From NCBI RefSeq assembly GCF_004010195.1, contig NC_057718.1, positions 84,129,730-84,193,729 on the forward strand: a stretch of 64,000 nt of DNA, given 5' to 3'. Below are positions 1-64,000 of the stretch, one piece after another. The number at the start of each line of letters is the position of its first letter. Position 1 is the first letter of the stretch. This DNA is from Chiloscyllium plagiosum. Its lineage: Eukaryota. The notes beneath the pieces are model-generated. The model did no database searches. It worked only from the letters and a program-made list of their open reading frames with translations, and had not been told where the DNA came from. A program made the position numbers and the translations under genes.

Positions 1-517
1 TACAGGACTTTGGTTATGCCACATTTGGAGTACTGTGTGCAGTTCTGGTCGCTTCACTTTAGGAAAGATGTGGAAGCTTTGGAGAGGGTGCAGAGAAGAT
101 TTACCAGGATGTTGCCTGGAATTGAGAATAGGTCGTACGAGGATAGGTTGAGAGTTCTCGGCCTTTTCTCGTTGGAACGGCGAAGGATGAGGGGTGACTT
201 GATAGAGGTTTATAAGATGATCAGAGGAATAGATAGAGTAGACAGTCAGAAACTTTTTCCCCGGGTGCAACAGAGTGTTACAAGGGGACATAAATTTAAG
301 GTGAAGGGTGGAAGGTATAGGGGAGATGTCAGGGGTGGGTTCTTTACCCAGAGAGTGGTGGGGGCATGGAATGCGCTGCCCGTGGGAGTGGTAGAGTCGG
401 AATCATTGGCGACCTTTAAGCGGCATTTGGATAGGTACGGTGCTTAAGCTAGGACAAATGTTCGGCACAACATCGTGGGCTGAAGGGCCTGTTCTGTGCT
501 GTATTGTTCTATGTTCT
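1..517 (+). mobile_element. CR1-clade LINE (HER1-like) 3' end, relatively young
   Basis: Open frame PHLEYCVQFWS...LERVQRRFTRMLPG...RRMRGDLIEVYK...TRGH...FFTQRVVGAWNALP, then a short 3' UTR and TGTTCTA-type tail. Confidence 0.9.
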
Positions 518-1903
518 TCTTTTTAAGAATTGTACAATATTTGCAGTCTTCTGGCCCCACATCCATATCTGAGGAGAAATGAAAGGGAGTGCAGGGTTTT
601 TGGTAAACGTTGTTCAATTTCATTTTGCTTACCTTCCTAGAGGGCATTCATGGTCACTAAAATTTGCTGGTGTGAGAAGTGACACACAAGCAACGCTGAA
701 TACAAATGAATGATTGGGATCCCTCTCATCTGCCTCTGTTTTAAGACTTCTAAATTTCAGATGCTAACTTTAGTTCATACTTTAGTTTACTTTGTGTCAT
801 TAGATATACTGTATTGCTGTGTATCTTGTAGACGACTTGCATTTTGCAAGACTGAATGATACAAGTAATGTTTGTGCTTTCAGTACATAAGGATATTGTA
901 ATAGATTATTTTCCTGATATCTGACATGGTTGTTTCTTTGACAACAGAGAACCGTTCTCTTCATAATAGGTCACCCTATTGTTCACTATTTTATGTCCCA
1001 GAGTTATCCAAGTTAAAATTCAGCTCAACTCAAACATGCAAAGTAACTACCTTAAGAGATCTCAATCCAAACCTATACTTTCATCTAATTCTTACTGATA
1101 ACTTATCCTGTTTTGCTCATTCCCTTCCTGCTAAAGGTGTCATACTAGATTGATCAGTCCACAATGTTTTGGGATGGAGGCCAACTCCGAGACATTGCCT
1201 TCCATATAGTCCCAAAATGCTATACACTATGCTCATTTTTAGAATGCATTCTGTTTATTTTTTAAATATGTAATAAGTAATGCATGTGCTGATATGAATA
1301 AGTCTTTATTCAAAATCTACTTACTTACATAGCGATTAAAATTGAGTTCTACATGTATGAGGTAGAACTGGTGCCTTATCCATTGAAAACGATAGGAATG
1401 GGAGTCCATCATCAACAATTATCCCACACATTTCTTGCCATTTACTATTTATTAGTAGGTGCATGTGTCAGAAATATGTTTTCATCAATAGTAAAGGTTT
1501 TCAACTAAAGTTTTGTAGAAGCTGCAATTAGTTCTGCTTTTACTCCAAATAAGCTAGAAAGTGCCATGTATATTCAGCAAGTTATGCAGCATTTCTAGGA
1601 GAAAAAGTCCAAGTTCATGAGCCAAATTTCTTTACTGGAGTTGGGATCTGAATGTCTGGAATACATCTGGGTTCCAACCCCACACTGTATGAAAAATAGA
1701 CCTTGATGCAGTATTTTCTAATATATTCAGAAGTGTTATCTCACACAACTGTGCAGCTTTTTCTCCACGACCAAATTACCCGTGGTACTTTTCGACTATT
1801 ATCCACCACCAAATCACCAGTGTTTCTAATTAATCAAATCACATGCAATGTCCAGCTAGGGCAGTGCATGTGATGCAAATTTTAAAGAAAAGACCAATTG
1901 ATA

Positions 1904-2113
1904 TTCCAAAGATGTGCAGGTTAGGTGGATTGACCACGCTGCAGTTGTCCGTAGTGACCAGGGATGTGCAGATTAGGTGGATTAACCATGGTAAATGTGG
2001 GGTTATGAGATATGGTGGGCTGGGTCTAGATATGATCCTCTTCAGAGAATAGATGCAAACTTGAGGGGCTGGACGATCTCCTTCCATACTGAAGGGGTTC
2101 TATGACTCTATGA
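1904..2113 (+). mobile_element. HE1-like SINE, 5'-truncated
   Basis: ccaaagatgtgcaggttaggtggattg core and ...ctatgactctatga tail, as in the other copies. Confidence 0.75.
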
Positions 2114-2404
2114 TAGCCGGGGGTAAGTTGACAATCCAGTTAAGGATGGTATGGGCACCTGATGCTGGAGAGTAGGGAAAGGAAAGAGACCATTGAAAAT
2201 CGAGACATATTCTCAGCACTTGTGGATATCTTAGAATTCAAGATATCCACAATTGGCAGACATTGTGGAAAAAGACTGCTGTTTCTCTCTTTAAGGAGAT
2301 AAAGTTTTCCATTTATATCATGCTTTTCAGGATCATTGGACAGATCATAGTACTTTATAGCCAAGAAAGTATTTTGGATGTATAATCACTGTTGTAAAAG
2401 GACT

Positions 2405-2900
2405 ACAGAGAGATTACAGCATGCACAGAGGCCATTCAGCCTATCACGTCTTTACCAGCTGAATAAACCAGCAGCCCATTCTAATCCTATTTTTCATCAC
2501 TTTGTCCACAGCCTTGCAGGTTACATTATTTCAGATGCATATTCAAATTCCCTTTAAATGGTTGATGATTTCTGCATCAACCACACAAACTGGGAAATGG
2601 ATTCCAGACCCTCTGGGTGAAAAAGGTTTTGCTTGCGTTTCCTCTATTCCTTCCATCATTTACCTGAAATGTCTGCTTTCTGGGAATTGATATCTCTGCT
2701 AGGGGAAACAGGTCATCTTTGTTTACTTTATCCAGGCCCCTCATTATTCTGTACACCTCCACTAACTTCCCTTTCTCTGCACTAATGAAAACAACCTTAG
2801 CCCATCTAATCTTTCCTCATAGGTGTAAATGTCTGTCACTGGCAATATTCTTATAAATGTACTTTCTCAAGCAATTATGGCCTTCCTGCAGTGTGTTTGC
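2405..2900 (-). mobile_element. CR1 LINE 3' fragment
   Basis: Minus-strand EVYRIMRGLDKVNKDDLFP...FFTQRVW. Confidence 0.8.
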
Positions 2901-2920
2901 CAGAACTTAGAAGGTAGACA

Positions 2921-3467
2921 GGCAGGAGGCTGGAAGAACACAGCAAGCCAGGCATCATCAGGAGGTAGGGAAGTCGATGTTACAGGTGTAATAATTCTTC
3001 AGGATTGGGGGTTGCTGTAAGGGGAGCTGCAGATAAAGGGGGTGGGGGCAGGGTGGTGAGGTGGGGATAGGTGAAGACAGTTGGTCAAATGGGAGGAATG
3101 AATCAGGTAGTTGGCTGGGAGATAGGAAGGGAGGGGGATGTGGCAGGAAAGGGAGTCAGGAGAAGGGAAGCGAGATTCATTGAAAATGAAGAACTCAATA
3201 TTGAGTTCTCCGGGCTGGAGGCTGTTCAGGTGGAAGATAAGGTGTTCCTCCAATTTGCAGTTTGATTCGTTGTGGCAATGGAGGAGGCCAAGGATGGTCA
3301 TGTCAGAAAGGGAGTGGGAAGGGGAATTAAAATGGGCGGTGACTGGGAGGTCCAGTCACCCCCTGTGGGCCCAGCTGAGATGCTCAGCGAACTGTTCTGT
3401 AAGTTTGCATTTGGTCTCCCTGAGCCCCCTGGATTTCAGCATCTGCAGTTTTGTTTGTCGCTAACCA
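2921..3467 (-). mobile_element. Penelope-like element 3' fragment (GIY-YIG C-terminus plus UTR)
   Basis: Minus-strand ILGLLHCHNESNCKLEEHLIFHLNSLQPGELNIEF. Flanked by the 19-bp direct repeat agaacttagaaggtagaca (2902-2920, 3468-3486). Confidence 0.8.
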
Positions 3468-3489
3468 AGAACTTAGAAGGTAGACAATG

Positions 3490-3882
3490 TGATGGCCAAT
3501 TGCACTCAACAACCTCCCTCCAAGAGCAATGTGATAATAACCACATCACATCATCTGTTGTAATTTTGTGAAGGATTACATAGTGAACAGGTCTCCTAAG
3601 AAAACTCCTCCTCCCACCCCCCCTCTTTTCTCCCCTCCCCCCCCCCCCCCCACCCCCGCCAAATATCTTGATTGAAGATAGACTGTGGAGATCCTTTGAA
3701 CCTGCTCAAGGAGGCAGATGAGGCCTTTGTTTAATGTCTCATCTGAAAGAAGGAACCTCCAACAGTGCAATGTTCCCTCCAGCAATAGACTGGATCATCA
3801 GCCTAATATTTGTACACTGGTGTGGCATTTGAACCCAGAGTCTTGTGACTTGGCGATGAGAGCACCATCAGTTGAGCCATAG
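3490..3882 (-). mobile_element. DeuSINE (SacSINE1/AmnSINE-like)
   Basis: Reverse complement contains the Deu-domain-like cattgcactgttggaggttccttctttcagatgagacattaaacaaaggcc and a tRNA-like head. Confidence 0.65.
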
Positions 3883-4182
3883 CAAACATGCTGCCTGACC
3901 TGCAGAGTATTTCCTGTTTTATTTCCAGCATTTACAGTTTTTTTTTGTGTGGTTTTATATTTGGATTATTTAGTAACAAAGTTTAATAGCTATTTAATAA
4001 CTAGTTTTAGCTCAAATGCATCAGGTGTTTACCATGACAATGTAACTTGTACTGTTCTTATTGCACTGAAAAAGTATGACTATTGCAAGAGTTTTGGATA
4101 ATATATTGTGTTAGAGAGACATTTTATATTGCATATACTCAATAAACTCAACAAATAAAGTAATGTGCTTATTTTACTTTAG

Positions 4183-4967
4183 GTTTGGTTTTCATGCAGA
4201 ACATTGCAAAGCAGCTCTCAAGATGTATGATGGAGATGTAGGAACATCTTTGGAACAACTGTTGCAACTGTGCCTTAGGGAAAAGTTCAAAGATAGAATC
4301 AAGGCCTCTCCCAGATCTGGTAATATTAGCTTGGAGGATTGTGTGGAGCGGAGGCAAGAAGAAGCACTGGTTCTTAGCTCCATATATGAGAGCAAATTCT
4401 CTGAACGTATTCAAAACCGGGTCTGGACTATTGAATTGGCACTTGCATTCTTGACGCAGAGACTTAATAAATCTACAAGATGTGAGACTGCAGACGTGGC
4501 TGTGAAAGACGTTTGTCAGTATTATCTCAAAGGCGGTTGCTGTTTTGGGTCAAGATGTAAGTTCAGACATGAGCTCCCTTCAAAGAGAGAAAGGAAAGAG
4601 GATAGCCATTTGCGTTGTGACAGCAATGCACTCCTGTACATGCTTGAGATCCGATTTCCGCCTGATAATAAATATCCGTATGAGGCCCCACTTTTAGCCT
4701 TCTCTTCGACTAATGACTGCCTGCCTCAAGCTTGCCGTTTGCACATAACTGAACATCTCTATGGAGAGGCCTTGCTAGCTGCAAAAACTCAAGAACCAGT
4801 GGTTCACACTTTGATCATGTGTTTGGAAAATGAAGTGAAAATGAATGAACTGCTTCTTGAAACTGCCCATAAGTACAGTGTGCCTCCTGTTCCACACACT
4901 CTCTTGACTGAACAAACTAATGGTGAACAAACACCTCGTAAATATCCTCTTGATCAGCAACTGGCAG
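4183..4967 (+). CDS. DHX57: DHX57 coding exon (UBA-like, CCCH zinc finger, RWD-like region)
   Basis: tttag|G acceptor, CAG|gtatt donor. Peptide RFGFHAEHCKAALKMYDGDVG...CQYYLKGGCCFGSRCKFRHE...LEIRFPPDNKYPYEAP matches vertebrate DHX57 as I recall it. Phase 2 in, phase 1 out. Confidence 0.95.
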
Positions 4968-5894
4968 GTATTATTGTGACCTATGATCCTCGAGATATTT
5001 TGTGGTATCCATTTCCACTCTGAAAAGTTTAATTGCAGACTAAGGAAAGTATACGTTATGACTTGTTGGTTTAGGACTAACTTCTTCAGTATTGATCAAG
5101 TTAATCTATTGAATAGCATGGTACTTCTTGCAGTGCAAGTTGGAACATGAATTTTGCCTCGTTTAAAATACAGGCTGCTGAGGGAACAGTACAGCATGCA
5201 AATCCTGCACGGGATTCAGTGTTAGAGGTTGGGAAGATGCTGAGTGGATTGTTTATATTTTGTTTTAGATAACAAAAAGTAACTTTGTGTAACAATTTGA
5301 ACACAATTTACTTTTCGTTTGTGACTCTTCGAGATGTTTCTTGTGGATGAATTTTTTTTTACTTTATCATTCTCACTAAATTATTTTGGTGATGCAGTTG
5401 CATAGTTATAGTATTTTCTGCATTTGTGTTGACAGCAGGTGTATTTGGAATTGTACAGAAGCAGAGTTCATCAATATCTTCATTATTTATTGACCTGCCA
5501 ATAAATTTAAAGTCACAATACACAATAAAGCATTAATTTCATAGATAGCATTATTTAATTTGACACAAGGCCACAGGCATAAGTTAACAAGAACAGTTTT
5601 TTTCGCAATAACTAATGCACACTTCTAAACTCAAAGCCCTAAACACACATTCCATAGATTAGTGACATTGCAGCTAGTCATTTCTGTCACAAGTGCACAA
5701 AGCCAGAATATTTTAACCAGGCAGTTACTATTCATTTTATTTCTCAATCTCAAATTTAAATTTACAATTGATATAATGTTCGCTATAATAATATCTTTCC
5801 CTGGGGCAATTAAGGATGGACAATAAATGCTGGCATAAGTATCCTATGAATAAATTTTAAACAAAACTCCACTGTACTTTTTCCCCCATACCAA

Positions 5895-6088
5895 AGTCCT
5901 ATCTGGCTACAAGGCTGCTGCTCTCATTAGATACTGGTTTAACCAGAGTGTCACCAAGCCTTAGTCAAGGGGATACGTTGTGAAGTAGAGTTCTTCATAG
6001 TAACCTCACATGGTCTGGCATTTGTATACATTACTGCAACAATCTGCATCGCAAACTGGCTATCTCGCCAACTCAGTTAAATGACCCC
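5895..6088 (-). mobile_element. tRNA-derived SINE, degraded
   Basis: Reverse complement starts ggggtcatttaactgagttggcgagatagccagtttgcgatgcag (tRNA-like) and continues ...ggttaaaccag...aatgagagcagcagcc. Confidence 0.5.
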
Positions 6089-6574
6089 CTTTTCCCCCCC
6101 ATATAGTTGCTGGTGAGGAAAAGCAGCCTTAAAATAGAAATTCCTTGCTTGTTTTAAAGTGTTTCATTACCTCAGGGTTTTTCTGGATCCTAGTTAGTGC
6201 TGTACTTCTTCCTTTCTCTCCCACCTCCCAGCCACAACACTTGCATCCAGATGACTAGTTTGCTCACTTACTTTGCTACTCACTCAGTTGATTGTTCACT
6301 GCAACTCCAACCACTGTTTCTCTCCTGTGTCTTGCTGCTAATAGGTTCAGCATATGAGAAAATCTGTGATTCGCGGATCAACTCCTCAATTCTGTCCGTC
6401 CTACTGATGGATGACTCTCCTCTAATTAATTGAACCCATGATTGAATTTTCCCTAGTGATTTCGGGGGGTGACTTTGCCCACTGACCCATTTAGTTTGGG
6501 TACTGATGCCATTCATCACCTTGGCATGTTATGACGTATTTTGGAACGAATTAAGCATTTTTGAAGTATTGTTC

Positions 6575-6910
6575 CCATGAGCAATGTGCAAAACCTAGCA
6601 GCTAACCTGCAAACATCAAGCTTCCAGAAATACTAATTAGATTATTGACTAAAACATTTGCTCTTGTGATGGTGGTTGAGGACTAAGTATTGGTAATGAC
6701 ACCTGCAAGAAACATCTTTGGCTGCCTTTGATTCTTTTACATCCACAGGTAAAGTTACAAGAGCAGTTTATTGTCTCATCTGAAAGACAGCACTTCCAAC
6801 AGTGCAGTACTCCGTTATTGCTGAAATGGGAGTATCAGCTCAAGTTTCTGATCTAAACCTTGAATCCAAAGCCCATTTGACTTGGAGCCAGGAGTGCTAT
6901 CTCTGAACTA
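6575..6910 (-). mobile_element. DeuSINE, second copy
   Basis: Shares tgtctcatctgaaaga...ccaacagtgca with the 3490-3882 copy. Confidence 0.65.
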
Positions 6911-6994
6911 GAGGTAGTGCTTGGCTTTGGTATGGTTTTCATAGTTCAGGTTTTGCCTTTTATAACTGACATAGTTCATGTTTTGTAATTGCAG

Positions 6995-7179
6995 TTAAAG
7001 CTGATATTGGAGCAGAATTGGATGATGATGACTTACAGGAAGAAGAGCCTGAGGCTGTGATTATGGAAACGGAGAGTTATGTGTATCTTAAGAAGAAACA
7101 GTTGAAGAAGTATAACTGGAAACTAGAGAATGTATATAAGGAAAACCAAAAACTCTGTAAACAATTTCAAGCAAAACAG
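6995..7179 (+). CDS. DHX57: DHX57 coding exon (acidic linker)
   Basis: ttgcag|TT...AAACAG|gtaac. Peptide DDDDLQEEEPEAVIMETESYVYLKKK...LCKQFQAKQ. Phase 1 in, 0 out. Confidence 0.93.
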
Positions 7180-7734
7180 GTAACTTCATCCATGTTCCAG
7201 TTTTATTTGAGAGAGACAAGAGTGTAATGTTATGTCATGGTTAATAGTGGTGTATTTTAATCTTTTTCTCATAAGTATTAGGCACGAAATATTGTGAATT
7301 TTAATTGGCTAAAGGAACTGCTTCTTTAATAAAAGTACGGACAATCAGTAAAATGGAATTTCCTTTTGCGTGACCTTTTAAAATATTTAATAGCAATGAC
7401 TGCTTCTACAATTCAAAGTTAGCATTCTCATATCATGGTATGAGAAAATTCAGCTGAAGACACAAAGAAATTGGTTCATGTTATATTCAAGCACCAACTT
7501 GTATTTATATAACTCCTTTCACATAAAATATTTTCACATCCCAGGACAATTTTGATTCCAAATTTGACCCTGACACCATTTGAATAGGTGATCAAACACT
7601 TGGTCAAAGAGTTTTAAGTAGCATTTTAAAGTTGGGAACATAGGCAGAGCACATTGAGGTGATATGTCTGGCAGCTGTTGACTGAACGAACAATGCAAAT
7701 TGTGGCTGCAAGAGGATTTTATAGAACAGTATGT

Positions 7735-9110
7735 AAATAGTCCAAGTTGGGAAGGGGCCATACTGGACCTGGGGTTGGGGAATGAGCCCGGTTGATGTTT
7801 CAGTAGGGGATTACTTTGGGAATACTGATCACAATTCTGAGTTTTAGAATACTCATGGGCAAAGATGAGAGTGGTCTGAAAGGAAGAGTGCTAAATTGGG
7901 GGAAGGCCAATGAGACCAAAATTCGGCAGGAGCTGGAGAATGTAGATGTCATATACATAGACTTTAGTAAGGCATTTGATTAGGTTCCCCATGTTGGGCT
8001 GATGGAGAAGGTGAAGTCGCATGGGGTCCAGGGTGTTCTAGCTAGATGGATAGAGAACTGGCTGGGCAACAGGAGACAGTAGTAGTGGAAGGGAATTTCT
8101 TAAAATGGAGACCTGTGACCAGTGGTGTCCCACAGGGATCTGAGCTGGGACCACTGTTGTTTGTGATCTACACAAATGATTTGGAGGGAGGTATAGGTGG
8201 TCTGATTAGCAAGTTTGCAGATGACACCAAGATTGGTGGAGTAGCAGATAGTGAAGGGGACTGTCAGAGAATACAACAAAATAAAGATAGATTAGAGAGT
8301 TGGGCAGAGAAAAGGCAGATGGAGTTCAATCCGGACAAATGCAAGATGATTCATTTGGAAGATTCAATTCAAGAGCAAACTATACACTAAATGGAAAAGT
8401 CCTGGGGAAAATTGTTGTGGGTGTTCAGGTCCATAGTTCCCTGAAGGTGGCAATGCAGGTCAACAGAGTGGTCAAGAAAGCATACTGCATGTTTTCCTTC
8501 TTCAGACGGGATGTTGAGTGCAAGACTTGGCAGATCATGGTACAGTTGTATAAGACTTTGATTCGGCCACATTTGGAATAATGTGTATAGTTCAGGTTGC
8601 CACATTAACAAAAGGATGTGGATGCTTTGGAGAGGGTGCAGAGGAGGTTCACCAGGATGTTGCCTGGTAGGGAGTGTGCTAGCTATAAAGAGAGGTTGAG
8701 TAGATTAGCATTATTTGTATTAGAAAGATGGAGGTTGAGGGGGACCTGATTGAGGTCTACAAAGCCACAAGAGGTGCAGACAAGGTGGATAGCAAGAAGC
8801 TTTTTCCCCAGAGTCGGGGACTCAATTATTTACGATCACAAGCTCAAAGTGAGAGGGAAAATGTTTAGGGGAGATATGTCTGTAAAGTTCTTTACACAGG
8901 GTGATGGGTGCCTGGATCGCTTTACCAGCAGAGGTGGTAAAAGCGGGCACGATAGTGAAGTTTAAAATGTATCCAGACAGATACATGAATGGGCAGGGAG
9001 GAAAGGGATACAGATCTTTAGAAAATAGGTGACAGATTTACATTGAGGATCTGGATTGGTGCAGGCTTGGAGGGCTGAAAGGCCTGTTCCTGTGCTGTAA
9101 TTTTCTTTGC
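7735..9110 (+). mobile_element. CR1 LINE ORF2 (RT) with 3' end, internally deleted and frameshifted
   Basis: DFSKAFD, SGVPQGSELGPLLF and KFADDTK motifs, plus the 3' tail. Confidence 0.9.
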
Positions 9111-9184
9111 TCTTTATAATTAAGAAAATTTGTGATTCTTGGCTGTGTAAGTAGTGCATTGGGTATCTTGGATGGAGTTATAGA

Positions 9185-9775
9185 ATGAGTATGCAAATAA
9201 GGTAGCCATACTAACTATTCACAAGCTTCTTAGTTAGGCCTCACCTGGAACCTTGTGTATAATTCTGGACACCCTCGTGAGGAAGGTTGGCCAAGGCCCT
9301 AGAAAGAGTACAGAGGATGTTTACCAGTATGTTACCAAGGTTGAGGGATCTCCATTTATGTAGAGAGCTAGCGGAAACTGGAATTGGTCTCCTTTTAGAG
9401 TAGAACATGTTATTGGATGTCTAATAGAAGCTTTCAGAAATGAGGAATTTTGATAGAGCTTGTGATAAGAAAGTACTTCCTCATGAGTGTGCCATACATC
9501 CTAGGTTCAAAATAATTGCCTAAAGATTTACTGGGGGATATAGTAGAATTTTATTTTTACACAAGGTTGTTAAGATCCTGACTGTGCTACCCTGAAAGGA
9601 TTGTGGAATCAGGTTTTCTAGGAATCATTTAAGAGGCAATTAGATATGAAGAAAACTAAGTTGCAGCATGATAGGGAAAAATGCTGCACAAGGGATTAGA
9701 TTAAATGGCTTTATTCTAAGACCCCACAGATACGATTATCTGGCTGATTTCCTGATGTTCTGTAAGATTCCATGA
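9185..9775 (+). mobile_element. Old CR1 3' fragment
   Basis: Degenerate gttaggcctcacctggaa...ttctgg...tagaaagagtacagagg (LVRPHLE...FW...LERVQR). Confidence 0.65.
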
Positions 9776-10324
9776 TCTACTGTTGTATAAGCCGAGCTGC
9801 AGTGTTAATGGGCAATGTTACAAATGTGAAAAAAGCAATTGTATGGGATTTGGAAGCTTAACTCAAGATCATATAGGGCACCAGCCTTGCTAAGGTTCAA
9901 CCAAGGATAGTAGCTAGGGAGAGGGGTGGGCTCATTTGTTAGTGAATCTGCAGACCTGATGGGCTGGAGGGTAAGGAAGCGAGTTGGGAGAGACCAGGAG
10001 GCCACAGGATGTTGTAGAAACAGGGAAGTTGCAAGGGAGTTGTGGAGAGACGAGGAGGCTGCACTGTGGAGAAGAAGCGGGTGACTGCCTAGGGTTCCAT
10101 TTGGGGGGGGTGGAACGGAGAAAATGGAGTTGCTGCAAGCTGATGACGAGAAACTGATGGGGAAGTTGCAGGAGTTGGCAGAGAGGGAGGCTGCAATGGG
10201 AGAGGGAGGCTGCGAAGAAGAGAGGACAGTTGACATCAAAGGAACATTTTGCTGACTAGGACTGGGAAAACTTGAAATCATGGAGCTAATTAATTACTTG
10301 CAAATGAATGTGGTATGTCATCAG

Positions 10325-10678
10325 AGAATCATAGAATCCCTACAGTGTGGAAACAGACCCTTTGGCCCAACCAGTCCACACACACTCTCCAAAAGAGTAA
10401 CCCACCAAAATCCGTTCCCCTACCCTATTACTCTACATTTACCCCTGACTAATGCACCTAACCTACACATCCCTAAACACTATGCGCAATTCTAGCATGG
10501 CCAATCCATATAACTTGCATATCTTTGGATTGTGGGAGGATACCAGAGCACCCAGAGGAAACCCTCACAGACACCGAGAATGTGCAAACTCCATACGGAC
10601 AGTCGCCGAGGCTGGAATCAAACTGGGGTCCCTGGTGCTGTGAGGCAGCAGTGCTAACCACTGAGCCATTGTGCTGCC
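10325..10678 (-). mobile_element. HE1-like tRNA-derived SINE, full length
   Basis: Reverse complement has the gggcagcacaatggctcagtggttagcactgctgcctcacagc head and a CR1-like 3' tail. Confidence 0.9.
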
Positions 10679-10859
10679 CTGCTGTGTTGAGCTTAAGACT
10701 GTATGTGTCCAGGTGCTACATGGAGAGAAATGTAGTGGATGCTATTGTAATATACACTGTCAATTGTTAAATTTGAATCTGAGTTTGAGAGATTTTAAGA
10801 TGCTATAAAAGAGTAGAAAATGCCCAGTGGAAGAATTTGCTGTGGAATGCTTTAGCTGT

Positions 10860-11150
10860 GACCTCACCCATCTGGAAGGTGTGTTTAGAGTGTTTTTTTG
10901 CCACTCCTGTATTATAAAACACTGGGTGTCGCACACAGCCCAGTTTTAGAGTGATGGCTTTGTGTATTTGCCAGTTATTGTCTTTTGGCAATTTAAATAC
11001 TGTGGTGGACAAGAAATTAATGCTTTCTTTGTGTGTTGTGGCTTTAAATTTAGTGGATTGTTGATAATTAATTAGGATATTAATGAATCCTTCCAATTCT
11101 ACTTCAGTGAACATCCAAACAGTTTATGCATCAACAAAAAGTACAAAAGG
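10860..11150 (-). mobile_element. Old Penelope-like RT fragment
   Basis: Minus-strand FINILINYQQSTKFKATTHKESINFLSTTVFK resembles the PLE RT C-terminal F-T-x-S-x-x-FLD motif. Confidence 0.4.
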
Positions 11151-11157
11151 TATTGTT

Positions 11158-11437
11158 CATAGAATCCCTACAGTTTGGAAACAGGCCATTTGGCCCAAAA
11201 GGTTCACACCAGCCCTCTGAAGAGCATCCCACCCAGACCCATCCCCTTGCCCTATCTCTGTAATCCTGCATTTCCCATGGCTAATCCACCTAGCCAGCAC
11301 ATCTTTGGACATCTTTGGAGGAAACTCTCTCAGACATGGGGAGAATGTGCAAACTCCACACAGAAAGTTGTCGGAGGGTGGAATCAAACCTGGGTCCCTG
11401 GTGCTGTGAAGCAGCTGTGCTATCCACTGAACCACTG
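11158..11437 (-). mobile_element. HE1-like SINE
   Basis: Same head, core and tail as 10325-10678. Confidence 0.88.
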
Positions 11438-12061
11438 GTGTGACTTTATCACCTAATAAAAAAGGAGTTAGTGAGATTGGAAAAAGTAGCCCCTGAAAAG
11501 CAAAAGGTAACGCTTGATAAAATCTTAGGAGCACTGGGCAAAGAAAATTATTTAAGTTGGGCTTTGCGTGACACCCAGTGTTTTATGATGTAGGAATGGA
11601 AAAAAGCCATTGCAGAGATTCTCTAGGTATGATTGGATATGTTAGATTAAATATCAGCATGTTTTAGAGCAATAGGACCATATTTAAAATTATGCAGAAT
11701 CGTACAGAATAGACAGATATTTTCAAGTAGTTTAGGGGTCAAGAAAAAGCAATATCATTGTAAGTAGATGTAAATAGAAAATTTGGAACATAGAGCTGGA
11801 GAATCATCTTGGGGAAATTGATAGGCTATGGGATTCACTTTGAGTTAATGATTGAAGCAGAAGAGATTTCAGTGTTCAAGATTCAGTTGGACAGAAAAAT
11901 TATTGAATGTATATAAGAATAAGGATGATAAGTGTGATCAGAATTATTTGCTCAATTGGAGAGTAAATACTGATATAAACCAGTTCAGTGAATTGGCTTG
12001 TTTCCTGTTGAGTTCTGTGTCATCTATAAGATCTATTCTCTGAAATGTATTACTCTTTCAG

Positions 12062-12183
12062 TCTTCCAGACAATATCAGGCAATGTTCCAGGAAAGGAAG
12101 AAACTTCCAGCGTTTCGTGAGAGAGAGACAATCTTGAATTTACTGAACAAGGCCCAAGTCCTGGTGGTGAGCGGTATGACAGG
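12062..12183 (+). CDS. DHX57: DHX57 coding exon (start of helicase domain, first half of motif I)
   Basis: tttcag|TCT...ACAGG|gtaag. SSRQYQAMFQERKKLPAFRERETILNLLNKAQVLVVSGMTG. Phase 0 in, 2 out. Confidence 0.95.
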
Positions 12184-12504
12184 GTAAGTTTAAGGGAAGG
12201 GCATATTGGGATGTTTGATTACTTTTATGTTTGCATAAATTAATCAGCAGCATCTGATGGTTCAAGTATGGACATCATAGGAGTAGTAATATTTGGTCAT
12301 TACCTATAGCAGATTACAACATGGTAGTAATTTGACCACAAAAAATGTGAAATAAATTGAGCATTGTTGCCCGTTCCATATTTCCCTTGAGAATATGATG
12401 GAAAAACTTGAATACACTTTGAATATGATGGAATATATTCAACTTGAGTGGATATGTTTTCAGCAACTCTCAAAAAGCTCTGTACCATCTAGGACAAAGC
12501 AGAC

Positions 12505-12870
12505 TGATTGTTTGGCTTTTACTACCTTGAATATCCACTACATCCACCACCTGTGTACTTTGGCCACAGAGTGCACAATCTTCAGATTGCACTGTAGCAA
12601 TTTGCCAAGACCTCATAAATAACCTGTCCAAAACTCTTGACTAACAGACTCATTGGAACACCATTATCTCCAAGATCCACACAAATCACATATCATCTTG
12701 ACTTGGATCTATATAGCTGTTCCCTGAGTCAAAATGCTGAATCCCTTGCCTAACAGCACTGTTGAAGAACCTTTTTTATTAGACACTCTAAAGCAGTTCA
12801 ACAAGACTGCTCACTACCAACTCTCCGGGACCGAGAGTAAATACTGCGTTTGCTGAACAAATTAATCCCA
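12505..12870 (+). mobile_element. Old 3' fragment of the non-CR1 LINE family also seen at 33955-35170
   Basis: Colinear similarity with 33955-34370 (caccatt...ttgacttgga...cagttcaacaagactgctcactacca). Confidence 0.55.
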
Positions 12871-13119
12871 GAACAAATTAATTTTTAGAAGTCCTTGATA
12901 ACAGTGGTTGCTATGATCCTCAACTTACTTTGTTTCAAGTTTCAGACTCTGCCTCCGATTGTTTGTCAGTACTCACCGTATTTTGTTAAAGCAATGGAAG
13001 TATTTGAAGTTAAGGCTGTGTTTTTTTCATATTCATTCGTAGGATTTGGGCGTCACTGGTTGGGCCAGCTTTTGTTGTCAGTCCCTAGTTGCCTTTGAGA
13101 ATGTGATAGTGAGCTGTCT

Positions 13120-14290
13120 CGCCTGAAGACCCAATATCCTTGAATATTGAGCTGGCAATCCTTCCCCCTCCCTCAACCATGTTTCAGCAATAGCAATAAC
13201 ATAGCCCAATTAGTGCTCTCAACCCTCTGCCTTGTTTATTAGATTCCTTGCCATTAAACTTTGTCAAACCCCCTTGTGCCTGAACAGGCCTGTAATTTCT
13301 CTGCCTTCCTTACTCATTTGTTATCTCTTCTCATTTTGGCTGTGCAGCTCCTCTTGCTGAACATTCAGGATCCCATCCCACCCCACCCCACAGCAACAGC
13401 AAACCTCCCTGTAAGGGTCCAGGTCCCAGTCCGCTTCAGGTGCAATCCATCCACCTTGGTCCCACTGCCCCAAAAAACAGTCCCAATGTCCCAGAAATCT
13501 AAAACCCTCCCTTTTACACCATCTCTGCAGCCTTGCATTCATCAGGATCACCTCCTATTTCCGTATTCACAAGTACATGGCACCAGAGAGTGCTACCTTT
13601 TGGGTCCTGAGTTTTAATCTACTTCCTAGCTCATAAAGTTCTGCTTTAAACTCTTCACCCCTTTTTCTACTCATGTTGTTGGTACGAATACGTACCACAG
13701 TCTCTATCTGTTTACACCGCCCCACCCCACCCCCTTCATTCAGCCAAACAGCTGTTCAGTGACATCGACCCCGGCATCAGGGAGGCAACATACTATCCTA
13801 GAGTCTTTTCCCCGGTTTGTTCCTCTTACAATTGAAACTCCAACCACTATAGTCTTGCCTTTCTTCTTTCTTACCTCGTGTGTAGCAGACCCATCCATGT
13901 GCCATGAAGCTGGTTCACATTGCTTTTCCATGCACAGTCATCTTTTCCAATGGTATCTAAAACTGAATGTTTACTAAAAAGGGGGGATGGGCACAGGAAA
14001 CTCGTACAGTACATGCCTTCCTCTGCTCTGTCTGGTGGTCACCCATGCCCTTTCTGCCTGTTCATTCTTCCCCAGCAGTGTGACCACCTCACTGTGCCGT
14101 TTGCAAATACTCAACATTGCGATGCTCCAAGATAAAGTTGCCTGCAGCTCCAGCTCCAGAATGCAGTTAGCCAGTAGCTGTAGCTAGACACGCCCTGCAT
14201 ATATGACTACCGGGAGCAACTAAAGCTTCCATGATTTGACACATAACAGAGAAGATGCATATCACAGGTGCAAGCTCTGCTGCCACAACT
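13120..14290 (-). mobile_element. CR1 LINE ORF1 (SGNH esterase-type) remnant
   Basis: Minus-strand TIVVGVSIVRGT...IVCCLPDAGV and NARLQRWCKREGFRFLGHWDCF, typical of the CR1 ORF1 esterase. Confidence 0.8.
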
Positions 14291-14856
14291 CCCCTTAAGC
14301 CCCTTAGTTACTTCCCTTTTTAAAAAATATTCATTATGTATATATGAAAATACTGTACTTCCCTTACCCTACTTGTATTAATTATATTACTTCATTATAT
14401 TGGCCCTGACTTTGACTTATTCTTGTTGTTTCACAGTTAATCCCTCCTTCAGAAAAAAATATGCATTTTAAAATCACAAACCAATTAATCCACCACTTCC
14501 CTGTGATGTCACTTTGTTTTGTTTTCCCAATCAGCAGTCCCTGCAGCTGTTAAACTAGGGCATCCCTCTCAATTTATCATGTTGCTGCCTTCCTTTCTGT
14601 GCTGAGTTGAAGCTGATGTCCTGGATCTGAAATGATTGACCTCCAATAACCACAACCATCATTCTTTGTATAATGACGCATTAGCTATTTAATGTATTAA
14701 TGAATTATTCAGAATTCAAAATGTTTTTGTGCTTTTTGTTGGATGATTAATTTTCCACAAACATGCAGTTTCTTAACCCTTATTCTGCTCAAATATAGAT
14801 GAAGCTATTCATTTGCATTACCACAGCCTTGGAAAGTTCAAAAGATTTGGAAATAA

Positions 14857-15102
<246 letters not shown>

Positions 15103-15602
15103 TAATGTTTTCAGTCTTTCTTCCCAGGTATGTTTGGATATTGCAGTTGGACAAAGAATGCTAGTTTGCTGTTGATGTGTAGAGAACCATTTAAATGTGG
15201 AGACTTTCTTATGTATTTCTTTGACCAGGTAGCTTCATAAATCGTAGTTTTTTAGATCGGTGCTGCTATTTGCTGACCAATGGGAGGCACTGTCCTTCTT
15301 ATTAGTTTGTCAGCCGTACAAACTGCTACTTCAGAGAAGTGCTGCCACAATTGCATAACAGCCTCTCTATGTAACCACTCAAATGGGACCTCTCAGTAGT
15401 CACAGTCTATTCATGAGTGCCTCAGTGCCAACTGAAGTTCAGACTTGCCCTTCCTGATGATCTGTTTGATGTTATCTGAAACAAGCCCCATTTTCTTAAT
15501 TGCTGCCTTCGCCTCTGTTGCTGTCAGTCTAATTGCTGTACTGCCTCTTCAATGAAGTATACGTTTACACATGCCTTCAGATAACCTCGCTGAATAGTTA
15601 TA

Positions 15603-17140
15603 CAGTCACAGTCAGATGTACAGCATGGAAACAGACTCTTCGGTCCAACTCCTCCATGCTGACCAGATATCCCAACTCAATCTAGTCGCACCTGCCAGCA
15701 CCCGGCCCATATCCCTCCAAACCCTTCCTATTCATATACCCATCCAGATCCCTCTTAAATGTTGCAATTGTATCAGCCTCACCACTTCCTCTGGCAGCTC
15801 GTACCACTCTGTGTGGAAAAAGTTGCCCCTTAAGTCTCTTTTATATCCTTCTCCTCTCACCCTAAACCTAAGTCCTCTAGTTCTGGACTCTTCCATCCCA
15901 GGGAAAAGACTTTGTCTATTTATCCTATCCATGCTCCTCCTGATTTTATAAACCTCTATAAGGTCACTCCTCAGCCTCTGATGCTCCAGGGAAAACAGCC
16001 CCAGCCTGTTCAGTCTCTCCCTACAGCTCAAATCCTCCAACCCTGGCAACATCCTTGTAAATCTTTTCTGAACCCTTTAGGAAGGAAACCAGGATTGCAC
16101 GCAATATTCCCACAGTGGCCTAATCACTGTCCTGTACAGCCATAATATGACCTCCCAACTCCTGTACTCAATACTCTGACCAATAAAGGAAAGCATACCA
16201 AATGCCTTCTTCACTATCCTATCTACCTGCACTCCAAGATCTCTTTGTTCGGTAACACTCCCCAGGATCTTGCCCTCAAGTGTATAAGTTCTGCTAAGGT
16301 TTGCTTTCCCAAAATGCAGCACCTCAGTTATCTAAATTAAACTCCATCTGCCACTTCTCAGCCCAGTGGCTCATCTGATCAAGATCCTATTGTAATCTGA
16401 GGTTGACCCTCTTTGCTGTTCACTACGCCTCCAATTTTGGTGTCATCTGCAAACCTACTAACTGTACCTCTTATACTCGCAACCAAATTATTTATGTAAA
16501 TGATTAAAAGTAGCCGTCCCAGCACCGATTCTTGTGACACTCCACTGGTCACAGGTCTCCAGTGTGAACAACAACCCTCCACCACCAACCTCTGTCTTCT
16601 ACCTTTGAGCCAATTCTGTATCCAAATGGCTAGTTCTGCCTGTATTCCATGAGACCTAACCTTGCTAACCTGTCTCTCATGGGGAACCTTGTCAAACGCC
16701 TTTCTGAAGTCCACGTAGATGACGTCCACCGTTCTGTCCTCCTCAATCGTCTTTGTTACTTCAAAAAATTCAATTAAGTTTGAGACATGATTTCCCATGC
16801 ACAAAGCCATGTTGACTATCCGTAATCAGTCCTTGCCTTTCCAAATACAGGTACATCCTGTTCCTCAGGATTCCCTCCAACAATGTGCCCACCACTGACG
16901 TCAGGCTCACTGGTCAATAGTTCCCTGGCTTGTCCTTACCACCTTTTTTAAACAGTGGCACCATATTAGCCAACCTCCAGTCTTCATCCTCGGGATCATT
17001 CTTCTAAACCACGTCTGATCCCTGTCCATGGCTTGCACATCCTTCTTTAGATCTGGCATCCAGAATTGTTCACCATATTCCAAGTGCCGTCTGACCAGTG
17101 CCTTCTGCAGAATGAGAGGTACATTTCTGCTTTTGTATTC
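15603..17140 (-). mobile_element. CR1 LINE ORF2 with 3' end
   Basis: VDVIYVDFRKAFDKVPH, SGVSQESVLG, FADDTK and RLRSDLIEVYK on the minus strand. Confidence 0.92.
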
Positions 17141-17442
17141 TAGTGTCCCAAAGTGTGTAGTAATGTGTTATTTTTACCTCTTTGTATTTTGTCTTGAGTA
17201 TATGAGGGCAAAACTTTAATACAAGAAAACACTTAGATCTCAAGAAAATTACTTAGAATGGGAGAATACTAAGTTGGGCTGCCTTTTTAGTGTATAGTTG
17301 AGATTTCGTATTTGAACAGAAGTAAAAATCCTGTGTTAAATATAAAGCACATTAAAAATGATATCTGGGTTCGGATACATATGCAGTTATGGGTTTGAGA
17401 ATTTTGTCCTATTGGCATGCCCATGATTGAAAGATTTTTGCC

Positions 17443-17780
17443 CTCGGTGGCTCAGTGGTTAGCACTGCTGCCTCATAGCGCCAGGGACCTGGTTCAATTC
17501 CAGCCTCGGGTGACTGGCTGTGTGGAGTTTGCGCATTCTCCCCATAGCTGCATGATCCTCTGGGTGCTCCTTTCCTCCTACAATCCAAGGAAATGCAGGT
17601 TAGGTGAGTTGGCTATGCTACATTGTCCATTATGTTCAGGGATCTGTAGTTGGGTGCATTAGTCAGGGGTAAATGTAGAGTAATAAGGTAGGGCAATGGG
17701 TTTGGGTGGGTTACTCTTCGCAGGGTCAGTGTGGACTTGTTGGGCCGAAGGGCCTGTTTCCACAGGTCGGGATTCTATGA
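17443..17780 (+). mobile_element. HE1-like SINE
   Basis: ggtggctcagtggttagcactgctgcctca A box, ggttcaattcc B box, gggccgaagggcctgtttcc tail. Confidence 0.9.
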
Positions 17781-18623
17781 TTTTATGAAAGGCTTCCTCT
17801 AAACATTTCAATCTCAATACAATTCCTAGGAGCGCTCTGAGATTGATCAAAGGGAGATTGATTCCTCCTCACTCTTCTCTACCTTCTAGATGCAGAATCG
17901 GTGTTCAAACCCATGTCCAAAGACTGTGTGTCTTTGTAAAATGCTTGTGATAAAACACTCAGTTCATGCTATGAAGAATTATAATGCAAACTGTTCTGTT
18001 GTTAACCAAATTACACAATGTCTGTATAGTGCAACTGATCGTTTCTATGCTGACTCTTCTTAGTATTTCAGAAATTATTTTGAATCTGAGATTTAAGATG
18101 TAATTGAGTTAACTATTCAATTGAAGTATACATTTTAATCGTACATTGAATAAAACCAACTCTTTTGCATCCTAGTTTTAATTTCAGCCATTTGGTCAGA
18201 GTTGAGAATCTATGGAGAGATCTCCTAGAAGGCAGAGTGAATGTCACCAGAAAGAGCAATCAACCTAGGCTTGGTTAGATGGCAAACATCATAGACTTGT
18301 TGCAGATGGGCTCCAGTAGGTGTGTGAGGATTGTATAAGACAGGCGAGCATGGCATACTTGGACAGCAGGTCACCTGGCAGGAGTAGCTACAAGCCGTAA
18401 CTCCAGTCTAAATTGATTGACTGTTCCAAATATTTATCATTTACAAATAAAAATAAACTATTGACTGTTTTATTTGTTCTAGATTTTCCCTTTCTTCTCT
18501 TTTTGGTATGGTCTCAATATTCTACATTTGTTTAAATTAAAAATCTACGGTTTCTTTATTTACAAATCTATCTTGCACTTCTGTGATGATCACTATTGAA
18601 TTCTAATCTTTCTGGACTATACG

Positions 18624-19418
18624 CAGGTAGATAGGATAGTGAAGAAGGTGTTTGGTATGCTTTCTTTTATTGGTCAGAATATTGAGTACAGGAGTTGGGA
18701 GGTCATATTGCGGCTGTACAGGAATTAATTAGGTTACTGTTAGATATTGCGTGCAGTTCTGGTCTCCTTCCTATTGGAAAGATGTTGTGAAACTTGAAAG
18801 GGTTCAGAAAAGATTTAGATTAGATTACTTAGTGTGGAAACAGGCCCTTCGGCCCAACAAGTCCACACCGACCCACCGAAGCGCAACCCACCCATTCCCC
18901 TACATTTACCCCTTTTTACCTAACGCAATGGGCAATTTAGCATAGCCAATTCACCTGAATTGCACATCTTTGGACTGTGGGAGGAAACCGGAGCACCCGG
19001 AGGAAACCCACACAGACACGGGGAGAATGTGCAAACTCCACACAGTCAGTCGCCTGAGTCGGGAATTGAACCCGGGTCTCTGGCACTGAGAGGCAGCAGT
19101 GCTAACCACTATGCCACCGTGCCGCCCCACGGGTATTGCCAGGGTTGGAGGATTTGAGCTATAGGGAGAGGCTGAATAGGCTGGGGCTATTTTCCCTGGA
19201 GCGTCAAGAGGTTGAGGGGGTGTCCTTTTAGAGGTGTACAAGTGGTGGAGGCTGGTACAATTGCAACATTTAAAAGGCATTTGGATGGGTAAATGAATAG
19301 GAAGGGTTTGGAGGGATATGGGCCGGGTGCTGGCAGGTGGGACTAGATTGGGTTGGGATATCTGGTCGGCGTGGACAGGTTGGACCAAAGGTTCTGTTTC
19401 CATGCTGTACATCTGACT
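18624..19418 (+). mobile_element. CR1 3' fragment interrupted by an HE1 SINE
   Basis: QFWSPSYWKDVVKLERVQKRF, resuming after 19130 at ttgccagggttggagg. Confidence 0.85.
18817..19130 (-). mobile_element. HE1-like SINE, young (CpG-rich), nested in CR1
   Basis: Full head gggcggcacggtggcatagtggttagc on the minus strand and a (TAATC)n tail. Confidence 0.92.
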
Positions 19419-19729
19419 CCAAGGTTAAATCAATGTAATCTTTCCTCATCCATTTTGTGCTGGGATTATGTTGTTTTTAACTCTTAATTGTTTATGCTTT
19501 ACTATCCTGCCTTGGTCATTGCAAGTATATCAATGATTGATTATGCCAAGATCCTTTACTAAGTCCCTATGTTCTAATTTATTCTAATCATTGTACACTT
19601 TTGTCCCAAATGTTAACTATTTTAATATTTCATTTGTTATTGATATTTATTTGCCTTTATAGTCTCTTTTGAAATATTAATCCTAATCTTTTTGTAACTC
19701 TCTAGCATATTGTTTTGCTACATGGCCTT

Positions 19730-20320
19730 GTCATAGAGTCAAACAGCATGGAAACAGACCCTTCTGTCCAACTCCTCCAGGCCCACCAAGTTTCCCAAAC
19801 TAAACTAGTCCCACTTGCTGGCATTTGACCCATATTCTTCTAAACCTTCCCTATTCAATAGCTATCCAAATCTCTTTTAAATATTGTAACAGTGCCTGCT
19901 TTTACCACTTCCTCCGGCAGTTCTTTCCACACATGAACCAGCCTCTGTGGAAAAGGTTGGCCCTTGGGTCCCTTTTAAATCTTTCTCTTTTTAGTTTAAA
20001 ATTTAGCCCTCTAGTATGGAATTCCCCAACCCGTGGGGGAAAAACCTTTGCTATTCACCTTTTCTGTACCCCTCATGATTTTATAAACCTCTACAAAGTT
20101 ACCCCTCAATTTCCTATGCTCCAGTGAAAAATATCCCAGCCTATCTAGCCTCATAACTCAAATCTTCCAATCCCAATAAACATCCTTGTAAGTCTTTTCT
20201 GCACCCTCTCCAATTTAATAATACACTTCCTATAGCTGGGCAACCAGAATTGTACACCATACTCCAACAATGGCCTCACCAATGTCCAGTGCAACCACAA
20301 CATGCTGTCCCAACTCCTAA
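19730..20320 (-). mobile_element. CR1 3' fragment
   Basis: LVRPLLEYGVQFWLPSYRKCIIKLERVQKR on the minus strand. Confidence 0.88.
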
Positions 20321-21214
20321 ATTGTTTCTGCACTTTAAGCAAATATGATCAAATGTAGTATTAAAAATGAGAAATAATGGGATCCATTCAGTGATTTTAA
20401 TAAAACTCAACTGAACATTCTGGCATCGCATATCTTGAGTATTTTCAGTTTATTTTAAATCCATGGAGAGAACCCCCCGCCCCCCCAGCAATGCTGCCAG
20501 ACCTGGTGAGTATTTCCAGCAGTTTGTTAGGTTTTGGATTATCTTTATATTAGACAGTGCCCTTACCATTTTCATGTCCTACCCTGGATTCTGTGACTTT
20601 TAATTTATCTAACAATCCTTTTTATGTAGAAGTTTCTGTAAGTGCTCCAAAAGTCCAAATTGTATTTCAGGGATCAGACTACGTTGTCTGTAGTGTCTAT
20701 TCAGATGCCCTAGCGATTTGCCTATCATATCATATATATTGTTAACTCTTTGCTGGCTCTGACTGTATTACATTATTATTGTAAGCATATTCCTCTAGTA
20801 CAGTATGCAGTTTAAAGTAGATTCTATTTTTACTAAGTACTGATGTTGACTGATAACTTTCTCAAGCAATCTTTTTGTACTTTAAATTTATTTTATCACT
20901 AATCCTACAAAGTCTCAATAGTGTTTAACAGTTTGTTGTTCACAGTAAAAGTACTTTTTTGTTTTTTACCTGCTTTGCTGCAGCTTCTTCAAATACATTC
21001 ATTTTGCCCAAGGAATATGCTAATGTTCAGTTTTGTTTACTGCCTCTAATTGTAATGGAACCCTCAGCACCCAGATATCAAACATAAATTGTAAGATGTC
21101 TATGTCCTTTGATGAAAAGCTGTAAAACTGATCCACTTTGATTTATTTTATATTTTCAATCTCATGAACACTCATTATACTCGCTCTTGTTCTAATTCCT
21201 TTCTACCTGGATGT

Positions 21215-21410
21215 GTGTCAGCTGTACTGAATCTCTTGTCTCCGAGTCAAAAGATTCTGGGTGCAAGTCTCACTCCAGGGGTCAAGCACAAATCAAAACC
21301 AACACTCCCACACTATAACATGGAAGCACTGCTCCACTGGAAGTGCTATTTTTCAGCTAAGATTGAGATTCTTTCTACTTAGTTGGGAGCATGTAAAAGA
21401 TTCCACAATT
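21215..21410 (+). mobile_element. DeuSINE remnant
   Basis: ctccgagtcaaaagattctgggtgcaagtctcactccag head, then gcactgctccactggaagtgctatttttcag and gtaaaagattcc. Confidence 0.5.
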
Positions 21411-21682
21411 TACAATTGTGCTCTATTTCCCCCCACTTGATCAAATGTTTTGTCCTTTTATTTGAACATGTAGAAATTCTGCACAGTCACCATTATAGAT
21501 TTAAAAGTGATGTATTTTTCTCTACTGGAGATAATTTTCAACACTATTACCTGCTTAATTTATTGTTTTTATTCCCGCATTTTCATCAATTTGTGTGCAT
21601 TTAGAAACATTTAGGATTTCTACTCCTCAATCTCAACTATGCATTGGTGTATCTTACAAACTCATTTTGATTATGTTTTCAG

Positions 21683-21807
21683 ACTTCCTCTACTAGATTG
21701 CTTTACTGCACTGCAGGAGTGCTGCTCAGACGACTGGAGGCAGACCCAGATCTCCAAGGCGTGTCCCATGTTATTGTAGATGAAGTTCATGAAAGAACAG
21801 AGGAAAG
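21683..21807 (+). CDS. DHX57: DHX57 coding exon (motif Ib, motif II DEVH)
   Basis: tttcag|ACT...GAAAG|gtgat. [41 protein letters not shown]. Phase 0 in, 2 out. Confidence 0.97.
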
Positions 21808-22777
21808 GTGATTCTGTTTTGCACATTGGAGCAGCTCATTGTGAATTTCAGTGCAGTTCAGTATCATGCATGAAGTCACCAAAGTGGAAAAGCATTTTGG
21901 AATGATGATCAGCTCAGACTTTTAAAACAAAAGTGCTTGTGGAAAAAGTGAAAGAAAGTAAGGAGTCATAGTTTTGAACTCATGAAGTTTAAATAGTAGG
22001 CCACTGAGTCTTGATTTAAAGCGATTGTAAGGAGGCAGAACATATTTGGAATTTAGAAAGAACAAAGAAAGGACTTCTCGGAAGTGTCTTAGCCTAGCTG
22101 ATCATTATAGAATAAGGAGAGGCAAGAATAATTGCAATAGATGGAAACTGAGAGTGGATTGAATAGTGTTGGGGCGGAATGACTAAATAAATGACTCAAC
22201 ACATGGATTCCACTTCCAGCAACCAAGAGTTTATTGAAATTACACCAGTGGGGAGAAACCTCTGGGGGTCAGAAACTTCTTCAATAAACCAAGACATACA
22301 TTCTTAGACATTTGTTTTCAGCCTGCCTTTAGCAATTACATGCCAATCATATTATTAATTAATTACATACATGTCCAATCAAATTAATCATGTGACTGCA
22401 TTGTCCATGATGGACACCCTTATGGACTACCCTCTCTTTCATGACCTCATGATATTTACGCCCTTATCGTTATCCTTGGGGTTTTCACAATGCATTCCAG
22501 TCCTGCTGATTTCTGCACCTGTTATTTAATCCTCCCTGCTAATAGTGTGGGGCCCTTCCTTAGTGTCTAACACTGAGTTGTCCATAGGACTTTTAGTAGA
22601 ATCTCCTTAGTGCTTATTGCGTCTTTTTTTAAGTTATATGTCAAAGTCTATAACTAATTTGAAATCAATTACTACGATTATCTGGAAATCTTAACTACAG
22701 TAAATCTCTTTGAGCTGAATCTCAAACCTTTAAATTAGCTCGGTATGGAATTTTTCTGTTAGTAAATACAAGGGTGT

Positions 22778-24545
22778 CCAAGAACAATATGTCATGGAGC
22801 CAACAAAAAAAAGCAGCCCTCACTGGAGCTGGTAATGAGACAAGTTTAATAAATGACCTCAGTAAAAGGCCCCCAGGAAGTAGTGATCATAACATGATCA
22901 AATTTGATATTCAGTTTGAGTGTGAGTCACTTGAATCAGAAACACCTTAAATAAAGGGAATGACAGTGAGCTGAGGACAGAGTTAGCTAAAGTGGACTGG
23001 GCAGATACATTAGCAAGAAAGTCAGTAAGCAAGCAGTGACTGATTATTTAAGGAGGTAATTAATGATTCTTATCAAAAATATATATCCTAGTAAGGAGAA
23101 AAGATTCTGAAGTACAAAAGAATATAAAGTTGAAAGAAAAAGGAAGAAGGCAAAAGTCAGTGATAGCCTCAACGACTGGGGTAAATTGAGAATCCAGCAA
23201 AGAAGGATTAAGAAGATATTAAAGAGAAAAAATAAACTGTGAGGGCAAACCAGTGAGGAATATAAAAAGGAAAAGAGAAATGAACATAAAAAATGAATCT
23301 GGCGAGAACATTTTTGGGGGATAAAGGAAATGGCAGAGGAGTTAAACAAATATTTTGCATGAGTTAATACAGTGGGAGCTTATTTGAATACTAAAGATTA
23401 CAGGGGAGGAATGAAGTACCATCACCATCAATAGAGAAGTATTATTTAGACAAACTAATAGGGCTGAAGACAGAAGTCCCTGGCCCTGATAATTTGCATC
23501 CAATTATCCTATTGGAAGTAGCTGCTGAGCTAGTAGATGCATTGTTTGCATTTTTCCAAAATTCTTTAGATTCTGGAGTAGTAGGGATCAGTGCTGGAAC
23601 TGCAAGTGTTTACAGTATATATTAATGACTCTAAGAAAGGAAGTGATGAACTGTCGCCAAATTTGCAGACGACACAAAAATAGGTGGAAAGTAAAGTTGT
23701 GAGATGGATCCAAACAGTTTAGAGAGATTTATGGGTTAAGTAAATGGGCAAAAAGTTCTCAAATGGAGAATAATGTGGGAAAATGGGAAGTTGTTCATTA
23801 CGAAAGGGAAAACAGAAGGATAGTTTTATTTAAATGGAGAAAAAAGCAGGAGAAAACTGCAACACAAAGCACTTGGTGGTACTTGTGCATGAATCACAGA
23901 ATGCTATCACGCAGGTGCAGCAATAATCAGGAAGGCTAATGGAATGTTGGTCCTTATTTCAAGGGGTTTGGAATATAAGCTTAGGGAAGTCTTACTGCAA
24001 CTGTACAAGATGCTAGTGAGACCATGTGGAGTACTGAGAGCAGTTTTGATCCCTTTAATTAAGGAAAGTTATTATTCTATTACTGGCGGTTCAGAGGAGG
24101 ATCACTAGGATGATCCCTGTCTGGAGGAATTATTTTGTGCACAAGGCTAAACCGGTTGGGTCTCTACTCACTAGAGTTGAGAAGAATGAGAGGTAATCTT
24201 ATTGAATCATGTGGGGTTGATAGTAAATGCTGAGAGTGTTTCCTCATGAGAAAGTCTACTACTAGAAGGCATAGTCTCAAATTAAAGGATGCTGATTTAA
24301 GACTGAGATGAGGAGGAGTTTCTTATCTCGGAGGGTTGAGTGTCTTTGGAACTCCTTGCCACAAAGAGCTGTGGGGATAGAATCCTTGTGTATATTTAAA
24401 GCAAAGATAGATTCTAGTGGGATCATGGGGAAAACTCAGGAAAGTGAATGTGACGAATGTCGGATCAGCCATGATTCTAATAAATGTCAGAGCAGGCTGG
24501 AGTAGCCAAATGGTTGACTACTCCTTTTTCCTGTCGTCTTATGGG
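22778..24545 (+). mobile_element. Degraded CR1 LINE (EN end, RT, 3' end)
   Basis: SDHNMI-like EN end, KFADDTK (aaatttgcagacgacacaaaa), FLSRRVECLWNSLPQRAV. Confidence 0.85.
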
Positions 24546-25856
24546 TATCTTTCAGTAGTGACTTGTGTAATACAGAGAACCGGAGTTGCTCTGTGTTCTC
24601 GAGTGTGTTTCCCCCAGAGAATGGCAGACTCCTGATCTGAATTAGAATTTTGGGTTCCAGAAGGAAGCAGGATCCCATGCTTCACGGTATTTCTCCCCTT
24701 TTCCTAAGGAATTAATGCCAAACTGAGTAACAAGATGTTTAGATCAACTAAGAACACTTTTTATACAATTAGTTCCAATGAATGAAGTTGGGAATCAATG
24801 AGTAAAGAGACCAAATGATTTACTATTTTTTAATCTTAGGGCTAGATGAAACCATCTTGATCAAAAACAAGTTAGTTTATGATATAGCTCTTTATCTCCA
24901 CCTTGTGGAGATAATAAAAAAGCTCATGCTTTCACTTATGGTATTTTACTTAATCTTGTTCATGAGAGTTGTGGATATGACAACGTGTTTGGAAATTAGG
25001 CTGAACCCTATTAGATCCAACAGGTGAGGTGGTGCTCAGTTTTCATGGCATCTTCTATTGATCAAGAGCTTTTAAAAGCTTGATACCTGCACATCTCCCT
25101 CCTACCCTACCTAGTTGTTTTTTGGTCATCATGTATTAGACCATTCAATGTTCCTTTAGGACCTCTTCTCTATTTACTTCCATAACACTAACCTCAACTG
25201 CTTCAATTTCTACCTGTCCCAATGCATTGCCAATGATGCTACCTTTTCCTGGCCTCATAGCCAGTCATTTAAAAGGGAGGCACCTTGTGGATCTCAAACA
25301 ACAGCATAGCAAATGTATAATAATGAGTCCGAGCTTCACCTTTCTATTAGTACTCCACTTACTTGTCCAACATCAAATCATTAATGAACAACAACTTCTT
25401 CTTCCAACTTCAAATAACTTTGTTTCTGTCAATTTTATTTGGTTCTAGAGATAAACCGTGTCGTCTCTAGTTGTACCCAGCTCTCAGATTATATATTCTA
25501 GATTGAATAGGAATCAATGTCTGTTTGATCTTCTAACAATAACCAAGACTAACTATTCATAATTTTTTAAAACTCCACTACCAAACTTTTTATTCTGCAT
25601 TTTCATCTTGATTCCCTAACATCCTCAACTTCACAAATCTGTATTCACTTTCTGCCTCATATATTCAGTGAAACTCTTTGACTATAAGTGGCCTAGTGGT
25701 GTTAGCTCGAGACTGTTAGTCTAAAAGCTCCGCTAATGTTCTGGGGACCCAGGCTTGAATCCCACCACAGCAGTTGGTTAAATTTAAGATAAAAATCTGA
25801 AACTAAGAATCTACTGATAATCATGAAACTGTTGGTGATTGTCTGAAAAATCTGTC

Positions 25857-26009
25857 CTTAAAAAATGTGTCGCTGGAAAAGCGCAGCAGGTCAGGCAGCA
25901 TCAAAGGAGAAGGAGAATCGACGTTTCGGGCATAAGCCCTTCCTGTTGTGCTTTTCTAGCAACACATTTTTAGGCTCTGATCCCTATCATCTGCAGTCCT
26001 CACTTTCTC
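25857..26009. mobile_element. Short PLE-derived fold-back element with partial hammerhead
   Basis: 14-bp TSD ctgaaaaatctgtc (25843-25856, 26010-26023). Inverted ends aaaaatgtgtcgctggaaaagc / gcttttctagcaacacattttt. Confidence 0.85.
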
Positions 26010-27840
26010 CTGAAAAATCTGTCAACCTCACTAATGTCCTTCAGGGAAGGAAATCTACCATCCTTACCTAGTCTGACCTACATGTGACTTGGGACCACCG
26101 GCAATGTAGTTAGCTCTCAACTGCCCTCTGAAATGGGCTAGCAAGCCACTCAGTTATATCAATCACTACACAGTCTCACCAAATAAATGAAATGAAAAGA
26201 CCAGTTGGCATCAACCCAGGCACTGGAAACGACAATGGCAGAAACAGCCCTGTTGATCCTGCAAAATCCCTCTTACCAACATCTGGGGGCTGGTGCCAGA
26301 ATTGGGACAGCTGTCTCAGACTAGTCAAGCAATAGCCTGACATTGTCTGTAGGGTCTGATTCTGTGAGTATGACTGTGTTCCAGATATCACCATTACTAT
26401 ACTTCGATATGTCCTCCCACCAGGATACAGACCCAGCAGAGATGGTGGCACTGTGGTATACAGATGGGAGGTATGCAACTTTGAGTCTGGACCCCCTGAA
26501 GTCTCATGGCTTCAGGTTAAACATGGGCAAGGAAATTTCATGTTAATTACCACATACTGTCCTCCCTTGGCTGATGAATCAATACTCCTCCACGTTGAAT
26601 GACACTTGGAGAAAGCACTGAAGGTGGCAAGGGCCAAAATGTGCTCTAGGGTCAGGATCTCATTGCCCACTGCCAAGAGTGGCTCAGCAGCAACATTACT
26701 GATCAAGCTGGCTGGGCCCTTTCCATCATAGCTGCTAGACTGGATCTGCAGCAGGCAGTGAGGGAACCAACACGAGGGAAAAACATACTTGGCCTCACCC
26801 TTACCCTTACCAATCTGCTGTTTGCAGATACATCTATCCATGACAGTATCAGTCGGATGACCACTGTACAGTCCTTTTAGAGATTAATTTCTAGCTACAC
26901 ACTGAAAATACCTTCTATCATGTTGTGTGGTGCTATCACTGTGCTAAATGGAACAGACTTTGAACAGGTCTAGCAACTCAGGACTTAGCATTCATGAGGT
27001 GCTGTGGGCCATCAACAGCAGAATTATACTCCAGCACAACCTGTAACCTCATGGTCCGGCATATCTCCAATTCAACCATTACCATTAAGCCAGGGAATCA
27101 ACCCTAATTCAGTGGAAAGTGCAGGAGGGCATACCTGAATATGAGGTGTCAACCTGATGAAGCTACCAAACAGGGTGACTTGCATGCCAAACTGCATGAA
27201 CGGCAAGTGATAGAGCTAAATAATCCTACAATCAATGGATCTGCAGTCCTGCCACATCCAGTCATGAATGGTGGTGGGCAATTAAACAACTCACTGGAGG
27301 AGGCTCCACAAATATTCCCATCTTCAATGATGGAAGAGCCCAACACATTAGTGCAAAAGATATGGTTGAATCATTCTCAAGAATCTTCAGCCGGATGTGA
27401 TGATGATCCATCTCTGCCTCCAATAGTGCTTTGCATCAAAGATACCAGTCTTTGGCGAATTTAGTTTATTCCATGTGATTATCAAGAAGCAGTCGCAGGT
27501 ACTGGAAACTGCAAAGACCATGAGTCCTGACAACATTTCAGAAATGGTATTGACAATTTGTCCTTCAGAACATGCCACTCCACTAGGCAAGCTACACCAG
27601 TATAACACTGGTATCTCCCAACAATGTGGAAAGTTGTCCAGGTATGTTCTGTATACAAAAATCAGGGCAAACCCAACCCGGCCAATTACTGCCCCATCGG
27701 TCCACTCTGATCGGTAAAGTGATGGAAGGTATTATCAACCATGCTAGAAAGCATCATCTACTCAGTGATGCCCAGTTTGGGTTCTGCCAGAGTCACTTAG
27801 CTCCTGATCTCATTACAGCCCTGGTTCAAACATAGACAAA

Positions 27841-29230
27841 GCCACCAAGATAGTTGAGGATGAAATAATGGTCTCCTTTGACCTTGCAGCCCTTTTCACA
27901 TCAATTAATATTGACCTGGCCAAAGAAACACTAGCATCACTATTAGAAAAATGAGGACCACAAACACCAGACAGCCCCAACTTCATCAGCAAAGACAACA
28001 TGCTCCAGCTAGTGGACCTGTGCCTTACCACCCACTTCTCATTCAATAACAAAACCTACAAACAAGTCAATGGAACACCAATGGGATCACCAATATCAGG
28101 GCTCAGAGCGGATGCAGTAATGCAGAGAATTGAACAAGCTGCCCTCCCATTTATCCAACCCAAACTTTGGGTCCGCTACGTAGATGACACCTTTGTCATC
28201 ACGAAACGGAACAAATTAGAGGAAACCAACAACACCATCAACAATATTCTGACAGGCATAAAATTCACAAAAGAGGAGGAAAATGACAACAGACTCCTAA
28301 TGCTAGATGCGACAGTTGACCGTACAGTTAACGGAGAGCTTCAAACCAGTGTCTACAGAAAAACAACAGACATGGACCACATACTTTACTTCAGAAGCAA
28401 TCATCCCAACACCCACAACGGAGCTGCATCAAGGCATTATTTCAACGAGCTACATCACACTGCAGCATCCAAGACCTAAAAAAAGCAGAATAAAAATATC
28501 TATACAACGTTTTCAAGAAAATCAAGTATCCAACAAATACAATCCACAGATTCCTCAAACAAACCCAAACAAGCAGACAGAACACAACCAAAAACTATAG
28601 CCACATTACCTTACATCAAAGACATATCAGAAATGACTTCCAGTCTACTCAGACCCCTTGGCATCATGGTAGCCCACAAAGCTACCAACACACTTAAACA
28701 GCGACTATTGAACCTAAAGGATCCAATAGACGCCACCAGCAAAATTAATGTCATATACCAGATACCATACAAGAACTGTTTTTTTTTTAAACAAAGCACT
28801 ACATCAGACAAACTAGCAGGAAACCCGCCACCAGCATACATGAACACCAACTGGCCACCAAAAGACACGACCCACTGCCACTAGTTTATATACGTACAGA
28901 CAAAGAAGGACCCCACTTTGACTGGGACAACACACACATCCTAGGACAGACGAAACAAAGACACGTATGACAATTCTTCGAGGCATGGCATTCTAACCAG
29001 AACCCCATCAATAAACACACTGATTTAGACCCTCTCTACCTTCCCTTGGGAGAAAAAAAGAACTGGAAATGACATCACCCACCTTAAGAAACCATAAATA
29101 GAGAGGTGGGACATAACACCAGTGCTTCATCAGAGACTCTCACTGATGTTACCTAGTGTGATGAAATGTCTGAAAACAAACGTTCAAGCTCAGCAAGCAA
29201 CTTATCATCAACCTGAACTACAAATCTTCT
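27841..29230 (+). mobile_element. Penelope-like element (RT plus GIY-YIG), 5'-truncated
   Basis: VSFDLAALFTSI, GTPMGSPISG, WVRYVDDTF, VYRKTT and NVIYQIPY motifs. About 14-bp degenerate TSD (27827-27840 / 29231-29244). Degraded hammerhead near 29143-29170. Confidence 0.9.
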
Positions 29231-29313
29231 CAAAAATGGACAAAATAGTTGAATTCCAAAGGTGAAGGAGGAGAGATAGCCTTTGACATTAAGGCTACAT
29301 TTGACCATAGTGC

Positions 29314-29728
29314 CATAGAATCATACAGCACGGAATCAGACCCTTCATTCCAACTCGTCCGCGCTGATCAGTCATCCCGATCTGACTCTATTTGCCAGTA
29401 TTTGGTCCATATCCCTCTAAACTCTTCCTATTCATATACCCATCCAGGTGCCTTTTAAATGTTGTAATTGTAACAGCTTCCACCACTTCCTCTGGCAGCT
29501 CATTCAATACACATACCACTGTCTGCGTGAAAAGGTTACCCCTCAGGTCTCTGAAATCTTTCCCCTTTAATTTTAAATCTATGCCCTCTGGTATTGGAAT
29601 CCCTACCCTAAGAAAAAGATCTTGGCTATTGACCCTATCCTTGCCCCTCATGACTTCATAAACCTCTGTAAGGTCACCCTATCTCTGAAATCCATGGAAA
29701 AAAGCTCCAGCCTATTCAGTCACACTCT
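29314..29728 (-). mobile_element. CR1 3' fragment
   Basis: DRVNSQDLF...RGNLFTQTVVCVLNELPEEVVEA on the minus strand. Confidence 0.85.
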
Positions 29729-30210
29729 ATATTGTGGTAACTATTAATATACCTGTTTCTATATTTTGTAGTTAAGTGCTTTATTGGAAATAGCACAGAA
29801 TAATATGATTTTTTTTCTTATTTCTTATGTGTGTTACTAAATAGGCTATTAGGTATATCATATTAAATAGACGTTATGAGAAAGAGGGACATAGAAAGAT
29901 ATTCTTACAGACTGATCCATTAAATGTCCTTAATTCTTTGCTATGTCCTGTTATCTGTGGTCTATGTCTAATTAAGTGATAATAAAGTGATTGAAATATC
30001 AAGTTTTTGTTTTTTTTAAACACTAGCTTATAACGTTGGGCTAACTGGGTAAGAAAACGTTCCATGATTACAAAGAGCATTGGCAATTCTGCCAATTAAT
30101 TATTTGTTGCATTTTTATGCTCTTTTATCAAGGCCAACTTATGTTTAATTTGTGTGTGCATCTTTATCCAGTGTTTTAATCTGATTTAAACGCATGTTTT
30201 TGTGTTTTAG

Positions 30211-30344
30211 TGACTTTTTGCTCTTGGTGCTGAAGGATCTGATAGTGTCTCGGCATGATCTACGTGTTATCCTGATGAGTGCTACTCTAAATGCACAGCT
30301 GTTTACAGAGTACTTCAATTCTTGCCCCAGTATCCACATTCCAG
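30211..30344 (+). CDS. DHX57: DHX57 coding exon (motif III SAT)
   Basis: ttttag|T...CCAG|gtagt. DFLLLVLKDLIVSRHDLRVILMSATLNAQLFTEYFNSCPSIHIP. Phase 2 in, 1 out. Confidence 0.96.
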
Positions 30345-31593
30345 GTAGTATTAGATCTGCATAACACAAATATTTGTTTTAAAGTTACATCCATTATCAT
30401 CTTAAAGATTACGTGAGTATCCATCCTTTTATTGCTACACAGGTACAATTTGACGCAAAACAAGATTTTGAGAGGAGAGTAGGAAGTGGAGAGACAAAAA
30501 TAAGGAGGAGGTTTTGAACTCAGAAGAAGGGAAGAGAATTGGCTTTTAGAATTGCTTATCTTGAGTAGGGAAAATAATATCGATAGTCTCTGCCATTTAT
30601 GAAATGTTTTGGCAAAGTGAGGTTTGCAATTCTGCAACATAGTGTTCAAGAAGTAATCAGAATCTGAAAAAAGAACCACTGGTCCCAAAACATAAACTCT
30701 GCTTTATTTCCATAGATACTTCCAGATATGCTGAGTTTTCCAACAATTTCTGATGTTGAATCAGATAAGACATGTTTCAGGAGTGATTTATAGACGGGGA
30801 TGAGAATTTTAATATCAATAATTTTTTTTTAACATGATAAAACATTGGAATGCACTTCACAGGAGTATTATGAATTGGACACTGAACCAATTAAGATATT
30901 CAGGCAAATGACCAAAGGTTGGTCACAGAGAGGTTTTAAGGGACTCTTAAAGAAGGAGTGAGAGGAAGTGGTGTAGATATTAAACAGAAAAGATACAGCA
31001 CAGATTTGTTGGGAATGTTGTCTTGTTTTGTAAATAAAATATGAAATAAGTATGTTAAATTAGAGGTTTTTATTGATTAGGAGATTAAAGTCTTAAACTT
31101 GGAGGAATGTTGCAATAATTTTGGACTGTTAAATTCCAATTCTTCAAAACCATGATGCGAACTATGTATTGTGAACCTAAGTTGACAATTTCACTGTGAT
31201 AGATCATGTGATAAATGATATGGAAATTGAAAATATTGCACACTGATTGTAAGCTATCTAACGTAAGGGAGGGCTCTTTACAAAGCAGGATAGAGAGCGC
31301 TTTACTTCATGACAAACTGTGTTGTTCCTGGCCAAGAGCATTTAATGTAGAACCCCAATTTAAATGTCTTGCTTTTTCTATTTCCTGATACAAGGCAACA
31401 TCTTATTGTGCCAGTGCTTTATCCTCTCTAATAATCTCAATATTGTTCCTATCATTTGGAATTCAAGTCTGTACGCAGTATTCCAACTCTAGTCTTATAG
31501 AATGATCTGATGGTGTTGCTTCAAATTGGAAAGGAACAGAATAGAATTGAAGGAATCATCATTTTAACATTAATTATAAAGATTTAGGAAGGA

Positions 31594-31819
31594 TTAGATT
31601 AGATTAGATTAGGTTCCCTACGGTGTGGAAACAGGCCTTTTGGCCCAACCAGTCCACACCGACCCTCCGAAGAGTAACCCACCCAGACCCATTTCCCTCT
31701 GACTAATGCATCTAGCACTATGGGCAATTTAGTATGGCCAATTCACCTGACCTGCACATCTTTGGACTGTGGGAGGAAACTGGAGGAAACCCACGCAGAC
31801 ACGGGGAGAATGTGCAAAC
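31594..31819 (-). mobile_element. HE1-like SINE, 5'-truncated, with TSD
   Basis: (TAATC)n tail and 11-bp TSD tttaggaagga (31583-31593, 31820-31830). Confidence 0.9.
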
Positions 31820-32150
31820 TTTAGGAAGGAGAGACGGATAACTGTATAGTGGTTTATAACACTGGAATAAACTATTAGAATTGGTGATTGAAAAATCAGA
31901 CTATGTCAACATTTTAGGGTAGGTAGTTGAAGAAAAACCAATGCATAAACACACAAGGAATTTAGGCACATAGGATTAGGATTGCTGCATGTGCAGGAAC
32001 AGTAATATAAGTTGATTCAGCCAAACAGTTCTGTTCTTGAATTCTGTTCAAGAATTATATTTAGAACTGGATTCAGATGTATTCATAAAGGAATAGTTTG
32101 AGTAAAGCTTTCAAAACTGTGTCAACACTAGTCAGACCTCAGGTGATGTG

Positions 32151-33027
32151 CAGAGGAACCTCGATTATCTGAATACGAATTATCCGAAAATGGGATTATC
32201 CGAAGAAGATCTCGAGGTTCCAATGGAAACATTATATCAAAGACGTGTTTCCAACAGTGATCACATCTTTTGTTTACAGTGATTAAACAGGCACCGTCTC
32301 CAAATGACTGACTACCGGCCCCTCTCTCCCCACACTTTCCCTGGAGTTCTACACAGAGGTGTTACCTAAACACCCCCTTCCCCAGATAATCTCTCCAACA
32401 TTATCCTGTACAGGGCAAAGGTGGAACCTGTCCAAAAGTTGCAGCAAAAAATTGTGTGGCTGTGGCTGTGTGCGTGCTATTTGGAGACTTACCCCACAAA
32501 GGCAACTGCAGCAGCAGTCTTGTTGTTGGTGTACGGTCTGGCTGGAAAAAATGAGGTCTGCAGATGCTGGAGATCAGAGCTGAAAATGTGTTGCTGGAAA
32601 AGCGCAGCAGGTCAGGCAGCATCCAGGGAACAGGAGAATCGACGTTTCGGGCATAAGCCCTTTCCTGAAAAAGGGCTTATGCCCGAAACGTCGATTCTCC
32701 TGTTCCCTGGATGCTGCCTGACCTGCTGCGCTTTTCCAGCAACACATTTTCAGCTACAGTCTGGCTGCCCCAGCGAGGGGGCGAGTGTGCATGGAGTTAG
32801 GGGGCGGGTGAGAGGTGGTGTTGGAAGGGTTTGGAGGCAGGGGGCAGTGTCTGATGGTGTTGGGGGCGGGGCCTTGCACGCTGTGTCCTGCTGCAGTCTC
32901 CTGAACGGGGAACAGACTTTAAAAACTCCGAGCCTCAGAGGAAAGGCATTTATCGATTAACCGAATAATCGATTATCCGAACAAAATAGTGCCCGCCCAT
33001 CTCATTCGGATAATTGAGGTTCCCCTG
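32151..33027. mobile_element. Non-autonomous Tc1/mariner (Tigger/pogo-like) DNA transposon (MITE)
   Basis: 24-bp TIRs CAGAGGAACCTCGATTATCTGAAT and the reverse complement CAGGGGAACCTCAATTATCCGAAT. TA on the right flank, TG on the left. Subterminal ATTATCCGAA repeats. No transposase ORF. Confidence 0.8.
32545..32755. mobile_element. Short PLE-derived fold-back element: perfect 86-bp inverted repeat with 6-nt spacer
   Basis: Arms 32578-32663 and 32670-32755 are exact reverse complements. 12-bp TSD ac(g/a)gtctggctg (32533-32544, 32756-32767). Confidence 0.93.
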
Positions 33028-33654
33028 TATACAGTTCTGGGTCCAATGTTTCAGCAAGGATATGAACGCATTGGAGAGGGTGCAGAAGAGGTTTATGAGA
33101 ATGATTCCAGAGGTGAGAAACCTCAGTGATGAAGTTAGATGGGAGAAGTTGAGACTGGATTTCCTTGGAGAAGAGAAGGCTCGAAGGAGATTTGCTGGAA
33201 GTTTTCAAAATCGTGCAGTCTGGACAGAGTAGATAGGGAGAAACTGTTCTTCCTTCTAAATGGATTGAGAATAAGAGGGTACTGATTAAAAGCAGTAGAT
33301 AAGCAGATACAAAAGAAGTAAATGCGATATGAGAAAAAAGTTCTCACAGTAGTCAAGATCTGTAATGCACTGCCTGAAAGTGCGGATGAAGGCAGGTTTA
33401 ATCAAGGCAGCATTAGGTGATTATTTGAATAGAAATAACGTGCAAGGTTGTAGAGAAAACGCAGGAGAATGACACCATGTCATAATGCTCATTTTGAGAA
33501 CCGGTGTTGACATAATGGGCCAAATAGCTTCCTAATTCTGCATTGTAACACTTCACTCCACAAAAAGTGGAATGATTTATTTACCCATTCCACTTCTTGT
33601 GATGTTTTATGCTCTAATTTCTCAGAACATGATTGTACCTCAGAATAGCACCTA

Positions 33655-33945
33655 TTTTGATTTGATTTATTGTTGTCACATGCACCTAAGCACAGTGAAA
33701 AGTTTTTAGTGTGCAGTAAAGGTAGATCATAACGTAGAAGGACATACAAATCCTAGGGTGTTTAAACAGAGCGAGGCATAAAAGGTTATGACTGCATAGA
33801 AGGTGCACAAAAGTAGATCGGTATTAGATTTGAAATTAGAGAGGGCCATTCTAATTGTAGCAGGGAAGCTGTTCTTGAACCTGTTGGTACATATGTTTAA
33901 GCTTCTGTATCTTTTGCCTGACAAAAGAAGTTGGAAGAGAAGTTT
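33655..33945 (-). mobile_element. Rex1/Babar-like LINE 3' fragment
   Basis: Minus-strand LFQLLLSGKRYRSLNICTNRFKNSF, characteristic of the Rex1 C-terminus. Confidence 0.7.
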
Positions 33946-33954
33946 GACACCACC

Positions 33955-35170
33955 TGGAACAAAGCAACCCTCTTGATTGACACCGCATCCACTGCCACCA
34001 TCACCAACTCTCAGTAGCTGCAGCGTGTACCATCTACAAGATGCTCTGCAGAAATTTAGCAAGGTGCCTCGGACAGCATCTTCCTCGACCACAGTTACTT
34101 CCACCTACAAGGACAAGGACAGGGACAAGCAGATACATGGGAGCACCACCACCTGCAAATTCCTCTCCATGCCACTGACCATTTTGACTTGGAAATACAT
34201 CTCTGTTCTTTCACTGCCACTGGGTCAAATCCTGGAATTCCCCCTCTAATCGCATTGTGGGTCTATCTACAGCACATGGACTACAGTGGTTCAAGAAGGC
34301 AGCTTGCCACCACCTTCTCGAGGACAACTAGGAATGGGCAGTAAATGCTGGCCAGCCAGCAATGTCCATTTTTTTAAATTTCAAAAATATACTTTATTCA
34401 TAAAATACTTTGATGATCTGTACAACTGGACATGCCATACATATGTAAACATTCCATTTGTTTGCATACTGAAAACAGAGTAATCATTCTTCTTTACAGG
34501 TCTGTACGATTACATTTTTAGCTGAGGCGTCAGCAGAGCCCAAATGACTGCGCGGGCCCCCTGTTCTTCTTTAGACAGGCAGATGTTACACGGTGGTCTT
34601 TCCCCACCGCGCCTTGGCGGCAGCTGCCCCAAGCTTCAGCGCGTCCCTCAACATGTAGTCCTGGACCTTGGAATGTGCCAGTCTGCAACACTCAGTCGGG
34701 GTCAACGCCTTCAGCTGGAAGATCAACAGGTTTCGGACCGCCCAGAGAGCGTCCTTCACCGAGGTGATGATCCTCCAGGCATAGTTGATGTTCGTCTCGG
34801 TGTGCATCCCGGGGAACAGACCGTAGAGCACGGAGTCCCGCGTCAGGGCGCTGCTCGGGACGAACCTCGACAAACACCACTGCATTCCTCTCTAGACGAC
34901 TTCTGCGTAGGCACATTCCAGAAGGAGATGTGTGACAGTCTCGTCCCCCCCCGCAGCCGCTTAGAGGGCAGCGTGCGGTGCGGCTGAGAGTCCGGGTGTG
35001 CATAAAGGATCTCACAGGCAGAGCCCTTCTCACCACCAGCCAAGCCATGTCTTGGTGCTTGTTGGAAAGTTCTGGCGATGAGGCATTCTGCCAAATGGCT
35101 TTGACAGTCTGCTCAGGGAACCGCTCGATAGGATCCGCCAGCCAGCAATGTCCATGTCCCACGAGTGACT
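33955..35170 (+). mobile_element. 3' end of a non-CR1 LINE, with a Tx1 element inserted in its tail
   Basis: Tail ggacaactaggaatgggcagtaaatgctggccagccagcaatgtccat|gtcccacgagtga is split by the Tx1 insertion. Confidence 0.65.
34370..35136 (-). mobile_element. Tx1/L1-clade LINE, 5'-truncated, young
   Basis: IWQNASSPELSNKHQDMAWLVVRRALPVR, CPLSGCG zinc-knuckle region, KDALWAVRNLLIFQ. AATAAA and a short poly(A) on the minus strand. Perfect 19-bp TSD gccagccagcaatgtccat (34351-34369, 35137-35155). Confidence 0.88.
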
Positions 35171-35551
35171 AAACTTTAAAACAAAAAACCAAGGATATCC
35201 GAGACAAAAGAGATAATGGTCAGCTGTGTCACACTTGCCACTAAGTCTGACAGTACAAGTCTTTGTGAACTTGAACACAAAATTTCACCTGCAACACCTT
35301 TGTAAATTTATGGGAATTTGTTGGCTTCAGATAAAATCTGACTACAATGCCTGTCTTTTCATACTTTTTGATTTTTAAACCTGTACCTATGAAGATGAAC
35401 CAACATTTACCAACCTTTCCTGTGCTCTTGCTTCAAAGACAGAAATTTGAATTCACAAGCTCTGTAACATTAAGGACAAAAAATGTAAAAGTCAAAATTG
35501 TACAATTAAGTGAAAGTAAAAATACTTAATCTTGTCATTCTGTTATTTTAG

Positions 35552-35606
35552 GACATACTTTTCCAGTGGCTCAGTATTTCCTGGAAGATGCACTTACTAT
35601 GACTAG
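35552..35606 (+). CDS. DHX57: DHX57 coding exon (55 bp)
   Basis: ttttag|GA...ACTAG|gtaag. GHTFPVAQYFLEDALTMTR. Phase 1 in, 2 out. Confidence 0.93.
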
Positions 35607-36259
35607 GTAAGCATTATTTATGTTGTATCAGGACAAAGAGCTACCATACTCCTTCATGTAATTGTGAATTACATTTTCTTTTGAAGCTTCACAAATTTGA
35701 AGAATGTAGCTTTGATTTTAGCCAGTCACGAAATTTGTGCATTCAATCTTTTTACCTGCTTATGTGCTCTGGATTCTGAATGCAGTCTCTGGCTGGGGAC
35801 AGATCTTACCTTGTTATCTGCTTACTTGTAGTAGCACTTTGGTTAATATTGACTCTTTTTCATGCTAATTGTCTTCCTCTTGCGCAAATGAACAAAGAAT
35901 GCTCACACCCATAAAACTGCATGAAAATGTGATCATTTTATACATTTAACAATGGAAGCAGTACAAAATTCAGCTCAACAGAGTGCACTTTTCAGTGTGC
36001 TTACTTAACTCTGGGAATTTGGTGAGTAAGGGAGGAAGAGTTATTCTAATCTATGCAGAATGAGGAATAGTCTGAGCAATTGGAGGACAGCAAGTCCAAA
36101 GGTATAAATAAGATAAGCAGGTTGAATGGTGAGTTTTAATTTCTTTGTTGTCTAAGCTAGGAGGATAGTTTAAGCTAGGATCGGGAAAGTATATGCACAG
36201 TCTTAAATGTAGAACTTTTCTTGTTAAACTGATTATGTAACTAGAACTCATCAAATAAT

Positions 36260-36760
36260 AAAATATGGCACAGCGGGTTGTGTGTCTGGCCTGCAGATCA
36301 AGGCATTTGTGCACAATGATGCTGTGTCCTGAGCAAACATGCGGGAGATGTATCCATCTCATATGTCTCTAGCTGGAAGTCATTGAGTTGGAGTGCATGT
36401 TGGAGAGACTCTGATACATAGAAGAGGTGAAGGAATGAATGGGGAATTTTAATCCAGAATATAGTCAAATTCTAAGAGAAAACAGTTTTGAGCAGTAGTG
36501 GGTGTGAGAGATAAAGCGAGCTGAGTAGCAGGGATTTAGAAGAAAAGGAGGTCCTACAGACACTGGCCCTGACCAAAGCGTATTAAGTATTCGCTGGGTG
36601 TGAGAGCAATGAGGAGTGCTTCAGGGAATATAGCCACAATGCACTCCAAGGCACCGTGGATCAGAAAACTAAATGTAGGGCAGTTATGGAAGAGCAGAAT
36701 AGTAATGTGGTAGTAATACGCTATTTTAAAATGAGAGGGATAATTAGCCTCCTTTGTGAC
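36260..36760 (+). mobile_element. CR1 ORF1 N-terminal remnant (zinc finger and coiled coil)
   Basis: MAQRVVCLACRS...TCGRCIHL...LEVIELE pattern, followed by a VVVI...IMRG-like esterase start. Confidence 0.5.
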
Positions 36761-36789
36761 ACGAAAGAGATCTTGGACTCTAGAAACAG

Positions 36790-37068
36790 AATCATGGTAT
36801 TCCTACAGTGTGGAAGCTGGCTTTTCAACTCAAGTCCACACTGACCCTCCAAAGATCCACACCTGCCTCCCCAGCCTATTTCTATATCCATGTATTTCTC
36901 ATGGATAATCCACCTAGCCTGCACATCTTTGAACTGTAGAAGGAAACTGGTGTACCCTGGGGAAACCAACGCAGACATAGGATAAATGTGCAAACTCCAC
37001 ACAGTCACCCGAGGGTGGAATCAAACCCGGGTCCCTGGTGCTGTGAGGCAGCAGTGCTAGCCACTGTA
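36790..37068 (-). mobile_element. HE1-like SINE
   Basis: Same head and core on the minus strand. Confidence 0.85.
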
Positions 37069-37187
37069 CTATCCTAAATACTGCGATATTTTCTGCTGTT
37101 TCATTCTCTGGATATGGACATCAGTGGCAAGGCAGTAATCTACTGTCTGTTCCTAGTTGCTGTTCAGGAGGTGGTGAATTAGACTCC

Positions 37188-37810
37188 GAGTCAGATAGTA
37201 TGGAAACAGACCCTTCAGTCCAACTCATCCACACCGACCAATTATCTCAAACTATACTAATTCCGTTTGCTTGCATTTGGCACACATCCCTCAACCTTTC
37301 CTATTCATGTGCTATCTAAATTTCTTTTAAATGTTGTAACTGTACTAGCATCTACTACACTCTCTGCCAATTCCTTCCAGAGACTAACCGCCCTCTGTGT
37401 GAAAAGGTTGCTCCTCAGTCCCTTTTAAATCTTTCTCCTCTCGCCTTAAAACTATGCCCTCTAGTCTTGAACTCCCCTACCCTTGGGGAAAGACCTTTGT
37501 GATACACCTTATCTATGCCCCTCATGATTTTATAAACCCGAACAAAGTCATCCTTCAACCTTCTCCATTTCAGTGAAAATAGTCCCAGCCTGTACAGCCT
37601 TTCCTTAAAACTCAAACCCTCCAGTCCGGATAACATCCTGATAAATATTTTCTGAACCCTCTCCAATTTAACGATATCCTTCCTGTAACAGGATGACCAG
37701 AATTGCACACAATACTCTTGTAAAACCACAACATGATGGCCTAACTCCTATGCTCAGTGGTCTGAGCAAGAAGGCAAGTATGCTAAACACCACCTTTACC
37801 ACCCTGTCTC
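37188..37810 (-). mobile_element. CR1 3' fragment
   Basis: EYCVQFWSSCYRKDIVKLERVQK on the minus strand. Confidence 0.88.
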
Positions 37811-38209
37811 CATATGAAGGGTATACCCCAAGCATCCTTGGGTAAGGAGTGCCTGGTTTTTGGCTTTGTGACAGTGCAGAAGAAGAGAAATTTGCTCAAG
37901 TCAAGATGGTGTGTGACTTGGAGCAGCATTTCATGCATCTGTACCCCTTTCCACCTCAGTGGTAAGAGGAACTACCAAATAAGTTTTTTTTAATAATTGT
38001 TGCTAGGTTGTCAGTGTCACTGGCTCAGATTTATTTATTTCAGTTTTTATTTCTCGTCACTAATTGCTGTGGAGCAATGGTCACAAGTGGCTTTCTTGAA
38101 CTGCTGTAGTCTTTGGGTGTAGGGATGCTCACAATATTGTGAGGAAAGGATTTCCAGGATTTTGACCCAGCGACAGTGAAGGAATGGTGATATAGTTTCA
38201 AATTAGGAC

Positions 38210-38786
38210 TTGAGTTATACAGGGATTTGGTTAGGCCACTTTTGGAATACTGTGTTCGTTTCTGGTCTCCCTGTTATTGGAAAGATATTGTTAAACTTGA
38301 AAGGTTGCAGAAAAGATGTGCCAGGATTTTGCTGGGGTTGGAAGGTTTGAGTTATAGGTAGATGCTGAATAGGCTGGGGCTATTTTCCCTGGAGAGTCAG
38401 AAGTTGAGGGGTGACCTTATAGAGGTGTGTAAAACGATGAGGGGCATGGATAGAGTGACTAGCCAAGTCTTTTTCCCAGGGTAGGGGAGTCCAAAATTAG
38501 AGGGCATAGGTTAAAGGTGAGAGGGGAAAGATTTAAAAGGGACCTAAGGGGCAATTATTTCACGTAGAAGTTGGTGCATGTGTGGAATGAGCTGTCAGAT
38601 GAAATAGTAGAGGCTTGTACAATTACAACATTTAAAAGGCATCTGGATGGATACAAGAACAGGAAGAATTTAGAGGGATATGGGCCAAATGCTGGCAAAT
38701 GCAACTGGATTAATTTAGGATATTAGGTCAGCATGAACGAGTTGGACTGAAGCGTCTGTTTTCCGTGCTTACATCTCAATGACTTA
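38210..38786 (+). mobile_element. CR1 3' fragment
   Basis: ttggttaggccacttttggaatactgtg through to the 3' tail. Confidence 0.88.
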
Positions 38787-38827
38787 GAGTGGAACTTGCA
38801 GGTAGTGGTATTGCCAAGTATCTGGGC

Positions 38828-39146
38828 ATGTTGGCTGAGAGCACTAGGGACCCAGCATTCGATTCCACCCTCTGGCGATCTTCTGTGTGGAGTTTGCACA
38901 TTCTCCCTGTGCCTGCGTGGGTTTCCTTCCGATTTCTCTGGTTTCTTCCCGTAGTCCAAAGCTGTACAAGTTAGGTGGATTGGCCATGCTAAATTGCCCA
39001 TAGTGTCCAAGGATGTGAAGACTAGATGAATTAACCATGGGAAATGCAGGGTTACAGTGAAAAGAGTAAGGTTGGATGTTCTTTGGAGGGTCAGTATGGA
39101 CTCCATGGGCCAAATGGCCTGCTTCCACACTGTAGGGATTCTATGA
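38828..39146 (+). mobile_element. HE1-like SINE
   Basis: tgtgtggagtttgcacattctccc core and actgtagggattctatga tail. Confidence 0.85.
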
Positions 39147-39544
39147 TCTGCTCTTGTTCATCGTGGTGGTAGAGGTCAAGGGTTTGGAGGGTGCTAATAG
39201 AGAAGCCTTGGTGAGTTACTGTACTGCAACTTGTAAATTGTACAGACTATTGCCACTATATGTTAATGGCAAAGAGTGTGAATGTTGAAGATGGTGAATA
39301 GGCTTCCAGTCAAGCGGGCTACCTTGTCTTGAATGATGCTCAGTTTCTTGACTGTTGTTGGGACTGCACTCATCCAGACCAGGAATCTTCAATCACATTG
39401 AGTTTCATAGATTGTGGAAAGGCACTGGGGGAACAGATGGTCATTCACTTGCTGCAGATTTCCTAACATCTGATTGGCTCTTCCAGCCACAATATTTATA
39501 TTTCTATGTGATTGGTTGAGTTATTCTAATATGTATATACATAC

Positions 39545-40045
39545 AAATTAGGACAGTAATATGCCATACAGCCCCTACAGCCTTCTCTGTCATTAAGAAA
39601 GATCATGGCTTATTTGATTGTGACCTCAAATTGGAAAATTCTCCCAACTCATTCTTCGAAACTCCAGGGCATATAGCCCTTATCAATCTCATCTCTCTTC
39701 GTATGTCAGTCCTACCAAATCAGGGACCAACTTGGTAAGCATTTGTTGCACTTCCTCAATAGCCAGAAAATTCTTCCTCAGGTAAAGACACAAAAATTGC
39801 TCACAATATTCTGCATATGATCTGACCAAGATCCAGTACAGTTGCAGCAAGACATCAGTGCTCCTGTACTCAAATCCCTTTGTGAGGCAGGTCAGCGTAC
39901 CACTCGCCGCCTTCACTGCCTCCAGGTCTGCATGCTTAGTTTCAGCAACTGGTATACAAGGACACCCAGATCTCGTTGCACCTTACCCTTTTCTAGTCTA
40001 TCACCATTGAGATAATCTGCCTTCCTGTTTTTGCTACCAAAATGG
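39545..40045 (-). mobile_element. CR1 fragment
   Basis: KGFEYRSTDVLLQLYWILVRSYAEYCEQF on the minus strand. Confidence 0.8.
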
Positions 40046-41773
40046 AGTGACTTGAAGGTGGCAATAGAGTAACATGACATTTTGTCTATCTGTTGTTTCT
40101 ATTATTCCTTCTGTCTTGTCCTTGCATTCTTTGAAAATTTTCTTGCCAGAAATTAAATTGAGCTTCAAAATGAGTCATTCATTGCTATGCAGAACAGTTT
40201 GAAAGATGTGGGGTAACTTTTTAATGAAGCATCAAGATTCAGATCTGATTTTCCTCATTATCTGTGAAGTATTTTATTGTTGAAAACATTACTGACTGCG
40301 CCATTTGAAAAGTGTACACAGGAGGAGTTGAGTCCAAGATCTAATAAATGTCAGTTGCTTGGATGCTCAAATCTGTTTCTCTTTACTGTATCATTTTAGC
40401 CCACATCATGTCAGCCATTAGCTTCTTTTAAGGCCACCTTAAAGCATTTCACACTAAATTACATATTGCACTAACCATTTGAGTAAAGATCTTTTATTTC
40501 TCTGAGGTCTGAGTTGTAATTTCACCCATGTCAACCAGTTGAAAACAGGTAGTGTGATGAAAACCTCAGTGCTGTTTGTACGAGCTTGCAGGCTGCATTT
40601 TTCTTGCATTAGATTTGTGGCTATACTCAAAGATGTACTTAATTGGCCATTTCATTTTGGAATATTCTGAGACTGAATATATATGTTGAATAAAGTTTTC
40701 TTTATTTCCTTTATCCGCTCCCTTCATTCATTCTCACCTTAACTACAGAATTTATTTTCTTCAAAATCATAAAGTATTTTGGGAAAAACAATACTGTAAT
40801 TTATATGGCACTTTTCAAAACATCCCAAAACATTTTAAAGCCAATGAAAAGCTTTTTGAGGTATAATTTTAAATATACATTGTAGAGCTTCCTACATTTC
40901 AGTCAAATTGCACAGAATGACCACATTAGTGACATTGCTAAAAACGAAAGGAACCTTCACACCAAAAAGATGCTATAATTTAGGCAACAAAATAAAACTA
41001 TGGTCTTAATACATTTTGAGAAACCTACTAAGGTCTTTGAAAGAGTAAATGATCCTGATCATTGCCAAGCTAGTTTTATGTGTTTTATATACACTGGGTG
41101 GAAAACCTTTTTTTTTTCAGTAGTTTATTGTAAGCACATTACAATCTGGTATCTTGCCAGCTAGACATGCGACTGACACTTTGGTCATATTATTGTACAT
41201 ACAGCACCTTTAGAGTTCAGATATCAACTGGTTAGGGCAGTAAGAGGCACATACATACAGCTCAGGTTGGCAGTATACTGTCTTCAAACTCTTAAATTAA
41301 GGGCGTTGATTTTGTTGAAAATAGAGGATGACGTTCATTATGTCCGACAAATACTGCCCACTAACATTGCATGTTAGCCCAACTATATGTCTTCCCATGA
41401 TGATTTCTTCATCCCAGCTTTGAAAAGTAATCACAAGCTCTGCTCTCTCAGCTCTGATTTCATTGTGGATTAATACAGCAATATCAAGCAGACTGTATTG
41501 TAACAGAAACCTTTCCAGTGTAGTGTAAACAGTAAATGGACTTTGGACTGTTTTGTAGTTTAATAAGCTTCAAATACCTTCACAACAAAAAAAAAGTTTT
41601 CCAAACCCCCATTGTGCACAGTATTTTGATAATGAAATATTAAACCTTTGGAATTGGACAAGTAGAAATGTATTTTGGTGGGGTGGGTTTGCATTGATTT
41701 CATTTTCTGGGAAGAGATCAAAGTATCTGTTATGACCAATCCTCTGATGTAAACATCCACATTGTTATTCCAG

Positions 41774-41985
41774 ATATGTTTTGGAAGATAAAAGCCCCTA
41801 TGCACGAACAGGGAAGTTAAACCAGTATGCTGAGCTTTGGGGAGCTAAAGGTGAAAATAACAAGAAGTTGTTGGACACATTTGAGGAACAGCTAAGATCT
41901 TTACATCTACAAGATCAATCGTCAATCAAAGACAGCATCCCAGACCAGCACCTGACTGTTGATCAACTGATGATCCGATACAAAG
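41774..41985 (+). CDS. DHX57: DHX57 coding exon
   Basis: ttccag|A...AAAG|gtagg. YVLEDKSPYAR...LRSLHLQDQSSIKDSIPDQHLTVDQLMIRYK. Phase 2 in, 1 out. Confidence 0.94.
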
Positions 41986-42760
41986 GTAGGTTTCTGCAAA
42001 AAAAAAACAGTATTTTCCTATGCGTGACTGCTATTCAAAGAAACGATAAAATTGCTAAACAAACCATCCTTATAGCTTTAGGAAGTGATTTAAATCTGGC
42101 CACAATATTAATTTATAGACTGAATCTCCCCAAAACTTGTTGGCATTCTTGGCCAATGTAACTTGGTTGCTAGTGAATATGTGACACAAGAATTGCAATC
42201 TTACTTAATGTGATGATCCAATGATGGTAATACTGGACATACCCCTGAATGAAACCTAGCTTTATTGATCATATATTTCATTTTTACAATTGGTTATTGT
42301 GGTGGTTAGTCACTAAAACATACTCACTTGAGGCCACAGTTGTTCGTAAACAACAGAACGTAATCCTTACGCAAAGAAAAAAAAGACATATGACAGAAAA
42401 ATCTTTATACAAACAGCCTAACAAAGAATCATGCCAGAGAAATTTCACTCCTATCTGAATTCTTTAAGCTTTTATTCAACTGGCTCTTTTCAGTTTCTTG
42501 GATGGCAGAGACATTTTCACAAGTCTTTTCTGATCAACTGGCATGAACATTGTGCAATCTGATATCCCACACCTTTTCACGTCCAACAATGTGATCAAAA
42601 TCCAAACTCTCCAGGCTTGGGAACTGCATAGAATATAGAACTTTGGCTAGCTGAACTAAGATCTTGTACTCCTGCTAGGAAAAACTGTTTTGCCTTCAAA
42701 ACTGATCTCTTGATTCTATTGAATTGAACACTTGAGCCTTCTATTCTGAAGTCAAAACTA

Positions 42761-43260
42761 NNNNNNNNNNNNNNNNNNNNNNNNNNNNNNNNNNNNNNNN
42801 NNNNNNNNNNNNNNNNNNNNNNNNNNNNNNNNNNNNNNNNNNNNNNNNNNNNNNNNNNNNNNNNNNNNNNNNNNNNNNNNNNNNNNNNNNNNNNNNNNNN
42901 NNNNNNNNNNNNNNNNNNNNNNNNNNNNNNNNNNNNNNNNNNNNNNNNNNNNNNNNNNNNNNNNNNNNNNNNNNNNNNNNNNNNNNNNNNNNNNNNNNNN
43001 NNNNNNNNNNNNNNNNNNNNNNNNNNNNNNNNNNNNNNNNNNNNNNNNNNNNNNNNNNNNNNNNNNNNNNNNNNNNNNNNNNNNNNNNNNNNNNNNNNNN
43101 NNNNNNNNNNNNNNNNNNNNNNNNNNNNNNNNNNNNNNNNNNNNNNNNNNNNNNNNNNNNNNNNNNNNNNNNNNNNNNNNNNNNNNNNNNNNNNNNNNNN
43201 NNNNNNNNNNNNNNNNNNNNNNNNNNNNNNNNNNNNNNNNNNNNNNNNNNNNNNNNNNNN
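42761..43260. other. Assembly gap (500 N)
   Basis: Run of N. Confidence 1.
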
Positions 43261-44565
43261 TTCTCACACACACACAGGCACAGACACTTTGAGCTTCCCG
43301 CAACAACTCCTCTAGCTTTTGAATATTCTTCTGGACGTCTGGCCATAAGTTAGTTACGAAGTGCACCCTCAGTAGCCCTTCTGACACGGGCTGTTTTCCA
43401 TTGATATATGCTTTATTTTATATATCGCCAATTCCCCGTACTTTCGTAAGTCCCAACCACCAAGGTAATACTTAAAGGTCTCTTTTCTTACCTTGGTCTG
43501 TGCACAGAGTTACCTGGTCGTTTTGGTGCGCCCCGCCCACGGCAATTCCTGCAGCAAATACTGCTGCCCCCAGTCGCCCGGATATATCCTTTAAGACCTT
43601 TCCCTACCCGGGTCTTGTGCACAAGAGTTGCCCGACCAAACCCACTGCGTCTGCCCACCTTGTTTCCAGGGTCTCCCAGTTCGGATCGTACTCTCCCAAA
43701 CCGCAAACGACAAGCAAGGGAATCGGAGATCACCGAAATCGGCGAGGTGCACCTTCCCCGTCGTCCCAAGAGTGTCGAGCGGTCGGAGATTTGGATCCCG
43801 GAACGAGGCCCCCAATTGTGAGAAACAGAACTCACTCACAAATCAGCCTGAGACAAAGCCTTGGAAACAAGAACAATTTATTACGGCCTTGCAAGTATCG
43901 GACACTTCTGCAATCAAGCAGAAATGCCCGCGAAAACAGAGCATGTAAGCATTCTTATTCAGTTTGTAAGTTGCGGAATCACTCCTCCCTTTTCCCATCC
44001 TATCATAAGCCGAATACCTCACTTGTTTTTTTTCTAGTTATTTTCTTATCTGGCCATCCTGCTGTCCTTGTATGTCTGCATTCTTTGTTCCTTGTTTCTC
44101 AGAGCTTGTTCTTTTATCCAGTTTCTCTTATACTATAAGCTTTGTTGTGAAATGCCCCTGCTGCTTCTTTTTGTGGTCAGCTACAACCCTTCATAGTTAT
44201 TTCCTAGCTTAAAACTATTTTCTTTAAAAGACCCTCTATATTCATTAAAGTCTTAGCCTTAAGTATGCCACATGCTACAAGAATTCTGCGACCATTTGTA
44301 TAATGTTCCCCTTCCCCTCCCTCCACAACACCCCCTCCCCCACCTGCAGAAACTACACTTCTAATCTCCCACATTTTATTTTCTTGTTCTGGAGTTAGAG
44401 TGCATTGTTAAGCCAGTTAGTTAATTTCAGTCAACCAATTAGTGCAAGGGGAACCTATTCCTATATAAGCCATCGGAAGAAAGACGTGTCCTATGAAGCA
44501 TTTACAGTTCCTTATTGGGGGAAAAAAAAACAAACAGGCCTAATTAACAAAGACGAAGATATCAT
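43261..44565 (-). mobile_element. Endogenous retrovirus / LTR element: 5' LTR, tRNA-Pro PBS and leader, cut off by the gap (upstream LTR boundary uncertain)
   Basis: Minus strand: AATAAA (43877-43882), LTR end ...CTCACA (43817), AT, then TGGGGGCCTCGTTCCGGGAT (43814-43795), an AAG|GTAAG donor (about 43487-43494) and a TG-repeat leader. Confidence 0.75.
43795..43814 (-). promoter_or_regulatory. Primer-binding site complementary to the tRNA-Pro 3' end
   Basis: TGGGGGC(C)TCGT(T)CCGGGAT versus the canonical Pro PBS TGGGGGCTCGTCCGGGAT: two single-base insertions. Located 2 nt after a CA LTR end. Confidence 0.78.
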
Positions 44566-44597
44566 AGGTTCAATTTTTCTACCATAAAAGTTTGAGA

Positions 44598-47085
44598 TGG
44601 AGTCAGACAGCTTGGTAACAGACCTTTCAGTCCAAATTGTCAAGGCCAACCAAGTTTCCCAAACTACTAGGCCCATTTGTCTGCATTTGGCCCACATTCC
44701 TCCAAACCTCACTTATTCATGTACCTATCTAAATGTTTTTGAAATATTGTAACTCTACCTACATCTACCACTTCCTCTGCAGTTCATTCCACATACTAAC
44801 TAACTACTGTGTGAAAATGTTGCCCCTTGGGTTCATTTTAAATCTTTTTCCTCTCACCTTAAAAATGTGCCCCTTAGTTTTGAACTCTCCCATTCCAGGG
44901 TAAGACCTTTGCTATTCACCTTATCTATGCCCCTTATGATTTTATAAACTACTATAAGGCCATCCTCAACATCCTGTGCACCAATGAAAGAAAAGTTCCT
45001 AGCTTATCCATATAACTCAAACCCTCCAGGCCCAACAATATCCTGGTAAATCTTTTCTCAACCCTTTTTCCAATTTAGTAACATCCTTTCTGTAGCAGGA
45101 TGACGAGAACTGTACACAGTACTCTAAAAGAGGCCTCTCATCATCCTGTACAATCTCAATGTGACATCCCAACTCCTATACTCAGTGGTCTGAGAAATCA
45201 TGGCAAGCTTGTTGAATGCAGCCTTAACCACCCTGTCTATTTATGATGCCTGAACCTCTAGATCTCTCTGTTCGACAACACTACTTAGGGTCCTGCCATT
45301 AACTGTACAAGTCCTGCCCTTTTCATTTCACCAAAATGCAATAACTCGCATTTATCCAAATTAAATGCCATCTACCACTCTGCACCCCATTGGCAGAATT
45401 GATCAAGATTTGTTTGTAATCTTAGATAACCAATGTTGGTGTCATCTGCAAAATTACTAACCGTGCCTCATAAATTCTCACCTAAATTGTCTATATAAAT
45501 GACAAACAAAAGTGAACCCAGCACCGATACTTACACAATACAGTTGGTCACAGGCCTCCAGTTCGAAAAACAACCCTCCACCACCATCCTCTGTCTCCTA
45601 CTGTCAAGCCAATTTTGTATCCAATTGGCAAGCTCTCTCTGAATCCCATGTGATCTAACTTTACTAATTAATCTATCATGTGGAACCTTGTCAAAGACTT
45701 TACTAAAGTCCATGTAGACAATATCTACTGCTCTGTCCTCATCAATCTTTTTGGTTACATCCGCAAAATAAAAAGTTAGCCAAGTTTGAGAGACTTGATT
45801 TCCCACGCACGAAGCCATGCTGAAAATCCCTAATCAGTCTTTGCATCTCCAAATGCATGTAAATCCTATCTCTCAGAATTCCCTCCAACAACTTATCCAC
45901 CACTAATGTCAAATTCACAGGTCCGTAGTTCCCAGGCATCCCCTTAGAGCCTTTCTTAACTAAAGGCACAACATTAGCCACCCTATGATCCTCCAGCACC
46001 TGACCTATTCTATAGAAGTTACAAATATCTGTGCTAGGGGCCCCGCAATTTCTTCCCTAACGTCCCACGACATCCTGGGAGACACTTGATCAGGTCCTGG
46101 AGAATTATCCACTTTTTGTCTTTTAAGATCTCCAGCACTTCCTGTTTGTAATGTGGACTGTTTTCAGTCTGAAGTCACATGACACAGGTCATACTCCAAC
46201 AGGTTTAGTTGAAATCGCAAGCTTTCCTTCGTCAGGTGAAGTGACATGTCACCTGATGAAGGAGCAGCACTCTGAAAGCATGTAATTTCAAATAAAACTG
46301 TTGGACTATAATCTGTCATGTGACTTCTGACTTTGTCCACCCCAGTCCAATACCGGTGTCTCCACATCATGACTGTTTTCAAGATGTCAGTATTTATTTC
46401 CCCAAGTTCCCTAGCCCACATTTCTTTCTCCACAGTAAAAACTGACATACAATATTCATTTCATATCTTTCCCATCTCCTGTGGTTCCACTCATTGACCT
46501 CCTTGGTGATCTTTAAGGCGCCGTATTTTTCCCCTAGTGGCCCTTTTGCTCTTAATGTATTTGTAGAATCGCTTAACATTATCTGCCAAAGCTATCTCAT
46601 ATCCCCTATTTTCCTTCTTGCTTTCCCTCTTAATAATGTCCCCATACCCTTTGTACTCTTCAAGAGATTCACTTGATCCCTGTAGTCTATACATAATATA
46701 TGACAACTCCTTATTCTTGAGCAGACCTTCAAAATCTTTATTCATCCATTGTTCCCTACTCTTGCTAGCCTTACCCTTTACTCTAACCGGGGCATAATGC
46801 TTCTGAATTCTCATTATCTCATGTTTGAAAGTCTCCTACTTGCCAGTCACCCCTTCACCTGTGAACAGTCTGTTCCAATCAACTTTTGAAAGTTCTGTCT
46901 CGTAACATCAAAATTTGTCTTACTCCAATTTAGAATTTTAACTTTTACACTAGACCTACCCTTTTCTCCAATTATTTTAAAACTAGTAGAACTACGATCA
47001 CTAGTCCCTAAGTGCTCCCATACCAACACTTCAGTCACTTGCCGTGCCTTATTTCCCAAGAGAAGGACGTTTTGCTCCTTCTCTA
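44598..47085 (-). mobile_element. CR1 LINE ORF2 (EN end to 3' tail), degraded
   Basis: HLGTSDRS, ANVVPLVKKG...NYGPVNLT, QHGFVRGKS and VDIVYMDFSKVFDKVPH on the minus strand. Confidence 0.92.
46167..46370. mobile_element. Short fold-back element of a second PLE-related family, with hammerhead core
   Basis: 11-bp TSD gactgttttca (46156-46166, 46371-46381). Imperfect inverted repeat 46167-46331. CTGATGA-A-GGAG-CAGCA-CTCT-GAAA at 46253-46277. Confidence 0.85.
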
Positions 47086-47604
47086 GTAATCTTGTCAAAG
47101 ATCCAATATTATACAGAATATTGGTTTGCCTAAACTGATACGCAAGATTACAGTGTAATCCAATTTCCCATACAGTCCTTGATCTTTGAAGCTTTTTGTG
47201 CATTGAGCACTCTGTCGATCTCTCCTCAATTGTTCAGAAAGTGGGGCTCCTTGCACTTGGTTTCCCTTGTAACTCTGATTGTAGCAACAACATTCCTAGA
47301 AATTAATACTATTCTGGCATTGGTATTGCTAACATAGGGTCAACTTTCAAATATGTACTGGTACTGATGATGCAAATTTTATGATCCACTTCCTCAAATG
47401 ATTCTTGCCTCAGCTCATAAGCCACTTTTTTCACTTTTAATAAACTATTTCAATGGTCTCCTGGCAGACCATCCATCTTGAACCCTCAGATAGCTTCAGC
47501 TTATCCCAAAACTTTGTTCTTTGCATCTTATATTGCACCAACCCCCATCTATCTAAATTAAATATACTTTAAACAGATCTAGTAACTCAAATCTCGACAT
47601 CCAC

Positions 47605-48262
47605 GAGGAGCTGTGGGCCATCATCAACAAGAAAATTGCAATCAAGAATAATCTGAAACCTCATTCCTCAACATATTGCCTAATGTTTTATCACCAAGCC
47701 AGGATGTCAACTCTTGTTCAAGAAGAATGTAGGAGGACATGCTGGGAGCAGTACCAGGCACACCTTATACTGAGTTGTCAGCCTGTCAAAGCTACAACAC
47801 AGGACTACTTGGATGCTAAACTCCATAAGCAGCATGCAACGGACAGTTAAACAATCTCATAATTAACAATCTAAGCTGTGCAGTTCTGCCATATAGCTGT
47901 GAATGGTGGTGAACAATTAAACAATTTGCTGATAAGGAAGCTGCAATTATATTCCTTTCATCAACAATGCTTAACACATCCGTTCAAAAGACATGTTTGA
48001 AGCACCTAAACTTCTCAGCATCAGTCTTCAGCCAGTTTGGTTAACTCTTCGTAATATCAAGAACAGCTGATAGTGCTGAATACTGTAAATATTGTAGTCT
48101 TTGTCAAAATGCTAGTAATAGTACAGAAGACTAGTAATCCAGAATTAGCTGCACCCCTTGTCAAACTCTTCTAGTTCAGCTACAATACAGGCATCTGTAT
48201 AATAATGTGGAAAATTTCCTAAGTATGTCATATCTACGTAAAGTAGGAGAAATACAGCCTGG
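47605..48262 (+). mobile_element. Old internal fragment of the LINE family at 25688-29310
   Basis: Colinear with 26995-27690 (gctgtgggccatca, gaatggtggtg...aattaaacaa, caatgtggaaa). Confidence 0.65.
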
Positions 48263-48511
48263 TCAGAGATGGACTTTTTATGCTTTCTTTATGTAGGATC
48301 AAAAAATGGATTCTGCGTTCATGTGACCTAGAATTTGTGGATTTACTACTAGTTTGCTTTTGTAGATTGTATTCCAATCAAATCCAAGATTAATCTCTGA
48401 ATGGCAGAAAGGATGTGCTAGCTCAGGCACCTGTTAGACACATTCCAGCTACCAAGTGGTGGTCTCTGCGAGCTGTTGCAGCTGGTCATTTTCTGAAATA
48501 GCTGCACTTGT

Positions 48512-48829
48512 GGGCGGCACGGTGGCACAGTGGTTAGCACTGCTGCCTCACAGCGCCGGAGCCCCGGGTTCAATTCCCGCCTCAGGCGACTGACTGTGTG
48601 GAGTTTGCACGTTCTCCCCGTGTCTGCGTGGGTTTCCTCCGGGTGCTCTGGTTTCCTTCACAGTCCAAAGATGTGCAGGTCAGGTGAATTGGCCATGCTA
48701 AATTGCCCGCAGTGTTAGGTAAGGGGTAAATGTAGGGGTATGGGTGGGTTACGCTTCGGCAGGTCGGTGTGGACTTGTTGGGCCGAAGGGCCTGTTTCCA
48801 CACTGTAATGTAATCTAGTAATCTAATCT
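48512..48829 (+). mobile_element. HE1-like SINE, full length, young
   Basis: gggcggcacggtggcacagtggttagcactgctgcctcacagcgcc...gggttcaattcc, CpGs intact, (TAATC)n tail. Confidence 0.93.
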
Positions 48830-50010
48830 CACTGAATCTATTGTGCTTGGCTGTGACCAAAATGAGTAAGATTAAAGTTAAGTCTTATCTTCAAACTCAA
48901 ATTCAATATTGATCTGTAGGTCTGAAGGAATGACTTTGTTCTTAATGGGGTATGGAAGTCTACTAAAAGCATTAGTAATAGTCATTAAGGAGCCTGGTTT
49001 TCATTGTCCTCCAACATCATACCCTTGCATCTTCACAAGTAGGCATTGTAATGAGGGAGGTGCACTTGTGAAGGTTTCGGTTGATCATTTCTAATGATTT
49101 GTGCTTGGTATGATACAATTAAATTCTTGCCAAATAGGTACATATGAAACCAGTATAATCTGTAAAGTAGAGCAGAGAATTTATCTTTCAAATGTTGGAG
49201 CAATTTTCCTAAGTTGCCATAAGGACCAAACATAATTGGCTGGCTGTCCTGTAATAGATATGCTTCGAGGGATGCATCTGGCTTTCAATGCTTGAAGCTT
49301 TGAGGCATCATAATATTGAAAAATACATTGGCTGGATGATGAAGCATTTTTGAGAAATTGAAAGATGTGCTGGTTATCTTCCTGCCACGTGTATGAACAT
49401 AGACGTAGTCATACAGCACAGAAGAGGTCCTTCCACCTAATGAGTCTGTGCTAACCTAACTACACTAATCCCACTTTTCAGCATTTGACCCATAGACTTG
49501 AATGTTATGACATTTCAAGTACATGTTCATGTACATTTTAAACGTTTTGAGGTTTCCTGCCTCTATAATGTTCCCAGGCATTGTATTCCAGATTCCCACC
49601 ATTCTTTGAGTGAAAAATTATTGGCTCAAATCTCCTGAAAAACACATAGCCTTCACCTTAAAATGATGCTGCCCTTGTTTTTGACCTTTCCACTTAGGGG
49701 TGACAGCTGCATTCTATCCACCCTGTCCATGCCCCATATAATCTTACACTGCAATCAAGCCTTTTCTGCTTGAAAGAAAACAGCACAAGCCTATCCAGCC
49801 TCTCTTCTTTGCTAAAATGCTCTAACTCGGGCCACATCCTGGCAAATCTCCTTTGCACCTCTTCCAGTGCAACCACATCTTTCCTGTAGTGTTGCGATCA
49901 GAACTGCATTCAGTGTTCCAGCTGTAGACTCTCCAAAATTTTGTACGGCTCCATAACAATCTTCCTGCTCTTATAATCTGTGTCATGACTGGCTAAAAGC
50001 AAGTATCCTA

Positions 50011-50354
50011 CTTGCGGAACGTTTCAGGGAACACCTCTGGGACACCCGCACGAATCAACCCAACCATCCCGTGGCAGAACACTTTAACTCCCCCTCCCAC
50101 TCCGCCGAGGACATGCAGGTCCTTGGCCTTCTCCATCGCCAGACCCTGACCACGTGACACCTGGAGGAAGAGCGCCTCATCTTCTGCCTAGGAACCCTCC
50201 AACCACACGGGATGAATGTAGATTTCCTGAAGAAGGGCTTATGCCCGAAACGTCGATTCTCCTGCTCCTCGGATGCTGCATGGCCTGCTAAGTTTTTCCA
50301 GCACCGCATTTTTCAACTCTGGTCTCCAGCATCAGCAGTCCTCACTTTCTCCTA
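50011..50354 (+). mobile_element. PLE fragment: GIY-YIG C-terminus joined directly to the hammerhead and 3' tail
   Basis: LAERFREHLWDTRTNQPNHPVAEHFNSPSHS...EERLIFCLGTLQPHGMNVDF, then CTGAAGA...GAAACGTC. Confidence 0.88.
50227..50254 (+). ncRNA. Minimal hammerhead ribozyme core (PLE-type)
   Basis: CUGAAGA-A-GGGC-UUAU-GCCC-GAAA-CGUC: all core nucleotides, a 4-bp stem II, a palindromic ACGU stem III and a GUC cleavage triplet. Stem I is weak, and activity is untested. Confidence 0.7.
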
Positions 50355-50588
50355 GTTAAATTCCATCTACCACTGATCTGTCCATTTAACCAATTCTTCT
50401 ATATCTTCCTGTAACCTTAGACCTCCTTCCTCAATTAACTAACCATCCAATTCTCGTGTACTTCTCAATCCTCGCCACAATCTCATCTATATCATGTATA
50501 TATAACATGAACAGTAAGGGACTCAGAAACAGAAGCAGAAATTGCTCATCTGTAAAGAGAAGTCAGAGTCAAGGTTTCAGTTCAAGTG

Positions 50589-50673
50589 TTGAGAGTGTGT
50601 TACTAGAAAAGCACAGTAGGTCAGGCAGCATCTGAGGAGCAGGAAAATTTATGTTTCGGGCTACAGCCCTTCA
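50589..50673 (-). mobile_element. Short hammerhead-bearing PLE-derived insertion
   Basis: 12-bp TSD tcagttcaagtg (50577-50588, 50674-50685). Minus strand reads CTGATGA-A-GGGC-TGTA-GCCC-GAAA-CAT. Confidence 0.8.
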
Positions 50674-51044
50674 TCAGTTCAAGTGACCCTTGCTCAGAAC
50701 TGATTGTAGCTCGGAAAATGTCAGTTTATAAGCAGAAGATAGGGAGGGGTAACGAGTAACTGTAACGAGTAAATGATAAGTGGGGATAGAACCCAAAGAG
50801 AGATGAACAGTTGGACAGACAAAGGACTTGATAATGATCTGGCTGTGAGGATGAATGGCTATTAATGGGGACTGTTAGTGGCTAAGAATGGGTTGTGTGT
50901 AATAACAGACTGTGATATCAAGACCTGGTATGTGGGGTTGTGGTAAGGACATGGGAGGGCTCACGCCCTAAAGGTCTTGAACTTAATATTGAGTCCGGAA
51001 GGCTGCAGGATCCCCAAGCAGGAACTGAACTCTCAAATGTCTCA

Positions 51045-51176
51045 GGGCAGAAGTGGGTACTGCAGATGCTGGAGATTAGAGTCAAGATTAGAGTGGTGCT
51101 GGAAAAGCACAGCAGGTCAGGCAGCATCTGAGGAGCAGGAAAAATCGACGTTTCAGGCAAAACTCCTTCATCAGGA
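51045..51176 (-). mobile_element. Short hammerhead-bearing PLE-derived insertion
   Basis: Minus strand reads CTGATGAAGGAGTTTTGCCTGAAACGTC (51174-51147), followed by the same tail as the 32545 element. No clear TSD. Confidence 0.78.
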
Positions 51177-54100
51177 GTCTCCGTTTTATCCCTCTGTGTA
51201 AATTTCAGGCACAACATAATATTGAACTCTTTCTTCCATCACCTTCACCTCCATGCCTATTTTTTTGGATAAGAGTCCTCTCCCTGTCTCATAGACCCCT
51301 TTTCTCACCTCCAACGTTCTCCTGCCACTTGGATCCCTCCCTCTGGCCTTTTATTTGCACTCGACCTGTTCATTGAGAAATGTCAACATGACTTTAGTCA
51401 CCTCGATTTCTTTGTGCCCCTTACCCATTCCAGCCTATCCTCCTGGGAACTGATTGCACTCCATTCTCTCCGATCCAACCTGACTTTGTAATTAAACCTG
51501 CTGATAAGGATGGTGCTGTGGTAGTCCAGCAGAATGACCTCTATGTTGTAGATGCTGAGCACCAGCTCTCAGATACCACTTCCAATCTCCCCTGGACCAT
51601 GGCCCTGCAATGGAAAATCAGGCCATTGTGTCTACTACAGTAACCAATCTCATTTCATCTGACCACCACCATCACCGCCACCCCACCTCCCTGCCAAAAC
51701 TGCCTCCAAGTGGATCGACCCCCAACCCGACTTCCCAAAATCCACAAACAGGACTGACTGGATAGACCCATTGTTTCTGCCTGCTCCTACCCCACAGAAC
51801 TGATCTCTTCTGACCTTGACTTTGTCTTTTCTCCCCTGGTCCAGTCCCTGCACACTAACATCTGCAATTCCTCTGATGCCTTCCACCAGTTTAAGAATTT
51901 TCAGTTGCAGGTTCTAGACACCACCACTTTACCAATGAAGTGCAATCCCTTTACACATTCATTCCCCATCAGGATGGTCTCGGGGCTCTCTGCTTCTCAT
52001 GGAACAAGCGCCTGTACTGTCCCCACTCACCACCCGCCTCCTCCACCTGACTGAGCTTGTCCTCGCCCTGAACAACATTTCTTTTCACATTTCTCATTTT
52101 CTTCAGGTCAGAGGGTGGATGTGGGTACTTGCATTGGCCCCAGTTATTCTTTGCGGAGTATGTAGAACATTCCATGTTCCAGTCCTGTTCCAGCCCCCAC
52201 CTACAACTCTTTCTCTGGTATATTGATGATATCATCAGTTCTGCCTCCCTCTCTTGTCCAGAATTGGAAATATTGATTGATTTTGCTTCTGGTTTCCACC
52301 CTGCTTTCACCTTCACCTCGTCCATCTCTGACTCCTCCCTCCCTTTCCTTGACATCTGTTTCCATTTCTGGGGATAGTCTGGCCACCAATATCCACTACA
52401 AATCTACGGACTCCAATAGTTGCCTGGATTATACATCCTTGCTCCCTGCTTCCTGTAAAGGCTCTATTCTATTCTCCCAGTTCCTCCATCTCCATCCCAT
52501 TTGTTCTAATGATGCCAACTTCAACAAGGGAGCCTCCTAAATGTCCCTACCATCCCACCAGATCCAGAGGACCATTAGCTGCCATTTCCACCATCTCCAG
52601 CGAGATGTCACTGCTGGACACACATAACCCTCCTATCTGTAGTCAGGCTTCCACAGTGACTGTTCCCTTCTGGAACTTCCTTCACTACCCCACAGCCTCA
52701 TGGCACCTTTCTCTGCAACCGCAGAAGGTGTTAGATCTGTCCAATTACTTCCTCCCTCATCAGAATCCAAGAGCCCAAACACACCTTCCAGGTGAAGCAG
52801 CACTTCCCACAATCTAGTCTACTGCATTTATTGCTCACATGTGGTCTCCTCAACATTGGAGAAAAGAAGCGTACACTGGGTGATCGCTTCACAAAACACT
52901 TGCGTTCTGTCTGCAAAAAAAGACAACTCGCAGTTGCCTGCCAATTCACCGTGTTCCCTGGCCGAAATCTCTGTCCCAGGCTTGCTGCCGTTTTCCAGTG
53001 AAGCTCAGGACAAGCCAGAAGAACAGCATTTCAATTTCTGCTTGGGGACCCTGTAGCCTTCTGGACTCAATATCGACTTCAATAACTTTAGGGCTTGAGC
53101 TCTCCCATCTCCCAAACGAAACCTTCACACACCAGATCTTGTTATCACATCGTCTGCTATGACATACTACCCATTGTTAGCCACTAATAGTCCCCATTAA
53201 TAGCTATTCACCCTCAGCCAGATTGTTATCCACTTCTCTGTCCGTCCAACTGTTCCTCTCTCATTCTTTGAGTGCTCTCCCCACCTATCATTTTTCAATT
53301 CCCTCTCTTTCACCCCCCCACCCCATCTTCTGCTTATAAACAGACATTTTCCTAGCTATAGTCAGTTCTGCAGAAGTTACTAAACCCAAAATGTTAACTT
53401 TGATTTCTCTCCACAGATGCTGCCAAGACCAGCTGAACTTTTTCAGCAATTTCTTTTTTTGTTTCTGATTTACAGCATCCGCAGTTCTTTCTGTTTTTAA
53501 GTTAGGGACCCAACATTGATCCCTGTGGTACACCACTGTACACCAGCCTCCAGTCACAAACTGCTTTCCACTACAACTTCTGTCTCCTACCATTAAGCTG
53601 ACTTTGGATTTGTCTCATCAAATTGCCCTGGATTCCATGTATGTTTACCTGCTTTATCAGTTTCCCATGTGAGAACTTATCAAAGACTTCGCTGAAATCC
53701 ATATGAACTACACCAACTACGCTTTACGCACCAACACACCTGATCACCACCTCTCAAAATTCAGTCAAATTTGTTAGGCATGACTGCGCTGTATTGACTC
53801 TTCCTGATCAAACCTTGCTTTTCCATGTGGAGATTATTTCTCTCCTTCAGAAGTCTGCCCAATAGTTCCTTGCCACTAATGTGAAACTCACTGGTCAATA
53901 ATTCTCTGGTTTATCTCGAATATCCTTCTTGAAAGGTGGAATTATATTAGCTGTCTCCAGTGCTGTGGCACCTCCCCATGGCCACTGATAACGTAAAAAA
54001 TTAGATCTGAGCCCTTGTAATTTCCTCCCTCGACTCTGACAGCAGCCTGGGATACAACTCATCTGGACCTGGGAATTTGTCCATTTTTAAAGCAGCCAGA

Positions 54101-55221
54101 ATCTCCAATGCCTCCTTGCTCTCCAGGTCAATTTGCTCAGGAACCTCATTGTTCTCCTCCCTAAATTATGTATCTACATCCTCCTTTGCCCGAGTGAAGA
54201 TAGAATTTGTCCACAAGATTTGCTGAGATGATCCTTGTGCTGATCAGAATGCTACTTCTCAAATTCCCTTCTCCAAATACTTTTAGGTGTCTGCAAGAGG
54301 CATTGGGTGACTGATTCCAACTTATTAAGGTCTTTTAACTTAACAATTAAAAGTCACACTTTATAGCAACTGGAAAGGGGAAATAAACTGGCTATCTTCA
54401 AGCGAGAGGTGTTTTTCACTGCAGAAAAAAGAGCTATTGCCTTTGCAAAAATCCTCCCAGAAATGGATTTATAGCCTCAAGCTTTTTAGCTACCTGGGAG
54501 CTAATCTCAGTTGTTGGGAGGCAGAGTGTTTTTGTCATTGGTAACTGGTCACTAGTCTGCAGATCAATCAGCTACGTTGTTGCCCACCAAAGCTCCATTC
54601 ATACACATGCCTTGGTCCCAGCTGGTCTGTAGACCAGACTTTTACTGCTGCTTGAACAAGCAACTGGGTAAAATAGTACAAGTGTCAGGTTACCTTAAAC
54701 ACGTGCAGCAATTCTTCAACAATCCTTGGTTTTTAAAACTGTTCCTTTTCCTATTAAGTTCTCAATTAAAAATACAAAAATGAAAAAATGCAATTTTACA
54801 TCAGTATAATTTTTCTCGCACGCCAAATTATCCAGGAAGAATTGTCCACTTGTAGAATTGCATCTAATGTTGGATACCGTGCCGTAAATTTTGCAAATGT
54901 TTCCTGGTTTTGGTGCTAGTGAGATGCTAGGTTTGTAGGCCATACTTTTCAAAGACTTTGAAATCATGATAAATGTCATGTTCTTTTGACTGTATACAGC
55001 AAGTAATGTACAGGTACTGACCATGCCTTACCAACCCGCATAGCAAAACTGCCTCCGTCAATATTATGAAGGTGAGAGGTAGTATCTTGTGCATTTCTAT
55101 TCATGTGCAAGTAGACTATGTGAACGGCGAAGTAACCAGCAGTGATATATATAAGTTTGTTTTATGCAGTAGCTGTACTTCTGTCTAACTATGTTGGTAA
55201 ATCTGTTTCTTTTCCTTTCAG

Positions 55222-55338
55222 GGATTAGTAAGTCAGTATTAAAGACTATGGCTAGAATGGACCTGGATAAGATCAATTTGGACCTAATAGAAGCTCTGCT
55301 TGAGTGGATAGTGGATGGAAAACACAATTACCCTCCAG
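55222..55338 (+). CDS. DHX57: DHX57 coding exon
   Basis: tttcag|GG...CCAG|gtaag. GISKSVLKTMARMDLDKINLDLIEALLEWIVDGKHNYPP. Phase 1 in, 1 out. Confidence 0.96.
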
Positions 55339-56399
55339 GTAAGTGGAGTCAAATCCAGTCTGCTATTCGTATATAGTTGCAGTTACTTAGAAAAGATGTT
55401 GAAGTGGTCATTGACCAACATGTGCTCAATGCTTGAATCTTGCAAACTTTGAAGGTCATTGTGGCTTAGGATAAAGTGTATAGAGATACAGGAGGGAGGT
55501 GTAAGCTGTTGGGCTTCAGTTGAAACCTGTTCTGTGTTTCCTGTAAGATGATTGCCGTGAGACTTTTGGTTGAATAAGAATATTTACTGAGAACAAATTT
55601 GGAAAGAATAAAACCAAGGCTATGAGAAAATTGAGAATGAATGAAAGAATTGCATTCTAATATATTCCTTGACCTCTGAGCATAACACAACCTTTTACAA
55701 CTAGTTGTTCTTCTCCAGAAAGCGTGTCTGTGAAGGATACAACCGGAGCCAAGCCTTGTATTCTTTCTTATTGATTTACAGAGTTAAGCACTACAAATAT
55801 ACACCTCTTAACGCAACAACTACTGTTTTCACTTGTGTCTTCTTTTGGGCTTAAGTGAATCCCTACAATTAATATATGAAAGACATTTTCTTCTCTTTAA
55901 ATAAAAATTAGAGCTAATATGCACAACTGAAATTTCAAACAAATTGAATCAAAAATATAATTTTGTACAAGCTTTATATTGTGGGTGCCACTGTTCTAAG
56001 ACCCTAACAAATTTATTTGTACATTCACTGATTTTTGTAAAACAGGTGATTAATTCTGACATTGACTGTGGAAAATGAGTTTCCCTCGAGGCAAAATATT
56101 TGCAGCAGCTTTTTGAAATTTTCTTAGCTTCCAGAACTCATGGACAATATTTACCATTTTCAAGATGTATTACGAAAGCTATTACACTTTAGTACCCATC
56201 AGAATGTGAATATTATGTGGAATATTATTAAAAATTATTAGTTTAAGTTCTGTATGACACGTAAAGATCGGACATTAAAAATGTTCCTCTCGATATAATA
56301 TTGTGTTTTCTCTTACAACACTCTTCGAAGTTTTTTTTGTGTCGTACTTAAATGAGTAGATCAAACGGGCATTTTGACTGGGATAATCAGAGTATAGAG

Positions 56400-56610
56400 G
56401 CAGAGAGGGGAAAGAATAGCTAGAGTATTATTAGGGAGCATAGGTTTAAGATAAAAGGAAGTAAGTTTTAAAGGAGATGTGAGAGCCAAGTCTTTTACAC
56501 AGAGCAGGGTATGTGCCTGGAATGTATTGCCAAGGAGGAGGTAGAAGTGGACACAATAGCAACATTTAAGAGGCATCTTGATGGATACATGAATAAATAG
56601 GGAATAGAGG
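56400..56610 (+). mobile_element. CR1 3' fragment
   Basis: gggagcataggtttaag...ttttacacagag...tggaatgtattgcc...tttaagaggcatcttgatgga. Confidence 0.75.
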
Positions 56611-57789
56611 GGTAAGTTTCATTTCCTAAGACTAAATCCCCTCTAGTTGAGCTTGTTACATGCTGGTAAAATGGTTCTCTTGATGCAGTTCAAGAATATT
56701 GTGCCCTCTGGGTCTTTCATATTGCTTGTATCACAGTTGATGTTGGGTAGTTAAAGCCCCTATTACTACCCTATTGTTTTTGAACACAGAAATTTGCTTC
56801 CATATTTGCTAATCTCTCTGCTTCCCACTATCTAGAAGTCTATAGTACACTTCTAGAAGTGTGGCTGCCACTTTTGTATTTCTGATCTGAACCAATATGG
56901 CTCCACTTGATGATTAAGTTACTATATCATCCCTCTCTGCAACTGTATTTGATTCTTTAACCAATTACTCTCTGTTCTGATCTCCTCTTACTCTCCTGCA
57001 TTACTCATTGGTCCAGTTAGTTGGAGACCAAACAAAGATGGGAGTCCTGACACATTTATTACATGGAAATTGCCTGGGAAGTTGTAACTTCCAATGGCCT
57101 GTTACCCAATGTCTTAAACCCTCCAAAAACATCTCCTACTCTATGTTACAGTCAGAGACTTTGGAGGAGTCTGACTTATTTACTTTTAAAGATAGCCAGA
57201 AAAGGGTTAAAGAGATTAAAAGCTGTTCTGATTTCTGGTTAACTATGTAAGATATATCCACCTCCACCCTTGACTCACCAGTCGACCCCACCCCCCGCCC
57301 CTTTCCATGACTTCTCAGTATATTAGCACTTCTATTTCACCCTTTAAAAATTCATTTGACCTACTGTATCTCCTCAAACATTTGCCACTGAACTCCCACA
57401 ACCATTTGTCTGCTTGGCCACTTGGCATCCTACCCCTCACTTACCTTACACACTTGTATTCTGTCCTTAGCTGTCGAAATGACTTTAGGACCTTTAAACA
57501 TGAATTAAGACAATTATTGCTGTTATGGTGAGACATAGTTTTTGTGATGATTCACTCACTGTTGCTTGCTGGACTGCCCCTGCCTTGTAGTCTAGCTGGA
57601 AAACGCCTGACAGCAAACTGACGGGCAATTTTGTTTTGTCTGATTTGGATGGAAATAAAAAATATGGATCTGGATCAAAAACAATTCAAGAATTATTTTC
57701 TCCTCACTGAAATTACTTGCTACTAATTATCTTCTCTCCAAGACCAACTTGTCAAGGTGTAGTTTCAACATTTATTTTGGGTGGTTTGT

Positions 57790-58250
57790 CAAACTTTTGG
57801 ACAGGGTGTAGAGATTTTCTAGTATGATACTAAGAATGAAGAATTTCTGTTGTATAAACTTTGGGATTGTTCTCAGAGCAGAGAAGGTTAAAGGGAGATT
57901 ATATTCAAAATTCTGAGGGATTTTCCTAAAACAAATAACAAGAAATTGTTTCCATTGTGAGGAGAATCAGAACACAGATTTAAGACAAATGGCAGCTTGA
58001 CTGGAGGAGAGCTTAGGGGAAATGTTTCTAATGTCCACAAGTTATAACGAACTGGAATGCACAGCTTGAAAGCATGGTGGAAACAGATTCACAAGTAACT
58101 TCTAAAAGGGAATTAGATATATAATGAAAAGGAACCTTTTGCAGGGCTATGGGACAAGGTCAGGGAATGGCATTACAAGATAGCTTTTTCAAAGTTCCAG
58201 CATTGATGTGTTGAGCTCAATGGTTTCATTCAGTTCTATACAGTTGTATG
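57790..58250 (+). mobile_element. Old CR1 3' fragment
   Basis: gagcagagaaggttaaagggagat...ttcaaaattctgagggat...tggaatgcacagc. Confidence 0.6.
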
Positions 58251-58457
58251 AAAATGTTGCCTGACCCTTTGGACTATTCTATTCTTTCAATTCTTTACTT
58301 CTGATAGATAAACAAGCTATCTCATGCTGTTTTGTCTTTTGATGACTTTAAAATGTTGCTGAAAATGGTTTTAATTTTTCCAAATACAATTCCAGATCTG
58401 CTGAGTTTATACTAAATAGGGAAATTATTTGTCTTTTTTTCCCTTCCATTTGGTAAA

Positions 58458-59515
58458 CTTAGGTCACATGGGATTCAGGGTGAGCTTGTCAATTGGATAC
58501 ATAATTGGTTTAACGAGAGGAGACAGAGTGGGAGCTTTTTGGACTGGATGCCTGTCACCTGCAGTGTTCCACACGGATCAGTTCTGAGTCCTTTTTTGTT
58601 CGTCATTTATTATAAATGATTCAACTGAGAATATAGAAGGCATGGATAGTAAGTTTGTGGACAACAACAAAATTGGTGGCATTGTAGACAGTGAAGAAGG
58701 TTTTCTAAGATTACAAAGGGATCTTGATCAAATGGGTCAATGGACTGAGAAATGGCAGTTGGAGTTTAATCTGGATAAATGCGAGGTATTGCATTTTGGT
58801 ACAACAAACAAGGGTAGGGTTTATACAGTTAATGGTAGGGCCTTGGGTAGTGTTGTAGAGCAGAGAGACCTGGGGTGCAGGTACGTAATTCTTTGAATTT
58901 TGGCGTCACATTTAGACAGGGGTGGTTAAAAGGCATTTGGCACACTTGCCTTCATTGCTCAGTCCTTTTGAGTAGAGAGGTTGGGAAGTCATGTTGAAGT
59001 TGTACAGGACATTGGTAAGGCCTCTGCTGGAATACTGTATCCAGTTCTGGTTACCCAGTTATAGGAAGGATATTATTAAGATGGAGAGGGTTCAGAAGAG
59101 ATTTATCAGGATGTTGCTGGGTATGGAAGGTTTGAGTTATAAAGATAGGCTGGGATCTTTTGCACTAGACTATAAAATAACAAGAGGTCGAGATAGAGTT
59201 AATGGTAGTTGTCTTTTCCCTTAAATGGGGCCTTTCAAGACTCTGGGACACTTCTTGTTTAAGGTGAGAGGAAAAGATTTTAAAAAAGACATGAGGGGCA
59301 AATTCTTTACACAAAGGGTGGTTTGAGTGTGGAATGAACTTCCCGAGGAAGTGGTGGGTGTAGGTACAATTACAATGTTGAAAGGACATTTGGATAAGCT
59401 CATGAATAGAAAGGTTTGGCCAGGAGCAGGCAGGTGGGAGTAATTTAGTTTGGGATTATGTTCAGCATGGTCTGATTAGACCGAGGGGTCTCATTTCCAT
59501 GCTCTATGACTCTGA
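58458..59515 (+). mobile_element. CR1 RT with 3' end
   Basis: SKFVDNNKIGG...QLEFNLDKCEVLHFG and LYRTLVRPLLEYCIQFW. Confidence 0.9.
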
Positions 59516-59664
59516 CTTAAAGTGGTACAATGAATTGCCTGTTTTCTTTTATTAAGGATGCTTAATTGCATGAACATTATTCCAATTTAGAAATATTCAG
59601 GCAGTTGCGACGGTAAAAGTGTGAGAATAACGGGAGTAATATTTTCATATATGGTGTGTTAGGT

Positions 59665-60250
59665 TTTATTGGTAGAAGAATTGAGTTTTGGAGCCATGAT
59701 GTCATGTTGCAGCTGTACAAAGCTCTGGTGTGGCCACACTTGGAGTGTTACGTACGTTTCTGGTCACTGCATTATAGGGAGAATGTGGAAGCGTTGGAAA
59801 CGGTGCAAAGATGATTTTCTGGATGTTGTCTGGTATGGAGGGAAGGTCTTATGAAGAAAGGCAGAGGGACTTGGGGCTGTTTTTATTAGAGAGAAGAAGG
59901 TTAATAGGTGACTTAATAGAGACATGCAAGATGATCAGAGAATTAGATAGGGTGGACAGTGAGAGCCTTTCACCTCAGATAGTGATGGCTAGCATGAGGG
60001 GATATAGCTTTAAATTGTGGGGTAATAGATATAGGACCGATGTCAGAGGTAGGTTCTTTACTCAGAGTAGTAAGGGCGTGGAAAGCCCTGCCTGCAACAG
60101 TAATAGACTCTCCAACTTTAAGGGCATTTAAATGGTCATTGGATAAACATATGGATGATAATGAAACAGTGTAGGTTAGATGTGCTTCAGATTGGTTGCA
60201 CAGGTCGGTGCAACATCAAGGGCCGAAGGGCCTCTGTTATGTTCTATGTC
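59665..60250 (+). mobile_element. CR1 3' fragment ending about 40 nt upstream of a DHX57 acceptor
   Basis: RSYEERQRDLGLFLLERRRLIGDLIETCKMIR and a tgttatgttctatg tail. Confidence 0.88.
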
Positions 60251-60291
60251 TTTGTTGATAATTTAATTTTAATGTTATTTTATTTTAATAG

Positions 60292-60388
60292 GTGCTGTTT
60301 TAATATTTTTGCCTGGCCTGGCAGAAATCAAGTTACTATACGAACAACTTCAGTCTAACCCTTTTTTCAACAACAGGCGTGACAAAAG
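60292..60388 (+). CDS. DHX57: DHX57 coding exon (motif IV LIFLPG)
   Basis: aatag|GT...AAAAG|gtttg. GAVLIFLPGLAEIKLLYEQLQSNPFFNNRRDKR. Phase 1 in, 2 out. Confidence 0.96.
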
Positions 60389-61583
60389 GTTTGTGATTTG
60401 AAGAAGTAAAGGGAGCTCATTATTTGGGACAGTATTGAATGCTCTACTTTCAGTGATGTTGAAGTCATGAAAAGGAATCCACAAGGATTCACTAAATTGA
60501 ACCCAAGGATAAAGGGTTTTAATTATGAGAAAAGTTTAGAAAATCATGGGCTTTTTTTACTAAATATTTTGATAATTGGTAATTAATAATTGAGTTGGCA
60601 GGAGACCTAGGACTGTCATTGAAAGAAAAAGGTTAAATAAGATTTATTACAGTTTTACTTCAAGACTTAATGGTCACATGGCCAAACAGATTGATTATCA
60701 AACTAAAAATCTGGCTATGGCGGGCAGTATGAGTAGAAGTGTCGCCTGGTCTGTTCCGTTTGATGCAGAGTGGCACCCCTCAATTTATAGTCTAGGGACA
60801 GGTTTGTGACTTGTTCCAGGAGAAAACTAGCTATGGAAACGGTTGTTAGAATGTACTTTGTCTGCCTAATCCACCACTATGTTTGGGAAAAGAAATGATA
60901 TCCATTAGACCGCCCAAAACAATGTTGAGTATATATTTGAAAAAGAAAAATGAAGAGGGATGGGGTAAATGTACTAAGTGAGTGGGTTACTTAGCTTCCT
61001 CGACTAAATTTCTATTACCTTAAAGAACAGAATGACTATAAATGTTGAATTTCTTCTTTTAAAATGCCCCAACCTTGTAGTGTTTACTGTTTGTTTGTAA
61101 GTAGATTTTAACCATAGTGAAAATTACATTGAGATGTGTCTTGTGTATGTTGTGATGAAAATTCCAAATGGCTGTCTTTCCTTAAATGGAAGGGAGTAAA
61201 AGGGAACAACAGGGACGCTACCTGAAGCTAATCTCTAAATACAGGGTTCTAACAAGATGGGAAATAGTTACCTTTCAAAAAGAACTAATGTATCAAAAAA
61301 GAATGATTTGGTTTGAAAGGATTAAGATTGTAGGCGAAGAAAAGATTGAGGGCGATGAGTAATTTGTGATGAAAGGTGTGTGATTTTATATAATATACAC
61401 TCATAGGCATTTTAATATCTTTTTTGGGTTTGGATTTATTGGCAAATGGGTGGGTTGCTTTTGTGTAGTATTTTAAAAATATATAATTAAGTCAGAGTCT
61501 TTCTGGAACTGTAACCTAACCCAGTATGTATCAGAGATCAGGCAAGTCTAGAGTGTTAATGGAAGATTGTTTTTACTATGATG

Positions 61584-62225
61584 GTTTATGACAGGTGGGG
61601 TAAATTTGAAGGCCATTAGCTCGTTTTTGTTTCAGGATAATCAAGGTTTGGTTTCACTTTCGAAAACGAGTGACTGAAATCTCCTCGTCAGATTTGGAGG
61701 AGACCTAACATGAGTCAAAAGCATATACTGTTTATTTCTTAGAAAGGAATTCAGGAAACTTTAGGGAAAGCACAGTTAATTCAGTGTAAAAAATTTGTTT
61801 GTTTTGAAACAAGTTGAAAATCTTAATTTTATTAAAGCTGAGAAGATCTAAATTTTCAATTTTGAGAATATTTATGTAATAAAACTTCACAGTTCACATG
61901 AAAAAACTGGGAAGAATCAGTTAAATCAAGCTTAAAGATTTGACATAGTAGGAAAATGTCACTGGATTTGATCTTCTGTAACAAATAGCTTCTGAAAATG
62001 CAAAGAAACTTTATTTTACGGTGTACTGTATTTTAAGATCTTTCAGAGCTGCATTCTGTATTTACATAGCTTGGTTTTGTGATATAAATATCTGTTTTAT
62101 TGTTAAAGAAAATCTGCAGCCTATGTTTCAGTGAATGATCATTTTAACTAAAATTAGAAAAAAATAATGAAGCCATGTTTCATCCTGTGACCTGTCCAGC
62201 TGTATGATTAGGTGGGGTCATAATA
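61584..62225. mobile_element. Possible solo LTR
   Basis: Inverted termini gtttatgac...gtcataata around about 640 bp of non-coding DNA. No TSD confirmed. Confidence 0.3.
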
Positions 62226-62729
62226 AGTTCCATAATTTTGAAACTTGGTGTATAAATGACCAAGAGGTTGTGTCATTAATCTTGATTTCAATACTGAAAT
62301 CTAAGGCAGATAAAGAGCATGAGGGATGATAAATTTGGAATTTAGAAAATTTTGGTGAAGCACTAGCCATATTAATATTATAGAATGAAAGCAGAAGTCA
62401 CATTCTAATGGTGAGAGAAATTACCAATTGAACCACAAGCCTTTTCCTGTATCCTGGTCAGCATTGTAAGATATTTGCTAGAAAACTGTAGGCAGCTATG
62501 ATTGGAGTATTCACATCTTAAATAGACTTTGGTTTGGTTTAGACTCCCAAGAAAAAGCAAGTGTTAACCAAAATTATGGGCAGCTGATCCTCTACATGAT
62601 GAGTTTTTAATCCCTTCAGATTGTAATAAGTGGTTGATCCACAGAGCCTAAAAAGTCTCATAAAAAGAAAGCCAGAGGAGAATTATCAGGGTTCCAGCAC
62701 CTGGCTTCAGACCAACAAATGTTACCTTG

Positions 62730-62958
62730 CGGCACCAGGGACCCAGGTTCAGTTCCAGCCTCTGGCGACTGTCTGTGTGGAGTTTGCACATTCTCCCTGT
62801 GTCTGTTTCCTCCCACAGTCCAAAGATGTGCAGGTTAGGTGCATTAATCAGGGGTAAATGTAGAATAATGGGGAATGGGTTTAGGTGGGATACTCTTCGG
62901 AGGGTTGGTGTGGACCTGTTGGGCCGATGGGCCTGTTTCCACACTGTCGTGATTCTAT
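62730..62958 (+). mobile_element. HE1-like SINE
   Basis: gcaccagggacccaggttcagttccagcc...gggccgatgggcctgtttccacactgt. Confidence 0.87.
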
Positions 62959-63180
62959 GCTTCTACAAATTCATGCAATTCCAATATTTTGAGCAGAGAG
63001 AGTTTGGCACAGCGATATGTGATTTTCTAAACAAATTTTATTTGTGGATATTTAATAAATTTAATTTAGTCTTATTATTTTTATGTTTTATTAATACAGA
63101 ATATTTCAAATAACTTTACCATTTTCAAAGTATTACTGATAAACGTTTTTCGGTGAAATAAACTGACTATTCCCTTCCAG

Positions 63181-63354
63181 GTGTGTGATACATCCACTGC
63201 ACTCTTCACTGTCCAGTGAGGAGCAACAAGCTGTCTTCTCACGCCCTCCTAAAGGCACTACCAAGATTATAATTTCCACCAACATTGCTGAAACGTCAGT
63301 TACCATTGATGATGTTGTTTATGTTATTGATTCTGGGAAGATGAAAGAAAAGAG
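63181..63354 (+). CDS. DHX57: DHX57 coding exon (motifs IVa and V, STNIAETS)
   Basis: ttccag|G...AAGAG|gtaca. [19 protein letters not shown]...[29 protein letters not shown]. Phase 2 in, 2 out. The gene continues beyond the window. Confidence 0.97.
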
Positions 63355-64000
63355 GTACAGAATAATATACATATCTTTTTAAGAATTTATATATAATATG
63401 TTCAGACCTTTTGGAGACAGTGAAGCATGGGTTAAGGTGTCATCTTTTAAACTCTTAGCAAAATTTTAATTCCTTATAGACTACCACCTTGTGCTCAGGG
63501 TTATTATGATTGATTTGAATTGTTATTAATCCAGACATAATAAACTTGTGGCTGTTGATTACACACTCATTGAGATGTGGATTTTTAAGAACGCTGATGT
63601 TCTTTGTTTGTGATAAACTGAGTATATATGTGAGTGCTTATGAATCTGTGGCAAAAGAACCAGAGAAGAATTGTGAAGACATTCCTTCATGCACAGCCAG
63701 AAAAAATGGTGAAAATGAAAACTTTGCAGGGCTATGGAGAAAGAGCAGTGGTGTAGGACTAATTAAGTTGCTCTTTCAAAAACATAATAGTCCTAGTCAA
63801 CTCTGGTGCTTTGGAAACATCATTGTTGATTGTCAACAGTAATTGAGAATATTTTTGACACAAAGAACTGGCCTGAGGGCTATCTGCACCAAACTGAAGT
63901 AGAAAGAAACCTTCAACAAAATTGTAGCATTTGGAAGCAGTTTTAAACGGATGAAGAGAGGTAATGAGATCCCAAATGGTACAGACCACAGGGCAGAAAA

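What the first reader, a model, noticed from the sequence alone, without database searches (positions are those of the whole stretch)
25857..51176. Family of tiny hammerhead-ribozyme-bearing, often fold-back insertions derived from Penelope-like elements, with a recurrent breakpoint at the CUGA box
Seen: five short insertions (25857-26009, 32545-32755, 46167-46370, 50589-50673, 51045-51176). Four have clear 11-14 bp TSDs. Each consists only of PLE terminal sequence from the hammerhead onward, and three add an inverted copy. In every case the element ends, or its symmetry centre lies, at or within about 10 nt of the hammerhead CUGA box. The 50011-50354 fragment also jumps from the GIY-YIG end straight to CUGA. 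The pattern occurs in two different sequence families (GGGC-TTAT-GCCC and GGAG-CAGCA-CTCT stems). Established: PLEs carry minimal hammerheads and often have inverted terminal repeats. Inference: these are either a non-autonomous retrozyme-like class mobilised by PLE RT/GIY-YIG, or stereotyped products of RT stalling or template switching at the ribozyme. The boundary is about 28 nt upstream of the predicted GUC cut, so self-cleavage alone does not explain it.
Basis: partly seen in the sequence, partly recalled or inferred. Interest (0 to 1): 0.75.

Follow-up and report, generated by a model that had tools for sequence, protein, structure and literature searches.

The report
Penelope stubs ending at RNA cap
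These tiny inserts and hairpins are aborted copies of ordinary Penelope-type jumping genes, each built anew; they stop just in front of the ribozyme, often with an extra G, which likely marks the copying enzyme running off the capped start of the element's RNA and offers a testable clue to how this poorly understood class inserts.

Summary
The five inserts and four TSDs are real, and so is the breakpoint cluster. In an unselected 1.2-Mb genome sample, 114 of 168 family-A arms reaching +6 end within -10..+6 of CUGA, about 10x the flanking rate; the GUC cut shows no peak. They are not an independent retrozyme-like family: 61 of 63 fold-back junctions differ, short and long copies are intermixed on a (weak) tree, and none of the five keeps an intact hammerhead. 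The boundary follows a TATA-Inr promoter, not CUGA: the Inr A lies at -4 (family A) and -8 (family B), 31-32 nt below a TATA-like box. Copies ending there carry G in 65 and 68 of 100 cases (neighbouring positions 13-19). Best reading: RT primes at two internal sites (+91, +126) and runs off the capped 5' end; priming both target strands gives tail/tail-less head-to-head pairs (54 of 63). The cap and start site are inferred; RNA reads were uninformative. Inverted pLTRs, tails and internal initiation are published; I found no paper on the cap signature. Earlier agents of this scan reported the same on other DNA.

The parts
25843..25856 (.). left TSD (14 bp); right copy at 26010-26023
25857..25942 (-). 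family A tail-less arm, from about +91 back to +5 relative to the C of CUGA (no CUGA box)
25942..26009 (+). family A tailed arm, +57 to tail end; no hammerhead
32532..32544 (.). left TSD (13 bp, 1 mismatch); right copy at 32755-32767
32545..32662 (-). family A tailed arm, +125 back to +6
32662..32754 (+). family A tail-less arm, -3 to +91; hammerhead core damaged (G8 to A); arms 100% complementary over 86 nt
46156..46166 (.). left TSD (11 bp); right copy at 46371-46381
46167..46243 (-). family B tail-less arm reaching about -8 (predicted start site), with a deletion in stem II
46248..46370 (+). family B tailed arm, about -4 to +122; U16.1 of the hammerhead changed
50011..50226 (+). 3' end of the family A ORF (end of the GIY-YIG domain), joined by a 3-nt microhomology to the terminal segment; about 229 nt of 3' UTR missing
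50224..50354 (+). family A terminal segment, -3 to tail end; the only intact minimal hammerhead among the listed pieces (CUGA at 50227)
50589..50677 (-). family A solo tail-less stub ending at CUGA (last 4 nt shared with the right TSD); TSD 50577-50588 and 50674-50685
50540..51030 (-). older PLE 3' fragment that hosts the 50589 stub in its hammerhead; TATAAA at 50725-50730, 29 nt above the A of a TCAGTT initiator-like motif at 50701
51045..51176 (-). family A solo tailed stub, -2 to about +130; no TSD found; stem II damaged
53041..53490 (+). older PLE 3' fragment that runs through the boundary; TATAAA at 53335-53340, initiator-like A at 53364, decayed hammerhead from 53368

Best explanation
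The inserts are dead-end products of autonomous endonuclease-bearing Penelope-like elements, each made anew, in which the reverse transcriptase likely primes 90-130 nt inside the 5' end of the element's mRNA and likely runs off its capped start just above the hammerhead. Steps: (1) shown: a TATA-like box and an initiator-like A precede CUGA, then two 3' end points (+91 and +126, the 'tail') and the ORF start (+163). (2) Inferred: Pol II starts at that A and caps the RNA. (3) From Frangieh 2024, in another PLE: GIY-YIG nicks both target strands and RT starts at two internal sites that bound the tail. (4) Inferred: priming on the 5' copy of the terminal repeat gives a 95-135 nt run-off cDNA ending in a cap-templated C. 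Priming on the downstream copy of a read-through transcript gives the arms that pass the boundary (54 of 168 in family A). (5) Inferred: one primed strand gives a solo stub; both strands primed, one at each start site, give two overlapping cDNAs that are joined head to head by microhomology or filler, with one arm often trimmed. The hammerhead is a passenger that happens to lie at the RNA's 5' end.
For: End rate 5.9%/nt at -10..+6 against 0.57%/nt downstream and 0.45-0.59%/nt upstream in family A (233 arms); 5.0%/nt at -13..+2 against 0.4-0.8%/nt in family B (46 arms) (windows chosen after seeing the data). TATA-like motif at -35 from CUGA in 35 of 58 long family-A references (found in 51) and TATAAA at -40 in 6 of 11 family-B references (found in 10), i.e. 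31-32 nt above the A. Genome-wide exact patterns: 5,724 copies lose the templated base directly above A(-4), and 65 of the first 100 listed have G, against 13 of 100 one base down and 19 of 100 one base up; Fisher P 2e-14 and 5e-11. Family B: 3,971 copies, G in 68 of 100 against 18 of 100; P 8e-13. None of the 21 G loci of each family fetched continues into upstream element sequence. In the unselected sample G is 7 of 13 arms that truly end at A(-4). L182 and L266/L267 carry the G on both arms. 54 of 63 fold-backs pair a tailed with a tail-less arm (about half expected at random). Untemplated G as a cap signature is described for L1 and SVA (PMC3287187 passage).
Against: No direct map of the start site or cap: the one RNA run with reads covered both strands alike and showed no start pile-up. 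Ends are spread over -10..+6, and -3 is as frequent as -4 (15 each; 6,146 against 5,724 pattern counts). Many G's are ambiguous because the target site or the opposite arm also supplies G (e.g. L213, L217, L222, L224, L244, L247); this fits cap-C annealing but does not prove it. None of the window's own five inserts shows an unambiguous cap G. Letter counts were made by hand on the first 100 listed rows, all from contig C1. D. virilis Penelope is reported to use a TATA-less internal promoter, so the promoter geometry is not universal.
Confidence: 0.78

Rival explanations
1. The RNA 5' end is at that A, but the G comes from cap-independent terminal addition by RT or from microhomology choice, or the end is made by processing rather than by transcription start.
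For: Many G's overlap a TSD or the opposite arm; no cap data.
Against: Canonical TATA-to-Inr spacing in both families; G is enriched only at this one position.
Confidence: 0.1
2. RT stalls at the folded (or protein-bound, dimeric) hammerhead and the cDNA is joined there.
For: A share of arms end inside the motif (+1..+20); the protein assists hammerhead folding in Anolis Poseidon.
Against: RT meets the 3' side of the ribozyme first, and no peak lies there; the peak is beyond its far edge and shifts by 4 nt between families with the promoter; a stall does not predict an extra G; the motif alone folds no better than shuffles (z 0.64 and 0.75).
Confidence: 0.06
3. Fold-backs arise by self-priming (snap-back) on an antisense template, as proposed for Adineta Penelope, or by hairpin formation of one cDNA.
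For: Arms usually share a subfamily loop sequence; short palindromes occur at junctions (e.g. window 46240-46251); proposed in PMC3846280.
Against: Both outer ends fall at the two distinct RT start sites (54 of 63); either arm can be the longer one at the junction; two loci carry the G on both arms; L017/L018 has arms with different stem-II loops.
Confidence: 0.04
4. A non-autonomous, retrozyme- or SINE-like family that amplifies from short masters.
For: Very high copy number (227 insertions in 1.16 Mb of called bases); two junction types occur twice; the tree is poorly resolved (82 columns, 2 starred branches).
Against: 61 distinct junctions in 63; short and long copies intermixed, with identical rows across the classes; stubs lack the upstream TATA; intact hammerheads are no more frequent in short (25 of 52) than in long (14 of 28) family-A arms.
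Confidence: 0.02

Closest known systems
EN+ Penelope-like element insertions with inverted pLTR, 30-40 bp tail and TSD (Adineta Pen2a_Av, PMC3846280 passages; PMC8557442 passages and Fig. 2 legend)
   Same: Head-to-head inverted 5'-truncated copy, tail on one end only, TSD, TATA and Inr-like motifs in the pLTR.
   Different: Here most insertions are reduced to the 90-130 nt below the start site, by the hundred thousand, with a sharp shared end point and an extra G; PMC3846280 proposed self-priming on an antisense template instead.
Anolis Poseidon (PAc) in vitro mechanism (Frangieh 2024, PMC11167929; main text parts 1-2 of 4 read)
   Same: Two internal RT start sites bounding the tail; both strands nicked and extended; hammerhead cleavage not needed.
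   Different: There the ORF starts inside the hammerhead, here at +163; the part I read does not address the cap, the 5' run-off point or genomic fold-backs.
Minimal hammerheads of PLEs (Cervera and de la Pena 2014, PMC4209133 passages)
   Same: Type I minimal motif with palindromic helix III; single motifs and opposite-strand pairs 100-700 bp apart, ascribed to truncated PLEs.
   Different: The passages seen give no breakpoint map and no link to the transcription start.
Non-LTR retrozymes (bioRxiv 10.64898/2026.07.22.740005, parts 1-3 of 5 read)
   Same: Non-coding, hammerhead-bearing, derived from PLE pLTRs.
   Different: Retrozymes are head-to-tail tandems with at least two complete hammerheads; these are solo or head-to-head, TSD-flanked, mostly with broken ribozymes, and not amplified as units.
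L1/SVA untemplated 5' G (PMC3287187 passage) and L1 twin priming (recalled)
   Same: Extra G at the 5' junction attributed to copying the cap; two primings at one site give an inversion.
   Different: In L1 the G marks full-length copies and the inverted parts do not overlap; here it marks the shortest copies and both arms copy the same stretch.

Membership tests
EN+ Penelope-like element | RT followed by a C-terminal GIY-YIG endonuclease in the parent element | tested here: met
   L271: GIY-YIG Pfam PF01541 E 3.4e-5, above cut-off. RT recognised by eye from DKG, LPKIHK and SLYTSIP motifs in broken frames; Pfam gave no RT hit. Family B: GIY-YIG-like translation upstream in L158, not scanned.
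EN+ Penelope-like element | pLTR with minimal type I hammerhead | tested here: met
   CUGANGA, stem II with variant loops, GAAA; Rfam has no hit; cleavage untested.
EN+ Penelope-like element | optional 30-40 bp tail, inverted 5'-truncated copy, TSD | tested here: met
   3' ends bimodal at about +91 and +126; 63 fold-backs, 38 with TSD against 1 in shifted controls.
Neptune/Nematis clades | Zn-finger-like linker between RT and EN | tested here: met
   C-x3-4-C-x2-C motif just before the GIY-YIG in L038 and L271; feature as stated in PMC8557442.
Neptune clade | placement in an RT phylogeny | not tested
   No reference PLE proteins were fetched; Neptune is a recalled resemblance.
Non-LTR retrozyme | head-to-tail tandem units each with a complete hammerhead | tested here: not met
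   Solo or head-to-head; 0 of 5 intact.
Non-LTR retrozyme | self-cleavage and circular RNA | not testable with these tools
   No suitable RNA data.
Independent non-autonomous family (SINE/MITE-like) | shared fixed structure and own clade | tested here: not met
   61 of 63 junctions distinct; not clustered on the tree, which is weakly resolved.
Existing Repbase/Dfam entry | match to a curated consensus | not testable with these tools
   No such library on hand.

The most novel reading that the evidence does not exclude
Penelope-like elements routinely make a 'strong-stop'-like cDNA from the capped 5' end of sense mRNA, and an RT dimer primes both nicked strands at two fixed internal sites. This one mechanism would explain the tail, the inverted pLTR and, through jumps of the run-off cDNA or a second priming, the regeneration of the pLTR promoter. 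The stubs are then a fossil CAGE library that maps each subfamily's start site to the base.
Probability: 0.55. Interest if true: 0.68.

Novelty: new variant of a known kind. Interest (0 to 1): 0.5.

Why it matters
How PLEs make inverted ends and regenerate their pseudo-LTR is open: Schostak 2008 says no obvious mechanism is known, and Arkhipova 2013 left sense versus antisense template undecided. A cap signature on either or both arms points to sense, capped mRNA and two separate primings. It can be tested directly in the existing in vitro PLE assay. It also warns that most genomic 'hammerhead' hits here are by-products, not a ribozyme RNA class.

Tried and rejected
Rfam scan: no hammerhead model hit, only weak hairpin matches to miRNA models at the 32545 palindrome. 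RNA search: no RNA holder listed. Of two raw RNA runs laid, one gave 1,899 reads on both strands with no start pile-up and the other none; this is not evidence on the start site. Folding of the motif alone: no better than shuffles. Breakpoint at the GUC cut: rejected. G templated by a variant master: rejected, as no upstream element sequence follows. G from a jump onto the cleaved 3' product (which starts GAUUC in family A): possible for A, but family B's post-cut sequence is unlike its G-ACAA start. Apparent 300-nt extension of the 50589 stub: an artefact of the older host element. 'Chompy'-type palindromic repeats (recalled) could not be checked: one paper, a table row only. Paper searches that found no description of the cap signature or of this breakpoint: 0 papers; 0 papers; the library lacks most subscription papers, and no supplements were read. 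The first solo-TSD search was narrow (11 of 63 solos ending at the boundary, 0 in controls); some 'solo' copies have a very short inverted arm that the profile missed. Arms with N or a locus edge near the 5' end, or ending before +60, were left out of the counts (318 pieces kept after merging, 13 of them from the window; 279 counted).
Full report
Positions are given relative to the C of the hammerhead CUGA box (0). Family A has the GGGC/GCCC stem, family B the GGAG/CTCY stem.

Observation. TSDs are 14, 13 (one mismatch), 11 and 12 bp for four of them; none was found for 51045-51176 or the 50011 fragment. Mapped on long copies: 25857 joins an inverted arm ending at +5 to a direct arm starting at +57; 32545 joins +6 to -3; 46167 joins about -8 to about -4; 50589 ends at 0 and 51045 at -2. 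None of the five passes my minimal-hammerhead pattern; the 50011 fragment does. The 50589 stub lies inside the hammerhead of an older PLE copy. The 50011 jump is a 229-nt UTR deletion over a 3-nt microhomology, not seen in the 23 other loci visible (30 fetched, output cut).

Parent element. The window lies in a 3.56-Gb genome. L271 holds a broken but near-complete family-A copy: 3' UTR, a TATA-like TTTATCT 31 nt above an initiator-like A at -4, hammerhead, tail end at +126, ATG at +163, then RT motifs, a Cys-rich linker and GIY-YIG (Pfam GIY-YIG E 3.4e-5, no Pfam RT hit). Family B also follows a GIY-YIG-like frame. The linker fits the Neptune/Nematis clades as described in PMC8557442 (passages); no tree was made.

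Is the cluster real? I took 120 stretches of 10 kb at fixed round coordinates (39,785 N) and mapped every arm against real long copies. Of 233 family-A arms, 168 reach +6 and 114 of these end within -10..+6, with peaks at -4, -3 and -2. The end rate there is 5.9%/nt against 0.57 downstream, 0.45-0.59 upstream and 0.79 around the GUC cut; family B (46 arms) gives 5.0 against 0.4-0.8. The windows were chosen after seeing the data. 3' ends are bimodal at about +91 and +126, matching the two RT start sites that bound the tail in Anolis Poseidon (PMC11167929, parts 1-2 of 4). The sample holds 63 fold-backs and 164 unpaired arms, which extrapolates roughly to several hundred thousand insertions genome-wide.

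Independent family? No. Fold-backs are single insertions (TSD in 38 of 63, 1 in shifted controls), but 61 of 63 junctions differ. On a tree of 64 short and 22 long arms the label needs 21 changes against 19.5 in shuffles, and identical rows span both classes; the tree has only 82 columns and is weak. Intact hammerheads are as common in long (14 of 28) as in short (25 of 52) family-A arms. The structure does not meet the tandem definition of non-LTR retrozymes (bioRxiv 2026.07.22.740005, parts 1-3 of 5).

What sets the boundary? Long copies carry a TATA-like motif at -35 (35 of 58 family-A references; motif found in 51) or TATAAA at -40 (6 of 11 family-B references; found in 10), 31-32 nt above an initiator-like A at -4 or -8. 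Exact genome-wide patterns show 5,724 family-A copies whose match stops directly above A(-4), against 15,396 that continue. G precedes the A in 65 of the first 100 listed; one base down or up it is 13 and 19 of 100 (hand counts, contig C1 only; P). Family B repeats this at -8: 68 against 18 of 100. Of 30 loci fetched per family, 21 each have G and none of these continues into upstream element sequence, whereas most T-preceded family-B loci are long copies with a substitution. Some G's are supplied by neither arm nor target (L214, L228, L233, L237, L249, L253, L255, L269), two insertions have it on both arms (L182, L266/L267), and many others overlap a TSD or the opposite arm, as expected if a terminal C anneals to a G. 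In the unselected sample the raw count was G 7, T 13, A 2; 9 of the T's are long copies in which upstream element sequence continues, mostly a subfamily with T there, leaving G 7 of 13. An untemplated G is the accepted cap signature for L1 and SVA (PMC3287187 passage). Against: -3 ends are as common as -4, no insert in the window shows an unambiguous G, and RNA reads gave no start site.

Fold-back mechanism. 54 of 63 pair one tailed with one tail-less arm, 8 have two tail-less arms and 1 has two tails; either arm can reach further at the junction. Arms mostly share a subfamily loop, with L017/L018 an exception. With the in vitro finding that both strands are nicked and extended, the simplest reading is two primings, one per strand and start site, on sense RNA, both running toward the cap and then joined with trimming. 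Whether one or two RNAs serve is open.

Comparison and novelty. Inverted pLTRs, tails, TATA/Inr motifs in pLTRs (PMC3846280 passages; PMC8557442), opposite-strand hammerhead pairs from truncated PLEs (PMC4209133 passages) and a start site in the pLTR (PMC2377424 passages) are known. I found no paper on cap run-off stubs in PLEs (limited library, no supplements read, no Repbase/Dfam). After reaching this reading (notes) I saw that other agents of this scan had reported the same for this and other genomes; that is not independent support. Verdict: known kind of insertion with an apparently unpublished, testable mechanistic signature; interest 0.5.

Noticed in passing
window 50540-51030 (-) and 50589-50677: A younger stub inserted into the hammerhead stem of an older PLE copy, and a second stub (51045-51176) lies about 15 nt from the same copy's 5' end; possible preference for inserting into PLE sequence.
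   Followed up: partly
   Followed up: partly
L271 about 4000-5600 (G000:C18): The N-terminal part of the family-A ORF holds a long perfect 18-bp minisatellite and an inserted unrelated repeat; Ser/Thr/Pro/Ala-rich in one frame.
   Followed up: no
L042 790-810 (-), L271: The tail end reads like a splice acceptor (branch-like CTCAC, pyrimidine run, AG); no donor was looked for. D. virilis Penelope has a 5' UTR intron.
   Followed up: no
L034, L045, L048, L041: Frequent internal deletions in the C-rich 3' UTR between the ORF end and the hammerhead.
   Followed up: no
L205 2332-2800: Only 1 of 93 tailed family-A arms in the sample continues into the ORF 5' end, so promoter-bearing 5' ends are rare.
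   Followed up: partly
window-wide, e.g. 1-256, 8544-8698, 15600-16080, 18800-19420, 48512-48804: Many dispersed copies of other repeats (LINE 3' ends and a tRNA-SINE-like family by recalled resemblance).
   Followed up: no
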